Assembly (NCBI GenBank): GCA_030615625.1
Contig: JAUWYX010000002.1
Coordinates: 82,722-146,721 of the forward strand
Reading direction: 5' to 3'
Length of the DNA stretch: 64,000 bases
From: Dehalococcoidia bacterium
GTDB taxonomy: Bacteria; Chloroflexota; Dehalococcoidia; GIF9; AB-539-J10
Both the position numbers and the translations under genes were made by a program. Positions within the stretch are counted from its first letter, which is position 1. The number at the start of each line of letters is the position of its first letter. Shown piece by piece: positions 1-64,000 of this stretch. Below the pieces are notes generated by a model. That model was not told the origin of the DNA and did not search any database. It was given only the letters and a program-made list of their open reading frames with translations.

Positions 1-2670
1 CTTGATATCTATTTTCACAGGGACACAAAGCTCGACAGCCCCGGGCATAAGTTCGGCAACCAGGGATTTCATTTCCTCCACTTCCTCTTCGGGCACCTCA
101 AAGAGCAATTCGTCGTGTATTTGTAACAGCATCTTGCTCTTAAGATTCCGCTTTCCCATTTCCCGATGGAGATTTATCATGGCAATTTTAATGATGTCGG
201 CGGAACTGCCCTGCACCGGGGCATTTATAGCCATGCGCTCCGCAGCTTCCCTGACCATTCGGTTGGAAGAATTAATTTCAGGCAGGAACCGCCGCCTCCC
301 CAACACTGTCTGTACATAGCCCAGCTTCCGGGCTTGCTCCTTGGTTGCCTCGAGATATTCCTTCACCCTGGGATATTTCTCAAAATACAGGGCGATAAAT
401 TGAGAGGCTTCCTCCCGGCTGAGATTGGTGGCTTGCTCCAATCCATAATCGCTCATGCCATAAACAACCCCGAAATTGACTATTTTGGCATTTCGGCGCA
501 TCTCAGGGGTCACTTCACCGGCGGGGATGCCGAAGATTTTAGAGGCGGTCGTGGCGTGGATATCCTCGTCGTGGGCAAAGGCGGCAATGAGACCGGGGTC
601 TTGAGAGAGGTGAGCCAGGGCTCTAAGGTCAATCTGGGAATAATCGGCGCTTAAAAGGTATGCCCCGGGCGGAGCTACGATAGCTTTCCTTATCTTATTT
701 CCAAGTTCACTTCTTATAGGTATATTCTGGAGGTTGGGGTCGCTGGAGGAGAGTCGGCCGGTAGCTGTGCCCGTCTGGTTGAAATTGGTATGCACCCTCC
801 CCGTCTTATGGTTAATAAGCGCGGGCAGGGCATCAACATAGGTCGACTTGAGCTTACTAAGCTGGCGGTATTCCAGTATAAATTCAATTACGGGATGAAC
901 GCCTCTCAATGCTTCCATGACCGAGGCTTCGGTGGAGTAGCCGGTTTTCGTTCTGCGAGACTGGGGTAGCTTGAGCTCCTGGAAAAGCACCCTGCCTAAT
1001 TGCTGGGGCGAGTTGATATTAAATTGATGCCCGACACTGCTGTAGATTTCCTTCTCCAGTCTTAGCAGTTCCTGGCCCAGCTCCAGAGACATCTCACGGA
1101 GCAGGTCGGTATCCAAAAGAATGCCATCTCTCTCCATAGCTACCAGAACTGGAATCAAAGCCATCTCCACCTCGGTGAAAAGCTGCCACAGTCCCTGTTT
1201 TCGTAGCTCGGTTTCCAAACTCTCCTTTAAACTCCAAGCGATATCCACGCTGGCGCAGGCATAATCGGCAATTCGTTTTACCTCCAGCAGGGATAGGGAG
1301 CTTTGTTTCTTTCCTGTGCCAGTTAATTCAGCGGGGGTTACTATTTCGGTGCCCAGTTTATTAAAGGCTAGCGCTTTAAGCCCCAGGTTTTTTTCGCCAA
1401 GGAGATAAGCCGCGAGCATGGGGTCGAAATTCAAATTCTCAAGCTTAACCCCACAAACAGCCAGTACCGCCATAACATGTTTGCCATTATGGGTAATTTT
1501 GCCTATGCTGGCATTTTCTAAAATTGTTTTGAGCCGGGCTGTAACCTGGGTTAGCGGCAATTGCGGCGGCTGATTTAGACCAAGGTGCCCCAGAGGTATA
1601 TAAAACGCCTTCCCCCGGGCTGGCGATATTGCTATTCCTACCAAATCGGCCATCGCAGCCTTTTCGCCCGTGGTTTCAATCTCGATGGCGAAGTCCTGTG
1701 CTTTTTCCAGCTCGCCTATAAGCTGCTCCAAAGCTGTCTCGGTGTTCACCACGTGGCACTTGACTGCCGAGGGCTGATGGCTCTCGGCCTTCATTTGGGG
1801 CAGCCTGGGAAGCAATTTAATGAACTCAAGCTCCTGGAAAAGCCTTGCTACTTCGTTCCGGTCATAGTGGCTTACCTGGCAGGTTTTCAAGTCCAGCTTG
1901 ACAGGAACATCTTTGACTATAGTAGCCAACTCTTTATTCCGGAAAGCCCGAGTCCGATATTCGCGTAGCGTGTCCTGCAACTTGCTCGGCGTTATATCTT
2001 CAATATGGTCGTAGATTCCCTGGAGGCTGCCATATTGCTGAAGTAATTTAGTGGCTGTTTTCTCACCGACGCCTGGCAGGCCAGGTATATTGTCCGAGAC
2101 ATCGCCAGCCAGCGCTTTAAGGTCGGGGAGTTGTTCTGGTTTGATGCCATATTTCTGCTCTACTGCCTCTTCATCGTACAGGATGGTATCTGTGAAGGTC
2201 CGCCTGGGAGCAAGGGTTTTCACTCGAGGCAAGACAGCCTGCAGCATGTCATTGTCCCCGGTAACAATGATGGTCTCAACGCCCTGCTCATCAGCCTGCC
2301 TGCTTAAGGTGCCCAGGACATCATCGGCCTCGAAGCCATCGATTTCAAAAACGGGGATATGGAAGGCTTCCACCAACTGGTGAACCTTTTTTATCTGGCT
2401 TTTCAACTCCTCCGGCGTGGCCGGGCGCTGCGCTTTGTACTCCTCGAACATTTCATGCCTGAAGGTCGGCGTGGGACGGTCAAAGGCGACAGCCCAGTGA
2501 GTGGGCTTAAAATCAGCAAATACTTTGAGCAGGGTACTGGCAAAGCCATAGACGGCATTTACCAGCTCCCCGGTCCTGGGTTGGGTTAGCGGGGGCAGGG
2601 CGTGAAAGGCGCGGTGCACCAGGGCATTGCCGTCAAAAAGCAGCAAAAGCGGTTTCTCTTCCTTTGCCAT
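1..2670 (-). CDS. polA: DNA polymerase I (PolA); partial, the C-terminal part runs off the window start
   Basis: Reverse-strand translation is continuous from the ATG at 2670-2668 (MAKEEKPLLLFDGNALVHRAFHALPPL..., a 5'-3' exonuclease N-terminus) through the polymerase-domain motifs (...VNFGVVYGMSDYGL..., ...LLQIHDELLFEV...) and runs off position 1. The plus-strand ORFs in this interval are antisense artefacts. Confidence 0.85.
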   Translation of the reverse strand, partial: MAKEEKPLLLLFDGNALVHRAFHALPPLTQPRTGELVNAVYGFASTLLKVFADFKPTHWAVAFDRPTPTFRHEMFEEYKAQRPATPEELKSQIKKVHQLVEAFHIPVFEIDGFEADDVLGTLSRQADEQGVETIIVTGDNDMLQAVLPRVKTLAPRRTFTDTILYDEEAVEQKYGIKPEQLPDLKALAGDVSDNIPGLPGVGEKTATKLLQQYGSLQGIYDHIEDITPSKLQDTLREYRTRAFRNKELATIVKDVPVKLDLKTCQVSHYDRNEVARLFQELEFIKLLPRLPQMKAESHQPSAVKCHVVNTETALEQLIGELEKAQDFAIEIETTGEKAAMADLVGIAISPARGKAFYIPLGHLGLNQPPQLPLTQVTARLKTILENASIGKITHNGKHVMAVLAVCGVKLENLNFDPMLAAYLLGEKNLGLKALAFNKLGTEIVTPAELTGTGKKQSSLSLLEVKRIADYACASVDIAWSLKESLETELRKQGLWQLFTEVEMALIPVLVAMERDGILLDTDLLREMSLELGQELLRLEKEIYSSVGHQFNINSPQQLGRVLFQELKLPQSRRTKTGYSTEASVMEALRGVHPVIEFILEYRQLSKLKSTYVDALPALINHKTGRVHTNFNQTGTATGRLSSSDPNLQNIPIRSELGNKIRKAIVAPPGAYLLSADYSQIDLRALAHLSQDPGLIAAFAHDEDIHATTASKIFGIPAGEVTPEMRRNAKIVNFGVVYGMSDYGLEQATNLSREEASQFIALYFEKYPRVKEYLEATKEQARKLGYVQTVLGRRRFLPEINSSNRMVREAAERMAINAPVQGSSADIIKIAMINLHREMGKRNLKSKMLLQIHDELLFEVPEEEVEEMKSLVAELMPGAVELCVPVKIDIK

Positions 2671-2788
2671 AGCCTTATTATACTATGGCTCCACCGAAAC
2701 CCTAAACAAAAGAAAGGAGAAATTTAATTCTTCCCATCGAAAGCCCAATGACCAAAACATGATAAAATCATGCCAGAAAGCTTGACAA

Positions 2789-3553
2789 ATGGCAGACACC
2801 ACTCACATTAATACAACCAGGCATAACCGTTTCTGGGAGATAGACCTCTTACGCACCATCGCCATAGTAGGTATGATAACCTTCCATACGCTCGATCTAC
2901 TTTACTTTTTTGACCTCTACCCCACCAATATGCTCTATGGGTTCTGGTGGTGGTGGATCAGAAGAGTGAACGCAGGAATTTTCATTTTCCTCGCCGGAGT
3001 AGCGCTCACAATCACCTATTCCAGAGGGAAGAACATGTCAGGGTTTATGCTCAGAGGCCTGAAAATATTCGGATGGGGCATGGCGCTTACTCTGATTACA
3101 TTGCTAATCTCCAGAACAGAGTACATCCGATTCGGCATACTTCACTTCTTCGGTATTGCGTTCATACTCACGCCTTTCTTTTTAAGATTCCGCTTCATCA
3201 ACCTGATACTGGGCATCGCTCTGCTGGCAGCAGGCATTTACCTGTGGGGTACTTCTTTCGACTTTCCTTGGCTGCTCTGGCTGGGGCTGAAGCCACATTA
3301 CTTCCGCACGCTGGATTACTTCCCGCTGCTGCCGTGGTTTGGCCTCTTTCTTGTGGGGATGTTTTTCGGCAAAATTCTATACCCGCAAGGAAATAGGCGC
3401 TTCAATATACATGAATTCAACGACCCTGTTACCTCAGCACTGACTTTTCCAGGAAGACATCCGCTGGTGATATATCTCGCCCAGTGGCCGACAGTTATCG
3501 GGGTCCTCCTCCTCCTGTTCCCTGCCAAGGTGCTCCCCTACTTCCCATTCTAA
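2789..3553 (+). CDS. Polytopic membrane protein, DUF1624 / heparan-alpha-glucosaminide N-acetyltransferase-like acyltransferase family
   Basis: N-terminal RFWEIDLLRTIAIVGMITFH motif and multiple hydrophobic segments typical of DUF1624 membrane acyltransferase-like proteins. Confidence 0.5.
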   Translation: MADTTHINTTRHNRFWEIDLLRTIAIVGMITFHTLDLLYFFDLYPTNMLYGFWWWWIRRVNAGIFIFLAGVALTITYSRGKNMSGFMLRGLKIFGWGMALTLITLLISRTEYIRFGILHFFGIAFILTPFFLRFRFINLILGIALLAAGIYLWGTSFDFPWLLWLGLKPHYFRTLDYFPLLPWFGLFLVGMFFGKILYPQGNRRFNIHEFNDPVTSALTFPGRHPLVIYLAQWPTVIGVLLLLFPAKVLPYFPF

Positions 3554-3580
3554 GCATGGCTCCAGAACTGCACCGACGCC

Positions 3581-4204
3581 TTAGTAACTGGTAAAAAAGA
3601 CCATCATTACGTAGATACCGAAGTGTATGATAAAACAAGGCAAAAACGACCTCGTTCTGTAAGCTACATAACCCAAAATGAAGCCGCCGGGGATGCAGGC
3701 CAGCGTCTCTAAAAAGGGCTTGCCCAGATGAAGCAACACAAAAGGAATGGCCTGCACAAAGATGGCACTTTTGCCTATCAACTTTTCCAGTCCAAACAGC
3801 ATATATCCACGGAACAGAAACTCCCAGGCAAACATGTATAGTGCGGTGTCGAGCAGCAGCTTGGACCAGTCTATGGCATCCCTGTGATAGTAAGAGTGAA
3901 ACTCGGGCATTTTACCGACCTCATAGAGAATCAGTGCCATGGCAGCAAGGCAGGCCGCGGTTAGAATTATCGACGCTTTCCAGCGGCCAATGCGGATGCC
4001 ATAATCCCAGGGCTTATCCCGAAAAAGCAGAAAGCCCGCCGCCAGCGGGACCAGCAGGTAATAAATGAGCTCCGTTGCCCGGGGAAAATCAATGTTTAAA
4101 GGATAGTAACGTTTCAGGACTAATACCAGCGTGGATATGCTGACCACCGCCAGAAGGTTCAGGTCATAGCCCCCTAACATCCTGTTTTTGATGTACTTTT
4201 GCAT
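3581..4204 (-). CDS. CPBP-family (CAAX) intramembrane metalloprotease
   Basis: Multi-TM protein with the signature motifs EFLFRG (EExxxR-like) and FVLLHLGK (HxxxN/H) of CPBP/Abi glutamic endopeptidases. Confidence 0.6.
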   Translation of the reverse strand: MQKYIKNRMLGGYDLNLLAVVSISTLVLVLKRYYPLNIDFPRATELIYYLLVPLAAGFLLFRDKPWDYGIRIGRWKASIILTAACLAAMALILYEVGKMPEFHSYYHRDAIDWSKLLLDTALYMFAWEFLFRGYMLFGLEKLIGKSAIFVQAIPFVLLHLGKPFLETLACIPGGFILGYVAYRTRSFLPCFIIHFGIYVMMVFFTSY

Positions 4205-4616
4205 TCCAGTTGCGACGGACTACACCTTCTTATTAGCCCATGGTTCCAAGGCACCTTCTAATGGCAGTAGTGTACCACAAACGACTATTTAGACAATCCG
4301 TTCAAGCGGCAACCATGCAGCGTTAGTAGTTGACATTCGAAGCAGAAATTTGCTACAATTACCTCTTTAAGGTTTATAACTTGGGGAAAAGTCACCTGAG
4401 GTCTTTCTCCTAATGAAAAAACTCCATCCGCAGCAATTTCAAGGGTACCGTCACAGCCACGCTTCTAAAAACCTGTGCGTATAAGTTTGTAAGCAATAGT
4501 TGTTTGCATTTATTAGACACATACCGTAAAGGAGGTGAAGGTTATAGAGTAAATATAGTTTTATGAGTTTTATTAGGCCTTTTATGTAAAAAGAATCTAA
4601 AAGGGAGGAGGGAAAA

Positions 4617-6164
4617 ATGGCTTTAAAGAAATATTGCATTATTGCTCTTGTGGCAGTCATGGTGATGGTGTTGTCCGTGGGGAGCCCTATTGTCGTCGCC
4701 GAGTACTCACCTGAGTCCTCACCTGGGCTCCACACGGGTTGGATGATGGAGCTCGGTGGAGATAACATCACGTATAACCGCACGTATGAATACTATATCC
4801 CGACCGGTTACACCGGTTCAGAGGAGGTCCCCCTGTTGTTTTCGTTTCACGGCTTGGGCAGCAGCGGATTAGGCCAGATCACTCTAACCGAGTTTGATGT
4901 ACTTGCCGAACAAGAAGGGTTTATTGCCGTGTTTCCGAATGCCACAACATTAGATCCGGCGAGTTATCCCTCCTGCGCAGAGGGTTTGCCAGATCTCCCC
5001 GGTGCAGAAATCCAGTGGAATATGGGTGCACCAGGGTCATTGCAATACTGCGCAGGTATTGATGATGTGGGATTTGCTTCGGACATGGTTGACTGGTTTG
5101 AAAATAACTATAACATTGATGAAAGCCGGATCTACGCCACGGGGATGTCCAACGGCGCCATGTTTTCATACTTACTGGCCTTTAACCTGACGGGCACGTT
5201 TGCAGGCATCGCACCGGTTTGTTCACCAATGACGTTAAATCTGGGTGGGAGCACCACTCCGATAACCGTGATAGTGATGATGGGCACAGCCGACCCAATC
5301 GTTCCTTATGAGGGTTATGGTAGCCTAAATGTCACTTATTCTACCAATGAGACTATCGCTTACTGGCGTGGGGTCGACAATACAACCACCGGGCCGGTGG
5401 AAACTGTATGGGGGCCAACTGAGTCGGATTCGACCGTAGTTACCCGCTATGTTTACAGCGGAGGAACGGACGGGACCGAGGTGATATTGTTTAAGGTCGA
5501 TGGGGGCGGGCATACATGGCCCGGCGGGCCCGAGTATGCGCCCGAGTGGGTGATTGGCAAATTTTCCAATCATATCGACGGCAGTGCACAAATATGGAAG
5601 TATTTACCGCCGGAAAAATATTTCCTGACAATATACAGCACTAAAGGTGGCTCGGTAACCACTCCTGGCCGGGAGACATTCGCCAATATCGAGTTTGACG
5701 GAGCTACTATGTTCTTCTATCCCGGCACCGGTGACACCGTGGTCGACCTTGTGGCCACACCATTTAGTAGTAACTGGGAGTTCGTCAACTGGACCGGTGA
5801 CGTGAGTACCATCGCCGATGCCGATGCTGCCACAACCACTATCACTATCACCCCGGACAGAGACTATGAAATCACAGCCAATTTTCAGCTTGTGTCAGAA
5901 GAAGAGCCCGGGGGATGCTTCATAGCCACCGCAGCCTACGGAACTTCCACCGCTGAACAACTCGATGTGTTGCGAGAGTTCCGGGATGACGTGTTGCTGG
6001 AAAGCACCGTGGGCTCTCGACTTGTTGACCTCTACTACCAGGTCAGCCCCCCTATCGCAGACTTCATATCGGAACATAGCTTTGTGAGAACCCTGGTCAG
6101 GGAGCTCCTGATTGACCCCGTTGTTTGGTTAGTTGAAGCCACGGGAGATATATGGCGGAATTAA
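4617..6164 (+). CDS. Secreted alpha/beta-hydrolase (esterase/PHB-depolymerase-like) with one InlB-B-type repeat and a conserved C-terminal module
   Basis: N-terminal signal peptide. The hydrolase region has LLFSFHGLGSSG and a GMSNG nucleophile elbow (GxSxG). A ~75-aa repeat (VNWTGDVSTIADADAATTTITITPDRDYEITANF) follows. The C-terminus is GGCFIATAAYGTSTAEQLDVLREFRD...SPPIADFI, shared with two other proteins in the window. There is a strong RBS (AAAGGGAGGAGGG) upstream. Confidence 0.6.
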   Translation: MALKKYCIIALVAVMVMVLSVGSPIVVAEYSPESSPGLHTGWMMELGGDNITYNRTYEYYIPTGYTGSEEVPLLFSFHGLGSSGLGQITLTEFDVLAEQEGFIAVFPNATTLDPASYPSCAEGLPDLPGAEIQWNMGAPGSLQYCAGIDDVGFASDMVDWFENNYNIDESRIYATGMSNGAMFSYLLAFNLTGTFAGIAPVCSPMTLNLGGSTTPITVIVMMGTADPIVPYEGYGSLNVTYSTNETIAYWRGVDNTTTGPVETVWGPTESDSTVVTRYVYSGGTDGTEVILFKVDGGGHTWPGGPEYAPEWVIGKFSNHIDGSAQIWKYLPPEKYFLTIYSTKGGSVTTPGRETFANIEFDGATMFFYPGTGDTVVDLVATPFSSNWEFVNWTGDVSTIADADAATTTITITPDRDYEITANFQLVSEEEPGGCFIATAAYGTSTAEQLDVLREFRDDVLLESTVGSRLVDLYYQVSPPIADFISEHSFVRTLVRELLIDPVVWLVEATGDIWRN

Positions 6165-6316
6165 GGTGATGTAGAGTGTTGGGTTATACGGAGAAGCTTG
6201 CCCATTGGTACAAGGGTGAGACACCGACCCAGCAAAGGATATCATACCTGCCATGCCCAGAGCCGACCGTGTCTGGACACGGTCGGCTCTTTTATTACCA
6301 TTCTCTCCACACTCGA

Positions 6317-6341
6317 CAGCGCGGGGGGTGTGATATAATAA
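6317..6341 (+). promoter_or_regulatory. Putative promoter with extended -10 (GCGCGGGGGGTGTGATATAATA) upstream of the small secreted protein genes
   Basis: TGATATAAT fits TGnTATAAT. Nearly the same box (GCGCGGGGCGTGATATAATA) recurs at 44988-45007. Confidence 0.45.
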
Positions 6342-6433
6342 ATGCAAACCAAGATTTTGGGGAACTAAACTATTACAGGAGAAGGTAGTGGTTGAAGCCT
6401 CGTTGAGACAAATAATGACGAGGTGTTTTTAAA

Positions 6434-6973
6434 GTGAGTGGAAGTACTAGGAAGAAACTGCTAGCTAGCCTCTCTGCCCTTCTGGCAGCTATAATGATAT
6501 TTGCTACCTTTTGTGCTCCCCAGGAAGATAAAGTACAAGAGGCATTAAATCAAACCAAGATGCAAGCGCTATTCGGACAATTGCTTGCGTCCCAAAATAT
6601 TTCAATCGGATTTGGTAATACTGGGGGAGATTTAGCAAGGGTAAGCTACGCGGGTGGAAACTATACCATAACCATTCACAATAGTTACGCAGGCGCAAAC
6701 GTATCAGTAATCAAGGCGTTCCTTGCTCATGAACTCACCCATGTTAAGTGGGCAGTAAATGGCACCGGTGCCCTCGTCACTCATAACCTCACCTTCGCGG
6801 AGGAATACGATGCTTGGAAAACACAAACCGAGGTTTGGAGGGCACATAAAGGCGGCTTAACAGACGACCAGCTCGATCAAAAGGAGCAGCTTATATTCAC
6901 CAACGGGGGATACCGGAATAAGGACGAGGTGAAGACAACGCTGGAGTGGGTGGGCTATACGTTCGGCGACTAA
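6434..6973 (+). CDS. Small secreted/anchored protein with an HExxH motif (putative mini zinc-metallopeptidase-like); GTG start
   Basis: N-terminus MSGSTRKKLLASLSALLAAIMIFAT is a hydrophobic signal/anchor. AFLAHELTHVKW contains HExxH. The 5' ~110 bp, including the upstream leader, are ~95% identical to the next gene. Confidence 0.45.
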   Translation: MSGSTRKKLLASLSALLAAIMIFATFCAPQEDKVQEALNQTKMQALFGQLLASQNISIGFGNTGGDLARVSYAGGNYTITIHNSYAGANVSVIKAFLAHELTHVKWAVNGTGALVTHNLTFAEEYDAWKTQTEVWRAHKGGLTDDQLDQKEQLIFTNGGYRNKDEVKTTLEWVGYTFGD

Positions 6974-7015
6974 AGGCTCGCTGAGGCAAACAAATAATGT
7001 CGAGGTGTTTTTAAA

Positions 7016-7627
7016 GTGAGTGGAAGTACTAAGAAGAAACTGCTAGCTAGCCTCTCTGCCCTTCTGGCTGCTATAATGATATTCGCTACCTCTAGTGCTT
7101 CCCAGGAAGAAATGAACTACACGCAACATGAGGAGCCGGGTTTTGGAGTGACCTTCGAATACCCGCAAGGTTGGCGCCTGGTGAGGTGGGACCTCGAATC
7201 CCCTCCTTATGCGGGTGGTATATGCATATACACTGAGTACACCGGGGAGGACTTGAAGGAGCCGAGGGCCGTTGCCCTGATACTTTCGATAGTTCCTGCG
7301 GTGGAACAGGGAGGGAGTCTGACAACGGTGGATGAGTATGTTGACTATACAATCGTGCAGAGAAGCATCGGTACTACTATGGTTATCAGTGATAATAGCA
7401 CAACGATCGCAGGCCAGTCTGCAAGGGAGGTAAGCATCTCCTACGACCTTCTCCTCCCACCGAACGTTATAGACCCCACACTTGTAACTTGCATAACAAC
7501 CTGGGTGGTCTGCAAGAAAAATGGGTACTTTTATGACCTTCAATTCAGTGCCGGCGCAGCCGACTACGATGACTTCTTCGAAAAAGTTTACGAACATGCT
7601 AAAGAAACGATTAGCTTTGCATCGTAA
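7016..7627 (+). CDS. Small secreted/anchored protein, paralogous N-terminus to the upstream gene; PsbP/DUF1795-like fold suspected
   Basis: N-terminus MSGSTKKKLLASLSALLAAIMIFAT is almost identical to the 6434 gene. The mature part (FEYPQGWRLVRWDL...) is unrelated to its neighbour. Fold assignment is tentative. Confidence 0.45.
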   Translation: MSGSTKKKLLASLSALLAAIMIFATSSASQEEMNYTQHEEPGFGVTFEYPQGWRLVRWDLESPPYAGGICIYTEYTGEDLKEPRAVALILSIVPAVEQGGSLTTVDEYVDYTIVQRSIGTTMVISDNSTTIAGQSAREVSISYDLLLPPNVIDPTLVTCITTWVVCKKNGYFYDLQFSAGAADYDDFFEKVYEHAKETISFAS

Positions 7628-8009
7628 GGCTTTTGAGAAGACCCTGGCATTTGCCTAGCCCAAGACTTATCTTAATCTAACCAGCACCGGGTATTTATCA
7701 GGTCAATCGACCACCTTGTTCCTCAAGCTATTGGATACCCCGGGCACACCACCATCTTAAATATTAGTAATAGTCTAGTTTTTCCTGAAAGCTGCATATA
7801 ATTTGCCCTGTTCTATACGTTCCGGCTCCACATTTTTGTAGTTGCCCCGATTTCATCGGGGCTAGTAATCACCGCCCCAACAAGGTTGACCAAGACGGAG
7901 ACGTGCCCGATGACCCTTACTACTCAGGATAGTGACCTGGAGCAGCTTGTATCACAGTCCTGGGAAACAGGGGTATAATAAACAAGGAAGGGAGAAGACG
8001 AGCAAAGGC

Positions 8010-9731
8010 ATGAAAAACAGCGAGGTGGCTAAGGTATTTCAGGACATTGCTGACCTTCTGGAGCTTAAAGGGGAGAATGTCTTCAAGATTCGCGCCTATC
8101 AGAAGGCAGCCAGGGCTATCGAGCACTACCCCAGGGAATTAAAGGTTATGATTGACGAAGGGGAGGAGTTGCAGAGTATTCCCGGCGTGGGTGAGGCAAT
8201 AGCTAAAAAGACCACCGAGCTGATAACGACCGGTAAGCTGGGTTATTATGAGAATCTGAAGGCTGAGTTTCCCCAAGGGGTAACTAATCTCCTGGCCATA
8301 CCAGGGATTGGGCCTAAGACGGCTCACAAGCTTTCCAGTGAGTTAGGGATAAGCTCTGTGGATGAACTGGAGCGAGCAATCAATGAGGGGCGAGTGGCTA
8401 AGGTCTTCCGTCTGGGCGAAAAGACCGCTGATAATATCCTTCACCAAATCCAGGCATTGCGCCGCAAAGACCAGCGCATCCCTATTGGCGAAGCTTTGCC
8501 CATTGTCGAGGACATATTAGGCGCCCTCCGCTCCGTCCCCGGCGTGAGAAATCTCACTCCCGCTGGCAGCTTACGGCGCTTTCGGGAAACATTGGGTGAT
8601 ATTGACCTGATGGGCACTGCCGATAACCCTAAAGAGGTTATAGATGCTTTTGTTGCCCTGCCTCACGTAAGGCAGGTGCTGGCCCAGGGGTCAACCAAGG
8701 CCAGTGTTATTGTCAGCGGCGGGTTGCAAGTTGACTTGAGGATGGTGGAGCATGACTCCTTCGGTTCCTTGCTTCAGTATTTTACCGGGAGTAAACAGCA
8801 TAACATTTCCTTGAGAGAAAGAGGGCATAAGCAAGGGTTAAAGCTGAGTGAGTATGGGATAACTGTTATAGCTACAGATAAGCTGGAAAAATTTTCTACG
8901 GAGGAAGAATTCTATCATCGGCTGGGACTTCAGTATATTCCACCAGAACTCAGAGAAGCTCAGGGTGAAATAAAAAAGGCTGAGCAGGGAGCTATACCAA
9001 AACTCGTGGAGTTATCTGACATAAAGGGAAACTTTCATACGCATACTGAATGGAGCGATGGGCATGATTCCATCGAGGAACTGGCTCTGGCTGCCAAAGA
9101 TATGGGCTATCAATATATCGCAATCACGGAACATTCCGCTGGACGTGGTATTGCTCACGGTCTCAATGTGGAGAGGCTGAGGAGGCAAGTTGCTGAAATC
9201 AGAGCTCTTAACGGGCGCTTAACCGGGATTCATGTGCTTACTGGCATCGAGGTTGATATTCGGGCGGATGGCAGCTTAGACCTGCCACACGAAATTCTAT
9301 CTGAATTGGATATGGTGATTGCTGCTGTACACTCCGCTATGCACCAAAGTGAAGAAAAGATGACCCGGAGGGTAATAGACGCCATAGAAAATCCCGATGT
9401 TGATATGATTGCCCACCCTACTTGCCGCCTTTTGGGAGAGCGTGAGCCCGTAGCCATAGACTTAGAAGCCATCTTTCAGGCGGCAGCTAAGTATAATAAG
9501 ATTATGGAGATTAACGCCATGCCTGACCGCCTCGATTTAAAGGATATCCATGCTTTCCGTGCCAGAGATTTGGGAGTAAAGCTCGCCATCGGGACCGATG
9601 CTCATAGCATTGCTCATCTGGGCTTTATGCGATTCGGGGTTGGCGTCGCTCGACGGGCTTGGTGTGAGCCGCAGCATATATTAAATACTTTACCCCTGAC
9701 AGAATTGCTTGCCTTTTTAAATAGGAATTGA
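8010..9731 (+). CDS. polX: DNA polymerase X family protein with C-terminal PHP phosphoesterase domain
   Basis: Pol-beta-like N-terminus (KIRAYQKAARAIE, helix-hairpin-helix GIGPKTA) and a PHP domain (FHTHTEWSDGHDSIEELA...ITEHS). The ATG at 8010 is preceded by GGAAGGGAGAAG. The track's 7932 start is an upstream extension. Confidence 0.85.
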   Translation: MKNSEVAKVFQDIADLLELKGENVFKIRAYQKAARAIEHYPRELKVMIDEGEELQSIPGVGEAIAKKTTELITTGKLGYYENLKAEFPQGVTNLLAIPGIGPKTAHKLSSELGISSVDELERAINEGRVAKVFRLGEKTADNILHQIQALRRKDQRIPIGEALPIVEDILGALRSVPGVRNLTPAGSLRRFRETLGDIDLMGTADNPKEVIDAFVALPHVRQVLAQGSTKASVIVSGGLQVDLRMVEHDSFGSLLQYFTGSKQHNISLRERGHKQGLKLSEYGITVIATDKLEKFSTEEEFYHRLGLQYIPPELREAQGEIKKAEQGAIPKLVELSDIKGNFHTHTEWSDGHDSIEELALAAKDMGYQYIAITEHSAGRGIAHGLNVERLRRQVAEIRALNGRLTGIHVLTGIEVDIRADGSLDLPHEILSELDMVIAAVHSAMHQSEEKMTRRVIDAIENPDVDMIAHPTCRLLGEREPVAIDLEAIFQAAAKYNKIMEINAMPDRLDLKDIHAFRARDLGVKLAIGTDAHSIAHLGFMRFGVGVARRAWCEPQHILNTLPLTELLAFLNRN

Positions 9732-9851
9732 TGATTAGCATGGCCCTTTTTGACTTAAATGGCGCTTTGCCCCTGAAGGCACAGGGAAATTCCGGAGGAA
9801 TGTCAGTTCCTTGACATGCCACCGAATAATTACGAAAAAAGGAGGTTCATA

Positions 9852-10649
9852 ATGGCAGAACAGGACGTACTCTACACCAAGGAGGATAACATTGGCATAA
9901 TAACGCTTAACCGTGCCGAAAAACTGAATGCGCTAACACACGAAATGCTCCGCAGTATTAATTCAATTATCGAAGACATTAAGAAGGATGGCAAGGTGAG
10001 AGCTGTCATACTGACTGGAAACGGTCGTGCTTTCTCTGCTGGAACCGATATCTCAGGCGAAGTGCCACAGACAGCGGAGGTAGAGATAAACCTTATGAAA
10101 GAGAAGACCTCCACAGAGTACCGCCAGTCAATTTGGTTCTTCAACAGTATTCCCAAGCCAGTGATTTGCGCCATCAACGGGGCCGCCGTAGGCATTGCAG
10201 CCGAATTTTCACTACATTGCGATATCAGAATCGCTGCTGAAAGTGCCAGGTGGGGACAGGTGTTCGTCTTGAGAGGCATGACACCGGACACCGGCGCAGG
10301 GACTTATCTTCTACCTCGCATCGTGGGACTATCCAAAGCCTGTGAACTGGTATTCTCAGGAGATATCATCGACGCTCAAGAGATGCTGCGAATAGGACTG
10401 GTGAGCAAAGTTGTGCCTGACGCAGAATTGATGCCCACAGCTATAGCAATGGCCAAGAAGCTAACCAGAGGTGCCCCTTTAGCAGTACAGATGGCTAAGC
10501 AATTGATGTATAGAGGCCTTGAGCAAACCATGGAAGCTCACCAGGAGGCTGCGCGCTACTGCTTCCAGTTAAGTTGCAAGACAGAGGATGTCCAGGAAGG
10601 CATCGTATCCTTCTTTGAAAAGAGGGAGCCTCGCTGGAAAGGCAAATAG
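9852..10649 (+). CDS. Enoyl-CoA hydratase/isomerase (crotonase) family protein
   Basis: Crotonase-fold motifs (ITLNRAEKLNAL, AVILTGNGRAFSAGTDI, ICAINGAAVGI). The ATG at 9852 follows AAAGGAGG. Confidence 0.8.
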   Translation: MAEQDVLYTKEDNIGIITLNRAEKLNALTHEMLRSINSIIEDIKKDGKVRAVILTGNGRAFSAGTDISGEVPQTAEVEINLMKEKTSTEYRQSIWFFNSIPKPVICAINGAAVGIAAEFSLHCDIRIAAESARWGQVFVLRGMTPDTGAGTYLLPRIVGLSKACELVFSGDIIDAQEMLRIGLVSKVVPDAELMPTAIAMAKKLTRGAPLAVQMAKQLMYRGLEQTMEAHQEAARYCFQLSCKTEDVQEGIVSFFEKREPRWKGK

Positions 10650-10810
10650 CCTGTCAGTCAGTGCGTTTGCCTGTCTTGAAGGCTCCCGAGGTTTCGTGGA
10701 GGAGAAAGCCTGTTTTTAACGCGAAATAGGAACACTTATGCCTGCGTGAATGTGCTGGATTAACCGCTTAGATGCTATAATCAAAACAAATAACAGAAGG
10801 AGGAAACACG

Positions 10811-11821
10811 ATGTTTAAAACACGCATAACCGAGCTTTTCGGTATCAAGTATCCTATCACCCAGGGTGGAATGATGTGGATTTCCCGGGCAGAACTGGTA
10901 GCCGCAGTGTCCAACGCCGGAGGGCTCGGCATTATCACGGCATTTACATTTCCAACCCCCGCGGAGCTGGCCGCTGAAATCAAAAAGACCAGAGCACTTA
11001 CTGATAAGCCCTTCGGGGTAAATATAACGCTGTTGCCCACTCTTCACCCTGTGGATATTGACGGCTATTTAGATGCGGTCATCAATTCTGGAATAAAGAT
11101 TGTGGAAACAGCCGGCAGAAGCCCGGAGCCATATATGGAGCGGCTTAAGGCGGCTGGAGTAAAGGTGATACACAAGTGCACCGCAGTCCGCTTCGCTCGC
11201 ACCGCTCAGCGAATAGGCTGCGACGCCGTTAGCATTGATGGTTTTGAGTGCGCCGGACACCCTGGCGAAGAGGACGTTACTTCCCTCGTCTTGATTCCTC
11301 TGACTGCTGATGCTGTAGAAATTCCCGTTATTGCCTCTGGAGGCTTCGGCGATGGGCGTGGTCTTGTTGCCGCCCTGGCACTGGGAGCAGAAGCAGTCAA
11401 TATGGGTACCCGCTTCATGGCAACTAAAGAGGCGCCAGGACATGCCAAAGTAAAAGAATTCTTAATCACAGCATCGGAGCGTGACACAGTATTGTTGCTG
11501 CGCTCATTCCGTAACACGATGAGAGCATTGAAAAACCCCACAGCCGAAAAGGTGCTCGAGCTGGAAAAGCAAGGTGCCGATATACATCAACTGGAATCGC
11601 TCATCAGTGGTAGGGTAGGTCTGAACCTGCTTGAATCAGGTGATATCGATAACGGCTTGCTTAGCGTGGGGCAGGTAATAGGCCTTGTTCATGACATTCC
11701 CACGGTCAAGGAGTTGATAGACAGGATAGTAAAGGAAGCTGAGGAGGTTGTCTCCAATATAGCCGCCGGCGGCATTTTCAAGCCACTGCGCAAGCCGACT
11801 GATGTCGCAAATAAGCAGTAA
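10811..11821 (+). CDS. Nitronate monooxygenase / 2-nitropropane dioxygenase (NMO, FabK-like) family flavoprotein
   Basis: N-terminus MFKTRITELFGIKYPITQGGMMWISRAELVAAVSNAGGLGII is the NMO family signature. RBS AGGAGG upstream. Confidence 0.75.
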   Translation: MFKTRITELFGIKYPITQGGMMWISRAELVAAVSNAGGLGIITAFTFPTPAELAAEIKKTRALTDKPFGVNITLLPTLHPVDIDGYLDAVINSGIKIVETAGRSPEPYMERLKAAGVKVIHKCTAVRFARTAQRIGCDAVSIDGFECAGHPGEEDVTSLVLIPLTADAVEIPVIASGGFGDGRGLVAALALGAEAVNMGTRFMATKEAPGHAKVKEFLITASERDTVLLLRSFRNTMRALKNPTAEKVLELEKQGADIHQLESLISGRVGLNLLESGDIDNGLLSVGQVIGLVHDIPTVKELIDRIVKEAEEVVSNIAAGGIFKPLRKPTDVANKQ

Positions 11822-11906
11822 ACCCTGTCAATTATAGATAGGCTCATAATGGCAGGGGTTACCATGCTATTAATCATACAGGAGGATGGGTTCTGTTCTA
11901 TTTTAG

Positions 11907-12176
11907 TTGATGATGACAGAGATAAATATCACCAAAGTTGTTGTTAAGTGGGTAGATGCTAAAATTTACCCAGGGATGCATAAGTCTAGCGAAGCATTAG
12001 AACGCAAGATGGACACATTTGAGAGCTTAGGATACCTTATTGAAAAGAATGACCAAGCCACTATTATCGCTCATGAAATTACAGATGAAGGCGAATATCG
12101 GGATGTGCTTTTGATACCTAGTGGCTCTGTCATATCCATTTACGAATTAGTAACCAGCCCACTCGATAATAGCTAG
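11907..12176 (+). CDS. Hypothetical small protein (89 aa) at the edge of a low-GC island
   Basis: Open frame in an AT-rich segment. No recognisable motif. Confidence 0.3.
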   Translation: MMMTEINITKVVVKWVDAKIYPGMHKSSEALERKMDTFESLGYLIEKNDQATIIAHEITDEGEYRDVLLIPSGSVISIYELVTSPLDNS

Positions 12177-12522
12177 GTTACTTCCTTACCTACTTCTTCG
12201 ATTGTCGTTTTCTGATTCGGGGCTTGTTCCAATATGGACTCCGACAGTTTGGACACAATGTTGGTTTTGCTACCTTGGGTATCCATTTATATTCACACCT
12301 CTTGCACTCAAGAAGTCTAAACCTTAGCCGTCTGGTCATATACAAACCTCCCTATAGACGGGCTTGATATTATCATACAATGATAACAACTCAATGTCAA
12401 TACTTTATTGGCATTGACATACCTATAGCATATATGCTAGAAAAAGCTTGCGTCTGGAATGAGTCGCTTAGCGTCTCGTATTGGGGCGTGAACCCCAAAA
12501 GTCCAGTCGCTTTTTTATTGTC

Positions 12523-13458
12523 ATGTATCTTTGTTACCTTGACGAATCTGGGACTGCAGATATTCCTGGTAGTACCTCACACTATGTACTCGCTGGGCTA
12601 TCTATTCCTTACTCAAACTGGAAGAACCAAGATAAAGAAATTGAGCAAATAAAAGGAAAATATGGTCTTCAGGACACTGAGCTCCATGTTGGTTGGATGC
12701 TTAGACAATACAAAGAGGAGTCAAAAATTCCGAATTTCTTGAAGCTAAGTTTTACACAAAGAAGGTCTAAAGTAAAGCAATTGCAGAAAGCAACCCTACT
12801 GAGACTTCAAAAGACAGGAGGCTCAGCCCATAAGCAAGTCAAGAAAAACTTTGCACAAACTGATGGATATATTCACCTCACTTACCAAGAAAGAGTGCAG
12901 GTCGTGATGGAGGTTGCGACTCGTGTATCACGATGGGGCAATGCTAGATTGTTTGCAGAATGTGTGGACAAGGTTTTCTTCGACCCCGCTCGCACTGGGA
13001 GGACTGTTGCTGAACAGGCTTTTGAACAAGTTGTTACAAGGTTCGAACATTACCTGCAACTAATAGGTGCCAAAGACCCCATTCCTGAACTATGCTATGG
13101 TCTATTAATCCATGATAATAATGAGACAGTTGCCAAGAGACATACAGCTTTGATGAAAGATTATTATAAGAAGGGAACTAGCTACCTGTCTTTAGAACGT
13201 ACAATCGAGACACCATTGTTTGTTGATAGCCAACTTACATGTATGGTACAAATCGCTGACCTATGTGCATACGGATTGCGTAGATATCTTGAGAATGGCG
13301 AAGAAAATATATTCAAGCTCGTAATGAAGAGGGCAGACAGAAAACAGGGAGAACTCGTTGGTATAAGGCATTATACCGATTCAAGCTGTACCTGCAAAAT
13401 CTGCTCTCAACGCAGAACTCCTACGGGCGTACAAGCTGACTTGCCCCTATCCATTTAA
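12523..13458 (+). CDS. DUF3800 family protein
   Basis: N-terminal MYLCYLDESGT matches the DUF3800 (YxDESG) signature. Start trimmed to the ATG at 12523. Lies in an AT-rich segment. Confidence 0.6.
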   Translation: MYLCYLDESGTADIPGSTSHYVLAGLSIPYSNWKNQDKEIEQIKGKYGLQDTELHVGWMLRQYKEESKIPNFLKLSFTQRRSKVKQLQKATLLRLQKTGGSAHKQVKKNFAQTDGYIHLTYQERVQVVMEVATRVSRWGNARLFAECVDKVFFDPARTGRTVAEQAFEQVVTRFEHYLQLIGAKDPIPELCYGLLIHDNNETVAKRHTALMKDYYKKGTSYLSLERTIETPLFVDSQLTCMVQIADLCAYGLRRYLENGEENIFKLVMKRADRKQGELVGIRHYTDSSCTCKICSQRRTPTGVQADLPLSI

Positions 13459-13588
13459 CGACTCAATTTATGACAGGCTATACCTTCTATGCCCGAATTT
13501 TCTATCAACTTCAACCAACAGTACAGGAGGATGTGGTGCCTTGAGTCCTTGGGCTGATGGAGATATAATATGATTTTCCGGAATAATT

Positions 13589-14293
13589 GTGGAGGTGGCT
13601 GGAGTGTCCACTCGAGATACTCAGGCAATCCAAGGGCTGAAAAGTGCTATTGCTGAAGGCAAGAATTGGTATGTGGCCGTGCTTGAAGCCACTCGCCTCT
13701 GGAGTAGTCCTGAAGAGGACTACGACGGGCGACATTATCAATATCTTGTTGACAACGAAGCTTTCGATTGGCTAGTTCTGGCGGAGAGGTTATGTGAAGA
13801 GCTCGATGGACTTATTTCAGAAAAGGAGCGGGCAAATCTTCTCTTCTTCGGTATACCACCAATAGAATTATCTAAAGACGAGTTTAAAAATATAATTGGT
13901 GACTTTAAATACCAGGCTCACCTCAACTATTTCTATGGCATTCTTGTGGAAAAATTTCTCATTTTGGCTGTAACTGAAGAGATACGAAAGAAAAAGAGAG
14001 TTTTAGGTTTGAACAACGATAACGGAATAGTTGATGAGGCCTACCAACGCATTTATGATGCCACTCAATTTGCCCTTTTAAAGCAGTTTAGAAAAGAAAG
14101 ACATTATCCTCAGCTCAGGTCTATAAGCCTGAGCGAGCTTAATGAATTTACCTATTGGCTATTTAAATATCGTATAAAAGGGCGTGATAAATCCCGCGTG
14201 GCCAGCGATACTAAAAAAGCCCTGACAAAGTTGCACGGGTTATTGAAGCTAAAAACTAAATCGCTCCGCTTTTCACCTTCAGAAAGCCAATAA
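13589..14293 (+). CDS. Hypothetical protein (about 234 aa), island-associated; start uncertain
   Basis: Long open frame in the AT-rich segment, convergent with valS. No recognisable domain. Confidence 0.4.
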   Translation: MEVAGVSTRDTQAIQGLKSAIAEGKNWYVAVLEATRLWSSPEEDYDGRHYQYLVDNEAFDWLVLAERLCEELDGLISEKERANLLFFGIPPIELSKDEFKNIIGDFKYQAHLNYFYGILVEKFLILAVTEEIRKKKRVLGLNNDNGIVDEAYQRIYDATQFALLKQFRKERHYPQLRSISLSELNEFTYWLFKYRIKGRDKSRVASDTKKALTKLHGLLKLKTKSLRFSPSESQ

Positions 14294-14311
14294 CTCTTAG
14301 CTATCAGCCGA

Positions 14312-16969
14312 TTAAGAGCTCAGTTGAGATAATTCTTGGTGTAACCTTTTCAATTTATCTTCGAACATAGCAAGCTTTTGTTTCTCTCTTTCAATAACCT
14401 GAGATGGCGCTTTGCTTAAAAAGGCGTTATCTCTTAGCCTGGCTTCAAGTTGGGCGATTCTTCCTTTGATTTCCTCACTTTCCTTTACCAGTCGTTGTTC
14501 TTCAATACGCCGGTCCACCATGCCCGCCAAAGGCACAACTACCTCAGCCTCTTTCAACACCAAAACCAGGGCTTTATCTTTAGTGGGTCCTCTTTCCTGA
14601 CGACCGAGTATTGTTAAGGGGCGAACTTTAGCCAGTGTTTCTATTATATTTGCTTGTGTGATAAGACTCGAAAGAAGCTCACCAGTATAGACTTGGGCTT
14701 CAATCCATCTGGTTGGCCCTACCTTATATTGAGCCCGAACGTTACGAATAGAGCGGATAACCTCTACTACAGAATCCATCACCCGCTCTGCTTCTGGAGC
14801 AAAGGCTTTATCGTCAGCGAGGGGATAAGGAGCTATCATTATAGAAGCTGGCATTTGCCCCTTGTCAGGTAGACGCTGCTTCAAGCTTTGCCAGAGCTCC
14901 TCGGTAACGAAAGGCATGAAAGGATGCAGAAAGCGCAGTGATTTCTCCAATGTATTGGCCAGGAAGGGCAAAGGTGAAGGGGTTAACTGGCTACGAAGCC
15001 GTATCTTAGCAATTTCAATATACCAATCACAGAACTTCGACCAGACAAAATCGTAAATCTGCTGCTCTGCTTCACCAAATTGGAACTCTTCCATCAGCTC
15101 GGTAACATTTTTGACAAGCTTGTTGAGCTGGCCATCAATCCATTGGTCTTCTATTCTCTGCGGTTGGAGCTCTATTGCCTGAGCTTCTAGCCTTTCAGCG
15201 TCCAGGCTCTGAAGGATAAATCTGGTGGCATTCCACAATTTATTAACAAAATTGCGGCTGGATTCCAATTTGCCTTTGCCCAGATTTATATCATTCCCCG
15301 GTGAACCCCCAGTAGTTAGAGCAAAGCGGAGAGCATCAACACCATACTTGCTTATAGCTTCGGCAGGGTTTATAACATTCCCTCGCAATTTGCTCATCTT
15401 TTCTCCGCTTTCATCGCGAATCAGGCCATGGAGGTAAACAGTGCAGAAAGGTATCTCGCCGGTATCCTCCAGTCCCATCATAATCATCCTGGCAACCCAG
15501 AAGAAAAGGATGTCATAGCCCGTTTCCATTACCGAGCCGGGATAGAAATAGCGGAGGTCATCAGTGTCCTCTGGCCAGCCCAGCGTAGAATGTGGCCATA
15601 GCGCTGAGCTAAACCAGGTGTCAAGGACATCAGGGTCCTGGATGATTTGTTTTGAACCACAATGAGTACATGCTGTCGGTTCATCTATCGAGGCAGTCAC
15701 CTCAGCACAGCCCTGACAGTACCATACAGGGATGCGATGTCCCCACCATAGTTGTCGGCTGATACACCAATCTTTGATATTTTCCATCCAGTCAAAATAT
15801 ATCTTGGCGAAGCGTTCCGGCATTATAGTGACCCTGCCATCTTCGACAGCCTCGATAGCAGCTTTAGCTAAGGGCTGTGTTTGGACAAACCATTGCAGGC
15901 TGACTTTGGGTTCAATCATCGTCTGGCAACGACCACAATGTCCTACCGAATGAAAATAAGGCTCTATCTTCTCCAAAAGCTTTTTGTCTTCCAGGTCGGC
16001 TAATACCTTATCTCGACAGGCAAATCTTTCCAGTCCGTGGTAGGGCCCGGCGTTTTCGTTCATAGTAGCATCAGGGTTCATGATATTTACCAAGGGCAAA
16101 TTATGTCTCTGGGCTACTTCGAAGTCTGTGGGGTCATGGGCTGGAGTTATCTTCAACGCTCCGGTGCCGAAAGAAGTATCAACAGCCTCATCAGCAATTA
16201 TGGGGATTTCCTTACCTATAATAGGGAGGGTGACACTTCGGCCTATGAGATTCTTGTAGCGCTCATCTTCGGGATTTACCGCCACAGCCGTGTCGCCGAG
16301 GAAAGTTTCCGGTCGGGTAGTAGCTACGGTGACGAAACCTTCGCTTTGAGTTAGAGGATAGCGAATATAATAAAGATGTCCGACAATATCTTTATGCTCT
16401 ACCTCGAGGTCGGAGAGGGCAGTTTGGCAGCGGGGACACCAGTTTATCATTCGCTCCCCACGATAGATTAACCCCCTGTTGTACAAACGTACAAAGGCAG
16501 TACGGACTGCTTTGCTCGGACCTTCATCCAGGGTGAAGCGCTCCCTTGTCCAATCACAAGAAGCTCCCAAGAGTTGGTGTTGACGCCTGATATTCTCCCG
16601 GCTCTTATCAGCCCATTCCCAGGTCAATTTAGTGAAATTCTCTCTGCCTATCTCCTCCTTGGTTCGCCCTTGTTTAGCCAGTTGCTGTTCCACAACCACT
16701 TGCGTGGCGATGCCAGCGTGGTCGGTCCCCGGTAACCATAAGGTGGGCTCTCCCCTCATTCTGTGCCACCTGACCATAATATCCTCCAGTGTCGCGGTTA
16801 GCGCATGCCCCAGGTGGAGCTCACCAGTAACGTTAGGAGGCGGCATGATAATGACAAAAGGCTTCTTATTGGGATCTATCTTAGGAGAAAAATAGCCCTG
16901 CTGGAGCCAGAAATCATGCCATTTCTTTTCTATCTTGCCTGGCTCATAGGCTTTAGGTACTTCGGACAT
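14312..16969 (-). CDS. valS: Valine--tRNA ligase
   Basis: Class I aaRS HIGH-type motif (PPPNVTGELHLGHAL), KMSKS motif (KMSKLRGN), C-terminal coiled coil; 885 aa. Confidence 0.9.
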   Translation of the reverse strand: MSEVPKAYEPGKIEKKWHDFWLQQGYFSPKIDPNKKPFVIIMPPPNVTGELHLGHALTATLEDIMVRWHRMRGEPTLWLPGTDHAGIATQVVVEQQLAKQGRTKEEIGRENFTKLTWEWADKSRENIRRQHQLLGASCDWTRERFTLDEGPSKAVRTAFVRLYNRGLIYRGERMINWCPRCQTALSDLEVEHKDIVGHLYYIRYPLTQSEGFVTVATTRPETFLGDTAVAVNPEDERYKNLIGRSVTLPIIGKEIPIIADEAVDTSFGTGALKITPAHDPTDFEVAQRHNLPLVNIMNPDATMNENAGPYHGLERFACRDKVLADLEDKKLLEKIEPYFHSVGHCGRCQTMIEPKVSLQWFVQTQPLAKAAIEAVEDGRVTIMPERFAKIYFDWMENIKDWCISRQLWWGHRIPVWYCQGCAEVTASIDEPTACTHCGSKQIIQDPDVLDTWFSSALWPHSTLGWPEDTDDLRYFYPGSVMETGYDILFFWVARMIMMGLEDTGEIPFCTVYLHGLIRDESGEKMSKLRGNVINPAEAISKYGVDALRFALTTGGSPGNDINLGKGKLESSRNFVNKLWNATRFILQSLDAERLEAQAIELQPQRIEDQWIDGQLNKLVKNVTELMEEFQFGEAEQQIYDFVWSKFCDWYIEIAKIRLRSQLTPSPLPFLANTLEKSLRFLHPFMPFVTEELWQSLKQRLPDKGQMPASIMIAPYPLADDKAFAPEAERVMDSVVEVIRSIRNVRAQYKVGPTRWIEAQVYTGELLSSLITQANIIETLAKVRPLTILGRQERGPTKDKALVLVLKEAEVVVPLAGMVDRRIEEQRLVKESEEIKGRIAQLEARLRDNAFLSKAPSQVIEREKQKLAMFEDKLKRLHQELSQLSS

Positions 16970-17061
16970 TAACTCTAAACCTGTCTTAGCTATCGGCTGT
17001 CAGATGAAAGAAATCTTGATATCTGAACAAACTCAAAATTCCAAATTCAAAGCTTGTTTGG

Positions 17062-18261
17062 TCATCGGGATTTTGGCTTTGGAAGAAGCTCCACCACCCT
17101 ATCCAAGACCCTTTCAGCCACCTCTCGCTTAGCCAGTAGAGGCAAGCTATCAATCTTGCCCTCTTGGTCAATTATGGTTACCTTATTGGTGTCAACGCCA
17201 AAGCCACTATCACTAGCTGTAATATCATTGGCCACGATAAAGTCAAGTCCCTTTTGCTGGAGTTTCTGCTTAGCATTTTTCACCAGGTTACTGCTCTCAG
17301 CGGCAAAGCCTACTTTAATGAAATTTCCTTTGACACTGCCTAAGATATCCGGGGGGCATTCCAGCTCTAAGGTTAACCCTGCCTCTCTTTTTTTAATCTT
17401 ATCTTTAGCCGCCTTTATCGGACGGTAATCAGCTACGGCGGCTGCCATAATGAGAGCATCAGCCTGGGAAGTTACCTTCACTACTGCTTGACGCATTTCC
17501 TGGGCTGTGCCGACTTTGATGACATCAACGCCTACGGGCTCGGGTAACGAGATAGGTGCTGTAACCAATGTTACTTTAGCTCCCCGGTCACGGGCTGCTT
17601 CAGCCAGAGCATAGCCCATTTTCCCCGATGAGCGGTTGCTGATGTAGCGAACCGGGTCGATAGGCTCTTGGGTACCGCCTGCGGTAACCACGATATGCTT
17701 GCCAGCCAGGTCTCCACCCCTCCCCAATACCTTGCGGATGTTGCCTATAATATCATCGATATCGGCGAGTCGCCCCAGACCTTCTTTACCCGAGGCTAGC
17801 CAGCCCGTGGCTGGACCAATAATCACAAAGTTGCGAGCTTTAAGCTTGGACAAATTGTCCTGGGTGATTGGATTATTGTACATGTTGGTTTCCATAGCTG
17901 GGGCTATGGCCACCGGCGCCTTGGTAGCCAGCACCGTGCAGCATAGCATGTCGTCAGCAATGCCCGCAGCCAGTTTGGCAATTATATTAGCTGTAGCAGG
18001 AGCAATGACTACTATATCGGCAGCTTCCGCCAAAGAGACATGTTCAATACTGAATTCTGAAGCCAAATCAAACATTTCAGTAACTAAAGGCCTACCGGTA
18101 ATGGCCCGGAGGGTGATGGGTGATATGAACTGGATGGCTTCTTTGGTCATAATTACATTCACATTGGCCCCTGCCTGAGTTAGCTGGCTGGCAATCTCTG
18201 CTGCTTTGTAGGCAGCAATACTCCCTGTTATCCCTAAAACTATAGTTTTGTTGCTAAGCAT
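17062..18261 (-). CDS. coaBC: Bifunctional phosphopantothenoylcysteine decarboxylase / phosphopantothenate--cysteine ligase
   Basis: Flavoprotein N-terminal domain (IVLGITGSIAAYKAAE) and the CoaB ligase C-terminal domain. It overlaps the downstream coaX by 1 nt. Confidence 0.9.
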   Translation of the reverse strand: MLSNKTIVLGITGSIAAYKAAEIASQLTQAGANVNVIMTKEAIQFISPITLRAITGRPLVTEMFDLASEFSIEHVSLAEAADIVVIAPATANIIAKLAAGIADDMLCCTVLATKAPVAIAPAMETNMYNNPITQDNLSKLKARNFVIIGPATGWLASGKEGLGRLADIDDIIGNIRKVLGRGGDLAGKHIVVTAGGTQEPIDPVRYISNRSSGKMGYALAEAARDRGAKVTLVTAPISLPEPVGVDVIKVGTAQEMRQAVVKVTSQADALIMAAAVADYRPIKAAKDKIKKREAGLTLELECPPDILGSVKGNFIKVGFAAESSNLVKNAKQKLQQKGLDFIVANDITASDSGFGVDTNKVTIIDQEGKIDSLPLLAKREVAERVLDRVVELLPKPKSR

Positions 18262-19031
18262 TACTGTTCCTTGTTCATTTCATAAATGAAACGCAGTCCA
18301 ATTAAGGTTAAATTGGGATTTATTACGTCTATGGCTGCTATCTCTTCGGCAAAAGGGTAAGCCTGGCCACCGGTAGCTATCGCCTTTGCTTTGCTTCCCA
18401 ATTCCTGTTCTATTCGCCGAATCATGCCTTCAATAAGCTCAATGTAACCAAATATTATACCTGATTGCATAGCCGCGATAGTATTTCTGCCGATGACTTG
18501 CTTGGGATGGACTAGTTCTATTCGAGGCAACATGGCAGTGCGGGCGAACAATGCTTCACTAGCTATATTAATCCCTGGGGCAATAGCCCCGCCAAGATAA
18601 TCTCCCTCCTTGGAAACAACGTCGAAAGTGGTAGCTGTGCCAAGGTCAATAATTATTAACGGTTTTCCATAGAGGTTCTGGGCAGCCACGGCGTTGACCA
18701 CGCGGTCAGGGCCAACCTCACGAGGATTATCCAGGCGGATGCGCATGCCTGTCTTAACACCAGCTTCGACCACTAAGGGTTTAGTATTTAAATATTTCCT
18801 ACACAGTTCCACGAATGTATACAGCAGCGGTGGCACAACACCACATAATACTACTCCGGTAACCTTTGAAGGCAAGACCTTTTCCCGCTCCATAAGGTTG
18901 AGCACCGCTCCGCCATACTCGTCTGAAGTGCGATGAATGCCGGTAGCTAAATTCCAGGTAGCTTTTAGCCTATCACCATCAAATATACCCAGCTTAACGT
19001 TGGTGTTCCCAATATCAATTGCTAATAACAT
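18261..19031 (-). CDS. coaX: Type III pantothenate kinase
   Basis: MLLAIDIGNTNVKLGIF N-terminus and the second DLGTATTFD phosphate motif typical of CoaX. Confidence 0.85.
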   Translation of the reverse strand: MLLAIDIGNTNVKLGIFDGDRLKATWNLATGIHRTSDEYGGAVLNLMEREKVLPSKVTGVVLCGVVPPLLYTFVELCRKYLNTKPLVVEAGVKTGMRIRLDNPREVGPDRVVNAVAAQNLYGKPLIIIDLGTATTFDVVSKEGDYLGGAIAPGINIASEALFARTAMLPRIELVHPKQVIGRNTIAAMQSGIIFGYIELIEGMIRRIEQELGSKAKAIATGGQAYPFAEEIAAIDVINPNLTLIGLRFIYEMNKEQ

Positions 19032-19128
19032 AGGTGCTTAGCTTTATCTTTATCCTCCTGGCATTATGGACTGAGTATAGCACTACTATCTAATCCATGC
19101 CATTATTGAAGCTCTGGGAAGACGGGCA

Positions 19129-19626
19129 TTAGGTAGAAGCATGATTTTCGCCACCCCCTCCTTGCAAGTCTTGTAACCTCTTGACCATCGCCTGCCAGTG
19201 TGTGCCCTGCCAGTAGATACGATGGCAGGCGGGACATTCCGTATATTGAGTTTGAGTTTCAAAAACGTGAGCGGGGACCAGGTTTTTCACCTCTTCCTTG
19301 CCCCGGGCTATTAATACTTGATTACATTCCAGGCAAAGCGAGAAGGGTTTGAAATGATAATTCAAATTCATCGTTTTCACTACTTCCTGCATCTGGAGTT
19401 TAGGGTCATCTTGTTTAATGAGTATAGTTTTGAGTTTGCCATTTGTGACCAAGCGCCTTTTCATAAATTGAGTATCTTTAGTCAAAATCACCCTGCCCTC
19501 ACTAAGAGCTGTTTTAATCATTTGACCATCGTCTTTTTGCCTAAACAGTAGAGTATCATAGCCAATCAGCCTTAACCATCGAGCCAGTTTGCCAACGTTG
19601 TTATCTGCAATGAATTTAACTTCCAT
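19129..19626 (-). CDS. Mut7-C / DUF82 RNase-like domain protein
   Basis: MEVKFIADNNVGKLARWLRLIGYDT matches the DUF82 (Mut7-C) N-terminus, with C-terminal CxxC...CPxC zinc-ribbon-like cysteines. Start trimmed to the ATG at 19626. Confidence 0.55.
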   Translation of the reverse strand: MEVKFIADNNVGKLARWLRLIGYDTLLFRQKDDGQMIKTALSEGRVILTKDTQFMKRRLVTNGKLKTILIKQDDPKLQMQEVVKTMNLNYHFKPFSLCLECNQVLIARGKEEVKNLVPAHVFETQTQYTECPACHRIYWQGTHWQAMVKRLQDLQGGGGENHAST

Positions 19627-19872
19627 CGCTTGTCCAGAACAAAGGTAATTGATTCGGCTGGAAGGCTTAGAGGTTTCGCCGATGGCAGGTGTTAAAAAAT
19701 ATGCCCACGAATAACAATTCCTATCTATTTTAACATTAATTCCGTGGCTAAAGTAGCTATTGCCACTCACCCCCTTAGATCGTTCATATCGAATCTGCGT
19801 GATTCAGATTATTGACAGAAGACGGTTTTTTTTATATCCTTTGGCTGCAAAAATCTTTAAGGAGGTTAGGAA

Positions 19873-20673
19873 ATGCCAGTTAATATGATTGTCTGTTGCA
19901 AGCAAGTGCCTGACCCTGAAGCGCCACCGTCTGTGTTTAAGGTGGTAAACAACAAGATGACCTTGCCACCAGACGTAAAACCTGTAATCGGTCAATACGA
20001 GGAATTCGCCTTGGAGGCTGCCCTCAAAATCAAGGATACCGGAGGGGGCAAAATTACTGCACTCAGCTTAGGTAATAAGTTCGTTCGCGACGTAATTAAG
20101 AAAGCGTTAGCTGTAGGGGGCGATGAACTCATTCTTCTGGAAGACGAAGCTTTTGAGGGAGGCGATAGCTGGTCAACTGCCAACGCCCTGGCTATGGCAA
20201 TAAAGAAAATAGGGGAATATGACATTATTTTCTGCGGTAGACAATCCTCTGATTGGGATGCTGGTCAAGTAGGTCTAGGCATTGCTGATATTTTAGGAAT
20301 CCCGGCTGTAACCTTAGCTCGTAAGGTGGAAGTCGTCGATGGGAAAGCGAAGGTTGAGCGAGTTATTCCCGATGGCTACCAGGTTGTTGAAGTGACACTT
20401 CCTGCCCTAATTATAGTAACCAGCGGGTTAGGAGCACTTCGTTATGCCACCTTGAAAGGAATCATGACAGCAGCTAAAAAACAACCTGTCATTTGGAAAC
20501 CAGCCGATATTGGGCTCGAGCCTTCACAAATTGGCGCTGCTGGAAGGCATAGCAAGTTAGATAAACTCTTCCAGCCAGTCAAGGAAGCCAAATGTGAAAT
20601 AATCGAAGGAGAGACACCCGCAGAGGCCGGCGCTAATCTAGCCGTAAAACTCAGGGAAGCCAAATTACTTTAA
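19873..20673 (+). CDS. etfB: Electron transfer flavoprotein beta subunit
   Basis: MPVNMIVCCKQVPDPEAPP N-terminus typical of EtfB. RBS AAGGAGG. Followed by etfA. Confidence 0.85.
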   Translation: MPVNMIVCCKQVPDPEAPPSVFKVVNNKMTLPPDVKPVIGQYEEFALEAALKIKDTGGGKITALSLGNKFVRDVIKKALAVGGDELILLEDEAFEGGDSWSTANALAMAIKKIGEYDIIFCGRQSSDWDAGQVGLGIADILGIPAVTLARKVEVVDGKAKVERVIPDGYQVVEVTLPALIIVTSGLGALRYATLKGIMTAAKKQPVIWKPADIGLEPSQIGAAGRHSKLDKLFQPVKEAKCEIIEGETPAEAGANLAVKLREAKLL

Positions 20674-20689
20674 AGTTAAGGAGGAAATA

Positions 20690-21691
20690 ATGGCTGAATA
20701 CAAAGGTATATTAGTTTGTGGTGAGCTAGCAGACGGGAAGTTAGCCTCCATTACCACTGAGTTGCTAGGATGTGGTAGGAAGCTTGCTGATGACCTGAAG
20801 GAAGACTTATCTTGCCTGCTGGCCAGCGATGCAGTTGGCGGAGCTTCTAAAGAAGCAATTGCCTTCGGAGCAGACAAGGTTTATGCTGTAGAACACCCCG
20901 CCCTCAAAGAATACCAAGCTGATTCTTATATGCAAGCCGCGGAAAAATTGGTCAAAGAGATTTCGCCTCGGACAATACTTATGGGGCAAACATCTATGGG
21001 TAGAGACTTGGCTCCTCGCCTTGCCTTCAGACTAGGTACCAGCCTGACAACAGATTGTCTCGACTTAAGCATAGACCCGGCGACAAAGCTGCTGACGCAA
21101 ACGCGTCCTGTTTATGGCGGCAATGCTCAAGCTATGTTCACCAGCGAGTTTATGCCTCAGATGGCTACTGTTAGGACCAAGGCAATGTCACCGTTGGAGC
21201 GTGATGACTCAAGGAAAGGAGAGGTCATACCCACTAAGATTGACATAGATACGTCGAAAGTAAGGACAAAGATATTAGAAACTGTTAAGGAAGAGGCGGT
21301 CGGCATTAAGCTTGAGGATGCCCCTGTGATTGTCTGTGGAGGCAGGGGGATAGGTAGTCCTGAGCCTTTCCAGACTACATTGAAGGAGCTAGCTGATTTG
21401 CTGCATGGTGCAGTAGGTGCCTCACGTCCTCCTGCTGATAATGGTTGGGTGTCAGAGGCGCTGCATATCGGCCTTACTGGAAAAATTGTTGCCCCCGATA
21501 TCTACATTGCTATAGCTGTTTCAGGTGCTAGCCAACACACAGCTGGATGTACAGGCTCCAAACACATCATAGCCATCAATAAGGATCCTGAGGCGAATAT
21601 ATTCAGAGAGGCGGAATTAGGAGTGGTGGGCAAATATGAAGAAGTGGTGCCAGCCTTAACTAACAAGCTAAAGGAGTTATTAGCTGGCTAA
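20690..21691 (+). CDS. etfA: Electron transfer flavoprotein alpha subunit
   Basis: EtfA FAD-binding C-terminal motifs ([20 protein letters not shown]). RBS AAGGAGG. Confidence 0.85.
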
Positions 21692-21760
21692 GATAGGCTG
21701 AGATAGCAGACTTATTAGCTGACCAAGATAGCGCACTAGCTTTCAGTTGATAACTGTCAG

Positions 21761-23806
21761 CTACCCCGCCTTCTTCTTGTCAGCGATGACTTTCTGACTG
21801 ACATGAGCCGGCACCTCTTCATAATGGTCAAACTCCATCACAAAGCTACCGCGCCCTTGTGTCATTGACCTTAAATCTATGGCATAACGAGTCAGTTCTG
21901 CATAGGGTGCCTGGGCTTCAATGACATTGATGCCATCACCGGGGCTCATCCCAAGCACGTGTCCCCTCTTAGTATTAAGATCGCTAGCAATATCCCCAGT
22001 ATATGTCTCAGGCACGGTTATAGTAAGATTCATTATAGGCTCAAGCAATACCGGCTGTCCCTGAGATAATCCCTTTTTTAAGGCCTGTGCTCCCGCAATC
22101 TTAAAAGCAATATCAGAAGAATCTACTGCATGGAAGCTGCCATCGTAAAGGGTTACTTTCACGTCCACTATGGGATAACCAGCTAAACCCCCTTCTTGTT
22201 TCGCCTCATTGACTCCCTTTTCCACAGAGGGAATATAGTTCTGGGGTATTGCCCCCCCAACGATTTTCTTAGCAAATTCAAATCCCCCACCCCGAGGCAA
22301 AGGTTCCAACTCCAGACGGACATGTCCATATTGACCATGTCCTCCAGTCTGCTTTTTATGTTTATACTCTGCCTTGGTTGACATAGTAATAGTTTCTTTG
22401 TAAGGAATCTTGGGCAGATCTAATTTCACCTCTACTCCAAATTTGCGACGTATTTTATCTTTGATTATCTCCAGGTGGCTATCACCAACTCCGGAAATAA
22501 TAAACTCGTTAGTATCAACTTCGCGACGTGTTTGGAGAGAAGGATCCTCCTCACAAATCCTGGGCAAAACGGTGCTCATCTTGTCTAAATCGGTTTTCGT
22601 CTGAGGCTGGATTGCCATGCTGAAATTCGCTCTGGGGAATTCGATACCAGGGAATATCACAGGATGTTCACGAGCACAGAGGGTATCCCCGGTGGTGGTT
22701 AAACTTAACCTCACTACTGCCCCAATATCTCCGGCAGCAACCTGCGGCACTGGCTGTTGATTTTTGCCCAGCACGGTAAAGAGTTGGCCAATCCGTTCCA
22801 TGTTATTCTTGTTGGCATTCCAAACCTGGGAATTACTGGAAATAACGCCTGAATAAACCCGAAAATAGCTGAGCTTGCCAACATAGGGGTCGGCGCTGGT
22901 TTTAAAAACAAGACCGGAAAAGGGGGACTCCGAATTAGGTTGGATCTCCTCTTGATTACCAGTGGCCCCATCCTTAGCTACGAAGATATCCTTTTCTTCT
23001 GGCGAAGGCAGGTAGTAGCAAATACCATTGAGAACTTGCTGGGTGCCGATGCCCTGCAAAGCAGAGCCAACAAAAACAGGCACCAGCTTGCCAGCAATTG
23101 TAGACTTTTTTATGACAGCAAGAATTTCTTCGTTGTTTATGGGCTCGCCCTCTAAATACTTGTTAATGAGTTCATCATCAGCTTCCACCGCGGCCTCTAT
23201 TAACTTTTCACGGCTAGCTTCCACTTGTTCCCGAAGTGTCGAAGGTATTTCTGCTTCCTGTGAGGCAGCGCCAATATAAGCTTTCATAGTCACCAAATCT
23301 ACAATGCCTTGAAAATCACTTTGTGACCCTATAGGTAACTGAAGAGGCAAACATCTTGGTGACAACTTAGCCTGAATTCCTTCCAAAGTAGCGAAGAAAT
23401 CAGCATTATCACGGTCCATCTTATTAATAAATATTAACCGAGGCAAATTTGCTTTTTCAGCATCGCCCCACATCTGTTCTGTGCCTACCTCCACACCCGA
23501 AGCGGCGCATATTACAACTATTGCCCCCTCGGTTACCCTCAATCCCGATCTTACTTCACCCATAAAATCAGCATATCCCGGGGGATCAATGAGATTCAGC
23601 TTCATCCCCTGCCACTCAAATGGAAGCAGGGACAGGTTGATGCCCATATGACGTTCCATCTCGAGAGGGTCATAATCTGAGGTAGCAGTGCCATTTTCAA
23701 CGTTCCCTAAACGCTGAATAGCGCCTGAGCTAAAGAGCATGGACTCAGTAAGCGAAGTTTTACCTGCCCCTTGATGAGACAGCAAGACAACATTCCGGAT
23801 TTGCAT
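21761..23806 (-). CDS. Elongation factor G family GTPase (EF-G paralogue, EF-G2-like)
   Basis: 681 aa translational GTPase with G-domain and domains II-V. The P-loop is the atypical SHQGAGKTS rather than AHIDAGKTT. Not in an rpsL-rpsG-fusA-tuf context. Confidence 0.75.
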   Translation of the reverse strand: MQIRNVVLLSHQGAGKTSLTESMLFSSGAIQRLGNVENGTATSDYDPLEMERHMGINLSLLPFEWQGMKLNLIDPPGYADFMGEVRSGLRVTEGAIVVICAASGVEVGTEQMWGDAEKANLPRLIFINKMDRDNADFFATLEGIQAKLSPRCLPLQLPIGSQSDFQGIVDLVTMKAYIGAASQEAEIPSTLREQVEASREKLIEAAVEADDELINKYLEGEPINNEEILAVIKKSTIAGKLVPVFVGSALQGIGTQQVLNGICYYLPSPEEKDIFVAKDGATGNQEEIQPNSESPFSGLVFKTSADPYVGKLSYFRVYSGVISSNSQVWNANKNNMERIGQLFTVLGKNQQPVPQVAAGDIGAVVRLSLTTTGDTLCAREHPVIFPGIEFPRANFSMAIQPQTKTDLDKMSTVLPRICEEDPSLQTRREVDTNEFIISGVGDSHLEIIKDKIRRKFGVEVKLDLPKIPYKETITMSTKAEYKHKKQTGGHGQYGHVRLELEPLPRGGGFEFAKKIVGGAIPQNYIPSVEKGVNEAKQEGGLAGYPIVDVKVTLYDGSFHAVDSSDIAFKIAGAQALKKGLSQGQPVLLEPIMNLTITVPETYTGDIASDLNTKRGHVLGMSPGDGINVIEAQAPYAELTRYAIDLRSMTQGRGSFVMEFDHYEEVPAHVSQKVIADKKKAG

Positions 23807-23893
23807 GGCCCTCCATTATAATCTTGCCCCTGAAGATACGCAACCATTGTTACATTACGAAGCGTAATGCTATAATGTAACAGTCACGCCAAG

Positions 23894-24181
23894 ATGAAAC
23901 TGAGTTACGAACAGGTGAGGCATATCGCTTGGCTTGCTCGCTTGGGCTTAAGCGAGGAGGAGGTGGATAAATTTAGCCTCCAGCTATCTAATATTCTGGA
24001 GAACTTCGAAATACTCAAGCAAGTAGATACAGGCAACGTGTCACCAGCAACTCATACCATCCCACTACAAAATGTCTTCCGGAAAGACGATGTAGCTGAC
24101 TCATATTCCCAAGCTGAGATTTTATCAAACGCACCAAAACAAGCAGAAAAATGTTTCAACGTTCAGGCAATACTAGAGTAA
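23894..24181 (+). CDS. gatC: Asp/Glu-tRNA amidotransferase subunit C
   Basis: 95 aa, MKLSYEQVRHIAWLARLGLSEEEV typical of GatC. Confidence 0.8.
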   Translation: MKLSYEQVRHIAWLARLGLSEEEVDKFSLQLSNILENFEILKQVDTGNVSPATHTIPLQNVFRKDDVADSYSQAEILSNAPKQAEKCFNVQAILE

Positions 24182-24194
24182 GCTCATCAGACAA

Positions 24195-24845
24195 ATGATT
24201 ACCGACATAGTTATCGCCATCATAGTTGGCTACCTCTTTGGCTCTTTCCCTTCAGCATATCTTGCCGGTCGTCTGAGAAAAAGGATAGACATCCGAGAGG
24301 TCGGAAGCAAAAACATGGGTGCTATGAATGTCTACTACGAGGTCGGGCGAGTAGAGGCCGTGCTAGTGACCCTGGCTGACCTGGGCAAAGGCATAGGAGC
24401 AATTCTTTTGGTGCGGTGGTTGTCAGGCATCCCTCTGACTTCAGGATTTGATCTTCTTACCGGGCTTACCAGCGCAGCTGCCATAATCGGCCATGTCTTT
24501 CCCGTTTTTCTTAAATTCCGTGGTGGTAAAGGAGGAGCTGTCGCCATCGGGATTCTCATCTTCTTGATGCCCTGGGCAGTTCCGTTTCTCTTTATTGTTT
24601 TTGCAATAGCTTTACTTGTTACTCGTAATCCCACCTTTAGTTATAGCCTGCTTCTTATTGTTTTACCATTTGTTGCCTGGCGTATCTATTTTAATACCCA
24701 CGGCGAGGATTTAATATTCTTTTCAATAGGCGTAGGGGTATTCATGGGCATACAGTACATCCCCAGGCTTAAAGAGATGCACAGCAAAACTGGTGGCGAC
24801 TGGCGCAAAGTTATCAAGCGTCGCAGCCTCAAAGAAAGGTTCTAA
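24195..24845 (+). CDS. plsY: Glycerol-3-phosphate acyltransferase PlsY
   Basis: Membrane protein with the [10 protein letters not shown] (GSGNxGATN-type) PlsY motif. Confidence 0.8.
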
Positions 24846-24847
24846 GT

Positions 24848-26320
24848 ATGCAGGCGAATGAACTGCACCAGCTAACTACCCATGAAGCACACGAGCTTCT
24901 TAAACAAAGGAAAATTTCGTCAGCGGAACTGACAAAATCTGTACTGAAGCGTATCGCTGAGATAGAAGGGAAGGTTCACGCCTGTGTCACTATTGCTGAA
25001 GACATCGCTCTGAAAGAGGCAGAAAAGGTCGATGATTACATCAAAACTGCCCATGAAATTACCCCTTTAACCGGCATCCCTATCTTAATCAAAGATGTCA
25101 TATGCACCAAGGGGATAAGAACTACCTGTGGTTCAAAGATGCTGGAAAACTTCGTCCCTCCCTATGATGCTACGGTAATAGAGAAACTGAAGGCACAGAA
25201 GGCGGTAATAGTCGGCAAAACGAATATGGATGAATTTGCCATGGGCTCTTCCACGGAGCACTCCGCCTTTTTCCCCACCCACAATCCCTGGGATTTAAGT
25301 CGTGTCCCTGGAGGTAGCAGCGGTGGCTCAGCGGCTGCTGTAGCTGTTGATGAAACTATTTATGCTCTGGGCTCTGACACTGGGGGCAGCATCCGTCAAC
25401 CAGCCGCACTTTGCAGTGTGGTGGGACTTAAACCAACCTATGGTCGGGTCAGCCGCTTCGGCTTGGTTGCTTTTGCCAGTTCTCTCGACCAAATTGGACC
25501 AATAACCAAGGATGTCACTGACTGCGCCTTGGTGATGAATGTCATTTCCGGGTATGACTCCAGAGACTCAACCTCAGCACCTTATCCTGTCCCAGACTAC
25601 ACCCGACAACTGATTCCCAGCATCAAAGGACTAAAGATTGGCATTCCCAGGGAATATCTTGTCGAGGGCGTGCAGAACCAAGTAAAAGCAGCTTTGGAAG
25701 CTGCTATAAATAAACTCCAGGAACTTGGTGCGGAAATAGATTGGGAAGTCTCTTTACCACACACTAAATACGCCCTGGCTGCTTACTATATACTTGCTCC
25801 ATCCGAAGCCTCAGCTAATTTGGCTCGCTATGACGGAGTGAAATATGGCTTTTCTGAGCGAAATGCCCGTAATGTAATCGAAACAACGGAGAGGACTCGG
25901 CAATTTGGCTTCGGGCTTGAGGTTAAAAGGCGTATAATGCTAGGCACTTATGCTCTATCCGCAGGTTATTACGACGCTTACTATCTTAAGGCACAGAAGG
26001 TGCGCACACTGATAAAACAGGAATTTGACCAGGCCTTTGAAAAATATGATGCTCTGGTCACCCCAACTTCGCCAATAGTGCCTTTTAAGCTGGGTGAAAA
26101 GTTAGAAGACCCGATGCAGATGTATCTAAGCGATGTATGCACCTTACCCATAAACATCGCTGGAATCCCGGCCATCTCCATACCCGCCGGCTTTGCTGAC
26201 AACCTACCTATAGGTATGCAAATTATGGGCAAGCCTTTCAGCGAGGAAATACTGCTGCGCATCGCCTTCGCCTATGAACAAACAACCGATTGGCATAAGA
26301 GAAAACCTCCGTTATCATGA
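24848..26320 (+). CDS. gatA: Glu-tRNA(Gln) amidotransferase subunit A
   Basis: Amidase signature [12 protein letters not shown] and the catalytic Ser-cisSer-Lys context; 490 aa. Confidence 0.9.
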
Positions 26321-26413
26321 AAATAGTGCGAGTGACATGCTATTCAGGCTATGTCTCTGCCGAAGCGCCGCAATCCTTTATGACTTTCCATATCCTGTGG
26401 ATTTGGGCACAAT

Positions 26414-26551
26414 ATGACTAGCAGGCGGAAGAGAAGGCAGGCTGAACGCAGGCTTGCCAAGGCTGGCAAACGGACTCAGATTTCGATTTGGACCATCGTT
26501 ATTATCGCCCTGGTAGTTTTGGTGGTTGGCTTAGCCCGAACTTGCGGATAA
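26414..26551 (+). CDS. Possible small membrane protein (45 aa); weak call
   Basis: ATG-initiated MTSRRKRRQAERRLAKAGKRTQISIWTIVIIALVVLVVGLARTCG: a basic N-terminus followed by one TM helix. Below the ORF-track size cutoff. Confidence 0.25.
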   Translation: MTSRRKRRQAERRLAKAGKRTQISIWTIVIIALVVLVVGLARTCG

Positions 26552-26875
26552 CTCACCGACAGAGCGGGGTCAACTGTATTTTTTACAATACATGGTAAGA
26601 CAGAACTGAATTTAGTGACGGAGTTCATCTCCGCCTAAAGGAGAGAATAGCGTATTCACCCCCTCGAATTAGCTCGTGACACAAAAGCTCTCCGTGAAGA
26701 AATACAGCAGAACGCTATGCAACAAATTGGCCACATGTGGGCGTTAAGAAGGAACGAAGGAACCGGCTTGGGACTATTATGATACGAGGCTTAGGCCACA
26801 ATCAACCAAAAGGCACAGCCGTGGCAGGCCACTCAATAAGATTCCTGGCTCAGAGGTGAATTACACGTGATTAAT

Positions 26876-27934
26876 TCACAAGTTATATAGAGACACCCAC
26901 TTAGGCTTCATATCCCTTATATTCCGGAAGACTTCATCAAAGTCGAAGCTGTAGTCAAAATGCTCCTTTGCTTGGTGTCTCATATGTCCTCGTATCTCAA
27001 GGTGGCGGATAACGATTAGCTCTTCCTCTTCATGAGACGCATGCACAAGTTGGATTCCCGAAGGACTCCAGACGCCGCTTTCGCCGCAGAAGCGCCTACC
27101 ACTTTTTTCAAACACGCCCACGCAGTTAGCCCCGATGCTCCATACCTGGTTATGGGCAGCCAATGCTGAGTGCATCAGCCTCCAGATGAACTGATAGTAG
27201 TTGTCTAGCTGCAGGTTAAGCAAGGGGTACTTACGGACTGCTTCCATTCGCCAAGCAGCCAAGGTAATGATAACATCCACATCATCGTCAAAAGCATATC
27301 TTCTGCCCAGACCTACAAAACACAGGTCATAGCACATCACTATTCCCATCCTCCCCCATCGCATATCCAGCACCAACCTCCTGTCACTTCCTCTGTGAAA
27401 AAAGAGTTTATCCAGCGGAGTTAAAAATATCTTGTCGTAGAATATATTATTGTAATCAGCGTCCGGCGTCATCACAAAGGTGCTATCGTGTATCTTTGCG
27501 TGGTGTTTATCCACTCTTACATTGCTAAAGAAGACCATCTTCAGCCCGTTGCCGCTGCCAACTAGCCCCGCTTTTATACCATCCAGCACCCTTTTTACCT
27601 CCGGCTGGTGGTTATCACTGGCTTTCAGTTGCTCCTGTACCTCTGCCTTGTGGCCCGCGTCCCAAACATAGCCAGAAATACACAATTCTGGAAAGATCAG
27701 GATATCAGCACTCACCTCGTGGGCTACCTGTACGATACTTTCCATGCGTGAGAGATTGTAGCTAATATCAAACTTGGGGTTTATATTCGCTATCATAAAT
27801 GTAGGGCAAGCTTCGCTTTCGGAGAATGTCACATCCATCACCTTGTATCCGCTGACCAGAGTGGCAACGGCACCATCTCCTTGTTTTACACTTGCCGATG
27901 TATTTGGTTCGGTTTTCCTTTGCTTCTCACTCAT
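26876..27934 (-). CDS. Carbon-nitrogen hydrolase (nitrilase/amidase superfamily) protein
   Basis: IFPELCISGYVWD (catalytic Glu region) and GIVMCYDLCF (catalytic Cys) motifs of the CN-hydrolase family. The exact start is uncertain. Confidence 0.7.
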   Translation of the reverse strand: MSEKQRKTEPNTSASVKQGDGAVATLVSGYKVMDVTFSESEACPTFMIANINPKFDISYNLSRMESIVQVAHEVSADILIFPELCISGYVWDAGHKAEVQEQLKASDNHQPEVKRVLDGIKAGLVGSGNGLKMVFFSNVRVDKHHAKIHDSTFVMTPDADYNNIFYDKIFLTPLDKLFFHRGSDRRLVLDMRWGRMGIVMCYDLCFVGLGRRYAFDDDVDVIITLAAWRMEAVRKYPLLNLQLDNYYQFIWRLMHSALAAHNQVWSIGANCVGVFEKSGRRFCGESGVWSPSGIQLVHASHEEEELIVIRHLEIRGHMRHQAKEHFDYSFDFDEVFRNIRDMKPKWVSLYNL

Positions 27935-28057
27935 TCGTACATTCTACACCAACCGTTGTGCCAGGCAAAAGAAGTTTTTGAGAGTGTGTTTTGGCTCGTC
28001 AAGCCACTTCCCTGTGCTCGGTATGGAAATAGAAAGCCTGTGCCGTTGAACAATCTG

Positions 28058-28350
28058 GGTGATGAAGCCTTCCCATCCCCGGGCTTTTCGCTGAACATCA
28101 ATTAACTTGGCATGCTCGGAGTTGATTTCGGGAATTAAGATGGGCACATCTTCATCGTAGCGGAAGGCTGAGGCCGTACTTATAACCGCTTTATCTCTGG
28201 CAAATTTCGGTTACAGAATCTTCGCCTGGTCGGATTCTACGGCGGGAAAGACGATATCCAGAGCGGAGACATCCATGTAGGTAGCATTCTGGACGGGCAT
28301 GGCCATAACCTCCTCTACCGGAGGCTCCTGGCAGAACCAGCGCAAGGCTC
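28058..28350 (-). pseudogene. Degenerate internal fragment of asd (partial segmental duplicate)
   Basis: About 290 bp with ~90% nucleotide identity to asd positions ~29076-29350. It carries frame-disrupting differences. The ORF 27944..28147 encodes ...ILIPEINSEHAKLIDVQRKARGWEGFIT, matching the internal Asd peptide ILIPGINSEHAKLIDVQRKARGWKGFIT. Confidence 0.6.
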
Positions 28351-28437
28351 AGTTTCTACGTTGTTGCCAGGCTGGCTTCGCCAGCCGAGGTAATCTCGGT
28401 GGGGAAAGAGTAGGAGAAAAGTAGAGTTGCCCCCATT

Positions 28438-29520
28438 TTACGAGGAAATATACCCTTCTCTGATAAGGAGTTCGGCGACAAGAACTGCGCCCTTAGCAGC
28501 TCCCATCTTGGTGTTGTGGGATACGAGAAGGTACTTGATGCCGTTTTTCAGGACGTTGTCTTTCCTGATTCTACCGACCACGGTGGCCATGCCATCCTCA
28601 GCATCACGGTCAAGTCGCGGCTGAGGTCGGAACGGGTCTTCGTGGACTATTATCATGTGTCTGGGGGCTGAAGGCAGGTCAGTGTCACCAGGCGAACCAA
28701 CATATTCCCTCATGGCCCTGGCAACCTCGTCCGCCTCACAGGCTTTCTGGGTGGAGACGAAGACTGATTCCGTATGTCCTTCCCGAACATTAACACGGGT
28801 GCAGGTGCAGCTTACGTTGAACTTGGCTGAACTGATAGAATTACCTGCGAACCTGCCCAAGATTTTCTGCGTTTCACGCTGTACCTTTTCTTCTTCCCCG
28901 GCAATAAAGGGAATAACATTATCCAGGATGTCGAGGCCTATCACTCCCGGGCTCCGGCCTGCTCCTGACAGGGCTTGCATGGAGGTCATTATAACGGCAT
29001 TCACGCCAAACGATTCGCAGATTGGTTTTAGGGCTATAGCCAGGCCGGTGGTGGTGCAGTTGGGAATAGGTGTAATGAAGCCTTTCCATCCCCGGGCTTT
29101 TCTCTGAACATCAATTAATTTGGCATGCTCGGAGTTGATACCCGGAATTAAGATGGGCACATCCTCATCGTAGCGGAAGGCTGAGGCCGTGCTTATAACC
29201 GCTTTATCTCTGGCGAACTTCGGTTCCAGAATCTTCGCCTGGTCGGACTCTATGGCGGAAAAGACGATATCCAGGGCGGAGGCATCCATCTCGGCGGCAT
29301 TCTGGACAGGCATAGTCATAACCTCCTCTACCGGAGGCTCCTGGCAGAACCAGCGCAAGGCTCCAGACTGGGCATCGGTTATGGCTTCCTTATAGCTGCG
29401 CCCTGCTGACCTCTCGGAGGCAGCAAGGGCAGCAATTTGAATCCAGGGGTGACCCTTCAGGGCAACGAGAAATTGCTGACCAACTATGCCAGTGGCTCCG
29501 ACGATTGCAGCTTTTACCAT
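28438..29520 (-). CDS. asd: Aspartate-semialdehyde dehydrogenase
   Basis: MVKAAIVGATGIVGQQF NAD-binding N-terminus and Asd dimerisation/catalytic domain. The start at 29520 is preceded by an AGAGGGA RBS. Confidence 0.85.
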   Translation of the reverse strand: MVKAAIVGATGIVGQQFLVALKGHPWIQIAALAASERSAGRSYKEAITDAQSGALRWFCQEPPVEEVMTMPVQNAAEMDASALDIVFSAIESDQAKILEPKFARDKAVISTASAFRYDEDVPILIPGINSEHAKLIDVQRKARGWKGFITPIPNCTTTGLAIALKPICESFGVNAVIMTSMQALSGAGRSPGVIGLDILDNVIPFIAGEEEKVQRETQKILGRFAGNSISSAKFNVSCTCTRVNVREGHTESVFVSTQKACEADEVARAMREYVGSPGDTDLPSAPRHMIIVHEDPFRPQPRLDRDAEDGMATVVGRIRKDNVLKNGIKYLLVSHNTKMGAAKGAVLVAELLIREGYISS

Positions 29521-29718
29521 GGTTTCCCTCTGCTCTGTTTTCAATTTAAGGATAATCGGGCACTATAAATTAAATACTTATTTCTTGTCAAATTTCGTGC
29601 ACCTGCTGATACCTTGTCAGGTGTCGCCTTGGTAGCTCCTCATGTTTGGCCTATATATCTATATTTTCTCCCTGCAGATTAGGCACAAGCAGCTTGCACT
29701 CCCTTTTACTGAGCTAAT

Positions 29719-29790
29719 CGGGGCGAGAGGACTTGAACCTCCGACCTCAGCGTCCCGAACGCTGCGCGCTACCAACTGCGCTACGCCCCG
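29719..29790 (-). tRNA. tRNA-Pro (anticodon CGG)
   Basis: Reverse complement reads CGGGGCGTAGCGCAGTTGGTAGCGCGCAGCGTTCGGGACGCTG...GGTTCAAGTCCTCTCGCCCCGA. It has a 7-bp acceptor stem and D-loop AGTTGGTAG. Anticodon stem CAGCG/CGCTG has loop TTCGGGA (anticodon CGG). T-loop GGTTCAAGTCC. CCA is not encoded. Confidence 0.8.
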
Positions 29791-29833
29791 TTTGCCTATG
29801 CTATTATATGATGCTTTAACTATTGAGGCAAGG

Positions 29834-31018
29834 GTGAAATATTGCGTTTTAATAATTGATGGAGCATCAGGTTGGCCATTGGCTGCTCATGGTGGGAGGA
29901 CTTGCCTGGAGCTGGCGCATACTCCGAACATGGATGCTATGGCAAAGGCGGGTGCTGTCGGGCTGCTTCGCACCGTGCCGCCGGGGATGGAACCTAGCAG
30001 CGCCTGTGCCTGTATGTCCGTGCTGGGTTATGACCCTCAGGTATATTACCAAGGCCGGAGCGCCATTGAGGCTCGTGGCATGGGCGTTCCTATTAACAAA
30101 GGAGAGATCGTTTTTCGCTGCAATTTGGTAGCCGTTCGCAACGGGAGAATGTGGAGCTATAGTTGCGGGCATATCAGTACTGGCGAAGGCCGAGCTCTTA
30201 TCGCTAGTTTGAATGAAAAGCTTGGCAGCGATAAAGTGCATTTCTATCCTGGTGTGAGCTATAGACATATATGTAAGATAAAAGGGAAGGAAGATGCCCT
30301 CCTGGCTAGCTGTACTCCACCGCATGATATTCCCGACAAAGCTATTGACGAATTTCTTCCCAAAGGGCCTGGGAGCGACCTGTTAAGAGAGCTTATGGCA
30401 CGCTCTGAGCTTGTGCTTCGTGACCATCCTGTGAATATGGAGCGAGGAGCACGCGGCGATATTCCAGCTACCATGGTCTGGCTTTTCTGGAGTAGTGGTA
30501 AAATACCTGATATGCCAGCCTTCAAAGAGGTCTATGGACTCGATGCTGCTATAACGTCCGGAGTGGATATTATGCGGGGCTTAGCCCGAATGACAGGTAT
30601 GCGGGTGATGGATATTTCCGGTGTGACCGGCGGTCTGGACAACGATTACGTTGCTCAGACAATTGGTGCCCTGGAAGCACTTGGGGAATATGATATGGTG
30701 GTTATTCATGTGGAAGCAACCGATGAGTCGGCCCATGCCGGCCTAGTTAAGGACAAAATAGAGGCCATTCAGAGCGTGGATAAAGAGGTTGTGAGTCGGC
30801 TTCGTTCCTGGAACAGGGATGCCCTCCGGGTGCTAATTCTGCCTGACCACTCCACGCCGATCAAGATTCAGACCCATGTTGCTGACCCCGTTCCATTTAT
30901 ACTCTGGGGGCCGGGATTCACAGCTAGTGGGGCAAAGAGATTTACCGAAGCAGAGGCTAAAGGCACAGGCTTTTTTGTCGAAGAAGGATATAGTATTATG
31001 GGCAGGCTGATAGAGTAA
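29834..31018 (+). CDS. apgM: Cofactor-independent phosphoglycerate mutase, archaeal type (ApgM; alkaline-phosphatase superfamily)
   Basis: VKYCVLIIDGASGWPLAAHGGRTCLELAHTPNMDAMA matches the ApgM N-terminus (MKYxxLIxDGxAD). GTG start at 29834 after a GAGGCAAGG RBS. The longer ORF from 29642 would overlap the tRNA. Confidence 0.7.
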   Translation: MKYCVLIIDGASGWPLAAHGGRTCLELAHTPNMDAMAKAGAVGLLRTVPPGMEPSSACACMSVLGYDPQVYYQGRSAIEARGMGVPINKGEIVFRCNLVAVRNGRMWSYSCGHISTGEGRALIASLNEKLGSDKVHFYPGVSYRHICKIKGKEDALLASCTPPHDIPDKAIDEFLPKGPGSDLLRELMARSELVLRDHPVNMERGARGDIPATMVWLFWSSGKIPDMPAFKEVYGLDAAITSGVDIMRGLARMTGMRVMDISGVTGGLDNDYVAQTIGALEALGEYDMVVIHVEATDESAHAGLVKDKIEAIQSVDKEVVSRLRSWNRDALRVLILPDHSTPIKIQTHVADPVPFILWGPGFTASGAKRFTEAEAKGTGFFVEEGYSIMGRLIE

Positions 31019-31032
31019 ATAAAGGTGAAGAG

Positions 31033-32253
31033 ATGGCACTGATAGTTCAGAAGTATGGTGGCAGCTCGGTGGCTGATGCCGAGAAGATTAAAAATGTAGC
31101 TCGCCGTATTGCTAAAGCAAAAGACGAAGGAAATCAAGTGGTGGTCGTTGTTTCGGCCATGGGACACACCACCGATAACTTGATTAAATTAGCTTACCAG
31201 GTTAATGAACAGCCTGGTGATAGGGAGCTTGATGTTCTTTTGTCCACTGGGGAGATAGTTTCCAGTACCCTTTTAGCCCTGGCTTTGGAGAGTTTGGGGT
31301 GCAAGGCAGTCAGCCTTACCGGCGCTCAGGCAGGCATCCAGACTGATTCTAGTTACAGTCGAGCTCGGATTCTCCGCGTCGACACGAAACGAGTGGTCAG
31401 TGAGTTAGAAAAGGGGAATATTGCCATTGTGGCTGGGTTTCAGGGCGTGACTCAAGAAATGGATATTACCACTTTGGGTCGTGGTGGTTCCGATACGACG
31501 GCAGTTGCTCTCGCTGCCAGCTTGAGTGCCGAGATATGCCAGATATATACTGATGTCGAAGGTGTCTATACTGCTGACCCACACCTTATTCCCGGAGCCA
31601 GGAAATTAAAGGACATTGGCTATGAAGAGATGTTAGAGCTGGCTAGCTATGGAGCCAGGGTAATGCATAACAGAGCAGTGGAATTGGGAGAGTTGTATAA
31701 TGTGCCTATCTTGGTGGCTTCTAGCTTTAGCGACAGCCCTGGTACCATTATTTGTAAGGAGGCCTCTATGGAAGTAAAAAACAAGGCAAGGGGTATTGCC
31801 TATGATACCAATGTGTCTAAAGTCACCGTCGTTGGTGTCCCCGACCATCCTGGCATTGCTGCGGCAATCTTTGAGCCCCTGGCTAGAGCAAATATAAGTG
31901 TAGATACCATCGTCCAGAATGCCAGCATTAACAATATTACTGATCTCACGTTTACGGTGGCGCGGAGTGATTTGCTTAAGGCAATGTCCATCGTGGAGCC
32001 AGTGGTTAAATCTGTGGGGGGTAAGCAATGTGTCACCGACTCCACATTGGCCAAAGTTAGCATCGTAGGTACTGGCATGCAAAATACACCGGGCTATGCC
32101 GCCAGAATGTTTCGCGTTCTTTATGAACAGGGCATCAACATCCAGTTAATTACCACCTCCGAAATAAGGATAACCTGTATTCTCTCTGAGGATAAGGTTA
32201 AGGATGCTGTTCAAGCATTGCATCAAGCTTTTGAGCTAGAGAAAGAAACTTGA
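31033..32253 (+). CDS. lysC: Aspartate kinase
   Basis: MALIVQKYGGSSVADAEKI N-terminus, and two C-terminal ACT domains. Confidence 0.9.
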   Translation: MALIVQKYGGSSVADAEKIKNVARRIAKAKDEGNQVVVVVSAMGHTTDNLIKLAYQVNEQPGDRELDVLLSTGEIVSSTLLALALESLGCKAVSLTGAQAGIQTDSSYSRARILRVDTKRVVSELEKGNIAIVAGFQGVTQEMDITTLGRGGSDTTAVALAASLSAEICQIYTDVEGVYTADPHLIPGARKLKDIGYEEMLELASYGARVMHNRAVELGELYNVPILVASSFSDSPGTIICKEASMEVKNKARGIAYDTNVSKVTVVGVPDHPGIAAAIFEPLARANISVDTIVQNASINNITDLTFTVARSDLLKAMSIVEPVVKSVGGKQCVTDSTLAKVSIVGTGMQNTPGYAARMFRVLYEQGINIQLITTSEIRITCILSEDKVKDAVQALHQAFELEKET

Positions 32254-32285
32254 CAATCTTGGCTTGACATCATAAGTATAAGGTT

Positions 32286-33170
32286 ATGGAAATGTATATA
32301 GCCTCCTACCAACAGGAAGAGGAAGAAAAGGCTCGATTAAGGCAACGACTGAGCAAGGAAGCCATAGATTTAGCCCTTCAGGGTAGGTGGGAGGAGGCTG
32401 AAGCGGTAAACAAGGACATAATTGAGAGATTTCCTACTGATGTCGAGGCTTATAATCGCGTTGGCCGAGCTTTGACAAAGTTAGGGGATTTTGGCCGAGC
32501 TAAGGAAGCCTATTTTAAGGCTCTGGAGCTTGCCCCTGAGAATGCTATTGCTAAGAAAAATGTTGCCCGTTTAACTAACTTGTCAGAGTCTATGGCGACC
32601 TTGAGTAGCGACCCTCAGAAAGCTTCGACCCGAAGAGCTCAAGCTCGAAGAGTTGCTCTTGACCTTTTCATAACTGAGATGGGCAAGGCTGGGGTGGTTA
32701 ATCTTCATAATGTGGCTCCAGGCGAGGTCCTAGCTAAGATGGGGTTTGGTGACCAAGTGCACTTGGAAGCAAGAGGGCAGCACCTGGTTGTGGTGAGTCA
32801 GAGTGGAGAATATTTGGGCGAGGTGGAGCCGAGACAGGGATTGCGCCTCATCAAACTAATGCTAGGTGGAAATAGATACGATGCGGCAATTCTCAATGTA
32901 GAAGAAGATAAAGTACAGGTTATTATTAAAGAGGTGTATCAACATCCCAGCCAAGTGGGACGTCCCTCCTTTCTTGTTAAAGCTACAGAGCACCTGCGCA
33001 CGCGTATTAAAGAAAGCCTCCTCAGGCGAGGAATCATTACTGATGAAAGTGAGGCCTCGCCTGAGCTTGGATATCTCGAGGAAGAAGAAGATCTTGGCCC
33101 CGAAGAGGAATCTTTGCCTGAAGGTTTCACCGTCGTTGGTGAAGATGGTGAGAGAGGAATTGAGATTTGA
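32286..33170 (+). CDS. TPR-repeat protein of unknown function
   Basis: N-terminal region with TPR-like helices ([52 protein letters not shown]) and an acidic C-terminus. The stop overlaps the gyrA start. Confidence 0.5.
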
Positions 33171-35602
33171 TGGAAGCCGCAATAGTAAAGCCTATTGATA
33201 TCGAAGAGGAGATGAAAAGCTCCTATCTAGACTATGCGATGAGTGTCATCGTCTCCCGAGCCCTGCCTGATGTACGTGATGGCTTGAAGCCAGTGCAGCG
33301 ACGTGTTTTGTACGCTATGGATGGCTTGGGGTTACGATACAACAGTCCATACAAAAAGAGTGCCCGCATTGTTGGTGAAGTCATGGGGAAGTATCATCCC
33401 CATGGAGATTCCCCGATATATGAAGCTATGGTACGCATGGCTCAGGATTTTTCTCTGAGATATCCCTTAGTTGATGGGCAGGGTAATTTTGGCAGCGTTG
33501 ACAATGATCCACCAGCGGCAATGAGGTATACCGAAGCTCGCCTTTCCAAAATTGCCGAGGAAATGTTAGTTGACATCGAAAAAGATACCGTCGCCTTTGT
33601 TCCCAACTTCGATGATTCTCTCCAGGAACCCTCTGTCTTGCCCGCCAAGTTGCCTAATTTACTAGCTAGTGGCTCTTCAGGCATAGCTGTGGGAATGACG
33701 ACAAACATCCCTCCTCATAACTTAGACGAGATATGTGATGCCATTGTCTATCTAATTGACAATCCCCAAGCCACTGTAGAGGAACTAATGGAGTTGGTCA
33801 AAGGTCCCGATTTTCCCACTGGCGGGATAATTTGGGGGAAAGGGGGCATAGACAATGCTTATACTACAGGGCAAGGAAAAATTATACTCCGCGCTAAAGC
33901 CAACGAACTGACTAGCAAGGGGGGCAAGAGACAAATAGTTGTTACTGAACTTCCCTATCAGGTAAACAAAGCAGCTTTGGTAGAGAGGATAGCTGAGCTG
34001 GTTAAAGTGAAGAAAATTTCGGGGATAGCCGAGGTGCGTGATGAGTCGGATAGGGAAGGCATGCGCATTGTTATCGAACTCAAAAAAGAAGCACAACCTC
34101 GACAGGTACTTAATAACCTCTACAAGTATACTGCGATGCAATCTGCCTTTTACATCAATATGGTTGCTTTGGTTAATGGACAACCTAAAGTAATTAATCT
34201 TAAAGAGGCGCTAACTTCTTACATTGACTTTCGTTCTCAAGTCATTACCAGGAGGTCTCAGTTTGAACTTGATAAGGCAAAGGATAGGGCTCACATCCTC
34301 GAGGGCTTCAGAATTGCCCTAAACAATATGGAGCAGGTGATCAAGATTATTCGACAGTCTCAAACCGTAGAGTCCGCTCGTGCCAATCTAATGGCAGCTT
34401 TTACTCTGTCACAGATTCAAGCGCAAGCTATCCTTGATATGCCGCTTCGTAGATTGGCTAAGCTAGAGCAAGACAAAATAACTGAGGAATATGCCGCTGT
34501 GATAAAGAGTATTTCCTATCTTGAGGATTTGTTAGCTAACCCTCGGAAAGTATTATCACTTGTTGCCCAGGATGCCGAGGAGCTTAAATCCAAGTATGGT
34601 GATTCCCGGCGGACCATAGTGGAAGCAGAAGAAATCGAAGAATTTCGTACGGAAGACCTTGTTCCCCATGAGGCAATGGTAGTTACCTTGACTAACAGGG
34701 GGTTCATTAAAAGAATTCCTGCCAGCACTTATCGGCTGCAACACCGTGGCGGAAAAGGCGTCATGGGAATGGTAACCCGGGGTGGCGATACAGTGAACCA
34801 CGTCTTGGTAGCTGACACCCATGATAATCTCCTTTTCTTTACCAGCACTGGTAAGGTTTACTGTCTTAAGTGCTACGAGATTCCCGAGGATTCATCCCGC
34901 ACGGCCAAAGGGATAGCCCTGGTTAATTTATTGCCTATTGACTTGAAAGACGAAGTAACTGTGTTGTTAGCCCTGGCAAGCTTTCCTTCAGACAAGTTCT
35001 TATTAATGGCCACTAAGGGTGGCGTGATAAAAAAGACTACACTGAGCAAATTTGCTTCGATAAGGAGGAATGGCATTATTGCTATGGGGCTCAGAAATGA
35101 AGATAAGCTGATCTCGTCCGGTGTAGTTGCTGATGAAGATGAGGTCATCCTGGTAAGTCGAAATGGGCAGGCTATGAGATTTAAGGTCAAAAGCTTGAGG
35201 ACTGCGTCTCGAACTAGTGGCGGTGTCCGTGGCATTCGTCTTGTTGACGATTATGTTGTTGGTATGGACATTGTCCTTCCCGATGCTTATGTGCTCACAG
35301 TGACCGAAAAGGGTTTTGGCAAGCTGACCCCGATAAAAAATTATCCTGTTCACAATAGGGGAGGCAAGGGGGTGAGGGCTTATAGGGTTGGCCCGAAAAC
35401 GGGTAATCTAGCTGTGTCCAAGCTTGTTTTCTCGCAAGGCTCCCTGGTGATGTTATCAGCCAGGGGCAACGTGGTGAACATTCCTATGGAGCAGGTCTCA
35501 ATTCAGGGCAGGGGTGGCCGGGGAGCCAGGCTAATGGGCTTAGCCGAAGGTGATAGCGTGGTTTCGGCCACCTGGGTTTTCCGGCACGATGAAATCCTGT
35601 GA
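33170..35602 (+). CDS. gyrA: DNA gyrase subunit A
   Basis: [29 protein letters not shown] active-site region and C-terminal beta-pinwheel repeats. Confidence 0.9.
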
Positions 35603-35772
35603 GCAAAATTTACCCTTCGCGTTCTTGTGATTCTGGCTCCTTTGCTTCTTGTCATTCCGAGTGTAATGAAAAATCTAGCCCCTCCACTAACGCTCAGGGC
35701 GACAAAACGCCTCAAAGGACTATTGACACATTCGTAATATATAATATAGATTTGTAGCATAAGGAGGTGAAT

Positions 35773-36213
35773 ATGTTCTGCTCTCAATGTGGCGCGGAAA
35801 ATCCCGAGAGGGCTAAGTTTTGCTCCAAGTGTGGCGCCGGGCTTGGTGTTGCGGCAATGCCAACTGAAGGTGCGGCTAAACCCGAAGCGGAGAGTAGCAC
35901 AGGTTTGTCAGCCAATGTTGCCGGACTTCTTTGCTACGTGGTTGCCTGGGTAACGGGGATAGTTTTCGTAGTGCTGGAAAAGAAGAGCACCTTCGTTAAA
36001 TTCCATGCCTGGCAATCCATTATGACCTTCGGGGTATTAACCGTAGCCAATCTTATCTTGCGCTGGATTCCCTTTGTTGGCTGGATCCTGGAGATACTTA
36101 TTGGGATCTTGATGTTTGTCTTGTGGCTTATCCTTATCATCCAGGCAGGCACGGGCAAGATGTGGAAGGTGCCCTGGGCAGGCGACTGGGCTGAGAAGCA
36201 AATCAGCAAGTAA
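35773..36213 (+). CDS. Zinc-ribbon / membrane protein (zinc-ribbon N-terminus plus DUF4870-like TM domain)
   Basis: MFCSQCGAENPERAKFCSKCG zinc ribbon followed by three hydrophobic helices. ATG at 35773 after AAGGAGGTG. Confidence 0.5.
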   Translation: MFCSQCGAENPERAKFCSKCGAGLGVAAMPTEGAAKPEAESSTGLSANVAGLLCYVVAWVTGIVFVVLEKKSTFVKFHAWQSIMTFGVLTVANLILRWIPFVGWILEILIGILMFVLWLILIIQAGTGKMWKVPWAGDWAEKQISK

Positions 36214-36439
36214 AAGTTTTTAAAGACCCGGTGCCCCAAGCCCGATAAATCAGGCAGCTACGGCCAGCTCTTTAGCGTCGCCGCTGTAGAGTTCTGCCTC
36301 GGGAAATTCTGCTTCTGTTATTCCATTGTACTATAGGCAGCCGCTGCATGTGCTGTAAAAAATTGATATGTTACTCGTGCTATGGCGCAAAAATCTCCTT
36401 TAGAGATTAAGTGGAGGGTGGTATAATAAGATTTAATAT

Positions 36440-38041
36440 ATGGGTTCTGAGGTTTTTTACCGCAAGTGGCGGCCACAGACCTTAAGCGAGGTGCTGGGAC
36501 AAGAGCCTGTGACTCAGACTCTGCGTCATGCTGTAGAGGGTGGGAAGATAGCTCATGCTTATCTTTTTTGCGGTCCACGAGGTACAGGCAAAACCAGCAC
36601 GGCACGCATCTTAGCCAAAGCAGCCAACTGTCCTAATCAAGCAGGTGGCGAGCCGTGCAATGCTTGCGATATGTGTCGTTCAATCACCGAGGGCAGGGCT
36701 TTGGATGTAATAGAGATAGATGCCGCCAGCAATCGTGGCATTGACGAAATCCGTAGCCTGAGGGAAAAGGCAAATTACGCCCCCAGCCTTGCTCGCTACA
36801 AGGTATATATTATAGACGAAGTCCACATGCTTACCGAGGCAGCTTGCAATGCCTTGTTGAAGACGTTGGAGGAGCCACCCGGGCATGTAATTTTTGTTTT
36901 AGCTACCACGGAAGCGCACAAGGTGATAGCCACCATAGTATCGAGATGTCAGCGGTTTAATTTCCATCGCCTGCGGCAAACCGAGATAATGGATAAACTC
37001 AAGCTAATATGCGAGAAGGAGGGAATTCATATTGAGCCTGATTCCTTAAGGCTTATTGCTCGTGCTGCTACCGGCAGCCTCCGAGATGCTGAAAATATTT
37101 TACAACAGATGATTGCTTACTATGGCAATCAAATTGAGCTTGATCAGGTTCAATCGGAGCTTGGCATCGGCCGGGATTCACGAGTTAGACAACTAGCACG
37201 ATGTGTGGTCAGTAGGGATGTGGCTGCTGGGCTAAAAGTTATAAATAGCCTCAATAGCGATGGTGTTGACCTTCGTCAGTTTAATCTGGGCTTGGTAGAA
37301 TACCTTCGAGGATTGTTGCTGGCTAAATCCCGATGCGAAGAGGCTCTAGATGTTACCAGCGAAGACTTAGCTGAAATGGCAAGCCTTGCGACCAATGCTA
37401 CGCTGGATTATCTGCTTAAGGCAGTTAAGTCTTTCTCTAGCATAGATTTTCGAAGTGATAATTACTCCGCTTTGTCCTTAGAATTGGCTTTACTGAGTTG
37501 TGCTTTGTCTCCACCTACAGGACAAGAACAGCTAATTACAACTAAACCTTCGGAGGTAGCGGATGCTACTGAGATAACTGAGTCCTTAGAGGAAGCTGGG
37601 GTTCCTGTAGCACTGGATAGCTCTGAGATTCCAAGCGAGGTTCCTGTGGCACTGGATAGCACTGAGGTTCCAAGCGAAGAGATTTCTCAGAACATTGATT
37701 ACCTCCGTAGCCGCTGGAGGGAGTTCATTAAATCTTTGCGAGGGGAAGGTTCCAGTGGCAATTTGGATGCTTTTTTGCGTAGCGCCTGCGACCCCGTAGC
37801 TCTTGAGGATGATACACTGGTGTTAGGTTTCTATTATTCCTTCCATAAGGAGAAAATCGAAGACGCTAAATATCGACATCTGGTGGAGAAAAAGCTTAAG
37901 GAGGTCTTTGGTCGGCCCTATAAGATACGGTGTATTTTAGTTGATTATAAAAGGGAAGCCCCGTCCCAGGCAAGGACACAAAACCCGGTAATTAAAGCTG
38001 CTCTGGAAATGGGAGCCAGGATTAGTGAGGAGGAGTTGTAA
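36440..38041 (+). CDS. dnaX: DNA polymerase III subunit gamma/tau
   Basis: Clamp-loader AAA+ motifs (GPRGTGKTSTARILAKA, Walker B DEVHML, sensor SRCQRF). An extended -10 (TGGTATAAT) lies at ~36410. Confidence 0.85.
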   Translation: MGSEVFYRKWRPQTLSEVLGQEPVTQTLRHAVEGGKIAHAYLFCGPRGTGKTSTARILAKAANCPNQAGGEPCNACDMCRSITEGRALDVIEIDAASNRGIDEIRSLREKANYAPSLARYKVYIIDEVHMLTEAACNALLKTLEEPPGHVIFVLATTEAHKVIATIVSRCQRFNFHRLRQTEIMDKLKLICEKEGIHIEPDSLRLIARAATGSLRDAENILQQMIAYYGNQIELDQVQSELGIGRDSRVRQLARCVVSRDVAAGLKVINSLNSDGVDLRQFNLGLVEYLRGLLLAKSRCEEALDVTSEDLAEMASLATNATLDYLLKAVKSFSSIDFRSDNYSALSLELALLSCALSPPTGQEQLITTKPSEVADATEITESLEEAGVPVALDSSEIPSEVPVALDSTEVPSEEISQNIDYLRSRWREFIKSLRGEGSSGNLDAFLRSACDPVALEDDTLVLGFYYSFHKEKIEDAKYRHLVEKKLKEVFGRPYKIRCILVDYKREAPSQARTQNPVIKAALEMGARISEEEL

Positions 38042-38054
38042 CGAAAGGAGGTAG

Positions 38055-38360
38055 ATGGATAAATCAATATTGCGTCAAGCCCAGCAACTTCAGGCAAAGT
38101 TGGCGAAAGCCCAAGAAGAATTGGGCAGCATTACCGTGGAAGCTACCAGTGGAGGTGGTGCCGTCAAAGTGGTGCTTGATGGACACCAAAAGGTTCACTC
38201 CGTGGAGATATCTCCCGAAGCGGTAGAGGCTGGAGATGTTGAGTTACTGCAAGATTTGGTCATGGCTGCTGTTAACGAGGCTATTACCAAGTCGCAGGAG
38301 CTTGTTAATAAGCACCTCAGCAGTTTGACCGGTGGTCTCAATATACCGGGGTTACTTTAG
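38055..38360 (+). CDS. ybaB: Nucleoid-associated protein YbaB/EbfC
   Basis: 101 aa with ...QAQQLQAKLAKAQEEL... and the conserved core typical of YbaB. Conserved dnaX-ybaB-recR order. Confidence 0.85.
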   Translation: MDKSILRQAQQLQAKLAKAQEELGSITVEATSGGGAVKVVLDGHQKVHSVEISPEAVEAGDVELLQDLVMAAVNEAITKSQELVNKHLSSLTGGLNIPGLL

Positions 38361-38477
38361 GCAAAAGTTTGGAGCCGCGTCACTCTATGCCACCCGGAGC
38401 AAAGCGAAGGGTCTAAAAAGGGTTTTGGAGATTCTTTGCTGCGCTCAGAATGACAATCAGGTAAAGAGTCAGGGAAA

Positions 38478-39077
38478 ATGAGATTTGTCGCTGAGCCTAT
38501 AGCTAGATTAATTGAGGAATTAAATAAGCTGCCTGGAATCGGGCCAAAAAGTGCTAAAAGGCTGGCTTATCATCTCTTACGCAACCCTGATGAAGAAGCC
38601 AAGGCTTTAGCCGAGGCCATTTTAACACTTAAGGAAAAGATAAAGCTTTGTTCGGTTTGTTTTGACAACACTGATTGTGACCCTTGCCGCGTTTGTCAGG
38701 ATAAAGAGCGTGACCATTCTAAAATTTGTGTCGTGGAGAAACCTTCAGATATCCTTCCTTTGGAGCAGACGGGGAAATATAACGGTGTTTATCATGTGCT
38801 TCATGGAACTATCAGCCCGACAGAAGGTGTAGGGCCTGAAGAGCTAAAGATAAAGGAGCTTCTGGCTCGTCTTAAAGATGGCTCAGTAACCGAAGTGATT
38901 GTCGCAACCAATCCCAATGTAGAGAGCGAAACTATGGCTATGTATCTGCACCGGATTATCACGCCTCTGGGCTTTCGCGTCACTCGCCTGGCTCGTGGCT
39001 TGCCCTTCGGTGCTGAGTTGGAATATGCTGATGACCTAACCTTGGGGCAAGCACTGGAAAACAGGCGAGAATTCTGA
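38478..39077 (+). CDS. recR: Recombination protein RecR
   Basis: HhH motif LPGIGPKSAKRLAYHLL, C4 zinc finger CSVCFDNTDCDPCRVC, Toprim domain. Confidence 0.9.
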   Translation: MRFVAEPIARLIEELNKLPGIGPKSAKRLAYHLLRNPDEEAKALAEAILTLKEKIKLCSVCFDNTDCDPCRVCQDKERDHSKICVVEKPSDILPLEQTGKYNGVYHVLHGTISPTEGVGPEELKIKELLARLKDGSVTEVIVATNPNVESETMAMYLHRIITPLGFRVTRLARGLPFGAELEYADDLTLGQALENRREF

Positions 39078-39116
39078 CAAGGTGTACATAGCTGCACCCC
39101 GAAAATAAAACAGAAA

Positions 39117-39290
39117 TTCTGTAAGAGGTAAGTTTTCCCAAAATCTGAGGGGCCTTCTCGTTTATCAGATTAGCACTATGGGTTGGTATGAGAGGTGGCG
39201 CTCAGCCCCTATCATTCAATTTAGCGATTTTTTACCAATCCGAGAAATTCCAAAAACTCTTGATGGTGCAGACGATGTGATACAATAGTA
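39117..39290. repeat. Element 1 copy a: intergenic repeat with promoter module upstream of the beta-helix gene
   Basis: GTAAGTTTTCCCAAAATCTGAGGGGCC...TATGGGTTGGTATGAGAG...TTTTTACCAATCCGAGAAATTCCAAAAACTCTTGATGG...GTGATACAATAG. It is ~75-85% identical to the copies at 43886, 46607 and 55937. Confidence 0.6.
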
Positions 39291-39581
39291 TAAGATAGGA
39301 TCTTGCAAAACCTAAGCTGTTAATTGTCCTATGTGCTGATCGGGGGTTGAGGAAAAAAGTGACAGAATGGTGGGGAAAAGAGATTACGGGGAGCGATGAG
39401 GCGGCGCCTTTAGGTGGTCACCTGGCCGCGGGTAGCTAACGATGAAACCGACCTTTTGAAGGTCGGTTTTGTGTTTTTAGAGAGGGTGATGCTTGTCGAA
39501 CTGAAAGTTGTGCGATAGAGAGGCCCCTAGGCCTCTGGTCGAGGGGCTATAAGTCAACATAAAAGCAATAAAGGGGGAGAA

Positions 39582-41786
39582 GTGAAAAAGATATTTAGTA
39601 TCCTTTTTGCCCTGGTGCTGGTGGTGAGTTTGGGGCTGGCGTCGACGGCGCCAGTTTTGGCAGATGTTATTGATGTGCCCGGTGACTACCCCACTATCCA
39701 GCAAGCCATTGATGCTGCCTCGGATGGTGACACCATCATGGTGGCGGCGGGTTTGTATGAAGAGAATGTTGAGATTGACAAGTCGTTGACCTTAAAGGGC
39801 GCCCAGGCCGGGGTTGATGCCCGCAACCGCAGTGGCGCTGAGACGATTATTGAACCAGATGAAGGAACAGGGATAAGAATAATTACCGCTGACGACCGAG
39901 ACATCGAGATTGATGGTTTGACGGTGCAGAACGCTGAGCATGGAATCGCGACTCCGGAACCTGAAATGGCCGCTGATATTACCGTCAAAAACGTACGCGT
40001 GTTAAACCCCAGTGAATTCGGGATTAGCCTCACCTTCACCCTGAGAGCAACGATTGAGTATTGCTATGTGGAAGGTGCGACACAAGCCATTAACGCGGGT
40101 GCCCTCGAGCCGTTTCCTCCGACTGTGGCGACCTTCAGGAACAACAAAGTCGTTAACTCGAGGTTTGGCATCACCGGGTACCTCGAAGAAGATTCGCTTA
40201 TCGAAGGCAACGAGGTGAGGGACTTCGTTGCTGGGGGCATAGGCATCAGTGGGTCGTTCCTTAACACCGAAATCAGGAATAACACAGTAACCGGCTATGT
40301 CGATGGCGCGGGCATGAGTTTCGAGGAGCACTACGGCCGCGACCTTTCTGAGAATGTGACTGTGGAAGGTAATACCTTCACAGAGAATAAGCTCGGTATC
40401 TATGTGTTTGATACGCAGACAACACTTACTGGAATCACCGTTAATTTCAACAACATCGCCGACAACTCTCGGTATGGTGTGTGGAACGAGGGAGGCGAGA
40501 CACTGGACGCCACCAAGAACTGGTGGGGCGCTGCCAGCGGACCCGGTAGAGTGGGACCGGGTGACGGCGATGGCGTCTCTACAAAGGTGTTTTACTCGCC
40601 GTGGCTGGGTGCCCAGGTCGGCACCGAGCCAATGACCTGGGGCGTGGACCCGACGAGTTCTATCCAGGACGCCATTGATGCGGCAGCCCATGGCGACACC
40701 ATCATAGCGGCGGAGGGGAAATACGAGGAGGACTTGAATATCGACAAGTCTCTGAACCTCCAGTCGGCAGGCGGGATTGAAGTGACTACTATTACCGGCT
40801 CTGTCAGTATAGAACTGGACGCTGAGATAGTCTTCATTGGTGGAGATGACGCTGGGTTCACCATCGATGCTGATGGTGGTGACTTCGCCTTATGGTTTTC
40901 CATCAACAATGAAAGCGAGGTCTCCATCAGTCACAATGTACTCGCTGGTGCTGTAGATGGCATAACCACCCGGAGCGGCCTGCTGGACAACAGCACCGTC
41001 ACCATCGGGGATAACCAAATCCACGAAAATGACTACGGAATCTACCTGGAATCCGTTGCCGGCGACAGCACCGTGCTCATCAACTCTAACCGCCTCGCTG
41101 GAAACGACGGTTACGGGCTCTACGTCGAAGACAGCGCCGTTATCGTTGACGCCACCTCCAACTGGTGGGGCGATGCCAGCGGACCCAGTGGTGGCGTGAC
41201 CGATCCTGTTACCGGAAAGATTGCGGATGGCACCGGAGATGCTGTTTCGGAACATGTCCACTTTGACCCCTGGCTGCTGACTTATCAATATGCCCTCACA
41301 ATCTCCAGCACCGGTGGGGGTTCAGTAGTCGTCCCTGGCGAGGGGATTTTTACCTATGAGCCTGGAACGGTGGTTGACCTGATAGCGATTACAGACACTT
41401 TCTATAACTTCTACGCGTGGACTGGAGATGTGGGCAACATCGCTAATGTCAACGGCGCAGCAACCAACATCACTATGAACGACAACTATTCTATAACAGC
41501 CAACTTCAATTTTGGGCCGTTTGGGTGGTGCTTCATCGCTACCGCAGCCTACGGTACCGATACAGCAAAGGAGTTAGCCATCCTGAGAGAGTTCAGGGAC
41601 GAGGTCCTGCTGCCTAACAGCTTGGGTGTTATGCTTGTATCTCTCTACTATAAAACCAGCCCTTTCATAGCCAACTTTATCTCCCAACACGAGGTCCTGA
41701 GAACAGCGGTGAGAGTGGGCTTCGTTGACCCAATTGTGAAAATATTAACTTGGACTCAGGGTTTATGGTTGGCGGGAGGCTCATGA
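39582..41786 (+). CDS. Secreted right-handed beta-helix (pectate-lyase/NosD-like) protein with two beta-helix modules, one InlB-B-type repeat and the conserved C-terminal module
   Basis: Signal peptide MKKIFSILFALVLVVSLGLA. There are two modules beginning PGDYPTIQQAIDAASDGDTIMVAAGLYEE and SSIQDAIDAAAHGDTIIAAEGKYEE. Each ends with the NWWG-ASGP...F-PWL motif. The InlB-B-type repeat is ...VVDLIAITDTFYNFYAWTGDV...ITANF. The C-terminus is WCFIATAAYGTDTAKELAILREFRD...SPFIANFI. GTG start with a GGGGGAGAAG RBS. Confidence 0.6.
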   Translation: MKKIFSILFALVLVVSLGLASTAPVLADVIDVPGDYPTIQQAIDAASDGDTIMVAAGLYEENVEIDKSLTLKGAQAGVDARNRSGAETIIEPDEGTGIRIITADDRDIEIDGLTVQNAEHGIATPEPEMAADITVKNVRVLNPSEFGISLTFTLRATIEYCYVEGATQAINAGALEPFPPTVATFRNNKVVNSRFGITGYLEEDSLIEGNEVRDFVAGGIGISGSFLNTEIRNNTVTGYVDGAGMSFEEHYGRDLSENVTVEGNTFTENKLGIYVFDTQTTLTGITVNFNNIADNSRYGVWNEGGETLDATKNWWGAASGPGRVGPGDGDGVSTKVFYSPWLGAQVGTEPMTWGVDPTSSIQDAIDAAAHGDTIIAAEGKYEEDLNIDKSLNLQSAGGIEVTTITGSVSIELDAEIVFIGGDDAGFTIDADGGDFALWFSINNESEVSISHNVLAGAVDGITTRSGLLDNSTVTIGDNQIHENDYGIYLESVAGDSTVLINSNRLAGNDGYGLYVEDSAVIVDATSNWWGDASGPSGGVTDPVTGKIADGTGDAVSEHVHFDPWLLTYQYALTISSTGGGSVVVPGEGIFTYEPGTVVDLIAITDTFYNFYAWTGDVGNIANVNGAATNITMNDNYSITANFNFGPFGWCFIATAAYGTDTAKELAILREFRDEVLLPNSLGVMLVSLYYKTSPFIANFISQHEVLRTAVRVGFVDPIVKILTWTQGLWLAGGS

Positions 41787-41866
41787 ACGTAACAGCAATC
41801 CCGGGCACTAAGTAAACCCTAGGGGGAGCCATTGTAGTTGAGGCAAGCCCGACAAAACTTCGAAAA

Positions 41867-41903
41867 ACCGCTTGACGGTATAGAGGATGTGATATAATAA
41901 TTC
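41867..41903 (+). promoter_or_regulatory. Putative sigma-70-type promoter (CTTGAC -35, 18-nt spacer, extended -10 TGATATAAT) of the second beta-helix gene
   Basis: AAAACTTCGAAAAACCGCTTGACGGTATAGAGGATGTGATATAATAA, with the same architecture as the element 1 promoter module. Confidence 0.5.
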
Positions 41904-42010
41904 AGAAAATTGTAACATGCATTTAATTAACAGGATTTTAACACAAATAGTTTATTATACTGTAAGCCGAAGATTTTGGGGAAAGTGAACTGTTACGAAG
42001 GAGGTGAAGA

Positions 42011-43630
42011 ATGAAAAGGATATTTAGTATCCTGTTTGCCCTGGTGCTGGTGGTGAGCCTGGGGCTAGTGATGGCGACGCCGGTTTCGGCAGGCAACATT
42101 ATTCATGTGCCCGATGACTACGAAACTATCCAAGAAGCCATTGATGCGGCAGGCTCTGGCGACACCATCACAGTGGCGGCGGGGACATGCGCCGCCTTCC
42201 AGGTGCAGGGAAAGACAAATATAAGCATAATCAGCGCTGAGGGGGCAACCGTTACTACCGCAAACTGTTTTACGGTTGACATCGGGCCAATAGTAGGGGA
42301 CGTATGGGTCATGGCTGCGGTGAATGCGTCAGAAAACATCAATATTGAGGGTATTAACTTTGATGGAACCGAGCTCAGCGAAGAAGAAAATGTTTGCGGC
42401 ATCGCCTACCTTGACAGCACAGGGAGACTTGCTGACCTGACGATGGCAAACATTATCGGCACCGAATGGTATTTGGGGGGGGTGGCTATCATAGGTGATG
42501 TCGGCACCTCTGTGGTGAACCTCTCAGGCGTCACCGTCGAGAACTCAGGTGCGGGTGTCGCCATATTGAATGCTGAGACCAATCTTGACGGCTGTACCAT
42601 TACAGAGAATTGGCTAGCAGGTATCCTAATAGGTTGGCCGCTTGACGGGTTCGATCCGTCCACTGCAGAGGTGAAAGGGTCCACAATCTCTAACAACTAC
42701 GGTACAGGCATAGCTGTTTTCGATGATTCTACCCTGGAAGCTCACTTCAACAACATCGTCGGCAACACTGATTTTGGTTTGTGGAACGATGGAGGTGGGA
42801 CGGTGGACGCCACCTACAACTGGTGGGGCGATGCCAGCGGACCATACCACCCCATAGCTAACCCTGGCGGTGAGGGCAATCCCGTCAGCGATGATATGAA
42901 TTTCGAGCCCTGGCTGGAGGCTGAGGCGGTAACAGAGACGGTAACCGATGGCACCGTTGATGCCACGGACGAGGCTGACACCGAGGTTGAGGTAGACGGC
43001 ACAGCTACGGTAACCGTGGCTCCGTATGACGATAATCCCGGCGGGTCCGCTCCAACCGGCTTCAGCTCACAGGATAAATATATCGATGTCTACGTTCCCG
43101 ATACTACGGAAGTCACCGAGCTTGAGATAAGGCTTTACTATACCGATGCTGAAGTAGAGGCGGCAGACGTCGACGAAGAATCGCTACGGCTCTTCTGGTG
43201 GAACGACACTGCCTGGGTGCAGTGCTCAGACGGCGGAGTCAATACCGCCAGCACCAATGGCTACAGCGGTTATATGTGGGCAAAAATAAGAAATAATACC
43301 ACGCCGTCTCTGGCCGACTTGCAGGGGACGGAATTTGGTGGTTATGGCCATCCGTCGGAAACTCCGGGAGGTTGTTTTATCGCTACCACAGCCTACGGTA
43401 CCGATACAGCCAAGGAACTAGACATCCTGAGAGAGTTCAGGGACGAGGTTCTGCTGCCCAACAGCCTAGGCGCCGAGTTTGTATCTCTCTATTATAAAAC
43501 CAGTCCGCCCATAGCCAACTTTATCTCCCAACACGAGGTTCTAAGAACAGCGGTGAGGGTGTGCTTTATTGACCCGATTGTGAAAGTATTAAATTGGAGC
43601 CACGATTTATGGTCGGCGAGAGGCTCATGA
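42011..43630 (+). CDS. Secreted beta-helix protein, paralogue of 39582..41786 with a divergent central region and the same C-terminal module
   Basis: The signal peptide and first ~55 codons are ~85% nucleotide-identical to the upstream paralogue. It has the NWWGDASGP motif, an acidic Thr/Glu/Asp-rich linker, and the C-terminal GGCFIATTAYGTDTAKELDILREFRD...SPPIANFI. The last ~260 bp plus the 3' flank are ~90% identical to 41535-41830. Confidence 0.6.
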   Translation: MKRIFSILFALVLVVSLGLVMATPVSAGNIIHVPDDYETIQEAIDAAGSGDTITVAAGTCAAFQVQGKTNISIISAEGATVTTANCFTVDIGPIVGDVWVMAAVNASENINIEGINFDGTELSEEENVCGIAYLDSTGRLADLTMANIIGTEWYLGGVAIIGDVGTSVVNLSGVTVENSGAGVAILNAETNLDGCTITENWLAGILIGWPLDGFDPSTAEVKGSTISNNYGTGIAVFDDSTLEAHFNNIVGNTDFGLWNDGGGTVDATYNWWGDASGPYHPIANPGGEGNPVSDDMNFEPWLEAEAVTETVTDGTVDATDEADTEVEVDGTATVTVAPYDDNPGGSAPTGFSSQDKYIDVYVPDTTEVTELEIRLYYTDAEVEAADVDEESLRLFWWNDTAWVQCSDGGVNTASTNGYSGYMWAKIRNNTTPSLADLQGTEFGGYGHPSETPGGCFIATTAYGTDTAKELDILREFRDEVLLPNSLGAEFVSLYYKTSPPIANFISQHEVLRTAVRVCFIDPIVKVLNWSHDLWSARGS

Positions 43631-43689
43631 GCGTAACAGCAATCTCGGGCACTAAGTAAACCCTAGGGGGAGTGAAGAGAAACGGTGTA

Positions 43690-43714
43690 AGAGCCGAGGC
43701 TCAGCCTCGGCTCT
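43690..43714. repeat. Palindromic hairpin element (10-bp stem GAGCCGAGGC / GCCTCGGCTC)
   Basis: AGAGCCGAGGCTCAGCCTCGGCTCT. A second, near-identical 13-bp-stem copy lies at 58379-58408. No U-tract follows. Confidence 0.5.
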
Positions 43715-43875
43715 CCCTTTATGGTGCTCTTGGTTTAGTTATCGTGGCACCCTGGATTGCTATAGCGGTGGTCATTATAGTTGGGGCAGGCGCTGAAAAA
43801 CAGGCCAGAATTTTAACAACGTACACCGACTTGTCGGTGCTGTACCTCAAAGACAAAACCTTGCTTACATCGGGG

Positions 43876-44040
43876 TAACAGATTAGGTTTCCCAAAAACC
43901 TGAAGGGGTCTCTGGCTCATCAAATTGCTACTATGGGTCGTATGAGAGCCGGCACCCAGCCTGTGTCACCAGATTCACCGATTTTCTACCAGATGCGGAT
44001 GATTTTATGTAAAATTTGCCAAGCACAGACACTTAAGTGG
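43876..44040. repeat. Element 1 copy b
   Basis: GGTAACAGATTAGGTTTCCCAAAAACCTGAAGGGGTCTCTGGCTCATCAAATTGCTACTATGGGTCGTATGAGAGCCGGCACCCAGCC...; upstream of the DUF169 gene. Confidence 0.6.
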
Positions 44041-44119
44041 TGTGATAGACTACAAATTAAGACTCTGAGGAAACTAAATTATTATTTATTATGTATGCTT
44101 ACCAAAGGAGGAACATAAC

Positions 44120-44911
44120 ATGGCAAATCTAAAACAAATCGATGAGGCGTTGACTTATTATGTGCGGCCACAAACCTTTCCACTTGCGATCAGGATGTGC
44201 GAATCCAAAGAAGAACTCCCTGATAAGACTAGGACACCCCAAAAAGACATAGGAATAACTGTTTCGTTGTGTCACGCAATTAATATGGCGCGGCGCTATG
44301 GCTGGACTATAGCTGTTGACAAGTTTCAGAGCTGTTACGTTGCTGGTATAAGTATGGGATTCTTACCTCTGCTGCCAGATGTCGTTGATGGGAGCTTCCA
44401 GGAGTCCCTTGGGTTATGGGGAATGAACAAAAAACAGGCAGCAGCGGCTATTCAAAACCTTCCCAAATTTGAATATGGTAAGTACAAGAATGTACTCATG
44501 AGTCCTCTAAACAGAGCTACCTTCGAACCACATCTTATCCTGGTTTATGGCAATCCCGCTCAAATATGGATGCTCCTTACGGGTTACCTCACTGGGACAG
44601 GTAAGACAGGTCTAGACACCACTTTGGCTATAGGAGCCGGATGTACAACCTATATCACCCGGACTATCGAAAAAGACGAGTGCCAATTCGCCTTGTTAAG
44701 CCTTGGTGAACGGCTGATTCCTCACACTCAAGATTATGAATGTGCCTTTTCGATACCCATGAGCAAGATTGAGAAAACGATTCAAGGTTTGGAAATAGGT
44801 CATAAGATTGGTGTTTTCAGGTATCCGCTTCCCACGTTTTTGAGATATGACTCACCGCATCCACCCGGATATGACAAAATGCTGAGTCATCTGCTGGGAA
44901 AAGAATCTTAG
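44120..44911 (+). CDS. DUF169-family (COG2043-like) protein
   Basis: About 263 aa, with size and sequence character consistent with DUF169; assignment from memory and tentative. RBS AAAGGAGG. Confidence 0.4.
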   Translation: MANLKQIDEALTYYVRPQTFPLAIRMCESKEELPDKTRTPQKDIGITVSLCHAINMARRYGWTIAVDKFQSCYVAGISMGFLPLLPDVVDGSFQESLGLWGMNKKQAAAAIQNLPKFEYGKYKNVLMSPLNRATFEPHLILVYGNPAQIWMLLTGYLTGTGKTGLDTTLAIGAGCTTYITRTIEKDECQFALLSLGERLIPHTQDYECAFSIPMSKIEKTIQGLEIGHKIGVFRYPLPTFLRYDSPHPPGYDKMLSHLLGKES

Positions 44912-44934
44912 CGAGGCGGGTCTCAGCCCTTATC

Positions 44935-45005
44935 CCCAATTTGCCGATTCTTTTGCCAATCCAAAAAATTCCGAAAAATGCTTGCCAGCGCGGGGCGTGA
45001 TATAA
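44935..45005 (+). promoter_or_regulatory. Promoter module (A-tract, CTTGCC -35-like, extended -10 GTGATATAAT) shared with element 1
   Basis: TTTTGCCAATCCAAAAAATTCCGAAAAATGCTTGCCAGCGCGGGGCGTGATATAATATG parallels the 3' half of element 1 (TTTTTACCAATCCGAGAAATTCCAAAAACTCTTGATGG...GTGATACAATAG) and the GCGCGGGGGGTGTGATATAATA box at 6317-6341. Confidence 0.5.
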
Positions 45006-45072
45006 TATGAACCAAGATTCTGGAAAGCTAAACCATTACAGATTTAGTTATCCATTGAGCAAGGAGGGAACA

Positions 45073-46605
45073 ATGAGGACAAAAGAGCAGTATATACAGG
45101 GTCTGGCAAAAATGAAGCGAAACATTTACTTCAATGGCGCGCTAATCGACCATACAGACGAGCTACAGATGGACTGTATAAATACCATCGGCACCACATT
45201 TGACGAGGCTCTCAAGCCAGAGAACCAGGACCTGTGCACCGCCATTTCTCATCTCACCGGCGAGCGTATCAGCCGCTTCACCCACATCCACCAGAACACC
45301 GACGACCTGCACAAGAAGCAGGACATGACCCGCATGCTCTGCCAGAAGGTAGCCGGCTGCATCCAGCGGTGCATGGGCATTGACGCCACCAATGCCGTCT
45401 ACAACGTTTCTTACGAAGCGGACAAGATGAACAAAGGCGCCACACAGTACCACGAGAACTTCAAGAAGTGGCTTATTCGCTTCCAAACAGAAGACCTGGT
45501 GGGCTGCTGCGCCCAGACGGACGTCAAGGGCGATAGGATGCTCAGGCCTGCTGACCAGCCAAACCCGGATGCCTACGTACGGATTAAAGAGAGGCGCAGT
45601 GATGGCATCATCGTCAGCGGCTGCAAGTTACACATCTCCGAGGCATCAGTTGCTGATGAGATACTGGTGGTGCCGACACGAGCGTTGCGTCCAGAGGACA
45701 AGGACTACGCCGTCGCCTTCGCCATCCCGGGCGATTGGGAAGGACTGAAACAGATTGTTACCGTCCATAACCTCAGGCCCAGAGAACACTTCAAGCGTGG
45801 CTTCCTGCCCGGAGCCACAGATTCCTATATGATATTTGACAACTGCTTCGTGCCCTGGGAAAGAGTCTTCCTCGCCGGCGAATGGCAGCATGGCGGCGTG
45901 CTGGCTCTCCTCTTCGCCCTTTTCCACCGCCACTCCTATTCTGGCTGCAAACCGGCTCTTGGCGACGTACTTTTGGGAACCGCGTCACTTGCTGCCGAGG
46001 TGAATAACATCCACAAGACACCCGGCGTCCGGAAGAAGCTGGCTGAAATTATCATGGTCACCGAGCTGGGTTATGCTGCGGGATACACAGCCTCTGCCCT
46101 GGGCAAGCCAGAGGTCTACATACCCGGGGTGGGATTTGTGCCCTATGGCCCCGGCTCCTATATACCCAATTCAATTTACTGCAACGTCGGCCGCTGCCTG
46201 ACGGGTGAGGCAGTCTATCATGAAGCTGAGATGCTCTGCGATATCACCGGCGGCGTGGTAGCCACCTTCCCACACGAGAAAGATTTCCTGAACCCCGAGA
46301 CCCGTGACTTTCTACTGAAATACACAAAGCGCAATCCGGACATGCCCGTGGAGGATCAGGCACAGCTATGGCGTTATCTGAGTGATGTGCTCTGCTCAGC
46401 GACCGGAGGCATACACAATGTCGGCAGTTACCATGGTGGTGGCTCACCTATCATGGAACAAATCGCCATCACTACCCAGTACGACATCGAGTCCAGGAAG
46501 AAGCTGGTCAGGTACATCGCCGGCATGAGCGGTGGCGACCCTGATGCCCTGAGCAAAAAGATGACTCAGCCAAGCAAGATACCCGCCGAGGCAGCCAGGC
46601 GGTAA
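45073..46605 (+). CDS. 4-hydroxybutyryl-CoA dehydratase / 4-hydroxyphenylacetate 3-hydroxylase (HpaB/AbfD) family flavoprotein
   Basis: MRTKEQYIQGLAKMKRNIYFNGALI..., FTHIHQNTDDLHKKQDMTRMLCQKVAGCIQRCMGIDATNAVY, and DKDYAVAFAIPGD closely parallel the AbfD-type family. ATG at 45073 after AAGGAGGGA. Confidence 0.7.
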   Translation: MRTKEQYIQGLAKMKRNIYFNGALIDHTDELQMDCINTIGTTFDEALKPENQDLCTAISHLTGERISRFTHIHQNTDDLHKKQDMTRMLCQKVAGCIQRCMGIDATNAVYNVSYEADKMNKGATQYHENFKKWLIRFQTEDLVGCCAQTDVKGDRMLRPADQPNPDAYVRIKERRSDGIIVSGCKLHISEASVADEILVVPTRALRPEDKDYAVAFAIPGDWEGLKQIVTVHNLRPREHFKRGFLPGATDSYMIFDNCFVPWERVFLAGEWQHGGVLALLFALFHRHSYSGCKPALGDVLLGTASLAAEVNNIHKTPGVRKKLAEIIMVTELGYAAGYTASALGKPEVYIPGVGFVPYGPGSYIPNSIYCNVGRCLTGEAVYHEAEMLCDITGGVVATFPHEKDFLNPETRDFLLKYTKRNPDMPVEDQAQLWRYLSDVLCSATGGIHNVGSYHGGGSPIMEQIAITTQYDIESRKKLVRYIAGMSGGDPDALSKKMTQPSKIPAEAARR

Positions 46606-46680
46606 CAGGTAAGCCTTTCCCAAAAACCTGAAGGGGTCTCTGGCTCATCAGCTTGCTGGAGACAGTTTCCAAAATGGCCG
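46602..46680. repeat. Element 1 copy c (5' part only, truncated)
   Basis: CAGGTAAGCCTTTCCCAAAAACCTGAAGGGGTCTCTGGCTCATCAGCTTGCT, immediately after the stop of the AbfD-family gene. Confidence 0.55.
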
Positions 46681-46749
46681 CCGATATAAATCTTGATAAG
46701 CTGGGCGTTAGTATGTCATTCCTAGCCAACTTATAAATATTATGTCAAT

Positions 46750-46927
46750 CAGATCAGAACTGCAAATCCCCCGTGGTTTGGCTCTGCCGATGGTTTCGCA
46801 AAATCAAACTATCCTTACCGGGTCGACATCTATAGTCCAGCCCCGCGGCAAAGTGAGCCGGGATAACATCCGAGTTGAGTCAGGGCCGCGGAGGAAGAGT
46901 TGCCAGCGATACCGGCCCCTGGCCCTG
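46750..46927. repeat. Element 2 copy (degenerate duplicate of the priA 3' end plus downstream sequence)
   Basis: CAGAACTGCAAATCCCCCGTGGTTTGGCTCTGCCGATGGTTTCGCAAAATCAAAC...GGGTCGACATCTATAGTCCAGCCCCGCGGCAAAGTGAGCCGGGATAACATCCGAGTTGAGTCAGGGCCGCGGAGGAAGAGTTGCCAGCGATACC matches 58006-58200 and, from AATCAAACC onward, the native priA 3' end at 61609-61740. Confidence 0.65.
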
Positions 46928-47005
46928 CTCCCTTGAAGTTCTGTACCCTACGCTATGATCCGAAGCCTCAATTCCTACCTTTGAGCTTTGAGGCGTTCGA
47001 TGTGC

Positions 47006-48118
47006 TCAAATCCCATCCAGCCGGTGAGACACCCTCTCCTCCGTTATCCCCAGTTTGGCGGCAATTTCCTTCTTCTCCAGCCCAGCTTTCTTCAACCTGA
47101 ATATCTCCTTTGTCTGTTTTCCCTTCTCTTCCTTTCTGCCAGCTATTTCCTTTATGTCAAAGATGTGCCCTATCGCTTTTGTCTCTATAAGCTTCTTCTC
47201 TTCCATGCCGGCAAAGACCTTCTCGCCCGCTTCAGTCCGGATTATCACTGTTGACCACCCCTCGGCGGAGCCATCGCTGCCGATGGCGATATCGGCCAGG
47301 TCAACAGCGAAATCCCGGCAAACCAGGCAATGCCTGGGGACACAGCTCTTGACCTCGGTTATGGGCAAAGACAGCTTCTTCCCGCCGGCATATATGTTGA
47401 ACTCATCGGAAATATCCAGCTTATCTACCTGGTTGATATCCACCCCCTTTGCTCTGACTTTCTCTGCTATACCGGCATATTCGTAGTTTTCGCGGCAGAA
47501 CAGTCCTACGGTAAGTTTCACCGGTGATGCCAGAGGTAGGCCTTTGTGCTTCAGGTATCTTATCGACTGTATATGGCACGGGGAACCCACAACGCAGATT
47601 TTGCTCAGTCCGCGGTCAACAACAGCAGCTCGCAACGCCTTCAGCACCGGCACCACGCCGTATTTGGTACCAGCTGCCTGGATAATCTCATCCCTGGTCC
47701 TGGCAATACAGGCTATCGGTGCCCAGCCGTCTCTGCCAACTACCAGTGCCCCGTCTATGACGCCGCTGTCCAGTGCGTACAGAAGTAGCGTGGTTACGAT
47801 TCCACCGTTCTGGCAGGTTCTTTCAATTTCTGTGTCTTTTGTTCTTGCCGTCACCGCACGCCTGTATAGCCCTATTCTTTCCTTTTTTCCCCAGCCGATG
47901 GTGCTGCCCTCTATAGCCTTCATCAGATCGTGCCTGAGCATGTAGCAGGCTTCGTAACAGATACTGCAACCCACGCAATCCATGGTGCGCTTGGTCCGCT
48001 TCGGCTTGCCCTCAACAAACTTGATGTGAAAGCTGGGGCAGGCCAGAATACATGCCCCACATACCGTGCACTCCCCCGTGTCTATTATCTTGGCCTCTAA
48101 ATCTTCATAGCTCGGCAT
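47006..48118 (-). CDS. F420-hydrogenase/dehydrogenase beta-subunit-like (FrhB/FdhB family) FeS-flavoprotein with C-terminal helix-turn-helix
   Basis: N-terminal 2x[4Fe-4S] ferredoxin motifs (CTVCGACILACP, CVGCSICYEACY), a FrhB_FdhB core, and C-terminal KKEIAAKLGITEERVSHRL (HTH-like). The ATG at 48118 is preceded by AGGAG. Confidence 0.55.
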   Translation of the reverse strand: MPSYEDLEAKIIDTGECTVCGACILACPSFHIKFVEGKPKRTKRTMDCVGCSICYEACYMLRHDLMKAIEGSTIGWGKKERIGLYRRAVTARTKDTEIERTCQNGGIVTTLLLYALDSGVIDGALVVGRDGWAPIACIARTRDEIIQAAGTKYGVVPVLKALRAAVVDRGLSKICVVGSPCHIQSIRYLKHKGLPLASPVKLTVGLFCRENYEYAGIAEKVRAKGVDINQVDKLDISDEFNIYAGGKKLSLPITEVKSCVPRHCLVCRDFAVDLADIAIGSDGSAEGWSTVIIRTEAGEKVFAGMEEKKLIETKAIGHIFDIKEIAGRKEEKGKQTKEIFRLKKAGLEKKEIAAKLGITEERVSHRLDGI

Positions 48119-48378
48119 ATATTTATACTCCTGCTTCGGGAATAACAAGCCAGGCTATTTTACCAGACATAGTTTCAGGATGTCAGACTCACCCTGACTC
48201 AGATGTGCACCACGCGATCTTAATAGGCCACAACTACATGTTTGATAAGCACAGCAGAACATGCCCTAGGTGTCTCCTGTTCTCAGGAGCTACACCACAC
48301 AATACGAATCCTGAAGGTCACTCATGGACCGAGGGCACACAGGCAGATGTTCCATACTACACCTAAAAGCTATTCGCT

Positions 48379-50067
48379 CTACTTTAGTTCCCCGCTGGCT
48401 TTCATCCTGGCTATCTCTTCTTCCCTCAATTGCCTCTTGAATAGCTTCAGGGTGACGGTGAGAGGTAGCTCTTCCCTGAACTCAATGAATTTGGGCACGG
48501 CATAAGCTGGCAGCTTCTCCCGGCAGTGACCGATTATCTCTTCGGCTGTCACTTTCCCCCGAGCCTCTTTTTTTAGCCTGATGAAAGCTTTTATCCTTTC
48601 GCTGCCCGGGCGCTCTGGGTCAGGAATCCCAATCGCCACCGCATCGCCAACCGCCGGGTGTTCATACAGAGCGTCGTCAACCAGCCTGGTGTAGACTTTG
48701 AGTCCAGATATATTGGCCATATCCTTGAGCCGGTCTGTGATGTAGAAATAGCCATCCTCTTCCATTCTTACCACATCACCGGTGGGCAGCCAGCCGTCAA
48801 CAAGCCCTTTACCCACCTCAGGCCAATAGCCAATCATTATCTGCGGTCCACGAACCCACAGCTCACCTTCTTGCCCCGGGGCCACCTCCTGACCTGTGTC
48901 CAAGTTTACAATTTTGACATCTGTATCCGGCAAGGGAATGCCTATGGAACCAAACTTTTCGAAAGGCATGAAGCCCGTGATTTTGGAGAAAGATGAAAGG
49001 TTAATGTGTGTACCACCACCGGTTTCGGTTAGCCCATAGGCTTCGGTTACGGGCACACCAGTTTCTTGCCTGAATTTCCGAGCAATCTCGGGAGCCAGCG
49101 CTGCTGTTGTGGAGAAAAACATTGTGGTAATCCTGCCAAGCCCTTGAGCTACAAGCCGTGAGTATTGAGTCGGCACGCAGGCACAGAAAAAGGGGCGATA
49201 CTTCGTCAACATCTGCGCCAGAGTGTCAATGTCTCTCGGGTCGGGAAGCAAGTAACACTTGAGCCCCCAGTAGACACCGAAATGCATAAGTAAGTGACCA
49301 TACGTATGAAAAAGAGGAATGGGGATCATGCCCGAAGCCTTGCCCTTGATTCCAACTTTTAAGGGCTCATATGCCCACGCAGTCTGTATCACTGCCGCTA
49401 TTCGATTATAATGGGTCAACATTACTCCCTTGGGTAAGCCAGTGGCGCCTCCTGTGAATGGTAGGACAGCCAGGTCTTTCATTGGATCGATGTCAACATC
49501 AGGAGGCTTGGGCTCATGGCTGTCTATTAATTCACGGAATTGATATGTGTTTGGTATTTTTTTCAACTCCGGCTCTTCCGATGAATAATCCATGACAGAG
49601 GTGACTATTATGTTCTTGATCTTGGTTCTGTCCTTTATTGAATCTACCGTCTCCAGGGACATCTCGGTGCAGATAACTGTCTCAGCTTCTGATTCACCGA
49701 TCTCGTATGTCAAGTCAGCGGCCTTGTGCATAACGCTGCATGGGACATGGGCTGCCCCGGTTTTCATAATCCCGAAGTCGCTTATCATAAACTGCGGGCA
49801 ATTTGGTAGAACGGTGGCTACTTTGTCGCCTTTCTTAACACCTAAATCAACCAGTGCCGCAGCCAACCTGTCGCTAAGAAGCTTCATCTCGCTATAAAGG
49901 ATTTCTTTCCCCAGATAGAAACAGGCAGCTCTGTCAGGAAACTCAGCCGCAGTGGCATCCAGAAGGCTGTGGGCAGTCATCTTTGGATAAGGTTCTCTTG
50001 TCTGCGGAAGCTTGTACGGCCCCATCTTATATTGCTTTAACCAGGGTTTTTCAGCCATAGCGACCAC
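48379..50067 (-). CDS. AMP-dependent synthetase/ligase (acyl-CoA synthetase)
   Basis: AMP-binding motif FTGGATGLPKGVMLTHYN and the C-terminal ANL superfamily domain. Confidence 0.8.
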   Translation of the reverse strand: MVAMAEKPWLKQYKMGPYKLPQTREPYPKMTAHSLLDATAAEFPDRAACFYLGKEILYSEMKLLSDRLAAALVDLGVKKGDKVATVLPNCPQFMISDFGIMKTGAAHVPCSVMHKAADLTYEIGESEAETVICTEMSLETVDSIKDRTKIKNIIVTSVMDYSSEEPELKKIPNTYQFRELIDSHEPKPPDVDIDPMKDLAVLPFTGGATGLPKGVMLTHYNRIAAVIQTAWAYEPLKVGIKGKASGMIPIPLFHTYGHLLMHFGVYWGLKCYLLPDPRDIDTLAQMLTKYRPFFCACVPTQYSRLVAQGLGRITTMFFSTTAALAPEIARKFRQETGVPVTEAYGLTETGGGTHINLSSFSKITGFMPFEKFGSIGIPLPDTDVKIVNLDTGQEVAPGQEGELWVRGPQIMIGYWPEVGKGLVDGWLPTGDVVRMEEDGYFYITDRLKDMANISGLKVYTRLVDDALYEHPAVGDAVAIGIPDPERPGSERIKAFIRLKKEARGKVTAEEIIGHCREKLPAYAVPKFIEFREELPLTVTLKLFKRQLREEEIARMKASGELK

Positions 50068-50078
50068 GATATCACCCC

Positions 50079-51935
50079 CTATACCTTATCGATTACATAA
50101 TCCAGATTCAGATCCTTGAGCTTTTCCGGCGTTGGCTTTCCGGTCTTTTTGTCCCAGCCGCGGAACTCATAATAGGCATCCAGCGACTGGTCTAATTTTT
50201 TCACCATATGTCCCTGGGCAGCACCCTCAGGTAATGGCTCCTCAAGCAATCGCTTCGGCAGAGTATCATCTGCCCTGGTCAGGCCGTCCCTGACGCTGAA
50301 AGCTCTCGCCAGGTTATAGACCCTCTCCCCGGCTTTTCTGAAATCGTTGACACTAAACTCCCAGCCAACGCAGTTGGCTATCATGTCAACCCAGTCTTCG
50401 GCAGCCAGTGCCATGCCCATGAACTTGCATGTCCCCACGCAATCGAAGACGGTGAGGGCATCTTCGAGGTCTTTGACCACCTTAGCCTCGGCAGGATTTT
50501 CCACAATCCAGTCTTCGATTCGGCTATCTTCAACACACAGGAAAGGAATATCTACGAAGGCTGGCCCTTCAACGTAAGCTGTAATATGGTCGCCGCCGCG
50601 GTTAGCCGTGGCAAATGCCAGACCGCATATCTTGGCTGCCCTAGGGTCATAAGCCGGCAACTCCAGCCCTTTGACGTGCATGGCAAACCTTTCCGCGCCC
50701 TTGTCCAGCTTCGCCGCTACTCTCTTAGTCCCTTCAGCCAGCAGGTCACCAATACCTTCCCTTTTGGCTATCTTGTGTATGAGCTGAATGACAACATCTG
50801 GCTCACCGAATTTCATCTCCAGCCCGTCGGTATCAGCTTTGGTCAATATCCCTTTTTCATAGCACTCTATGGCAAAGGCTATAGTGCTCCCGGTAGAGAC
50901 TACATCCAGCCCGTAGTCATCGCACAAGTTATGTGCCAGTGTCACTGCCTCAAGGTTCTCCAGCGCGCACATGGCACCAAAGGCGCCGATTGTTTCATAT
51001 TCCGGCCCTTCACCCTTACAGGCATAAGGACCGCTCTTCACCACACTTACCCTGCAGCAGCTAATGGGACAGGCGTAGCAATGCTTCCTGTCCACCAAGA
51101 GCGTGCTTTCCAGCGTGATTCCACTTATTTTGTCTATATCCGGCACAACGCCGGTCTGCCAGTTCCTGGTAGGAAACCCTCCCCTGACGTTTACCAAATC
51201 GGTAACCATGGCCGTCCCGTAGGTCTCGAGAGTAATCTTCAGCAGGCTTTCATTAACCAGGTCATAGTTCCTCTTCGAGATTTGGCTGAAAGCATCTTTG
51301 TTGGCTATTTTAATCTCCTGTGTCCCTCTGGCAGCCACTGCCTTCAGACGTTTCGACCCCATTACTGTCCCAACACCACATCTCCCGGCAGGCCGGTGAA
51401 CATCATTGAAAATACCGGCATATCTGACTAAGTTCTCACCAGCTATGCCAATGCAGGCAACATTGAAGTCCTCACCCAGTTCTTCTCTAATTAGCCTGTA
51501 TGTTTCACCAACACCTTTGCCCCAGAGGTGCTTGGCGTCTCTGAGTTCGACTTTGCCGTCATCTATTACCAGGTAGACCGGCTTGGGTGATATACCTTCG
51601 AAGATAATCCCGTCGAAACCTGAGTTTTTCAGGTAGACTCCCCAGCTACCCCCCGAGTTCGCCTCTGCCCAGAAACCGGTTAGAGGCGACTTGGTAACTA
51701 CACAATATCTTCCGGCGCTTGGTGATTCTGTGCCGGTCAAGGGCCCGGTCATAAAAATAAGCTTATTGTCGGGTCCAAGTGGGTCAGTGCCTTTGGACAC
51801 TTCGTCGAAAAGGTATTTTGTTGCCAGTCCGCTCCCTCCCAGGAACATCTTGCAGTCATCCTCTTTAAGAGCCTCTTCTGATACCTTGCCGTTTGTTAAA
51901 TCAACCCTGAGTATCTGTCCCATGTAACCGAACAT
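50079..51935 (-). CDS. Tungsten-containing aldehyde:ferredoxin oxidoreductase (AOR family)
   Basis: MFGYMGQILRVDLTNGKV N-terminus, AOR_N plus pterin-binding domains, and Cys ligands for the 4Fe-4S cluster. The ATG at 51935 follows GGAGGA. Confidence 0.85.
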   Translation of the reverse strand: MFGYMGQILRVDLTNGKVSEEALKEDDCKMFLGGSGLATKYLFDEVSKGTDPLGPDNKLIFMTGPLTGTESPSAGRYCVVTKSPLTGFWAEANSGGSWGVYLKNSGFDGIIFEGISPKPVYLVIDDGKVELRDAKHLWGKGVGETYRLIREELGEDFNVACIGIAGENLVRYAGIFNDVHRPAGRCGVGTVMGSKRLKAVAARGTQEIKIANKDAFSQISKRNYDLVNESLLKITLETYGTAMVTDLVNVRGGFPTRNWQTGVVPDIDKISGITLESTLLVDRKHCYACPISCCRVSVVKSGPYACKGEGPEYETIGAFGAMCALENLEAVTLAHNLCDDYGLDVVSTGSTIAFAIECYEKGILTKADTDGLEMKFGEPDVVIQLIHKIAKREGIGDLLAEGTKRVAAKLDKGAERFAMHVKGLELPAYDPRAAKICGLAFATANRGGDHITAYVEGPAFVDIPFLCVEDSRIEDWIVENPAEAKVVKDLEDALTVFDCVGTCKFMGMALAAEDWVDMIANCVGWEFSVNDFRKAGERVYNLARAFSVRDGLTRADDTLPKRLLEEPLPEGAAQGHMVKKLDQSLDAYYEFRGWDKKTGKPTPEKLKDLNLDYVIDKV

Positions 51936-51985
51936 GTTTGCTCCTCCTTTTTTTTTGCTCGCATGTGCTCCTAAACTGGTCTTTT

Positions 51986-52249
51986 TCACTCTTCGAATTT
52001 TGTCTTGACAGCATCCATTCGCCGCACACGGTGGATTGTCTCAAACGGCGTCTGCGTCAAGTGGAGGACTCGTCTCAATACCTTCTCATCAGGTGCCTCC
52101 CACTCACAGAAGTGCTTGTTTCCAGCGAAATCGCAGTAACTACACCTCCAGGAGACGCCTTTTGGCATGTAATTGGGTGCGGCCTTAGCGCGTGCAATCA
52201 ACTCCTCCTCAGTGAACGGTGCCTTATGAACAACTATAAAACGTGGCAT
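51986..52249 (-). CDS. DUF4242-family small protein
   Basis: MPRFIVVHKAPFTEEEL...HFCEWEAPDEKVLRRVLH resembles DUF4242 (MPxFMDVH...FCLxEAPD...VH). Confidence 0.45.
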   Translation of the reverse strand: MPRFIVVHKAPFTEEELIARAKAAPNYMPKGVSWRCSYCDFAGNKHFCEWEAPDEKVLRRVLHLTQTPFETIHRVRRMDAVKTKFEE

Positions 52250-52309
52250 TTTTACCTCCTGATGGTTCCCCCGAAATTTCTTGAAGTTAGCACAGTGGCT
52301 CCAGTAAAG

Positions 52310-53476
52310 CTAAAAATCTATACTCTTTCCTTCGTATGTGTAGCCCAAGAACCTCTCGGTCTCTGCAACATTAGGTATTCTGGCAGAAACAATCAGCGAG
52401 CCATCGGCCATGATATTGTCTATTAGCTTCTCCATCGCCTTGTTGAAGCTATTCAATGAAATACCCGTTTCTTTAATGCTCAGCGGTTGATTGATATTAT
52501 GAGCCAGTCCTCGTATAGCTTGTGTTAAAATTGTTGCTGCCCTTTTCCCTTTAGGTACTTCAAGTTTGATAGCGTAAGCTATCTCTGCCCAGAGTTCTTC
52601 GCGAACTTCACCGATGAACTCGATGGTGTAGGGCAGAAACAGCCCAACCGCTCTGCCATGGGGAATATGGAATAGGGCGCCAAGGGAATGACCTGCAGCA
52701 TGGGCCATAGATGACAGCGCGTTGATGAAGCCGATACCTGCGATACAGCCTGCATTATGCATCTTTTCCCTGGCTTCCATGTCATTCCCATCCTTCACCA
52801 CTCTAGGAAGATACTGGAAAACAAGCTGTATAGCTTTGATACAGAGACCGTCGGTGAAGTCGTTCTTCCAGGTACAGGTATATCCTTCGACTGCGTGAGT
52901 TAGTGCGTCCATGCCTGTGTCTGCTGTGATTTGTGGAGGCATTGCCCGTGCCAGTTCTGGGTCTACAATAGCAATGTCTGGGACGATCTCCCGGTTAATA
53001 AGGCTCAGCTTCCTTTGGTCAGCTGTATCGGTAAGCACTACCGCAAAAGTTGCCTCGGCACCCGTGCCCGAAGTTGTGGCAACGCAAACAAGCTTGCACT
53101 TGGCACCCAGACCCAAATCCGAAATAAATGGGTTTATTTCCTCTGGCTTTATGTCTGGCCTTTCATATTGCACCCTCATCGCCTTAGCTGCGTCCATAAC
53201 CGAGCCCCCACCTACAGCAACAACCAAATCCGGTCCATACTGGTTCATCAGAGCCACACCCTTTTGTACCGTCTGCAGCGACGGGTCGGGCTCAACCTCA
53301 TCAAAGACAGTGGCTTGTATCCCCGCTTGGGAAAGCTGTTCTTTGACTTTGTCAACGAAACCCAGACTCACAATGTTCTTATCGGTAACGATGAACGCCG
53401 ATTTCCCCTTCAATTGAGCCAGGTGGCTCAGTGCATCTTGTCCAAAAACTACCTCAGGAACCACGAAGTACCACAT
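52310..53476 (-). CDS. Iron-containing alcohol dehydrogenase
   Basis: Fe-ADH family motifs (GGGSVMDAAKAM, the metal-binding His cluster HxxxH...H); 388 aa. Confidence 0.85.
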   Translation of the reverse strand: MWYFVVPEVVFGQDALSHLAQLKGKSAFIVTDKNIVSLGFVDKVKEQLSQAGIQATVFDEVEPDPSLQTVQKGVALMNQYGPDLVVAVGGGSVMDAAKAMRVQYERPDIKPEEINPFISDLGLGAKCKLVCVATTSGTGAEATFAVVLTDTADQRKLSLINREIVPDIAIVDPELARAMPPQITADTGMDALTHAVEGYTCTWKNDFTDGLCIKAIQLVFQYLPRVVKDGNDMEAREKMHNAGCIAGIGFINALSSMAHAAGHSLGALFHIPHGRAVGLFLPYTIEFIGEVREELWAEIAYAIKLEVPKGKRAATILTQAIRGLAHNINQPLSIKETGISLNSFNKAMEKLIDNIMADGSLIVSARIPNVAETERFLGYTYEGKSIDF

Positions 53477-53578
53477 AGCTACCTCCTCTTCATAAACTGG
53501 TTATATTTCTATAACAACATTATGTCAGCAAACAACAGCTATTATCAGCCTGCTTGTGGCTTCACACTATATAAATGT

Positions 53579-53989
53579 CTAATCAGGGAATACGGTCTCA
53601 AATGCAGTCATGCAGTTGACCAGTTCCACGGCTGCCCTGGGCATCTTCATGATTTGGGCCATATCACCTTTGACCTTGATCTTGCCGGTCATCATAGACT
53701 GGACTGGGTCAACCTTTTTGTCCAGTATTTGCTTCATGTTGGTGAACGAGCCGAATATGCGGTATTTCGGAGACTTCTCATTTTCGTCCGTAATCACGCG
53801 AGCCTCGCGGCATTCACCATGCCACAGGTCAAGGTACATGATGTCCCTGTGTTTGTACGATGCATCGGGCTCCACGATAATGTATATGTCTCCTTCCCAC
53901 TTCTTAGCTGCCTCTTTGTATGCCTGGCTGGTTTCCAGCGCCTTTTTCAGTGCATCCACCCACTCTTGTGATCCAAACAAAATAGCCAT
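53579..53989 (-). CDS. SCP2 sterol-carrier-like domain protein
   Basis: C-terminal MTGKIKVKGDMAQIMKM matches the SCP2 signature (GKLKxxGNMxLAMKL). Confidence 0.55.
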   Translation of the reverse strand: MAILFGSQEWVDALKKALETSQAYKEAAKKWEGDIYIIVEPDASYKHRDIMYLDLWHGECREARVITDENEKSPKYRIFGSFTNMKQILDKKVDPVQSMMTGKIKVKGDMAQIMKMPRAAVELVNCMTAFETVFPD

Positions 53990-54126
53990 TTTAACCTCCT
54001 CCTGATGAATTTCGGCTGTAAATTATACCATTTTTTACCCACTCAAGACGTGTTACATAGACACTACCACCCCCTCCCTGAAAATCGATCACTTATATCC
54101 AGCAGTCAGTGACGACGCAGACTACG

Positions 54127-54531
54127 CTATTTCAGTACCATTATCTTTGAAATCTTGAGCAATAGCAAAGGATTGCCCCCAGACTTCAGCTTGCCGGTGA
54201 GCATAGCCACTATAGGGCTGAGTTGGCCAGAGCTAATATGTGCTAGATTTTCAAACCCAGCTTCCATATATGCCGTCGGCTTGGCTACGGCATCATTCTG
54301 CAGCTCAAGTTTGCCTTGATCGAGATGTAGTGTAACGGCTACACCTGACGTCGACTCCTTGATGACTACACTTCCTTTCACCTTCTCAACGCTCTTATAC
54401 TTCTTAGGGTCCTTGAGGTTTGTGTCCATAATCTCCTTGAGCATTACACCCAGACCGTTAAGTTCTTTCCCCTCCTTCACCTTGACTTCAGTCACCTTCA
54501 ATATACCTCCCTTCAAGGATGTCTCCTGCAA
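54127..54531 (-). CDS. SCP2-like domain protein (second copy, divergent)
   Basis: C-terminal LTGKLKSGGNPLLLLKI. Same size class as the neighbouring gene. Confidence 0.4.
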   Translation of the reverse strand: MQETSLKGGILKVTEVKVKEGKELNGLGVMLKEIMDTNLKDPKKYKSVEKVKGSVVIKESTSGVAVTLHLDQGKLELQNDAVAKPTAYMEAGFENLAHISSGQLSPIVAMLTGKLKSGGNPLLLLKISKIMVLK

Positions 54532-54603
54532 AATTTCTTCACCGATTTATCCCTTCATGGTATATTATATTATAATTATCATGACTATTGTAAGGGTATT
54601 TTT

Positions 54604-55479
54604 ATGGAAAGCAACACAGCCGACAAAGATATTATCCGATATATTGCCGGATCAGCAGAGGCATATTTTGCCCCGGACGGGAAAAGACTCCCCGTTATCA
54701 GCCTGAAAACAGCGGCGTCCATCGCCAATTCGCAAGGAATCTCGACCAAAGAGGTGGAAATAACGGCGTTAAAGCAGGGAATTGTCCCCCGGCGATATCT
54801 CCGAAATATAGGCACAATAGGTCTGGTTGGGCAAATTAAACTATTGCAATCAACCGTGGCCGTGGTAGGTGCGGGGGGGTTAGGTGGCACTGTTATCGAG
54901 TTATTGGCCAGACAAGGAGTAGGCCATCTGATTATCATAGATAATGACTGCTTCACTGAGCGGGATTTGAACAGGCAAATTATGTCCACAGAAGAAAATC
55001 TGGGCGAATACAAAGTTACCGTGGCAGCAAAAAGAGCCGGGGAGATAAATTCAGCAACCACAGTCACTACATTTCGGGAAAGGTTGACCAAGGAGAATGC
55101 TCAAAAGCTTCTTGGCAGTGCTCAGGTAGTAGCCGATGGACTTGATAATCTGCCATCACGGTTGGCGGTTGAGCAGGCTTGTCGTCAACTGGCAATACCC
55201 TATGTCTATGCGTCGATAGCCGGCTTTGGTGGTCAACTCATGACTATTTTTCCTGAAGACACGGGGCTGTCTTCAGTTTATGGGTCATCCAATACTATTC
55301 CCGGACAGGGTATAGAGACTAAAATCGGTAACCCTACAGCCACACCTGCAATCATTGCCGCATTACAGGTTCAGGAGGTAGTCAAAATCATCACTGGAGT
55401 CGGTAAACCTGCACGTAACCAGATCCTCTTGGTGGATGCCAGGGAATGTATTATCGACAAAATTGAACTGGGAAGGTAG
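54604..55479 (+). CDS. ThiF/MoeB/HesA-family E1-like adenylyltransferase with an extra N-terminal segment
   Basis: Rossmann-type nucleotide-binding motif VAVVGAGGLGG plus the ThiF core. The ~75-aa N-terminal extension is of unknown function. Confidence 0.65.
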   Translation: MESNTADKDIIRYIAGSAEAYFAPDGKRLPVISLKTAASIANSQGISTKEVEITALKQGIVPRRYLRNIGTIGLVGQIKLLQSTVAVVGAGGLGGTVIELLARQGVGHLIIIDNDCFTERDLNRQIMSTEENLGEYKVTVAAKRAGEINSATTVTTFRERLTKENAQKLLGSAQVVADGLDNLPSRLAVEQACRQLAIPYVYASIAGFGGQLMTIFPEDTGLSSVYGSSNTIPGQGIETKIGNPTATPAIIAALQVQEVVKIITGVGKPARNQILLVDARECIIDKIELGR

Positions 55480-55483
55480 GGAA

Positions 55484-55768
55484 ATGGCATTAGTTACAGT
55501 GCGCTTCTATAGTCTCTGGCGTTCTTATCTCGACACAGATAGCACCACTTTGCAAGCTGATCACATAGATGACGCACTAACTCAGCTCGAAGAGAAATTT
55601 GGTTCTCGCCTCCGAGAGAAACTCGAGGCTGCTGGGATTCATCTGGATGGGAAGATACAGGACTATTCGCTCATTTTGCTGAACGGTATCGCCTTGCGCA
55701 ATCTGAAGAGCACTGCCCTAAAAGAAGGAGATGTGCTACACATCTTTCCACCCGCCATCGGTGGGTAA
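55484..55768 (+). CDS. MoaD/ThiS-family sulfur-carrier protein (C-terminal Gly-Gly)
   Basis: 94 aa beta-grasp-sized protein ending ...HIFPPAIGG*. It lies directly downstream of the ThiF-like gene. Confidence 0.6.
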   Translation: MALVTVRFYSLWRSYLDTDSTTLQADHIDDALTQLEEKFGSRLREKLEAAGIHLDGKIQDYSLILLNGIALRNLKSTALKEGDVLHIFPPAIGG

Positions 55769-55899
55769 CAGCCGAAGAATATCTGATTGTACCTTGTACC
55801 CTTCCGAGTAATTTGGCATACGCCCTCTTTCCTCACAGAGAAAGTTTGCTTTGTCAATCTCCTGATTTGTGTAGTTGCCTGATTTATCAGGCTTTGCCC

Positions 55900-56135
55900 T
55901 TCAACAAGCCAGGCAAGATACCCGTCGAGGCAGCCAGGCGGTAACAGGTAAGTCTTTCCCAAAAACCTGAAGGGTTTTCTGGCTTATCAGCTTGCTATTA
56001 TGGGTTGGTATGAGAGCTAGTGCCCAGCCTCTATCACTCAATTTATGGACTTTTTTACCGAATGGTGATGAAACTTTGAAAAAATCTTGGAAAATCAGAA
56101 AAACTATTGACAATTCCTTCATTAGTGATATAATA
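55900..56135. repeat. Element 1 copy d, including a 3' remnant of the AbfD-family gene and the promoter module
   Basis: 55906-55945 (CAAGATACCCGTCGAGGCAGCCAGGCGGTAACAGGTAAG) duplicates the last ~12 codons plus stop of 45073..46605 (...SKIPAEAARR*). Then comes GTAAGTCTTTCCCAAAAACCTGAAGGG..., followed by TTGACAATTCCTTCATTAGTGATATAATAGG (TTGACA-N17-TGnTATAAT). Confidence 0.65.
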
Positions 56136-56409
56136 GGCTCCATAAGAATAGTCTTAAAAAAATAGTATTTAAGACTAATATCAAGGTGGGTGGTCAAGTG
56201 TGTGCGTCAGGGGTTTGTTATAGTTCCTACGATGCTCCTAAGAGCACATACAGCTATGTGAACGAGGCTCTTTTTCCCTGCCATGGCAAAATCAATCCTC
56301 CCTTTCGAAACCTAAAATCATTGCCAGGCATAGCCGAGGCAATCCCTTCTCTCTTGAGTCGAAGGATAAGGATTTTGGAAAAACCGAACTGTTACTAAGG
56401 AGTTGAAGT

Positions 56410-57993
56410 ATGAAGATAATACTTAGCTCGAGGAGACGCCACTACGTGAAAAGACTTGGCATCTTTTTGATTACGGTAGCCTTAATTGTGGGAATAGCAG
56501 GCTGTGAGGGTAGTTGTAGTTCTACTCCTGTTCAATACGATCTCACCACCTCCAGTACTGCAGGCGGCGACGTAGTTATCTCCGGTGAGGGAACTTATGC
56601 CGATGGAGCAATAGTCACCATGGAGGCCGTGGCGGATGAGTGTTACGAGTTCGTCAACTGGACCGGCGCAGACGTCGCCGACCCCTACTCTCCCATAACC
56701 ACCATCACTATGGATGAAGCTAAGAGTATAACCGCCAATTTTGCCCTGCTGAGCTACGACCTTACAGCAGACAGCACAGATGGTGGCGAGGTAACCACTC
56801 CTGGCGAGGGGACTTTTACCTATGACTGCGGCACGGTGGTTGACCTGGTGGCGACTCCAGATGCTTACTACGGGTTTGTCGAGTGGACCGGCGATGTGGA
56901 CACCATCGCCGATGTTTATGCTGCCTCAACCGCCATCACCATGAACGGCGACTATTCTATCACCGCTAACTTCATCCTGTTCGCCGGAGGGAACGGAACA
57001 GCCGAGAATCCCTATCAGATTGCGGATTGGTACCACCTTGATAATGTCCGCAATTATCTAAGCAGCTACTTTATCGTCATAAACGACCTCGATTCCAACT
57101 CTATTGGCTATACAGAGCTGGCGAGTGAGACAAGCCACGAAGGAAAAGGCTGGGAGCCAATTGGAAGTATTGCTGTAAATGACGCATTCGTCGGCAGCTT
57201 CGACGGTCAGGGGTACGAGATATGCGACCTGTTTATCGACCGCCCTGACGAATCTGATGTGGGGCTCTTCGGTGTTGTTGAAGAATTAGGGGTCATCGAG
57301 AATGTCGGCGTAGTAGTAAACGGCAATGTGACTGGCCAAGACGATGTTGGCGTTCTGGTGGGAAAGAATGAGGGCACTGTAAGCAACTCCTGTTCCACCG
57401 GCAATGTGACTGGCAACCTCAATGTTGGCGGTCTGGTGGGATGGAATTTTAAGGGCACTGTCACCGACACCTATTCCACCGGCAATGTAACTGGCCTAGA
57501 CAATGTTGGCGGTCTGGTGGGATGGAATACGGGCACTATGAGCAACTCCTATTCCACGGGCGGCGTGACTGGCAATACGAGTGTTGGCGGTCTGACCGGA
57601 AAGAATGGCGGCACTGCGAGCAACTCCTATGCCACCGGCAGCGTGACTGGTGATGATAATGTCGGTGGTCTGGTGGGAAAGAATGACAACACTGGCACTG
57701 TTAGCAACTCCTATTCCACTGGCAGTGTGACTGGCAATACGCATGTTGGCGGTCTGATGGGAAGGAATCAGGGCACTGAGAGCAACTCCTTCTGGGACAC
57801 CGAGACCAGCGGACAAGCTACTTCAGATGGAGGGGACGGCAAGACCACCGCGGAAATGCAGGACATCACCACCTTCTCAGGAGCAGGCTGGGACATAATC
57901 ACAGTCGCCAATCCTGGCACGCGCAACCCTTCCTACATCTGGAATATCGTTAACACTGTGACTTATCCATTCCTGAGCTGGCAGCCTGTTTAA
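56410..57993 (+). CDS. Lipoprotein with two InlB-B-type repeats and tandem GLUG-motif repeats
   Basis: Lipobox LIVGIAGC. Two ~80-aa repeats (FVNWTGADV...ITANF and FVEWTGDV...ITANF). It also has at least six GLUG-type repeats (VGGLVGxNxGTxSNSYSTGxVTG). Confidence 0.65.
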   Translation: MKIILSSRRRHYVKRLGIFLITVALIVGIAGCEGSCSSTPVQYDLTTSSTAGGDVVISGEGTYADGAIVTMEAVADECYEFVNWTGADVADPYSPITTITMDEAKSITANFALLSYDLTADSTDGGEVTTPGEGTFTYDCGTVVDLVATPDAYYGFVEWTGDVDTIADVYAASTAITMNGDYSITANFILFAGGNGTAENPYQIADWYHLDNVRNYLSSYFIVINDLDSNSIGYTELASETSHEGKGWEPIGSIAVNDAFVGSFDGQGYEICDLFIDRPDESDVGLFGVVEELGVIENVGVVVNGNVTGQDDVGVLVGKNEGTVSNSCSTGNVTGNLNVGGLVGWNFKGTVTDTYSTGNVTGLDNVGGLVGWNTGTMSNSYSTGGVTGNTSVGGLTGKNGGTASNSYATGSVTGDDNVGGLVGKNDNTGTVSNSYSTGSVTGNTHVGGLMGRNQGTESNSFWDTETSGQATSDGGDGKTTAEMQDITTFSGAGWDIITVANPGTRNPSYIWNIVNTVTYPFLSWQPV

Positions 57994-58005
57994 TACAACT
58001 AGCAC

Positions 58006-58342
58006 TCAGACCAGAACTGCAAATTCCCCGTGGTTGGGCTCTGCCGATGGTTTCGCAAAATCAAACCATACCCACCGGGTCGACATCTATAGTCCAGCCC
58101 CGCGGCAAAGTGAGCCGGGATAACATCCGAGTTGGGCTAGGACCACGGAGGAAGAGTTGCCAGCGATACCTGCCCCTGGCTCTGAAGGCAAAAGTAGGCA
58201 CAGGACCAATTACATTGAAATCAATCATGTCCTTTCTTGCCTTTTCATCAAGAATTAGACGATACACCCTCTCTGCCTCACGGCGACATAACTCTTCATT
58301 GGTGTGGCTATAAACCAGGCGGACTAACTGGCTAAAAGGGGG
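58006..58342 (-). pseudogene. Element 2 copy: duplicated 3' fragment of priA (last ~94 codons) plus downstream sequence
   Basis: The reverse strand encodes PPFSQLVRLVYSHTNEELCRREAERVYRLILDEKARKDMIDFNVIGPVPTFAFRARGRYRWQLFLRGPSPTRMLSRLTLPRGWTIDVDPVGMV*. This is ~90% identical to the native PriA C-terminus at 61611-61892. The ORF 58061..58267 is part of it. Confidence 0.7.
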
Positions 58343-58378
58343 GGAGCAGCTCGTAATGATGGAAGGGGAGCATAAACA

Positions 58379-58408
58379 GAGAGCCGAGGCTCAAAAGCCT
58401 CGGCTCTC
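58379..58408. repeat. Palindromic hairpin element (13-bp perfect stem GAGAGCCGAGGCT / AGCCTCGGCTCTC, loop CAAA)
   Basis: Second copy of the GAGCCGAGGCT palindrome seen at 43690-43714. It sits between element 2 and the acylase stop. Confidence 0.5.
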
Positions 58409-58484
58409 CATACCAGCCCTGGCTAGCAGTCGGAATGGGCTACACCCACCAGACTTTCGAATCCTGTGGCCGTAGCTTTAATTT

Positions 58485-61001
58485 CTAGAACACCCTCCTC
58501 CATGTTTCCACTGCCTCGATATCCTTACTGCGGAATAACATGTGCTTGTATTGCCAGGCTGCGTACAGCGGCAATTGGTCGAACGCATAAGGGCTGGGAC
58601 CTAGAAAACTCACAAACCCGCTCTGTCCGGGCGGAATCACACTTACCGCATGTGGTGGTGGTCCCTTCGCTCCTGCACCTGGTTTTGCATGTGACGGTGG
58701 CTTTGAGGGCATTTCGGCGATGTGATTGTAGGTGCCGCGGTTCATATAGGGATGGCTGGCCGGGTCCCCTGGTAGAGCTCCCTGCTCGTCATAAGTCTGC
58801 ATGCTCACCGGGGTAAGCCAGGTGGACATATCTTCGCCATATGCGAGCTTCAGGTCATCAATAGCATCTTTCAGCGCGCCGACAATCAGTGCATCCAGTG
58901 CGGCGTCAGAGGGATACCCAGGGTAGTTGAGGGAGCCATCGTCCCTGAAGACGCGGAGTAAGAGGCTGGGCCTACCCTTTATCTGCCCGATTATGTCGGG
59001 TGAAAGGATACCGGCAAACACTGCGGGAACGATTCTGTCATACCAGGAGTTAAAGATGGTCAGACCAGCATGGTCGTACGTGGGATTGGGGTCAGTAGGC
59101 CATTTGGGTGACACAAGGTCGACATAGCTAACAGGAAGAGGTGTTGCGGTAGCCCAGGCTAAGAGGTACCCTAGTGCTCCCTCGACCTCTGGGTCAGTGG
59201 TTGTTCCCAAGTAGGCTGTGACCACGGCTATCAGATCCGCGACGAAGTTCATTCCGTTGATATTGTTGTATCCCGCAATCTGGTTAATCATGTTCATGTC
59301 GTCGAATGTCACGTCTCCCCTTGGAGCGTAATAATCAGCTAGAACATTCATCAGAATCTGTACACGGTGACCCTCGCCCCAGCCAAAATCTGATTCTGCA
59401 TAGGGCCAGTCGGCGATTGGCTTGTTGTTCCAGTTGGTAAGCCAGCCCTGCTCGGGGTTGATGACCCTGGGCATCTCTTCAGGGCCTGTGACACGAACCC
59501 ACTCTTGTGTTCCGTCACCCATCAAGGGCAACCTGCGATCAGCATCTACCGGCTTTACCGGGAAGCGCCCAGCATGCCAGTAGCCTATGTTCCCTTCCCT
59601 GTCAGCCCAGCAGAAGTTGTGGGAAGGCCATATCAGTTCCACTGCCGCCTCAAATTCCTCAATGTTCGTTGCCTCCTGGAAGAGCTGCCAACCTTGCTCG
59701 GCACCAATCTCATTCCTGTAGAAGGGGGTATGCAGGGTAATAGCCGTGCCCGCAGCTATGCCGACGATAGGACCATAGTGCGAGCGATAAAAGGTCTCCG
59801 TCACCGGTCCCGGTAGCCCCTGAACCTGGAATGTCTCTGTTCTAACTTCCATGTCACGCCAGTTACCTTCGTACAAATACTGTAATGGGTTCTCAGGATT
59901 CAGCACCAGGATGCGTATGTCTATGACATCGGAAGAACCGGTGGTTGACGTCCAGGCGCCATGTTCGCTGACACCAATCAAAATGAATGGACCGGATCCG
60001 GGGAATGCCATACCCTGGGCACTGATTCCCGCGCCATGCAACCCTATCTCGTAAACGATTTGCGGAATCGTATGCCCCATCTGCGGTCCTCCCAGTTCAA
60101 GTGCGTTCCCAGTTGCCGACAATTCCGGACTGATAAGCACGGCGTTGCTTCCAAATTTTGTCGGCATACCCAGCGACTCAAGCGTTTCATCCTGAGCTGC
60201 CCGCGACTCCTCATACTGCTCAAGGAGTCCGCTGACGCCATCGGGGAAGTCGAACGAAGGCATACTCAAGAAAGTCGCTCCATAAGCCTCGTCGGCTATG
60301 GTCACAGGTGCTCCAGGGTCATTCAGTGGGAAGAGCTCGTTCCAGATGAGCCCTCCACTCGCTGGGCCATGCATTCCCTGAAGCGTAAGTAGAGCTTCGT
60401 AGAAAGCGCCCTCGTTGCCGCCTGTTCCGCCAAATTGCCAGGCCATCAGCACTGTAACGGCTACCACATCTGCGACGCTAAAGGGCTCAAGTTTATCAAC
60501 TAGCTCCATCCCGATATATTCAACAGGTATAAGGGATAGGTCGCCCTGAGCTGCTGCAGCTAAGGCCTCGGAAATGTAAAGATTTATGCCGTCTACGTAA
60601 GCCTCAATCATCGGCTTGAGATGTTCGTAGCCTTCGCCCGGGTCCCACTCCTCATAAATTTGCAGTAACTCGTCCTGGTTATACCACAACGCTCTCATTT
60701 CCATATCCTGCGGGAGGACGCTTGGGCCTAGTAATTCAGCAAGACGTCCGGAAGCCATTCTCCTGAAGACGTCGGCCTGCCAGAGTCTGTCTTGAGCCAT
60801 GGCATAGCCAGTTCCAAAGCCCAAACCCTCTTTCGTATCCGAGAAAACATGGGGAACTCCATAATCGTCTCTTATGATCCGGAGGTAGCGCCAAGGATGC
60901 CCATCAGCCGTACCGGCGGCCACGCCAGGTAATGGAAAGGTGCTGATTACGAGCACAACGATCAATAGGACTGCTAATATCGATATCTTGGCTTTAGACA
61001 T
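58485..61001 (-). CDS. Secreted penicillin amidase (peptidase S45, Ntn-hydrolase) family protein
   Basis: Signal peptide. YLRIIRDDYGVPHVFSDTKEGLGFGTGYAMAQDRLWQADVFRRMASGRLAELLG matches the S45 N-terminal signature (RDxxGVPHI...GYxxAQDRLxQM...RRxAxGxLSE); 838 aa. Confidence 0.8.
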   Translation of the reverse strand: MSKAKISILAVLLIVVLVISTFPLPGVAAGTADGHPWRYLRIIRDDYGVPHVFSDTKEGLGFGTGYAMAQDRLWQADVFRRMASGRLAELLGPSVLPQDMEMRALWYNQDELLQIYEEWDPGEGYEHLKPMIEAYVDGINLYISEALAAAAQGDLSLIPVEYIGMELVDKLEPFSVADVVAVTVLMAWQFGGTGGNEGAFYEALLTLQGMHGPASGGLIWNELFPLNDPGAPVTIADEAYGATFLSMPSFDFPDGVSGLLEQYEESRAAQDETLESLGMPTKFGSNAVLISPELSATGNALELGGPQMGHTIPQIVYEIGLHGAGISAQGMAFPGSGPFILIGVSEHGAWTSTTGSSDVIDIRILVLNPENPLQYLYEGNWRDMEVRTETFQVQGLPGPVTETFYRSHYGPIVGIAAGTAITLHTPFYRNEIGAEQGWQLFQEATNIEEFEAAVELIWPSHNFCWADREGNIGYWHAGRFPVKPVDADRRLPLMGDGTQEWVRVTGPEEMPRVINPEQGWLTNWNNKPIADWPYAESDFGWGEGHRVQILMNVLADYYAPRGDVTFDDMNMINQIAGYNNINGMNFVADLIAVVTAYLGTTTDPEVEGALGYLLAWATATPLPVSYVDLVSPKWPTDPNPTYDHAGLTIFNSWYDRIVPAVFAGILSPDIIGQIKGRPSLLLRVFRDDGSLNYPGYPSDAALDALIVGALKDAIDDLKLAYGEDMSTWLTPVSMQTYDEQGALPGDPASHPYMNRGTYNHIAEMPSKPPSHAKPGAGAKGPPPHAVSVIPPGQSGFVSFLGPSPYAFDQLPLYAAWQYKHMLFRSKDIEAVETWRRVF

Positions 61002-61610
61002 TTTCCATCACTCTCCTTTCCTTTTGTAATAGTTCGCCCTGAAACGTAGTTTAGCCTCTCTGAAATCTCAGTCCATAGTACATCACCCCCTCGCTGTCAA
61101 GCCTCCATCACCAGTCATCACCCCAACCAGCACAGGCACGAGCGTAATCCCAAAGATTCTGGCTGTCACCTGCCTTCTTCCCATTGTCGTACATCCCTTG
61201 CTCATTGTTTTACATTTATCCTCCTCCCTCGACAGAGCTTCAGCGTGAGCTCAGTCGCACGCCCCGGACAGGTTCTTATCCTTCTTCCCTCAAGCGGAAG
61301 GGGATTGCTTGGGCTATGCCTGGCATGGCCTGGGATTTCGAATGGGAGGATAGATTTTGCCGTGGCTGGGAAAAAAGAGCCGAGACTACATGTCTATATG
61401 CGCTCAACTGAATCTGATGAGGACTAAAGTAACCCCTGACACACACTCTTGACCCCCACTTTTGTATTATTTTATAGTACCACCATCAACAGAAATTTGT
61501 CAACAGGTCTTAACCATGTGGATAAGTAGAAAGCAGCCATATACTCGGCAATAAGAAGAACAAAATGGGAAAGCCCAATATTGATTATCCCCTGAGAAAT
61601 GTCTGTAGAA

Positions 61611-64000
61611 TCAAACCATCCCTACGGGGTCGACATCTATAGTCCAGCCCCGCGGCAAAGTGAACCGGGATAACATCCGGGTTGAGTCAGGGCCACGGAG
61701 GAAGAGTTGCCAGCGATACCTGCCCCTGGCCCTGAAGGCAAAAGCGGGCACAGGACCAATTACATTGAAATCAATCATGTCCTCTCTTGCCCTTTCATCA
61801 AGAATTAGACGATGCACCCTCTCTGCCTCACAGCGACATAGCTCCTCATTGGTGTGGCTATAAACCAGGCGGACTAACTGGCTAAAAGGGGGATAATTGT
61901 ATCGGCGGCGATAATCTATTTCTTTATAATAAAAACCAAGATAATCATGCCTGGCAGCAGCTTCAATAATGTAGTTATCGGGGGAGTAAGTCTGGATGAT
62001 GACCTTCCCCGCTTTAACCCCACGCCCCGCCCTGCCAGCTACCTGACACAGGAGTTGAAAAGTGCGCTCGCTACTTCGGAAATCAGGAAAATTAAGGCCG
62101 GTATCGGCACTGATTATCCCGGCCAGGGTCACTTGAGGCAGATCTAATCCTTTGGCTATCATCTGGGTGCCAATAAGCACATCTGCCTTGTGGTCACGAA
62201 AATTCTTTAACAACTCCTCATGAGCATATCTCCTGGTAATCACATCTCTGTCCCAGCGAAGCAATCTTGCTTCAGGGAAGAAATGCCTTATCTCTTCTTC
62301 TACCCTCTGCGTGCCAATGCCCAGAAACCTCAGATAACGCCGAGAACACCGGGGGCAGCTTTGGGGTGCTGGAACAGAATAACGACAGCGATGGCAAATT
62401 AGCCTTTTCTCCGCTGAATGGTAAGTAAGGGCTATGGAGCAGCGGGGGCAGCGAAAGACAAAGCCACAGTTACGACATCGAACAAAGGTAGCTGTGCCCC
62501 GACGGTTAAGGAAAAGAATTATCTGCTCGCCCTGCGCCAAAGTTTCTTTCATGGCAGCTAACAAGGAACGGCTAAACAAGCTTGTGTTTCCGGCTTTAAG
62601 TTCTTCCCTCAAATCCACTATGCTTACTTCGGGGAGAGGGGAATAACCACGAGGAGTAATTCTTTCCTTTAGCTCTACAAGATAATATTCGCCTTGCTGT
62701 GCCTTATGGAAACTGCCAATATCAGGGGTAGCACTGCCCAGGATGACAACAGCATCGCTGAGTTGAGCCAATTCAATGGCCACGTCGCGGGCATGATAGC
62801 GAGGTGACTTATCTTCTTGTTTGTATGTCCATTCATGCTCTTCATCGATAATGATAAGACCGAGGTTGGCCAGGGGCGCAAATAATGCGCTCCTCGGTCC
62901 GATGACGACGTCGCAGTTTCCCTCCACTATCCATTGCCACTCGTCGAACTGTTCTCCCAAGGAAAGGCCACTATGCAGTACTGCCACACGCCCGGGGAAG
63001 CGATCAGCAAATCTCTCTACTGTTTGTTGGGTCAAAGCGATTTCAGGGATAAGACAAATGCCTCGCTTACCGGCGGCAATAACCTGAGCTAATGCCCGCA
63101 GGTAAATCTCAGTCTTTCCGCTGCCAGTAACGCCAAAAAGGAGAAAAACCGGTGGACTGCTAGATTGCCTTGCTTCCTTCACAATGACATCTTGGATCGA
63201 TTCCCAAGCAGTTTGTTGAGATGAGGTGAGAATCGGAGCTGGAGAAGTTGTGAGGCTGAGGTGAGATAAGGGGTCACGTCTTACCCTGAGCCTTTCCACT
63301 GAGACCAAATGGCGGCTCTCCAGGGCTTTGATAGTGGCAAGAGAGCTATTGAGACGTTTCCTCAGTTCGCTAATTGAAATAGGTTGAGTCTGCCCGGTCA
63401 GAAATTCTAATAGTTCTGCCTGTTTATAAGCTCTAGACTTATCCAGGCGAGCTTTCTCCGCTTCAATTTCTTCTCTGTCAGCTATTAACTTAATATAAGG
63501 AAGCGTTTTGGGCTTTATCTTTGCCTTTTCCAATTCCAGAGTTTTTGCAATTAGCTGACGGTCTAGCAACTGGTCGGTAATTTGCTTGGCTTTTCTTTTG
63601 CCAATTGCTTTCTCCAGCTCAGCCAAGCTTGTCTTCCCCTCCCTTCTCATAATGTGCAGGATTTGCCTTTGCTCGGGTGTCAGGGGCAAATCTACTTGGG
63701 AATCTGTTAGCTGAAAGCAAGTAATAGCCCGTCTCTCAAATCCCGGAGGCAGCATTAAAGCCAGGGCATCGAAAAGGGGGGCAAAATAGTGTTCGCTTAT
63801 CCACTGGGCAAGCTTTATTTGTATCGGGGAAAGCAAAGGAAAATCAGTAACAATGCCAGCTATTTCCTTAGTTTCTTCAACCGATGGCTCGTCTGATAAT
63901 CGGAGCACAATCCCCTGAATAACCCTGGAGCCAAAGGGCACCCATACTGCTTGCCCGGCACTAATATTGAGCCCTGGCGGTATGGCATAGCAAAAAGTTG
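61611..64000 (-). CDS. priA: Primosomal protein N' (PriA helicase); N-terminus extends beyond the window end
   Basis: VPFGSRVIQGIV N-terminal motif, Walker A GVTGSGKTE, DEAH-like DEEHE, and Cys4 zinc-binding CRNCGFVFRCPRCS...CHRCRY. The frame remains open upstream of 63941 (...AIPPGLNISAGQAVWVPFGSR) to the window edge. Its 3' ~285 bp form the native copy of element 2. Confidence 0.9.
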   Translation of the reverse strand, partial: TFCYAIPPGLNISAGQAVWVPFGSRVIQGIVLRLSDEPSVEETKEIAGIVTDFPLLSPIQIKLAQWISEHYFAPLFDALALMLPPGFERRAITCFQLTDSQVDLPLTPEQRQILHIMRREGKTSLAELEKAIGKRKAKQITDQLLDRQLIAKTLELEKAKIKPKTLPYIKLIADREEIEAEKARLDKSRAYKQAELLEFLTGQTQPISISELRKRLNSSLATIKALESRHLVSVERLRVRRDPLSHLSLTTSPAPILTSSQQTAWESIQDVIVKEARQSSSPPVFLLFGVTGSGKTEIYLRALAQVIAAGKRGICLIPEIALTQQTVERFADRFPGRVAVLHSGLSLGEQFDEWQWIVEGNCDVVIGPRSALFAPLANLGLIIIDEEHEWTYKQEDKSPRYHARDVAIELAQLSDAVVILGSATPDIGSFHKAQQGEYYLVELKERITPRGYSPLPEVSIVDLREELKAGNTSLFSRSLLAAMKETLAQGEQIILFLNRRGTATFVRCRNCGFVFRCPRCSIALTYHSAEKRLICHRCRYSVPAPQSCPRCSRRYLRFLGIGTQRVEEEIRHFFPEARLLRWDRDVITRRYAHEELLKNFRDHKADVLIGTQMIAKGLDLPQVTLAGIISADTGLNFPDFRSSERTFQLLCQVAGRAGRGVKAGKVIIQTYSPDNYIIEAAARHDYLGFYYKEIDYRRRYNYPPFSQLVRLVYSHTNEELCRCEAERVHRLILDERAREDMIDFNVIGPVPAFAFRARGRYRWQLFLRGPDSTRMLSRFTLPRGWTIDVDPVGMV

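Follow-up and report, generated by a model that had tools for sequence, protein, structure and literature searches.

The locus considered here lies within a window of 64 kb (the whole stretch of DNA that was analyzed) and is a conserved two-gene module of a Dehalococcoidia (Chloroflexota) genome. It comprises the following features:

6259..6290, plus strand, intrinsic-terminator-like hairpin (14 bp followed by a T-run) at the 3' end of the upstream esterase gene

6377..6394, plus strand, relic of the ancestral translation start of gene A, from the alignment with three related loci (L001, L003 and L015)

6393..6528, plus strand, block copied into gene A, with intergenic sequence of the B type, SD GAGGTG (6420-6425), GTG (6434) and codons 1-32

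6434..6973, plus strand, gene A, 179 aa, GTG start, exported putative gluzincin-type metallopeptidase (DUF6782-like/minigluzincin-like)

6728..6742, plus strand, HELTH (H99, E100, H103) of A, putative zinc-binding/catalytic motif, invariant in 27 homologues

6800..6805, plus strand, E123-E124 of A within EEYDAW; E124 is invariant and is the putative third zinc ligand

6971..7110, plus strand, source block: A stop codon, 42-nt A-B intergenic region, SD GAGGTG (7002-7007), GTG (7016) and B codons 1-32

7016..7627, plus strand, gene B, 203 aa, GTG start, Mog1/PsbP-fold protein with an N-terminal signal peptide

7112..7114, plus strand, ATG of Met33 of B, invariant in orthologues, with the purine-rich sequence AGGAAGAA just 5'

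On its 5' side, the A-B transcription unit is delimited by the hairpin. In each of the two genes, the GTG is the first start codon downstream of an in-frame stop, and the mature domain of A begins at about residue 33. Both ORFs with their coordinates and GTG starts, the near-identical leader, the HELTH block and EEYDAW had been noticed in a preliminary description of this DNA, and all are present as described. The pair is embedded in conserved chromosomal synteny with genes for an HGSNAT-like acyltransferase, a Rce1-like protease, PolX and ValRS. Horizontal transfer of the pair was considered and rejected because the GC content of the genes (0.48 for A and 0.49 for B) equals that of the window (0.49).

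The 5' regions of A and B form a direct repeat of 121 nt (6408-6528 and 6990-7110, 94% identity, detected in a repeat search of the window), and if one 4-nt indel is allowed, the homology of the leader copies extends to ∼6393-6528 and 6971-7110, respectively (∼136 nt), with 7 differing positions in addition to the indel. Within the block lie the RBS, the GTG start and codons 1-32, which in A include the signal peptide MSGSTRKKLLASLSALLAAIMIFATFCAPQED, and the N-termini common to the two proteins read MSGST(R/K)KKLLASLSALLAAIMIFAT. The window contains exactly two occurrences of the 30-mer GAGGTGTTTTTAAAGTGAGTGGAAGTACTA (at 6420 and 7002), with 0 expected from 100 shuffles, and no further copies of the leader or of the A-B module were found within the 64 kb. 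Beyond this block, A and B are unrelated, so that the initial view of the two genes as tandem paralogues was mistaken: the leader alone is shared. The 30 nt 5' of the GTG of B are identical in three lineages although dS is ∼0.2; a conserved regulatory RNA structure in the B leader was considered and rejected, with MFE z-scores of 0.0 to 0.4 in three lineages. A hairpin that would occlude the SD is possible only in the A copy of the leader (z=-1.76, not significant).

Comparison with related loci bears on the direction of the copying. The 5' regions of A and B are 89-94% identical in the window, compared with ∼50%, the background level, in 8 related loci. The A orthologues from five related lineages possess their own SPase-I-type signal peptide (MKRM(L/F)RYGLVGL...) and lack the B-type leader, and the B orthologues in related lineages have a lipobox-type leader, MSGxTKKKLL...ATSC. 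The two leaders of the window are each other's nearest relatives (6/93 differences, compared with 10-11/93 to the orthologous B leaders). Because the A orthologues of five lineages have a signal peptide of their own and the leader is found there on B alone, A received a copy of the B leader in the window lineage alone, in a one-off event, and the duplication of the leader, which had been taken for a feature of the system, is not one. Upstream of the copied block, traces of the former start of A persist: a relic SD, AGGAGAAGG, is located at 6377-6385, the ancestral ATG is now TTG (6392-6394), and the relic stretch is collinear with the upstream region of the A orthologues up to position 6394. 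The 5' junction of the block falls within a TGAA(G) microhomology and the 3' junction lies between GAAGA and TAAAG; in the window copies, both junctions keep both reading frames, and the flanks are collinear with orthologous loci. The likely scenario is an illegitimate (microhomology-type) recombination, restricted to the window lineage, that pasted a ∼136-nt piece of B onto A; the intergenic region, SD, GTG and 32 codons of this piece took the place of the SD, ATG and SPase-I signal peptide that A formerly had.

The B orthologues, in which the lipobox is ATSC or GTAC, are predicted lipoproteins. The lipobox of the window B reads ATSS, with the Cys replaced by Ser, and that of the window A reads ATFC, with a bulky Phe at -1, so that neither copy conforms to the bacterial lipobox [LVI/A][ASTVI][GAS]-Cys, whereas the ancestral leader does. 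Thus, with the canonical lipobox lost in both, the predicted export fates of the two proteins are not identical; because both lipoboxes are non-canonical, the localization of the window proteins is uncertain. The leader replacement shifts the predicted export fate of A from released to possibly membrane-retained.

Across 27 homologues at 24-66% identity, four residues of A (H99, E100, H103 and E124) do not vary, and the HExxH motif, which initially could have been fortuitous, is therefore real. The AFLAHELTHVKW block carries this motif as HELTH (residues 99-103), and it is also present in L122 as HELIH. Conservation of HExxH across homologues is a hallmark of gluzincins, as is a Glu on the next helix ∼18-30 residues downstream; E124 is located 21 residues after H103, in the predicted helix 121-138, and aligns with the EEE of projannalysin, which points to a role as zinc ligand. 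The predicted order of secondary structure elements in A is three strands, the HExxH helix and the Glu helix. A profile of the A family (A4) shows significant similarity, over the strands and the HExxH helix, to projannalysin (4qhf, E=7.5e-6, 29.5 bits), followed by proabylysin (4jiu, E=0.036) and weak matches to M48 peptidases; the narrow A2 profile reaches just E=0.25 with minigluzincins. DUF6782 (PF20573) is matched by 17 of the 27 relatives of A, one of them above the gathering score. The relatives reach 18-34 bits, and only some exceed the threshold of 27 bits (P0013 30.2, P0015 28.4, P0022 32.9 and L035 34); P0019 and P0030 were left out of the relatives as repeat-protein false positives. 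The window A itself matches no Pfam family at E<=1 and so stays below the DUF6782 threshold, and its link to this family is transitive, at the superfamily level. For Tox-MPTase4 (PF15640, gathering threshold 25 bits), there is no match with the window A and there are weak ones with P0012 (19.9 bits) and P0014 (18 bits). The sole NCBIfam match, ScyA (E=0.047), was judged to be noise and rejected. These similarities suggest that A is a small exported gluzincin-type zinc metallopeptidase, putatively catalytic, from a DUF6782-like group that is distantly related to minigluzincins. The close lineages of the family number only ∼6 among 5.8 billion clustered proteins, and a scan of the contigs of species-representative genomes, which do not include the window's own genome, found no relatives of the A family.

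The structure model of B (pLDDT 78, pTM 0.73) superimposes on PsbP, Mog1 or DUF1795 members, and Pfam PsbP (PF01789) is matched at E<=0.1 by 13 of the 21 wider B-family members (best E-value 8.7e-6), the window B itself scoring 12.8-13.6 bits, below the gathering threshold of 23.5. The modeled fold of B is that of Mog1/PsbP, and the PsbP-type assignment, originally a weak call, is borne out by both the superposition and the family matches. Met33 of B corresponds to the start codon of the B homologues that have no signal peptide (L015 and the remote loci). In L015, the signal peptide of A is kept and the leader of B has decayed, with a stop codon ahead of Met33; therefore, the two proteins of this lineage would occupy different compartments. 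Next to toxin genes, proteins with the PsbP fold may serve as chaperones or adaptors (Eag/DUF1795) and need not be immunity proteins.

The adjacency of A and B is ancient and deeply conserved. In every close relative, and at 15 of the 17 remote loci for which 600 nt or more of downstream sequence is available, A is followed immediately by a B-like ORF in the same orientation. The co-occurrence of the pair in other genomes, which the preliminary description had proposed to check, is thereby confirmed, and neither of the two outcomes named there as refuting it (homologues that lack the HExxH residues, a pair that never co-occurs elsewhere) was observed. The relationship of the window B to the remote downstream ORFs is detectable by BLASTP (E=3e-11 and 3e-6), and the remote B homologues have no signal peptide; no B is detectable downstream of two divergent exported A-like genes (L038 and L039). 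This arrangement, a small same-strand gene directly 3' of the putative effector gene that is conserved across divergent members, is that of toxin/immunity cassettes. Because the peptidase domain is the only part of A that is common to the remote relatives, the conserved partnership of B concerns this domain and not the trafficking part.

The trafficking parts of the remote relatives point to type VII secretion (T7SS). WXG100 proteins are encoded directly upstream of remote A-like genes (31 and 34.6 bits, above the gathering score), FtsK_SpoIIIE ATPases are adjacent, and P0016 and P0034 are fusions of WXG100 with the peptidase. Type VII secretion features are found at the remote loci L009, L021, L027, L028, L030, L031 and L035; an adjacent WXG100 gene is present at only 9 of the 24 remote loci with room for it, and the N-terminal domains of the remote relatives gave no match to Pfam LXG. 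A single locus, L037, contains a second WXG100 gene and a similar N-terminal module with a different C-terminus. The 64-kb window contains neither a WXG100-like ORF nor other T7SS genes, A has a Sec-type signal peptide, and the window pair does not have the features of type VII secretion substrates.

The two genes evolve at different rates. The omega of mature A is 1.12 in comparison with L001 and 1.32 in comparison with L003, and that of B is 0.22-0.32, with non-overlapping bootstrap intervals. Within A, residues 86-126 are almost invariant, with omega of ∼0.5-0.6, compared with ∼1.2-1.6 elsewhere in the protein; between L001 and L003, both of which have the original leader, omega of A is 0.76. 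The slow evolution of B next to the fast evolution of A counts against an arms race; in classical arms-race toxin/immunity pairs, both partners usually diversify. The contrast in rates between A and B might reflect conflict-like evolution, and was counted in favor of the following reading.

The pair is best explained, with a probability of roughly 0.55 for the reading as a whole, as a Sec-exported derivative of a module that consists of a metallopeptidase effector and a cognate inhibitor or immunity protein and descends from a T7SS cassette, with the leader copied subsequently. In the ancestor, the peptidase domain would have been the C-terminal cargo of WXG100/FtsK-SpoIIIE-associated proteins, with a signal-less B homologue encoded directly downstream. 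In the Dehalococcoidia clade, a Sec signal peptide would then have taken the place of the trafficking domain, and a lipoprotein signal would have been added to the N-terminus of B, ahead of the former start at Met33. B would be the cognate partner that, most likely, binds and neutralizes the peptidase domain at the outer face of the producer's membrane. A protease with a cognate binder or inhibitor had already been suggested in the preliminary description; this suggestion is now the best-supported one, and the inhibitor role of B, the binding between A and B, the catalysis, the toxin role and the localization are what we infer from the comparisons above. Points that count against the reading are the missing Pfam match of the window A, the separate compartments expected in L015, the exported A-like genes L038 and L039 with no B, the minority of remote loci with a neighboring WXG100 gene, the lack of such a gene in the window, the chaperones and adaptors among PsbP-fold neighbors and the non-canonical lipoboxes. 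A bolder version holds that the pair represents an undescribed antibacterial family of DUF6782-like metallopeptidase effectors with PsbP-fold immunity that switches from T7SS to Sec, that the Met33 start of B, which has its own purine-rich SD, might give rise to exported and cytoplasmic forms, and that the leader swap tethers the toxin to the membrane; in its entirety, this version is unlikely.

Alternatively, B could be a chaperone, adaptor or cofactor of A that aids in folding, docking or finding of the substrate at the cell surface, similar to PsbP-type scaffolds or to the Mog1/PsbP-fold Eag/DUF1795 proteins, by which secreted effectors are stabilized. We consider such a role for B unlikely given that the B-like gene in every case follows the A-like gene, where immunity genes are usually found, that the remote A-like proteins lack the hydrophobic helices that Eag-type chaperones shield, so that B does not qualify as an Eag/DUF1795 protein, and that bona fide immunity proteins, Tsi3 and TplEi, use the same fold. 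Furthermore, the partnership outlasted the complete replacement of the trafficking region of A, so that B is tied to the peptidase domain.

Rather unlikely, too, is ordinary envelope maintenance, with A as a surface or secreted processing protease, B as its substrate, regulator or anchor lipoprotein, and the T7SS-linked relatives as another use of the same domains. Such a function would fit the housekeeping synteny, the GC content that is the same as in the surroundings, the window free of T7SS genes, the exported A-like proteins without B (L038 and L039), and the many Mog1/PsbP-fold lipoproteins, such as LpqN and DcrB, that act in envelope biogenesis. However, omega of ∼1.2-1.6 at the non-core residues of A is not what is usually seen in housekeeping enzymes, members of the family are extremely rare, and effector-like cassettes are the closest relatives of the module.

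The near-neutral omega of mature A and the replacement of its leader could also be read as relaxed constraint on a decaying or non-functional gene of the window lineage, with HExxH as a leftover, and the Phe at -1 of the copied lipobox and the possible SD-occluding hairpin found solely in the A copy are compatible with such decay. Yet, the ORF is intact, the block 86-126 is constrained and all six family-invariant residues are kept; moreover, omega is also high between the relatives with the original leader and so characterizes the family as a whole, not the window lineage, and decay is highly improbable. That the shared leader stems from faulty assembly, be it a chimeric join or a collapsed repeat, is barely conceivable, even if the source is evidently a MAG contig and the exact A protein has a single record, from an NCBI contig of 254 kb: the copies differ from each other, the flanks are collinear with orthologous loci, the frames are kept at both junctions, and misassembly would not yield an in-frame fusion with a relic SD upstream.

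Each component of the effector-partner reading has a counterpart among known systems. Minigluzincins, which are archaeal and cytoplasmic, inhibit themselves through their C-terminal tail. Like A, they are small and single-domain (projannalysin MJ1213, PDB 4qhf-4qhj; proabylysin, 4jiu), and the strands, the HExxH helix and the acidic helix align; the literature presents them as the minimal soluble scaffold of M48/M56 catalytic domains. A differs from them in the very low sequence identity, the ∼50 additional C-terminal residues with invariant W135 and Y175, the signal peptide and the PsbP-fold partner gene. Zincin toxin domains and PsbP/MOG1 neighbors have been described in polymorphic toxin systems (Zhang et al. 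2012, PMC3482391). With the DUF6782 ‘putative metallopeptidase family' and the Tox-MPTase toxin domains, the remote relatives of A share the WXG100 fusion or neighbor, the EssC-like ATPase and the small gene directly downstream, whereas the window A scores against neither and has a Sec signal peptide instead of a T7SS/RHS trafficking domain.

B shares its fold with lipoproteins and immunity proteins, at a sequence identity of only 8-15% (LpqN 6e5d, DcrB 6e8a, Tsi3 4luq, TplEi 5h7y and PsbP 2xb3, the latter cyanobacterial). Its partner is a putative metallopeptidase, whereas Tsi3 and TplEi neutralize a muramidase and a phospholipase, and the literature searched yielded no PsbP-fold protein that inhibits a zincin; B would be a candidate for a protein of this fold with a zincin as its target. 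In TelC-TipC, from the T7SS LXG/WXG100 cassettes of monoderm bacteria, the immunity protein acts outside the membrane (PMC6193138). The remote relatives resemble such T7SS cassettes in having a WXG100 gene, a helical N-terminal domain combined with a C-terminal enzyme, a small downstream gene and an adjacent FtsK/SpoIIIE ATPase. In the window clade, the partner is predicted to be extracytoplasmic, like TipC, whereas the window pair has neither a T7SS signal nor T7SS neighbors and is predicted to rely on Sec. If so, an effector/partner module would have changed its secretion route with the partnership kept, which argues that the partner acts on the catalytic domain. The reading would also give an uncharacterized putative metallopeptidase family (DUF6782-like) its first functional hypothesis, together with a defined partner; this family is widespread in the WXG100/EssC loci of uncultured bacteria, and none of the papers in the literature searched mentions DUF6782.

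The leader itself represents a natural swap of a signal peptide between adjacent genes, with the breakpoints mapped and the direction supported by outgroups, and is a clean example of export signals moving as cassettes. The Vlp proteins of Mycoplasma are encoded by a lipoprotein gene family with shared cassettes of the 5' leader and signal peptide. As in Vlp, a near-identical 5' UTR and signal peptide are joined to unrelated mature domains in A and B. Unlike in Vlp, copying took place just once and recently, in one lineage and between neighboring genes of the same operon, and the window holds only two copies, which do not amount to a multigene variation system. The comparison was prompted by a weak VlpA_Nterm match.

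The two adjacent genes, A and B, carry nearly identical 5' regions:

6259-6290, strong terminator-like hairpin, 5' of the A-B pair
6434..6973, + strand, gene A, 179 aa
7016..7627, + strand, gene B, 203 aa

Each gene starts at a GTG that is the first start codon past an in-frame stop, with a GAGGTG Shine-Dalgarno (SD) sequence 8 nt upstream. The 30-mer singled out in the preliminary description is found at exactly two places in the 64-kb window, compared with 0 expected from shuffles, and a repeat search of the window yields a 121-nt direct repeat (6408-6528 vs 6990-7110, 94% identity). With one 4-nt indel allowed, the homologous block extends over about 6393-6528 in A and 6971-7110 in B, that is, from ∼40 nt 5' of the start codons through codon 32. 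Both genes are single-copy in the window and have the same GC content as the window. The coordinates, the 30-mer count and the repeat all confirm the original observation of two ORFs with a shared 5' region, GTG starts and subsequent divergence, and the interpretation is supported in part; the genes are not paralogues because they are unrelated past the leader.

Both A and B are very rare proteins, with four close homologues of A (P0002-P0004, 61-66% identity; P0011, 44%) and five of B. B lies directly after A in every related contig, and the two are 42 nt apart in L001-L008. A begins in these relatives with MK(R/K)M(L/F)RYGLVGLAIALVAMLAISPVTTLG|DYPP (VTA|QEYPP in contig L015), a signal peptide with the classical n-h-c layout and small -3/-1 residues and, therefore, of the SPase-I type, and B with MSGxTKKKLL..LSALLAAIMIFATSC, ending in a lipobox-like ATSC (GTAC in protein P0010). 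The 5' regions of A and B are about 50% identical (the alignment background) in 8/8 related loci first compared, vs 89-94% in the window, and the leader copy was not found in locus L122 either. The window leaders are closest to each other (6/93 differences vs 10-11/93 to the orthologous B leaders), so that the copy is younger than the split from the sampled relatives. Rather than a trait of the system, the leader duplication is a recent B->A recombination unique to the window lineage.

The junctions of the copy were mapped by aligning the window A region with the orthologous loci. The region upstream of window A aligns collinearly with that of its orthologues as far as the old SD (AGGAGAAGG, 6377-6385), TTG (6392-6394) now stands where the ancestral ATG was, and B-type sequence runs from a TGAA(G) microhomology onwards, the copied stretch opening with the counterpart of the region around the stop codon of A and of the spacer between A and B. 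At the 3' junction, GAAGA|TAAAGTACAAGAGG (6528|6529), A sequence resumes exactly ahead of the conserved KVQEALNQ. The copy event swapped the SD, start codon and signal peptide of A for those of B. The sequence of the ancestral leader is ACC TCT TGT GCT CC (T-S-C-A-P); window A now carries TTT TGT (F-C) and window B TCT AGT ... TCC (S-S..S), so each copy has drifted from the canonical lipobox since the copying.

In the A leader copy (6397-6424), two substitutions give an 8-bp hairpin (GCCUCGUU...GACGAGGU) that is predicted to occlude A's new SD and is absent from the B copies, although its z-score is only -1.76. The 30 nt 5' of B's GTG (6986-7015) are identical in the window, L001 and L003 (0/30 differences) despite a synonymous divergence of about 0.2 in the flanking genes, and no significant RNA structure that would explain this conservation was found (z about 0).

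At 7101-7114, the invariant Met33 of B, the codon right after the copied leader, is preceded by the purine-rich AGGAAGAA (GAGGAAGAA in L001), and it is the counterpart of the start codon in all B homologues that lack a signal peptide. In L015 (2700-2790), the B leader has decayed; a stop codon terminates its remnant, ..ILIFATSCAPEEEQEEEQEEEQE, with an (EEEQ)x3 repeat before that stop, and Met33 is the start of B. The signal peptide of B looks like an N-terminal extension put onto an older start, which makes dual initiation of B conceivable.

Remote relatives of A were placed on contigs, and their neighbours were scanned with HMMs of the A and B families. Co-occurrence of the pair in other genomes holds in all related contigs as well as in 15/17 remote metagenome loci with at least 600 nt downstream, where a B-like ORF lies directly 3' of the A-like one on the same strand; the two loci without it have the weakest A matches of all, and contig ends truncate the remaining remote loci. 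Window B matches remote B-like ORFs in BLASTP with E=3e-11 and 3e-6. The remote B-likes begin at the domain itself, without a signal peptide, and the A-likes have a hydrophilic helical N-terminal region of 100-240 residues in place of the signal peptide. A WXG100 gene is located immediately 5' of the A-like gene in 9/24 remote loci with room for it (the two copies that were compared with Pfam reach 31 and 34.6 bits, where the gathering score is 27.3), P0016 and P0034 are fusions of WXG100 with the peptidase, and EssC-sized FtsK/SpoIIIE ATPases adjoin A-likes in L009, L030, L031 and L035. In L037 (4988-6139), a second WXG100 gene precedes a 275-aa protein that resembles the A-like effectors at the N-terminus and has a different, unannotated C-terminus; this may be an alternative cargo, polymorphic-toxin style.

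Other, shorter A-likes form a second class without WXG100, and HerA/FtsK-like ATPases adjoin some of them. Short-form A-like/B-like pairs 3' of HerA/DUF87/FtsK-like ATPases are found in L013 (16-1476) and L020 (1504-5735), which may be a delivery or defence context other than T7SS. The divergent A-like of L040 (221-1435) has a type IV pilin/pseudopilin-like N-terminus (..KKKVSAFTLTEVLVAVAIAG..) before the peptidase domain; the B-like ORF after it is weak and truncated and has a hydrophobic N-terminus. In the polymorphic-toxin framework of Zhang et al. 2012 (PMC3482391), small zincin domains act as toxins delivered by T7SS, T6SS or Sec, and toxin genes have PsbP/MOG1 proteins as neighbours; the contexts of the remote relatives match this framework. 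The A-B pair is ancient and derived from effector cassettes, a deeply conserved module of a putative metallopeptidase and a PsbP-fold partner.

What the A proteins of the window clade have in common with those of the remote cassettes is the peptidase domain alone, and therefore, B's conserved partnership must concern this domain, not trafficking. For this reason, the comparison favours a role of B as binder or inhibitor (immunity protein) rather than as an adaptor for secretion. Both proteins gained export signals in the Dehalococcoidia clade, so that the partner would have moved out of the cytoplasm together with the enzyme; the A-like/B-like pair of L040 offers a parallel. The ancestral arrangement of the clade would combine a released enzyme (SPase-I signal) with a membrane-tethered lipoprotein partner, the same logic as in TelC-TipC, a secreted toxin with a surface immunity protein (PMC6193138).

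A evolves fast, with an omega of 1.12 vs L001 (CI 0.65-2.2) and 1.32 vs L003 (0.75-2.85) and a slower catalytic block (residues 86-126, omega about 0.5-0.6). An effector whose surface diversifies would fit these values, but so might relaxed constraint. For B, omega indicates purifying selection (0.32 (0.16-0.63) vs L001, 0.22 (0.11-0.45) vs L003); such slow evolution is atypical of immunity proteins and counts against the inhibitor model. So do L015, in which A keeps its signal peptide and the B leader is degraded, so that the two proteins would reside in different compartments, the exported A-likes of L038 and L039, beside which no B was found, and the lack of a canonical lipobox in either window leader. 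Given these points, we put the probability that B is an inhibitor or immunity protein near one half.

Among known systems, A resembles minigluzincins through profile similarity only, and the Pfam DUF6782 and Tox-MPTase toxin domains at the superfamily level, with window A below both thresholds; no mention of DUF6782 was found in the literature searched. B is similar by fold to Mog1/PsbP-fold lipoproteins and immunity proteins, and T7SS toxin-immunity cassettes are similar in architecture to the remote relatives only. We class the locus as an effector-plus-partner cassette that has moved to Sec export and in which a swap of signal peptides is documented; it is not categorically new.

The pair is flanked on the 3' side by PolX and ValRS, the latter 63-68% identical to ValRS of Dehalococcoidia/Dehalococcoidales MAGs, which places the genome in the Dehalococcoidia (Chloroflexota), and on the 5' side by an HGSNAT-like acyltransferase and two further genes:

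3581-4204, - strand, Rce1-like/CPBP intramembrane protease (PF02517, E=1.5e-13)
4617-6164, secreted PHB-depolymerase-like esterase, 515 aa; domains: InlB B-repeat and C-terminal CFI-box (CFI-box-CTERM, NF041770, 91 bits)

Synteny of the Rce1-like gene 5' of A-B is kept in L003-L006; members of this family have been linked to bacteriocin self-immunity. The esterase gene sits between the Rce1-like gene and A in the window, and its equivalent is immediately 5' of A in L001, a contig that stops before any Rce1-like gene; it is missing from L003-L006 and is, therefore, a variable insertion beside A-B.

A second gene pair in the window has a common RBS and signal-peptide region (39574-39663 and 42003-42092, 82% over 90 nt). 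In contrast to A and B, the two genes also have downstream repeats in common (families D8, D11 and D13; 39667-42843) and hence look like true paralogues. The tandem array at 57321-57768 (D1, five units of about 81 nt) and the dispersed repeats of 180-300 nt at 46746-46927, 58003-58342 and 61553-61892 (D2, D5) are probably parts of large surface-protein genes of repetitive sequence.

What the first reader, a model, noticed from the sequence alone, without database searches (positions are those of the whole stretch)
11860..14300. Low-GC three-gene island (DUF3800 plus two unknown proteins) inserted between the NMO gene and valS
The segment from ~11.86 to 14.30 kb is visibly more AT-rich than the flanking core genes. 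It contains:
- an 89-aa unknown (11907..12176);
- a DUF3800-family protein (12523..13458, YLDESGT signature);
- a 234-aa unknown (13589..14293) that ends 18 bp from the convergent valS stop.

It is preceded by a promoter-like TTGACA with a palindromic GCATATATGC (12412-12440). The composition shift and the insertion between housekeeping genes suggest horizontal acquisition.

DUF3800 proteins are poorly characterised and often found in variable or defence-type neighbourhoods. A DUF3800 gene with a downstream partner of unknown function could be a small defence or toxin-antitoxin-like module. No function can be assigned from sequence alone.
Basis: partly seen in the sequence, partly recalled or inferred. 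Interest (0 to 1): 0.6.

Follow-up and report, generated by a model that had tools for sequence, protein, structure and literature searches.

The report
IS6-type cassette carrying RNA-linked DUF3800
The AT-rich stretch is mostly a 1.6-kb transposase-less mobile cassette with insertion-sequence (IS6-type) ends that dropped a predicted RNase H-like nuclease gene (DUF3800), its own small structured RNA and two tiny genes into a Dehalococcoidia genome, while the 234-aa "third island gene" is a native, lineage-conserved neighbour of valS.

Summary
The low-GC segment and its ORFs are real: GC is 0.41 against 0.49, the lowest in the window.

- **234-aa gene is native.** It occurs in 71 Dehalococcoidia species, usually as NMO–234aa–valS. 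Its orthologues are AT-rich even where nothing is inserted.
- **The insertion is 11889–13525 (1637 bp).** It has an 8-bp target duplication (GGAGGATG) and IS6-type ends (GGTTCTGTT…). The same ends and 8-bp duplications flank 9 further independent insertions. These carry varied cargo: MazF, NYN, HNH, proteases, another DUF3800. One end-bearing copy holds an IS6-family transposase. The window copy has none, so it is a non-autonomous cassette.
- **Conserved RNA.** A 61-nt three-stem RNA with its own promoter and a U-tract lies directly upstream of DUF3800. It recurs upstream of DUF3800 homologues down to about 46% identity, on a Leptospira plasmid and on viral contigs. Covariation supports the fold, and Rfam has no match.

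Function is inferred only: an RNA-controlled nuclease module of the addiction or defence type.

The parts
11881..11888 (.). Left copy of the 8-bp target-site duplication, GGAGGATG
   Evidence: The sequence is single-copy in relatives lacking the insert (L003, L005, L042) and is repeated at 13526-13533.
11889..11910 (+). Left terminal inverted repeat, GGTTCTGTTCTATTTTAGTTGA (IS6-type end)
   Evidence: Homology to relatives stops at 11888. The same 22-mer bounds 22 metagenome loci with differing cargo. It is unique in the window. Its first 9 nt are identical to the IS257 IR GGTTCTGTTGCAAAGTT (PMC4856351).
11907..12176 (+). u89, an 89-aa protein of unknown function. It is the commonest first ORF of this cassette family, and its start codon lies inside the left IR.
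   Evidence: ORF. Copies 83-88% identical sit at the same position in L083, L099 and L101; L082 and L089 carry u89 after a ~146-bp extra segment (start at about +165 to +175), and L091 and L095 hold truncated remnants at +19. Variable sites by codon position are 14/9/29, and 25 variable codons are synonymous-only against 4-8 in the other frames. There are no Pfam, NCBIfam, PADLOC or PDB matches.
12190..12345 (-). zn51, a small CxxC...CPxC Zn-ribbon protein. The likely start is the ATG at 12339, giving 49 aa.
   Evidence: ORF. Variable sites by codon position are 5/6/19, with 15 synonymous-only against 8 non-synonymous codons. It is conserved at 80-92% in all cassette copies that carry this DUF3800. 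Homologues 55-57% identical occur in L097 and L086. There are weak Zn-ribbon Pfam hits only.
12372..12400 (-). Sigma-70-like promoter for zn51 (TTGACA-17-TATGAT)
   Evidence: It matches 11 of 12 consensus positions in the promoter scan. It lies back-to-back with the plus-strand promoter.
12414..12443 (+). Promoter of the RNA/DUF3800 unit (TTGACA-18-TAGAAA). The 14-bp palindrome TAGCATATATGCTA (12426-12439) lies in the spacer.
   Evidence: TTGACA-17/18-TAnAAn ending about 6 nt before the RNA's first G is conserved in L105, L109 and L111 and in the cassette copies, read by eye. The simple scan did not call it because the -10 hexamer lacks the final T.
12450..12520 (+). Conserved three-stem RNA (stems P1, P2, P3; 12450-12510) followed by a U-tract (12511-12516)
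   Evidence: Covariance model (CM) hit of 81.5 bits, E 5e-20. Across 17 distinct sequences 88% of cells are paired against about 42% when partners are slid, and 11 pairs change on both sides. MFE is -28.9 kcal/mol with z -4.7. No Rfam family matches.
12523..13458 (+). DUF3800 protein, 311 aa, a predicted RNase H2/H3-fold nuclease with a C-terminal H-C-C-C knuckle
13496..13525 (+). Right subterminal region and degenerate right inverted repeat (...TTCAACC-AACAGTACA)
   Evidence: It matches the right-end consensus TTTCTATCCACTTCAACCGAA[C/G]AG[A/T]ACC of the family. Similarity to L082 and L074 ends at 13524.
13526..13533 (.). Right copy of the 8-bp target-site duplication, GGAGGATG
   Evidence: From. 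Collinearity with the relatives resumes at about 13522, because the last 4 nt of the element (13522-13525, TACA) coincide with the native TACA that precedes the target.
13589..14293 (+). u234, a native lineage-conserved gene that is NOT part of the insertion. The probable true start is the GTG at 13604 (229 aa), and its own promoter is at 13541-13569.

Best explanation
**Shown.**
- Window 11889-13525 is a 1637-bp transposase-less mobile insertion cassette.
- It is bounded by IS6-family-type terminal inverted repeats and an 8-bp target duplication.
- It is recently inserted in the NMO–u234 intergenic spacer of a Dehalococcoidia genome.
- The 234-aa gene downstream is native.
- The cassette belongs to a family found in Dehalococcoidia-type metagenomes. 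Its members share the ends and swap cargo.
- One contig (L097) places an IS6-family DDE transposase about 600 bp inside a left end of this type, although no matching right end was found there. Decayed C-terminal remnants of that transposase lie inside other copies, including a complete, TSD-flanked one (L089).

**Inferred.** The window copy was mobilised in trans by such a transposase. It may now be immobile, because its right repeat is degenerate.

**Cargo** consists of three parts:
1. u89, a conserved small protein whose start codon lies inside the left repeat.
2. zn51, a small Zn-ribbon protein with its own promoter.
3. A divergent, self-contained unit: a sigma-70 promoter, then a 61-nt three-stem RNA whose closing stem is followed by a U-tract, then 12 nt, then the DUF3800 ORF.

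The RNA–DUF3800 unit is the evolutionarily stable module. It recurs without zn51, u89 or the IS ends in other phyla, on a plasmid and on viral contigs.

**Most likely mechanism (inferred, about 35%).** DUF3800 is an active metal-dependent RNase H2-like nuclease. Its activity or synthesis is held in check by the RNA encoded just upstream.
- The P1 stem plus U-tract would terminate most transcripts. This gives excess short RNA and little full-length mRNA, as in type III toxin-antitoxin loci.
- The two helices carry identical GCGUC/GUCGC boxes with conserved U·U mismatches. These are candidate binding sites for a protein dimer.
- The module would then act as an addiction or anti-phage (abortive-infection-type) element that stabilises the mobile DNA carrying it.
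- zn51 is most simply a local transcriptional regulator of the divergent promoters.
For: **Boundaries and recency.** Relatives are collinear up to 11888 and again from about 13522. GGAGGATG is single-copy in them.

**Same element in other contexts.**
- It is found at 86-89% nt identity in unrelated contexts, with similarity starting and stopping at the same ends.
- A metagenome scan for the left end returned 22 loci.

**Target duplications.** Ten independent insertions carry an 8-bp direct repeat.
- 8 of 8 matching: window, L074, L089, L091, L267.
- 7 of 8: L082, L083, L099.
- 6 of 8: L080, L084.

**Inverted repeat.** GGTTCTGTTCG / CGAACAGAACC.

**IS6 link.**
- The L097 325-aa ORF is DDE_Tnp_IS240, E 5e-18.
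- Remnants of the same transposase lie in L089, L094 and L103.
- The IS257 IR is GGTTCTGTTGCAAAGTT, and the IS6 family makes 8-bp duplications.

**No transposase here.** There is no transposase ORF in the insert and no IS6 transposase anywhere in the window.

**u234 is native**.

**RNA.**
- All 17 distinct instances lie directly upstream of, and co-oriented with, a DUF3800 ORF.
- The structure statistics support the fold.
- The single-sequence fold agrees with the consensus.

**Protein fold and invariant acidic residues**.

**Literature.** DUF3800 has an RNase H fold and is repeatedly linked to ncRNAs, to retron type VII and to Cas12a2/VI-F loci.

**Cargo of sister cassettes** is rich in TA and nuclease genes.
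Against: - No experiment or expression data exist. The RNA's ends are inferred from a promoter read by eye and from a U-tract.
- The simple terminator scan found none, because the structure is a three-way junction.
- Three of the 17 RNA instances lack the U-tract (both Leptospira-type sequences, L123 and L127, and L130), so termination is not universal.
- The RNA is always in the 5' leader position. A purely cis-regulatory role therefore fits equally well.
- PADLOC gives only a weak 53-residue hit to candidate PDC-M04A.
- No autonomous copy with both ends and an intact transposase was recovered. L097 shows a left end but no recognisable right end.
- The covariation sample is small (17 sequences, several closely related), and the alignment was fitted to the model.
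- The operator-like palindrome is not conserved in L262.
Confidence: 0.8

Rival explanations
1. A three-gene horizontally acquired island (89 aa, DUF3800, 234 aa) sits between NMO and valS, and the 234-aa protein is DUF3800's functional partner.
For: All three genes are AT-rich and co-oriented. Neither the 89-aa nor the 234-aa protein has a family annotation.
Against: - u234 is conserved in 71 species and is syntenic with valS, coaBC and panK.
- Its orthologues are 3-9 GC points below their neighbours even without the insert.
- The repeat-defined insert ends at 13525, upstream of u234's own promoter.
- No u234 homologue lies next to any other DUF3800 copy.
Confidence: 0.02
2. DUF3800 is itself the transposase. 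Its RNase H-like fold would act as a DDE-type enzyme, making this an autonomous insertion sequence of a new family, with the upstream RNA acting like a guide or bridge RNA.
For: - It is the only large ORF between the inverted repeats.
- It has an RNase H-like fold with invariant D/E residues.
- A structured RNA sits next to the gene, which superficially recalls IS110 or IS605 elements.
Against: - The same ends and 8-bp duplications bound cassettes with no DUF3800 at all (L084, L089, L091, L099).
- A bona fide IS6-family transposase and its remnants lie within the same end family.
- The RNA-DUF3800 unit occurs at about 60% identity without these ends.
- The best structural matches are RNase HII/HIII, not transposases or integrases.
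Confidence: 0.03
3. The cassette description holds, but the RNA is only a cis-acting 5' leader (a transcription attenuator or autoregulatory site) that tunes DUF3800 expression. DUF3800 would be an accessory nucleic-acid-processing enzyme, for example removing RNA-DNA hybrids for mobile elements, and not a toxin or defence effector.
For: - The RNA is always immediately 5' of, and co-oriented with, the ORF.
- No separate promoter is visible between the RNA and the ORF.
- DUF3800 homologues often sit alone among housekeeping genes.
Against: - The literature reports other DUF3800-associated RNAs on either side and on either strand of the gene, which argues for trans-acting partners.
- DUF3800 recurs as a retron and CRISPR accessory or effector and as cargo of plasmids, viral contigs and IS cassettes.
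Confidence: 0.3
4. The segment is ancestral, and the relatives lost it by deletion between short repeats.
For: A 12-bp direct repeat (TACAGGAGGATG) flanks the segment. Such a repeat could mediate deletion.
Against: - More than 20 species share the short NMO-u234 spacer.
- The segment has IS-type inverted repeats.
- It occurs elsewhere, flanked by different 8-bp duplications.
- Its GC is 8 points below the genome's.
Confidence: 0.02

Closest known systems
IS6 family insertion sequences (IS26, IS257/IS431, IS1216)
   Same: - The ends start GGTTCTGTT, identical to the first 9 nt of the IS257 IR.
- The target duplication is 8 bp.
- A DDE_Tnp_IS240 transposase lies within the same end family (L097).
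   Different: - The window copy has no transposase and a degenerate right repeat.
- The repeats diverge from IS257 after position 9.
- The family's transposase (L097) has an N-terminal CxxC Zn finger.
- Elements carry passenger genes whose first ORF starts inside the repeat.
- Insertion sites cluster 15 nt upstream of -35 boxes. I do not know of this for IS26 or IS257.
Mobile insertion cassettes (MICs, e.g. MIC231 of Bacillus cereus) and passenger-carrying IS (tIS). These are cited from my own knowledge and were not checked in the library.
   Same: IS-type inverted repeats and a target duplication flank passenger genes, with no transposase. Mobilisation in trans by a cognate IS is presumed.
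   Different: - This family derives from an IS6-type element in Dehalococcoidia.
- Trans-mobilisation is not demonstrated.
- The cargo is TA-, nuclease- or protease-like rather than, for example, resistance genes.
DUF3800-associated RNA motifs DUF3800-I to -XI, drum and skipping-rope (Weinberg et al. 2017, PMC5737381)
   Same: A conserved structured RNA is tied to DUF3800 genes across phyla. Several of the described motifs are followed by terminators. Their function is unknown.
   Different: - No Rfam 15 family matches at E<=1. The Rfam 15 paper lists DUF3800-I (RF02969) and DUF3800-IX (RF02968) as families.
- This motif is strictly 5' of and co-oriented with the ORF, whereas the DUF3800-I RNAs (with drum and skipping-rope) are reported on either side and in either orientation relative to the associated gene.
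- Identity with a motif absent from Rfam could not be excluded, because the paper's supplementary alignments are not held.
Type III toxin-antitoxin systems (ToxIN, CptIN, TenpIN). Cited from established knowledge.
   Same: The layout is promoter, then small RNA gene, then terminator-like element, then protein ORF. Both are carried on mobile DNA.
   Different: - The RNA here is a single three-stem junction, not tandem repeats.
- The protein has an RNase H2-like fold, not ToxN-like.
- Toxicity and neutralisation are untested.
RNase HII/HIII (type 2 RNase H)
   Different: - Sequence identity is only about 10%.
- There are large helical insertions (residues 30-140) and a C-terminal H-C-C-C knuckle.
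- No RNase HII or HIII Pfam or NCBIfam model is hit.
- The substrate is unknown.
Retron type VII (RT plus DUF3800) and Cas12a2/VI-F-associated TPR-DUF3800
   Same: They share the same domain family, paired with a non-coding nucleic acid in a defence context.
   Different: There is no reverse transcriptase, no CRISPR array or cas gene, and no TPR domain here.

Membership tests
DUF3800 (Pfam PF12686) | A match to the family HMM above the gathering score | tested here: met
   68.2 bits against a cutoff of 21, E 1.7e-18, covering the full-length profile 1-149.
DUF3800 (Pfam PF12686) | An N-terminal DE(S) motif and a C-terminal QxxD motif | tested here: met
   YLDESGT supplies D7 and E8. QIAD supplies Q243 and D246. 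All are invariant across 40 homologues.
DUF3800 (Pfam PF12686) | An RNase H(2)-like fold | tested here: met
IS6-family insertion sequence (autonomous) | Encodes a DDE transposase of the IS240/IS6 type between its ends | tested here: not met
   The insert holds no such ORF. tblastn with the L097 transposase against the whole window gives nothing better than E 0.39.
IS6-family insertion sequence (autonomous) | Terminal inverted repeats of the IS6 type (GG...; IS257 is GGTTCTGTTGCAAAGTT) | tested here: met
   The left end is GGTTCTGTTCTATTTTAGTTGA. The family's right end is CGAA[C/G]AG[A/T]ACC. The window's right end is degenerate, with 2-3 changes.
IS6-family insertion sequence (autonomous) | An 8-bp target-site duplication | tested here: met
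   GGAGGATG occurs twice in the window. Nine further sites match at 6-8 of 8 positions. The family property is taken from PMC4196232.
Mobile insertion cassette (non-autonomous, IS-derived) | IS-type repeats and a target duplication around passenger genes, with no transposase | tested here: met
   See the IS6-family rows. The passengers are u89, zn51 and RNA plus DUF3800.
Mobile insertion cassette (non-autonomous, IS-derived) | Mobilised in trans by the cognate transposase | not testable with these tools
   Support is indirect only. The same ends occur at 10 different sites, and a cognate transposase occurs within the family.
Weinberg DUF3800-associated RNA motifs (Rfam DUF3800-I, -IX and others) | A match to a described covariance model | tested here: not met
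   cmscan at E<=1 on the window 11500-14500 and on 13 related loci gives no DUF3800-motif hit.
Weinberg DUF3800-associated RNA motifs (Rfam DUF3800-I, -IX and others) | A conserved structured RNA adjacent to DUF3800 genes | tested here: met
   All 17 distinct instances are adjacent. 88% of cells are paired, and 11 pairs covary.
Type III toxin-antitoxin | An antitoxin RNA made of tandem repeats that are processed by the toxin | tested here: not met
   The RNA is a single three-stem junction, not a run of tandem units. Two helices share a 6-nt box.
Type III toxin-antitoxin | The protein is toxic and is neutralised by the RNA | not testable with these tools
   This needs expression assays.
Known anti-phage defence systems (PADLOC-DB v2) | Component HMM matches with a system-level gene set | tested here: not met
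   The only hit is DUF3800 residues 2-54 against candidate PDC-M04A (E 3e-4). u89, zn51 and u234 give nothing.
Retron type VII | An adjacent reverse transcriptase and msr/msd ncRNA | tested here: not met
   There is no RT ORF in or beside the insert. The neighbours are NMO and u234.
Integrase-mediated genomic island | An integrase gene and a tRNA/tmRNA att site | tested here: not met
   There are no tRNA or tmRNA genes in 9000-19000 and no integrase ORF.

The most novel reading that the evidence does not exclude
The 61-nt three-stem RNA and the DUF3800 RNase H2-like nuclease form a previously undescribed two-component RNA-protein module. It would be a new class of DUF3800-associated RNA working as antitoxin, inhibitor or sensor of the nuclease. 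It would function as an addiction or abortive-infection system and hitch-hike on IS6-type cassettes, plasmids and prophage-like viral contigs across phyla. The cassette family may additionally target sites 15 nt upstream of sigma-70 -35 boxes.
Probability: 0.3. Interest if true: 0.7.

Novelty: new variant of a known kind. Interest (0 to 1): 0.5.

Why it matters
DUF3800 is a widespread RNase H-fold family. It keeps appearing next to structured RNAs, retrons and CRISPR effectors, yet it has no demonstrated function.

- **A minimal test system.** This locus offers a compact version of the RNA-protein pairing in about 1.1 kb: promoter, 61-nt RNA, ORF. It has clear catalytic and RNA-structure mutations to test.
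- **Mobility.** The unit travels as cargo of a transposase-less IS6-type cassette family in Dehalococcoidia, a group with few described mobile elements.
- **A caution on low GC.** Low GC alone mis-assigned a native, lineage-conserved orphan gene (u234) to an "island".

Tried and rejected
1. **DUF3800 as the transposase.** Rejected for three reasons:
   - The ends are shared by cassettes with no DUF3800.
   - An IS6 transposase lies within the family.
2. **The 12-bp repeat TACAGGAGGATG as an att core or a 12-bp duplication.** Rejected. Other copies show 8-bp duplications. The extra TAC(A) is the tip of the right repeat, whose family variant is ...AGTACC.
3. **u234 as part of the island.** Rejected.
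4. **Rfam.** Three scans found no family for the RNA. I also obtained no positive control for Rfam's DUF3800 motifs on other DUF3800 loci.
5. **Family searches for u89, zn51 and u234.** PADLOC, NCBIfam and PHROGs gave nothing useful.
6. **Homologue search with zn51.** Only one protein was found, so short ORFs of this kind are evidently rarely called.
8. **Viral-contig scan for the left end.** No hits.
9. **A 14-base pattern for the RNA's P2 hairpin in viral contigs.** It returned mostly chance hits. Only 4 of 78 were confirmed by the covariance model.
10. **Right end of the L097 transposase-bearing copy.** Not found.
11. **AFDB50 fold search.** The library was unavailable.
12. **zn51 operator idea.** The palindrome is compensated in L082 but absent in L262, so this is only weak support.
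13. **Weinberg supplementary alignments.** They are not held, so a direct comparison with DUF3800-II to -XI was impossible.
Full report
**1. Observation check**

The composition shift is real.
- The segment 11860-14300 has GC 0.413. All other 2.4-kb windows of the 64-kb sequence average 0.491 (sd 0.022, minimum 0.448), so none is as low.
- The three ORFs sit where stated. The middle one is a full-length DUF3800 (PF12686, 68 bits; YLDESGT). It also matches phrog_38260 at E 1.9e-108.
- TTGACA (12414-12419) and GCATATATGC (12428-12437) are present.

**2. The 234-aa gene is native**

- It has 3468 homologues, many 83-97% identical.
- A scan of one genome per GTDB species found it in 71 Dehalococcoidia (Chloroflexota) genomes.
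- In most of these genomes the gene order is PolX-(ECH)-NMO-u234-valS(-)-coaBC(-)-panK(-). In more than 20 species the NMO-to-u234 spacer is only about 120-150 bp. None of the 73 loci holds DUF3800, u89 or zn51.
- In relatives without the insert, u234 orthologues are still 3-9 GC points below their neighbours, for example L003 at 0.425 against 0.513 and 0.461. Their AT-richness is therefore intrinsic.
- u234 has its own promoter (TTGAGT-17-TATAAT, 13541-13569). Translation probably starts at the GTG at 13604, behind GGAGGTG. That gives 229 aa, the length of many homologues. The start site is an inference.
- I conclude that u234 is a lineage-conserved orphan gene.

**3. The true insertion**

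- Alignment with the closest relatives (L003, L005, L042) shows collinearity up to 11888 and again from about 13522.
- The intervening DNA recurs at 86-89% nt identity in unrelated contexts:
  - upstream of a DnaJ gene (L082);
  - upstream of a DEAD helicase (L074-79);
  - between DUF1385 and an F420-oxidoreductase-like gene (L080/81).
- In each case similarity starts at GGTTCTGTTC(G/T)ATTTTAGTTGA and stops at ...TTCAACCGAA(C/G)AG(A/T)ACC. These two ends are inverted repeats of each other: GGTTCTGTTCG and CGAACAGAACC.
- Ten independent insertions are flanked by site-specific 8-bp direct repeats:
  - window, GGAGGATG, 8 of 8;
  - L074, AACGAGTA, 8 of 8;
  - L089, GGTACATA, 8 of 8;
  - L091, TATGCGGA, 8 of 8;
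  - L267, CCGCAATC, 8 of 8;
  - L082, L083 and L099, 7 of 8;
  - L080 and L084, 6 of 8.
- The window element is therefore 11889-13525 (1637 bp, GC 0.411). Its duplications lie at 11881-11888 and 13526-13533.
- The apparent 12-bp repeat is the 8-bp duplication plus a chance match between the tip of the right repeat (TACA) and the native TACA. The window's right repeat is degenerate.

**4. What kind of mobile element**

- A metagenome scan for the 22-nt left end returned 22 loci. Most carry different cargo between the same ends:
  - a PemK/MazF toxin with an RHH partner;
  - NYN-domain proteins;
  - HNH nucleases;
  - an SDH/ClpP-type protease;
  - a retropepsin-like protein;
  - a second DUF3800 subfamily of 256 aa.
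- L097 holds, about 600 bp inside a left end of this type, a 325-aa DDE_Tnp_IS240 (IS6-family) transposase with an N-terminal Zn finger. Its C-terminal remnants lie in L089, L094/98 and L103.
- The IS257 inverted repeat is GGTTCTGTTGCAAAGTT, and IS6-family elements make 8-bp duplications. The left end here shares the first 9 nt of that repeat.
- The window's insert has no transposase, and the whole window has none of this type.
- It is therefore a non-autonomous IS6-type cassette (MIC-like). It was presumably moved in trans. That step is inferred.
- There is no tRNA and no integrase.

**5. Cargo**

- **u89.** It is the commonest first ORF of the family. Its start codon lies at +19, inside the left repeat. 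Codon-position statistics support a coding gene: variable sites 14/9/29, and 25 synonymous-only codons against 4-8 in the other frames. It has no known relatives.
- **zn51.** It is also under coding constraint: variable sites 5/6/19, with 15 synonymous-only against 8 non-synonymous codons. It has an 11-of-12 sigma-70 promoter.
  - It accompanies every DUF3800 copy of 73-86% identity.
  - It does not accompany homologues at about 60% identity.
  - Homologues sit upstream of the L097 transposase and in L086.
  - It is therefore a cassette-lineage accessory, not an obligate DUF3800 partner.

**6. The conserved RNA**

- A conserved non-coding sequence lies directly upstream of the ORF. It also lies upstream of DUF3800 homologues of about 46-61% identity, and of two still more divergent DUF3800 ORFs, in unrelated contexts:
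  - a contig whose DUF3800 protein NCBI labels as from an Anaerolineae MAG, and other metagenome contigs;
  - Leptospira weilii plasmid pLiSL18;
  - IMG/VR contigs.
- It folds as a three-way junction:
  - P1, GCGUCUGGR/YCCAGUCGC;
  - P2, UGAGUCGC/GCGUCUCA;
  - P3, of variable sequence.
- P1 and P2 carry the same box, each with a conserved U·U mismatch. P1 is followed by a U-tract in 14 of the 17 sequences.
- A covariance model built from 15 sequences finds one hit in the window, at 12450-12520 (81.5 bits).
- On 17 distinct sequences:
  - 88.3% of cells are paired, against 38-43% with slid partners;
  - 11 pairs change on both sides, against 4-6;
  - the covariation score is 0.196, against at most 0.133;
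  - 0 of 500 shuffles reach the observed values.
- The window RNA alone folds into the same structure (-28.9 kcal/mol, z -4.7).
- A TTGACA-17/18-TAnAAn promoter ends about 6 nt before the first G in distant copies too. This was read by eye.
- No Rfam 15 family matches. The Rfam 15 paper lists DUF3800-I and DUF3800-IX as families.
- Weinberg et al. described 11 unrelated DUF3800-associated RNA motifs of unknown function. This one is either a further class or one that is not in Rfam.

**7. Mechanism**

- **Shown:** a promoter-like sequence, then the structured RNA with a U-tract, then the DUF3800 ORF 12 nt later. This unit is conserved across phyla and is carried on mobile DNA.
- **Inferred (about 35%):** the RNA is the partner or inhibitor of an active RNase H2-like nuclease. 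The P1 stem plus U-tract would set a high RNA-to-mRNA ratio, as in type III toxin-antitoxin loci. The module would then serve as an addiction or abortive-infection device.
- **Main rival (about 30%):** the RNA is only a cis-acting leader.
- Membership in type III TA systems, retron VII, PADLOC systems or the known Rfam motifs was tested and not met (see the membership table).

**8. Verdict**

- The element is a new variant of known kinds, namely an IS6-derived cassette and a DUF3800-associated RNA.
- Interest is moderate. The locus gives a compact, testable handle on the unresolved DUF3800/ncRNA question.

Noticed in passing
window 13589-14293; loci L003-L073: u234 is a lineage-conserved orphan. 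It occurs in 71 Dehalococcoidia species and forms 452 clusters at 50% identity. It is usually convergent to valS. Its AF2 model is very confident (pLDDT 93), yet no PDB or BFVD structural relative and no Pfam family exist. It is consistently more AT-rich than its neighbours.
   Followed up: yes
right flanks of the window element (13526-13546) and of L080, L083, L091, L099, L267, L074, L084: In 5 of 10 independent insertion sites a TTGACA or TTGACG starts exactly 16 nt beyond the right tip, which is 7 nt after the 8-bp duplication. Weaker TTGxxx hexamers occupy the same position in the window (TTGAGT, the -35 of u234's promoter) and in L074, and lie one nt further out (+17) in L084. The chance rate is about 4% per site for the whole +12 to +18 range. 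The cassettes therefore sit about 15 nt upstream of promoters. Whether this reflects targeting or selection is unresolved.
   Followed up: partly
left flanks of window 11869-11880, L074, L080, L083: Four insertion sites share (TGTCAC)YAATCMYAT 4-11 nt to the left of the duplication. This may be part of a common target or promoter architecture.
   Followed up: no
L083-L104 (metagenome loci with the same left end): These loci form a family of IS6-type cassettes of 0.75-2.5 kb. Their cargo is interchangeable: MazEF-like pairs, NYN, HNH, an SDH protease, a retropepsin-like protein, and a second DUF3800 subfamily of 256 aa without the RNA motif. In most of them the first ORF starts at +19, inside the left inverted repeat.
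   Followed up: partly
window 12450-12510; alignment A8: Helices P1 and P2 of the RNA contain the same 6-nt box (GCGUCU paired with AGUCGC). Each has a U·U mismatch that is almost never 'repaired'. In L125 all four strands changed together (U to C, A to G). This suggests two equivalent protein-binding sites or an alternative pairing.
   Followed up: partly
L074 10722-11950; L075/L076 5129-7967: About 3 kb downstream of the cassette these contigs hold a second, different DUF3800 gene (236 aa) with a 173-aa partner. In L075 and L076 an AbiEii-family gene also follows. The neighbourhood looks like a defence island.
   Followed up: no
L111-L114 (about 5450-7165 in L111): A 61%-identical RNA-DUF3800 unit lies next to an AIPR (abortive infection phage resistance) gene and an FHA/Ser-Thr kinase gene.
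   Followed up: no
L144 (E. coli plasmid NZ_CP075065.1) and about 20 similar small plasmids: ColE1-type plasmids of 3.6-6.9 kb from E. coli, Klebsiella and Citrobacter carry a distant DUF3800 (24% identity) as one of only 3-4 genes. Hairpin or terminator-like Rfam noise hits lie just upstream of it.
   Followed up: no
L097 1682-1810 (relative to its left end) and L086: zn51-like Zn-ribbon ORFs (R-L-[RK]-C-K-Q-C-x-H-K-W-V-P-R...C-P-x-C-H-S-P-Y-W-N) sit directly upstream of the IS6-type transposase in L097 and divergent from a DNA methyltransferase. Gene callers almost never call this family.
   Followed up: partly
L056 7838-10000: In one relative the NMO-u234 spacer holds a different gene of normal GC: a 469-aa protein that by its sequence looks like a CoA-binding, acyl-CoA-synthetase-type enzyme (not checked against any family library). 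It has no IS ends.
   Followed up: partly

Follow-up and report, generated by a model that had tools for sequence, protein, structure and literature searches.

A modular intergenic repeat that probably marks the boundaries of a flexible recR-priA genomic island in an uncultured Dehalococcoidia lineage

The intergenic repeat analyzed here (element 1) probably forms the borders of a flexible genomic island, in which duplicated homology anchors persist as recombination scars. In this uncultured Dehalococcoidia lineage the island lies between two convergent core genes, recR and priA, and the interval measures 22.5 kb in the 64,000-nucleotide stretch of DNA that was analyzed (the window). Short conserved flanks would anchor the recombination by which gene blocks are gained, lost and exchanged here. 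The features discussed below are collected in Table 1.

That a multi-copy intergenic repeat is present had been proposed in an earlier note on this DNA, and the 36-mer core, an nhmmer profile and alignment all recover it at nearly the same coordinates. The core gives three window matches at up to three mismatches versus none in 100 shuffles, and the profile gives three full copies (39119-39238, 43873-43992 and 55938-56063; E 1e-37 to 1e-39), a truncated copy (46599-46657; E 2e-15), a piece consisting of the 3' half only (44911-44957; E 9e-4) and no further copy in the rest of the 64-kb window. The full copies are 66-77% identical in pairwise alignment. Element 1 is modular: module A (~60 nt, just 3' of a stop codon) is followed by module B (~65 nt) and then by a TGnTAYAAT promoter. 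B and the promoter occur without A at 44911-45006, and the promoter occurs alone at 41889 and 6330. Module A of copy 1 holds a 9-bp imperfect hairpin (CTGA.GGGG../..TTT.TCAG), and module A of copy 3 ends early, after CATCAGCTTGCT.

Table 1. Features of the recR-priA interval and related sites, in window coordinates
Feature	Position	Strand	Basis
Predicted promoter-only site outside the island: TCGACA, 15 nt, GTGATATAAT 6330-6339	6317..6339	+	sequence match
recR 3' end (stop 39075-39077) and downstream spacer, putative left homology anchor	39040..39116	+	Pfam RecR
Module A copy 1, 'variant a'	39117..39179	+	nhmmer E 1e-37
Module B copy 1, conserved stretch 5' of promoter	39180..39245	+	alignment, nhmmer
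Predicted promoter P1: A-tract, TTGATG 39260-39265, 15-nt spacer, extended -10 TGATACAAT 39278-39286	39246..39286	+	sequence match
Predicted promoter-only P2: TTGACG 41872-41877, GTGATATAAT 41889-41898	41867..41898	+	sequence match
recR' stub and recR-type spacer, putative displaced anchor copy	43780..43871	+	alignment to 39040-39116
Modules A+B copy 2	43872..43995	+	nhmmer E 7e-38
B 3' part and predicted promoter P3, without A	44911..45006	+	nhmmer E 9e-4
HpaB/AbfD-family gene 3' end, then module A copy 3	46568..46657	+	nhmmer E 2e-15
Spacer S (46658-46800), then priA' remnant (about 46801-46927, minus-strand sense)	46658..46927	.	92% identical to 58003-58184
AbfD' stub, last ~12 codons and stop	55907..55943	+	93% identical to 46568-46604
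Modules A+B copy 4	55938..56063	+	nhmmer E 1e-39; per-module identities
Predicted promoter P4: TTGACA 56107-56112, 16-nt spacer, TG-extended TATAAT 56129-56134	56064..56134	+	12/12 consensus
priA' remnant b ('element 2' copy 2)	58003..58342	-	92% match to copy 1; read against priA C-terminus
3' end of intact priA (gene 61611-63941), putative right-hand anchor, source of 'element 2'	61609..61877	-	Pfam PriA domains

Direct repeats that reproduce the 3' ends of target genes are present at the island ends, as recR', AbfD' and priA' stubs. One copy had been described as duplicated together with the end of the AbfD-family gene, and in fact 46568-46657 and 55907-55996 are 93% identical over 90 nt; this gene remnant is real but not unique, since the 43873 copy has a recR' stub (43780-43828) that corresponds to the last ~38 nt of recR including the stop. 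The spacer within 43780-43871 contains a hairpin, CACCGACTTGTCGGTG, and strain L025, whose site is empty, has the same hairpin 3' of its actual recR. The stop codon TAA of the HpaB/AbfD-family gene (46603-46605) lies inside GGTAACAG, at the 5' end of module A, and the junction between the end of this gene and A in 46568-46657 is orthologous in L002, L004, L008 and L011. A second repeat, 'element 2', was rejected as an independent element: its sequence is the priA 3' end, of which two remnants exist. Its copy 1 (46658-46927) was read against the priA C-terminus, and remnant b consists of the C-terminal ~95 codons (58058-58342) and the native downstream 55 nt. The suggestion that the two repeats pair at cassette boundaries holds: a composite direct repeat, AbfD'-A-S-priA', borders the 9.3-kb block 46928-55906 on both sides. 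Stub lengths vary: 37 nt for AbfD'; 38, ~45 and at least 65 nt for recR'; ~127 and ~285 nt for priA'.

Comparison of strains revealed the same flanking core genes with variable content between them, and the limits of the segments that some strains have and others lack coincide with element copies. In L025 and L026 the recR-priA interval spans 138 nt and contains no element; in L023 and L024 it has the order recR-A-B-P, two beta-helix genes, priA (~4.8 kb); in L010/L017 and L009/L014 it contains ~6.5 kb of surface-protein genes, with intact priA directly 3' of the GLUG gene; and in L019 it exceeds 10 kb and holds other genes. Loci L003 and L013 read ThiS-AbfD'-A-S-priA; the window segment 55997-61608 is absent, and the right-hand AbfD'-A-S-priA' copy is intact. 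Module A (variant a) joins the DUF169 ribosome-binding site directly, without B, in L005, where this A comes after recR, and in L011, L015 and L016, and L007 contains a single-gene unit bounded by repeats. Distant relatives (78-84% nucleotide identity) keep recR-DUF169-AbfD-frhB, where neither module A nor priA' was detectable. The comparison loci are metagenome contigs that may be chimeric at repeats, a risk mitigated in part by replication across samples: every alternative junction was found in at least two independent assemblies.

In the sequences searched, the element is confined to this one locus. Pattern scans covered 185,579 species genomes and 241 M metagenome records, and all 17 real public matches, together with all copies sampled through RecR, sit in the recR-priA interval; the many dispersed copies typical of MITE, BOX, ERIC or Correia repeats were not found in these scans, and plasmid and phage collections gave no match. 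Pfam detected no integrase or transposase domain in the 30 largest ORFs of the window, and none appeared among the listed neighbours of the fetched loci. A mobile promoter cassette, as envisaged in the earlier note, which had also proposed a search of related genomes for further copies, is not borne out, and consistent terminal inverted repeats are also missing.

Signs of recombination at the boundaries, namely mosaic alleles and conversion patches, were found as well. Compared with its positional counterparts in L006, L009 and L014, the recR-proximal A of the window shows only 57-65% identity, against 82-96% for the flanks; because A is diverged between conserved flanks, A copy 1 is an allele swap. 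The B of L014 shares 94% identity with window B4 but 81% with the B of L009, a close relative of L014. Copy 4 combines an A of AbfD type with a B of the type located directly 3' of recR in L010, L017, L016 and L014. Judging from these identities, the B of L014 carries a conversion patch, and copy 4 is a chimera of AbfD-type A and recR-type B. In L003 and L013 the A of copy 4 is followed by S-priA instead of B. The right edge of A is in fact a recurrent junction with three partners (B, S and the DUF169 ribosome-binding site) within ~5 nt.

These observations can be connected as follows. The anchors would be the recR 3' end with its spacer and A, the AbfD 3' end with A, and the priA 3' end, and the likely routes would be either one-sided homologous combined with illegitimate joining, or integration of circular intermediates through a single crossover. 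With every insertion, a displaced second anchor copy would remain at the far end of the insert, thus producing the recR' and AbfD' stubs on the copies and the priA' remnants alongside; the copies would then be portable homology for more crossovers and for gene conversion. Junctions would pile up at the right edge of A because homology between haplotypes ends there, and the variable stub lengths are easier to reconcile with variable joins, illegitimate or homologous, than with a fixed crossover core. No single fixed core common to all repeats was found, both stub lengths and A-edge junctions being variable. B and the TG-extended -10 would together be the regulatory region 5' of the first surface-protein gene, and the promoter part would express whatever gene sits downstream. 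Besides the metagenomic nature of the comparison loci and the slow divergence of the modules described below, other points count against this explanation: a site-specific recombinase would yield the same clustering of junctions at the edge of A, and the explanation does not account for the origin of the similarity between recR-linked and AbfD-linked A.

The promoter-like 3' part of element 1 is supported by counts: GTGATAYAAT occurs at five sites (6330, 39277, 41889, 44997 and 56125), all on the + strand, versus 0.16 expected, and all five TGATAYAAT sites lie upstream of + strand genes in the sense orientation. The proposed module, with its A-tract, TTGAY-like box and extended -10, stands in these components, but the distance from the -35-like box to the -10 hexamer is 13-16 nt and only the site at 56107-56134 reaches the canonical 12/12 score (with TG). 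Nor does every full copy have the expected -10: copy 2 is followed by a degenerate GTGATAGACT (44042-44051) and then by DUF169 (44120-44911). P1, which is 91-96% conserved across orthologous loci, may drive the beta-helix gene 39582-41786 with a 290-nt leader; P4 may drive a 275-nt leader and the gene for a GLUG/InlB-repeat surface protein (56410-57993, Pfam). P2 is located upstream of the second beta-helix gene (42011-43630). Predicted P3 (GTGATATAAT, 44997-45006) is located 5' of the HpaB/AbfD-family gene (likely start 45073), and L032 and L033, which are distant relatives, keep the 44911-45006 region 5' of this gene. The site at 6317-6339, outside the island, shows this promoter type to be typical of the lineage and not specific to the element. 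Promoter activity at all these sites is a prediction from sequence.

A, B and the promoter diverge between strains no faster than the adjacent recR coding sequence, and so may be under selection for some function. It is conceivable, if unlikely, that A and B are functional units, A acting as a terminator-like hairpin in a 3'-UTR or as an antisense RNA whose 5' half pairs with a conserved 5'-UTR motif of surface-protein mRNAs, and B as the operator of a regulator. Such roles would agree with the position of A, which is always in sense, 3' of a stop codon, and ends just past the 9-bp hairpin, and with a conservation of A and B between strains like that of coding sequence; moreover, the reverse complement of the 5' half of A matches the 5'-UTR motif profile (E 0.003-0.05). 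This complementarity is however marginal and of low complexity (T/C/A runs), being significant in cis in only 2 of ~25 units; the hairpin has no T-run and was not flagged by the terminator scan, and the gene stubs would be left unexplained. RNA structure gives no signal either. Alignment and covariation analysis of the copies, which had been proposed as a check for a conserved 5'-UTR or small RNA, left both unsupported: RNAalifold gave a covariation term of +0.07 and 0 compensatory pairs across 11 copies (power being limited at 11-18 related sequences), the hairpin can form in 92.5% of cells versus 92.2% in column shuffles, fold z-scores range from -0.07 to -1.0 on both strands, indicating no stable fold, and Rfam has no match over A or B at the gathering score or at E up to 1. 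As the modules lie upstream of the -35, A and B would also be absent from the transcript of that promoter.

The clustering of junctions raises the question of a site-specific mechanism. Module A would then be an att- or attC-like site served by a recombinase encoded elsewhere, in an integron-like array of promoter-bearing cassettes that end in A, are excised and are inserted at the 3' edge of another A. A is present at every block boundary, its three right-hand partners start within ~5 nt after CATCAG(N)TTGCT, the AbfD-family stop codon lies inside its 5' end as cassette ORFs abut attC, and the L007 unit is a single gene between repeats. We nevertheless consider this explanation improbable, since the junctions are 3-5 nt apart, simple A-by-A exchange does not make the stubs of 38, 45 and at least 65 nt that lie left of A, the empty site of L025 has no A whatever, the 30 largest window ORFs and the neighbours of fetched loci yielded no integrase, and direct reading of A revealed neither RYYYAAC/GTTRRRY core sites nor a long imperfect attC palindrome. 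The term 'att-like' used in the earlier note remains appropriate in a loose sense, for direct repeats flanking strain-variable segments, but neither an integrase in the scanned ORFs and neighbours nor a fixed crossover core was found. A bolder version has a small chance of being correct: A would be the site of an undescribed integron-like system of Dehalococcoidia, in which ~60-nt A sequences end promoter-bearing surface-protein and metabolic cassettes, and these cassettes would be captured at recR-priA by a recombinase encoded elsewhere. In a variant of this version, A would also be a 3'-UTR antisense RNA directed at the 5'-UTR motif that the cassette genes share.

Finally, a non-autonomous MITE-like element or an invertible promoter (inverton), with the 5' half of A and the 5'-UTR motif as inverted repeats, is very improbable and largely refuted: surface-protein genes, the usual cargo of phase-variable promoters, lie downstream, and inverted repeats surround the promoter in copy 4 and L004 (GTAACAG...CTGTTAC, score 23, 0/500 shuffles) and occur in L019 (a perfect 12-nt GGTTTCCCAAAA / TTTTGGGAAACC within a 23-nt match, score 26, 1/500 shuffles), but most units (including 39119, 43873, L006, L007, L009, L010, L014, L015, L016, L023 and L024) have no significant flanking inverted repeat (2 of ~25 are significant in cis), no unit is inverted among ~12 distinct sequences, the boundaries showed no target-site duplications, the scanned ORFs yielded no invertase or transposase, and no copy was found outside one locus.

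The boundary-scar explanation can be placed among known systems. The predicted promoters resemble sigma-70 extended -10 promoters (TGnTATAAT) in their five TGATAYAAT sites, upstream A-tract, TTGAY-like box and single 12/12 match, and differ in the 13-16 nt spacing of the -35-like box, which is 17±1 in the consensus. Integron attC arrays likewise have short repeats that separate gene units and abut the preceding stop codon, with junctions recurring at the 3' edge; here, intI was not found by Pfam in the scanned ORFs, A has a 9-bp hairpin only in place of attC core sites and palindrome, and the units have their own promoters and gene stubs. In Dehalococcoides, islands that target ssrA are arranged in tandem at the 3' end of the gene and flanked by partial gene repeats; they encode an integrase and have a short fixed repeat in common. 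The recR-priA island is similar in its tandem arrangement and in direct repeats that copy the target-gene 3' end at each boundary, and dissimilar in that stub lengths differ and no integrase was found in the scanned ORFs.

Displaced 3' ends in the T6SS effector-immunity arrays of Vibrio cholerae and in Rhs loci have been explained by homology-facilitated illegitimate recombination (Kirchberger et al. 2017, PMC5361080). There too insertion is guided by a conserved anchor upstream, the former 3' end stays downstream as an orphan and repeated events build arrays of remnants; the pieces seen here are, in place of toxin tips or immunity genes, short non-coding anchors and stubs of 12-95 codons from housekeeping genes, with no evident selective logic comparable to retained immunity. 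For replacement islands that encode exposed cell structures, exchange proceeds through homologous recombination in the flanking regions (Lopez-Perez, Martin-Cuadrado and Rodriguez-Valera 2014, PMC4033161). Such replacement or additive flexible islands share with the present one a fixed position between core genes, a strain-variable cargo of surface proteins and a presumed role of flank homology; unlike them, it has flanks duplicated inside the island (recR', AbfD' and priA' stubs with A) and a metabolic block (DUF169, HpaB/AbfD, FrhB, AMP-ligase, AOR, Fe-ADH) interleaved with the surface genes. Among known kinds, the recR-priA element is thus best read as part of a flexible island and recombination hot spot, rather than as a jumping promoter or an RNA gene.

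The intergenic repeat described in the earlier note (element 1) exists where it had been placed: its 36-nt core has three matches in the window with at most 3 mismatches, against none in 100 shuffles. A profile from the three long copies recovers these with E-values of 1e-37 to 1e-39, and also recovers truncated copy 3 (E 2e-15) and a piece with only the 3' half at 44911-44957. Aligned within the window, the copies are 66-77% identical pairwise. The element is built of modules: A (about 60 nt), which starts at or near a stop codon and holds a 9-bp imperfect hairpin, then B (about 65 nt), then a promoter stretch in which an A-tract and a TTGAY-like box precede a TG-extended -10. The modules also occur apart: many strains, and the window at 46599, have A but no B; 44911-45006 has the promoter with the 3' part of B and no A; the promoter alone, with neither A nor B, is at 41889 and 6330. 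A small conserved ORF across A-B was considered and rejected, as start codon and reading frame differ between copies.

Features of the recR-priA region, in window order
Feature	Position	Strand	Placement
gyrA, dnaX, ybaB, recR	recR end 39077		left of copy 1
Element 1, copy 1 (profile)	39119-39238
Two beta-helix surface proteins	39582-41786, 42011-43630		between copies 1 and 2
Element 1, copy 2 (profile)	43873-43992
DUF169	44120		after copy 2
HpaB/AbfD-family gene	to 46605		after DUF169, before copy 3
Element 1, copy 3 (profile, truncated)	46599-46657
FrhB-like, AMP-ligase, AOR, Fe-ADH, two SCP2 genes		minus	after copy 3
ThiF, ThiS			before copy 4
Element 1, copy 4 (profile)	55938-56063
GLUG/InlB-repeat surface protein	56410-57993		after copy 4
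Penicillin-amidase-family gene		minus	between GLUG/InlB-repeat gene and priA
priA (intact, end at 61611)	61611-63941	minus

A gene remnant had been assigned to one copy. The 3' remnant of the HpaB/AbfD-family gene at copy 4 (55907-55943) is indeed there, 46568-46657 being 93% identical to it over 90 nt, but copy 2 has a gene end too: 43780-43871, just ahead of it, duplicates the last ~38 nt of recR and the recR downstream spacer. 'Element 2' of the same note proved to be the 3' end of priA (61609-61877) with two remnants, at 58003-58342 and 46746-46927, consisting of C-terminal codons and native downstream sequence. With the recR end at copy 2 and the priA ends as 'element 2', every repeat in the region thus comes from duplication of a neighbouring gene's end together with flanking sequence.

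Several observations concern the genes of the table. The ~285-nt priA end is repeated on both sides of the penicillin-amidase block (58343-61608), whose right-hand junction is exactly the priA stop codon. A GC-rich hairpin, GAGCCGAGGCT..AGCCTCGGCTC, follows the second beta-helix gene (43697-43722) and recurs, inverted, after the penicillin-amidase gene (58378-58405); L007, L012 and L023 have it as well (numbers of this form denote comparison loci or contigs from public genomes and metagenomes), and it is probably a shared terminator module. Inside the GLUG-motif gene, 57321-57768 holds five tandem repeats of 78-84 nt (65-80% identity), which are coding and against which relatives align in several shifted registers. 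A MarC-family gene that related strains have between gyrA and a zinc-ribbon gene (L019 6520-7113, L028 4727-5323, L032 4511-5107) is missing from the window (35602-35668), a ~0.7-kb indel; L005 has an extra ~0.8 kb as well. An exact-protein look-up of the ThiS-like ORF gave no match.

A degenerate pattern for A was run once on genomes and once on metagenomes and yielded 17 real loci, all of which map to the recR-priA region; a hit on an Aenigmatarchaeota contig (L001) was discarded as a chance match to the pattern. With all real matches at one locus in both scans, the mobile promoter cassette that had been suggested is not borne out. No new kind of mobile element or RNA is revealed. Loci unbiased with respect to the element were gathered through homologues of RecR and DUF169. 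The L002 contig is 94% identical to the window, and a 1,650-nt contig (L027, Logan SRR14872670) is 100% identical to 43893-45542, pointing to a sample with this strain in it. Elsewhere the content of the interval changes. In L025 and L026 recR is 138 nt from priA and A is absent; L023 and L024 read recR-A-B-promoter, two beta-helix genes, priA; in L010/L017 and L009/L014 surface-protein genes fill ~6.5 kb, with GLUG-priA at the end; L019 has RCC1-like and subtilase genes instead. The DUF169 ribosome-binding site of L005 is fused directly onto recR-A, L007 carries a one-gene unit between recR stubs (3'-end remnants) of unequal length, and L003 and L013, which read ThiS, AbfD-family stub, A, the spacer that follows A in copy 3, and priA, correspond to the window minus 55997-61608. 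No alternative junction rests on fewer than two independent assemblies. In relatives at 78-84% nucleotide identity the order recR-DUF169-AbfD-frhB is kept, with no detectable A or priA stub there (for A, no nhmmer match at E<=1 and local alignment p of 0.01-0.7). Public metagenomes hold more than 120 RecR variants for the lineage, at >=92% identity.

The modules themselves are mosaic. Compared with the A that L006, L009 and L014 have in this place, the recR-proximal A of the window is only 57-65% identical, against 82-96% for the flanks; it is the variant that adjoins DUF169 in L005, L011, L015 and L016. L014 and L009 are near-identical relatives, yet the B of L014 matches that of L009 at 81% and that of window copy 4 at 94%. 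Copy 4 is a hybrid: its A is of the AbfD type (93% to copy 3), its B of the kind that follows recR in other strains.

The ordinary explanation, which we consider fairly probable, is that the copies of element 1 are scars of recombination, and anchors for it, in a strain-variable island, and that they carry a lineage-typical promoter. The interval would be a flexible island where blocks are swapped at short stretches of conserved sequence that serve as anchors (recR end-spacer-A, AbfD end-A, priA end). We infer two candidate routes by which an anchor could be duplicated: an insertion guided by homology at one edge and closed by an illegitimate join at the other, or a single crossover with a circular intermediate carrying the anchor; both would leave a stub distally. 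The stubs vary in length by event (37-38, ~45 and >=65 nt; ~127 and ~285 nt), which fits joins without site specificity. Crossovers and conversion between copies may afterwards reshuffle the blocks, and would also pile up junctions at the right edge of A, where homology ends. The main alternative, in which A would be a site for site-specific (att- or attC-like) recombination, would likewise account for an A edge that recurs as a junction and suits an AbfD-family stop codon lying inside A, but we judge it unlikely: attC features are absent, the stubs vary, the empty site lacks A, and no recombinase was found, integrase and transposase domains being absent from the 30 largest window ORFs scanned and from neighbours in the fetched loci.

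A 5'-UTR motif, AAGGATTTTGGRRAA(N3-5)AAACTGTTAC, occurs just past the predicted transcription start or just ahead of the Shine-Dalgarno sequence (window 6347-6382, 41966-42003, 45009-45044 and 56364-56402; 33 matches in window and loci). The reverse complement of the 5' half of A resembles this motif (E 0.003-0.05, marginal at family level), and it is on this marginal complementarity of low complexity that a 3'-UTR or antisense function for A, which we judge unlikely, would rest. A MITE or inverton made of the two was rejected for the marginal family likeness and an inconsistent cis repeat: a flanking inverted repeat in cis is significant in only 2 of ~25 units and no inverted units were found, which argues against a MITE or invertible promoter. 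Plasmid or phage origin was dismissed, with no blastn match and an empty viral contig scan.

A conserved 5'-UTR or small RNA, another reading of the repeat, found no backing. Since both modules precede the -35, neither belongs to the 5' UTR of its promoter. No RNA-structure signal over A/B came from folding, RNAalifold, Rfam or pair counting: fold z-scores were -0.07 to -1.0 on both strands, 11 copies gave a covariation term of +0.07 and not one compensatory pair, the A hairpin was paired in 92.5% of cells versus 92.2% in column shuffles, and Rfam had no match over A or B at gathering and E-value thresholds. A hammerhead from CTGATGAG (A minus strand) was rejected, as reading showed no CGAAA/stem II geometry and Rfam no match.

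The promoter motif GTGATAYAAT has five sites in the window, where 0.16 are expected; all five are + strand sites that precede genes of the same orientation. A canonical 12/12 site is present only at 56107-56134. The -35-like box lies 13-16 nt from the -10 hexamer; the distance is 13-15 nt in four of the five TGATAYAAT sites (39260-39286, 41872-41898, 44982-45006 and 6317-6339). Transcription would then depend either on the TG-extended -10 or on an unusual spacing preference of the lineage. The promoter carried by the repeat is lineage-typical, and its activity is predicted. In the HpaB/AbfD-family gene, the longest-ORF start (ATG 45007) overlaps the -10 box; the start is likely the in-frame ATG at 45073, 4-5 nt past GGAGGG, which gives ~510 aa (relatives, 498-514 aa).

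Two leaders were also noted. The 290-nt leader after the copy-1 promoter, ahead of a beta-helix surface-protein gene, holds a c-di-GMP-II-like stretch at 39381-39462 (+), rejected as a riboswitch (32.2 bits over the full model length versus a gathering score of 53.5; absent from seven orthologous loci at E<=0.1); a terminator-like 14-bp hairpin and T-run follow (39442-39472). A second leader of ~210 nt (window 56160-56370 (+) and 61482-61272 (-); L010, L015, L012, L009/L014, L017) recurs in at least six distinct copies at 68-83% identity upstream of GLUG, beta-helix and penicillin-amidase genes. Frame-breaking indels mark it as non-coding; Rfam had no match for it, six copies showed no covariation, and possible alternative hairpins (GTGTGTGC/GCACATAC versus a hairpin before GGCTCTTTTT) hint at attenuation.

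These results pin down a single chromosomal hot spot, recR-priA, in an abundant uncultured Dehalococcoidia lineage, where the set of surface proteins varies along with a block of genes for anaerobic metabolism; the short repeats are traces of this variation and probably also material for it. The repeats explain breaks in assemblies here; strains could be typed from the conserved recR and priA ends, by PCR or by recruiting reads, and the stub pattern is a natural record of insertion order. Literature searches found no prior description in Dehalococcoidia. The repeat is real and well delimited, and is a further instance of a known phenomenon: the same logic has been proposed for the displaced orphan 3' ends of Vibrio cholerae T6SS arrays and Rhs loci (PMC5361080) and for replacement islands encoding exposed structures (PMC4033161).
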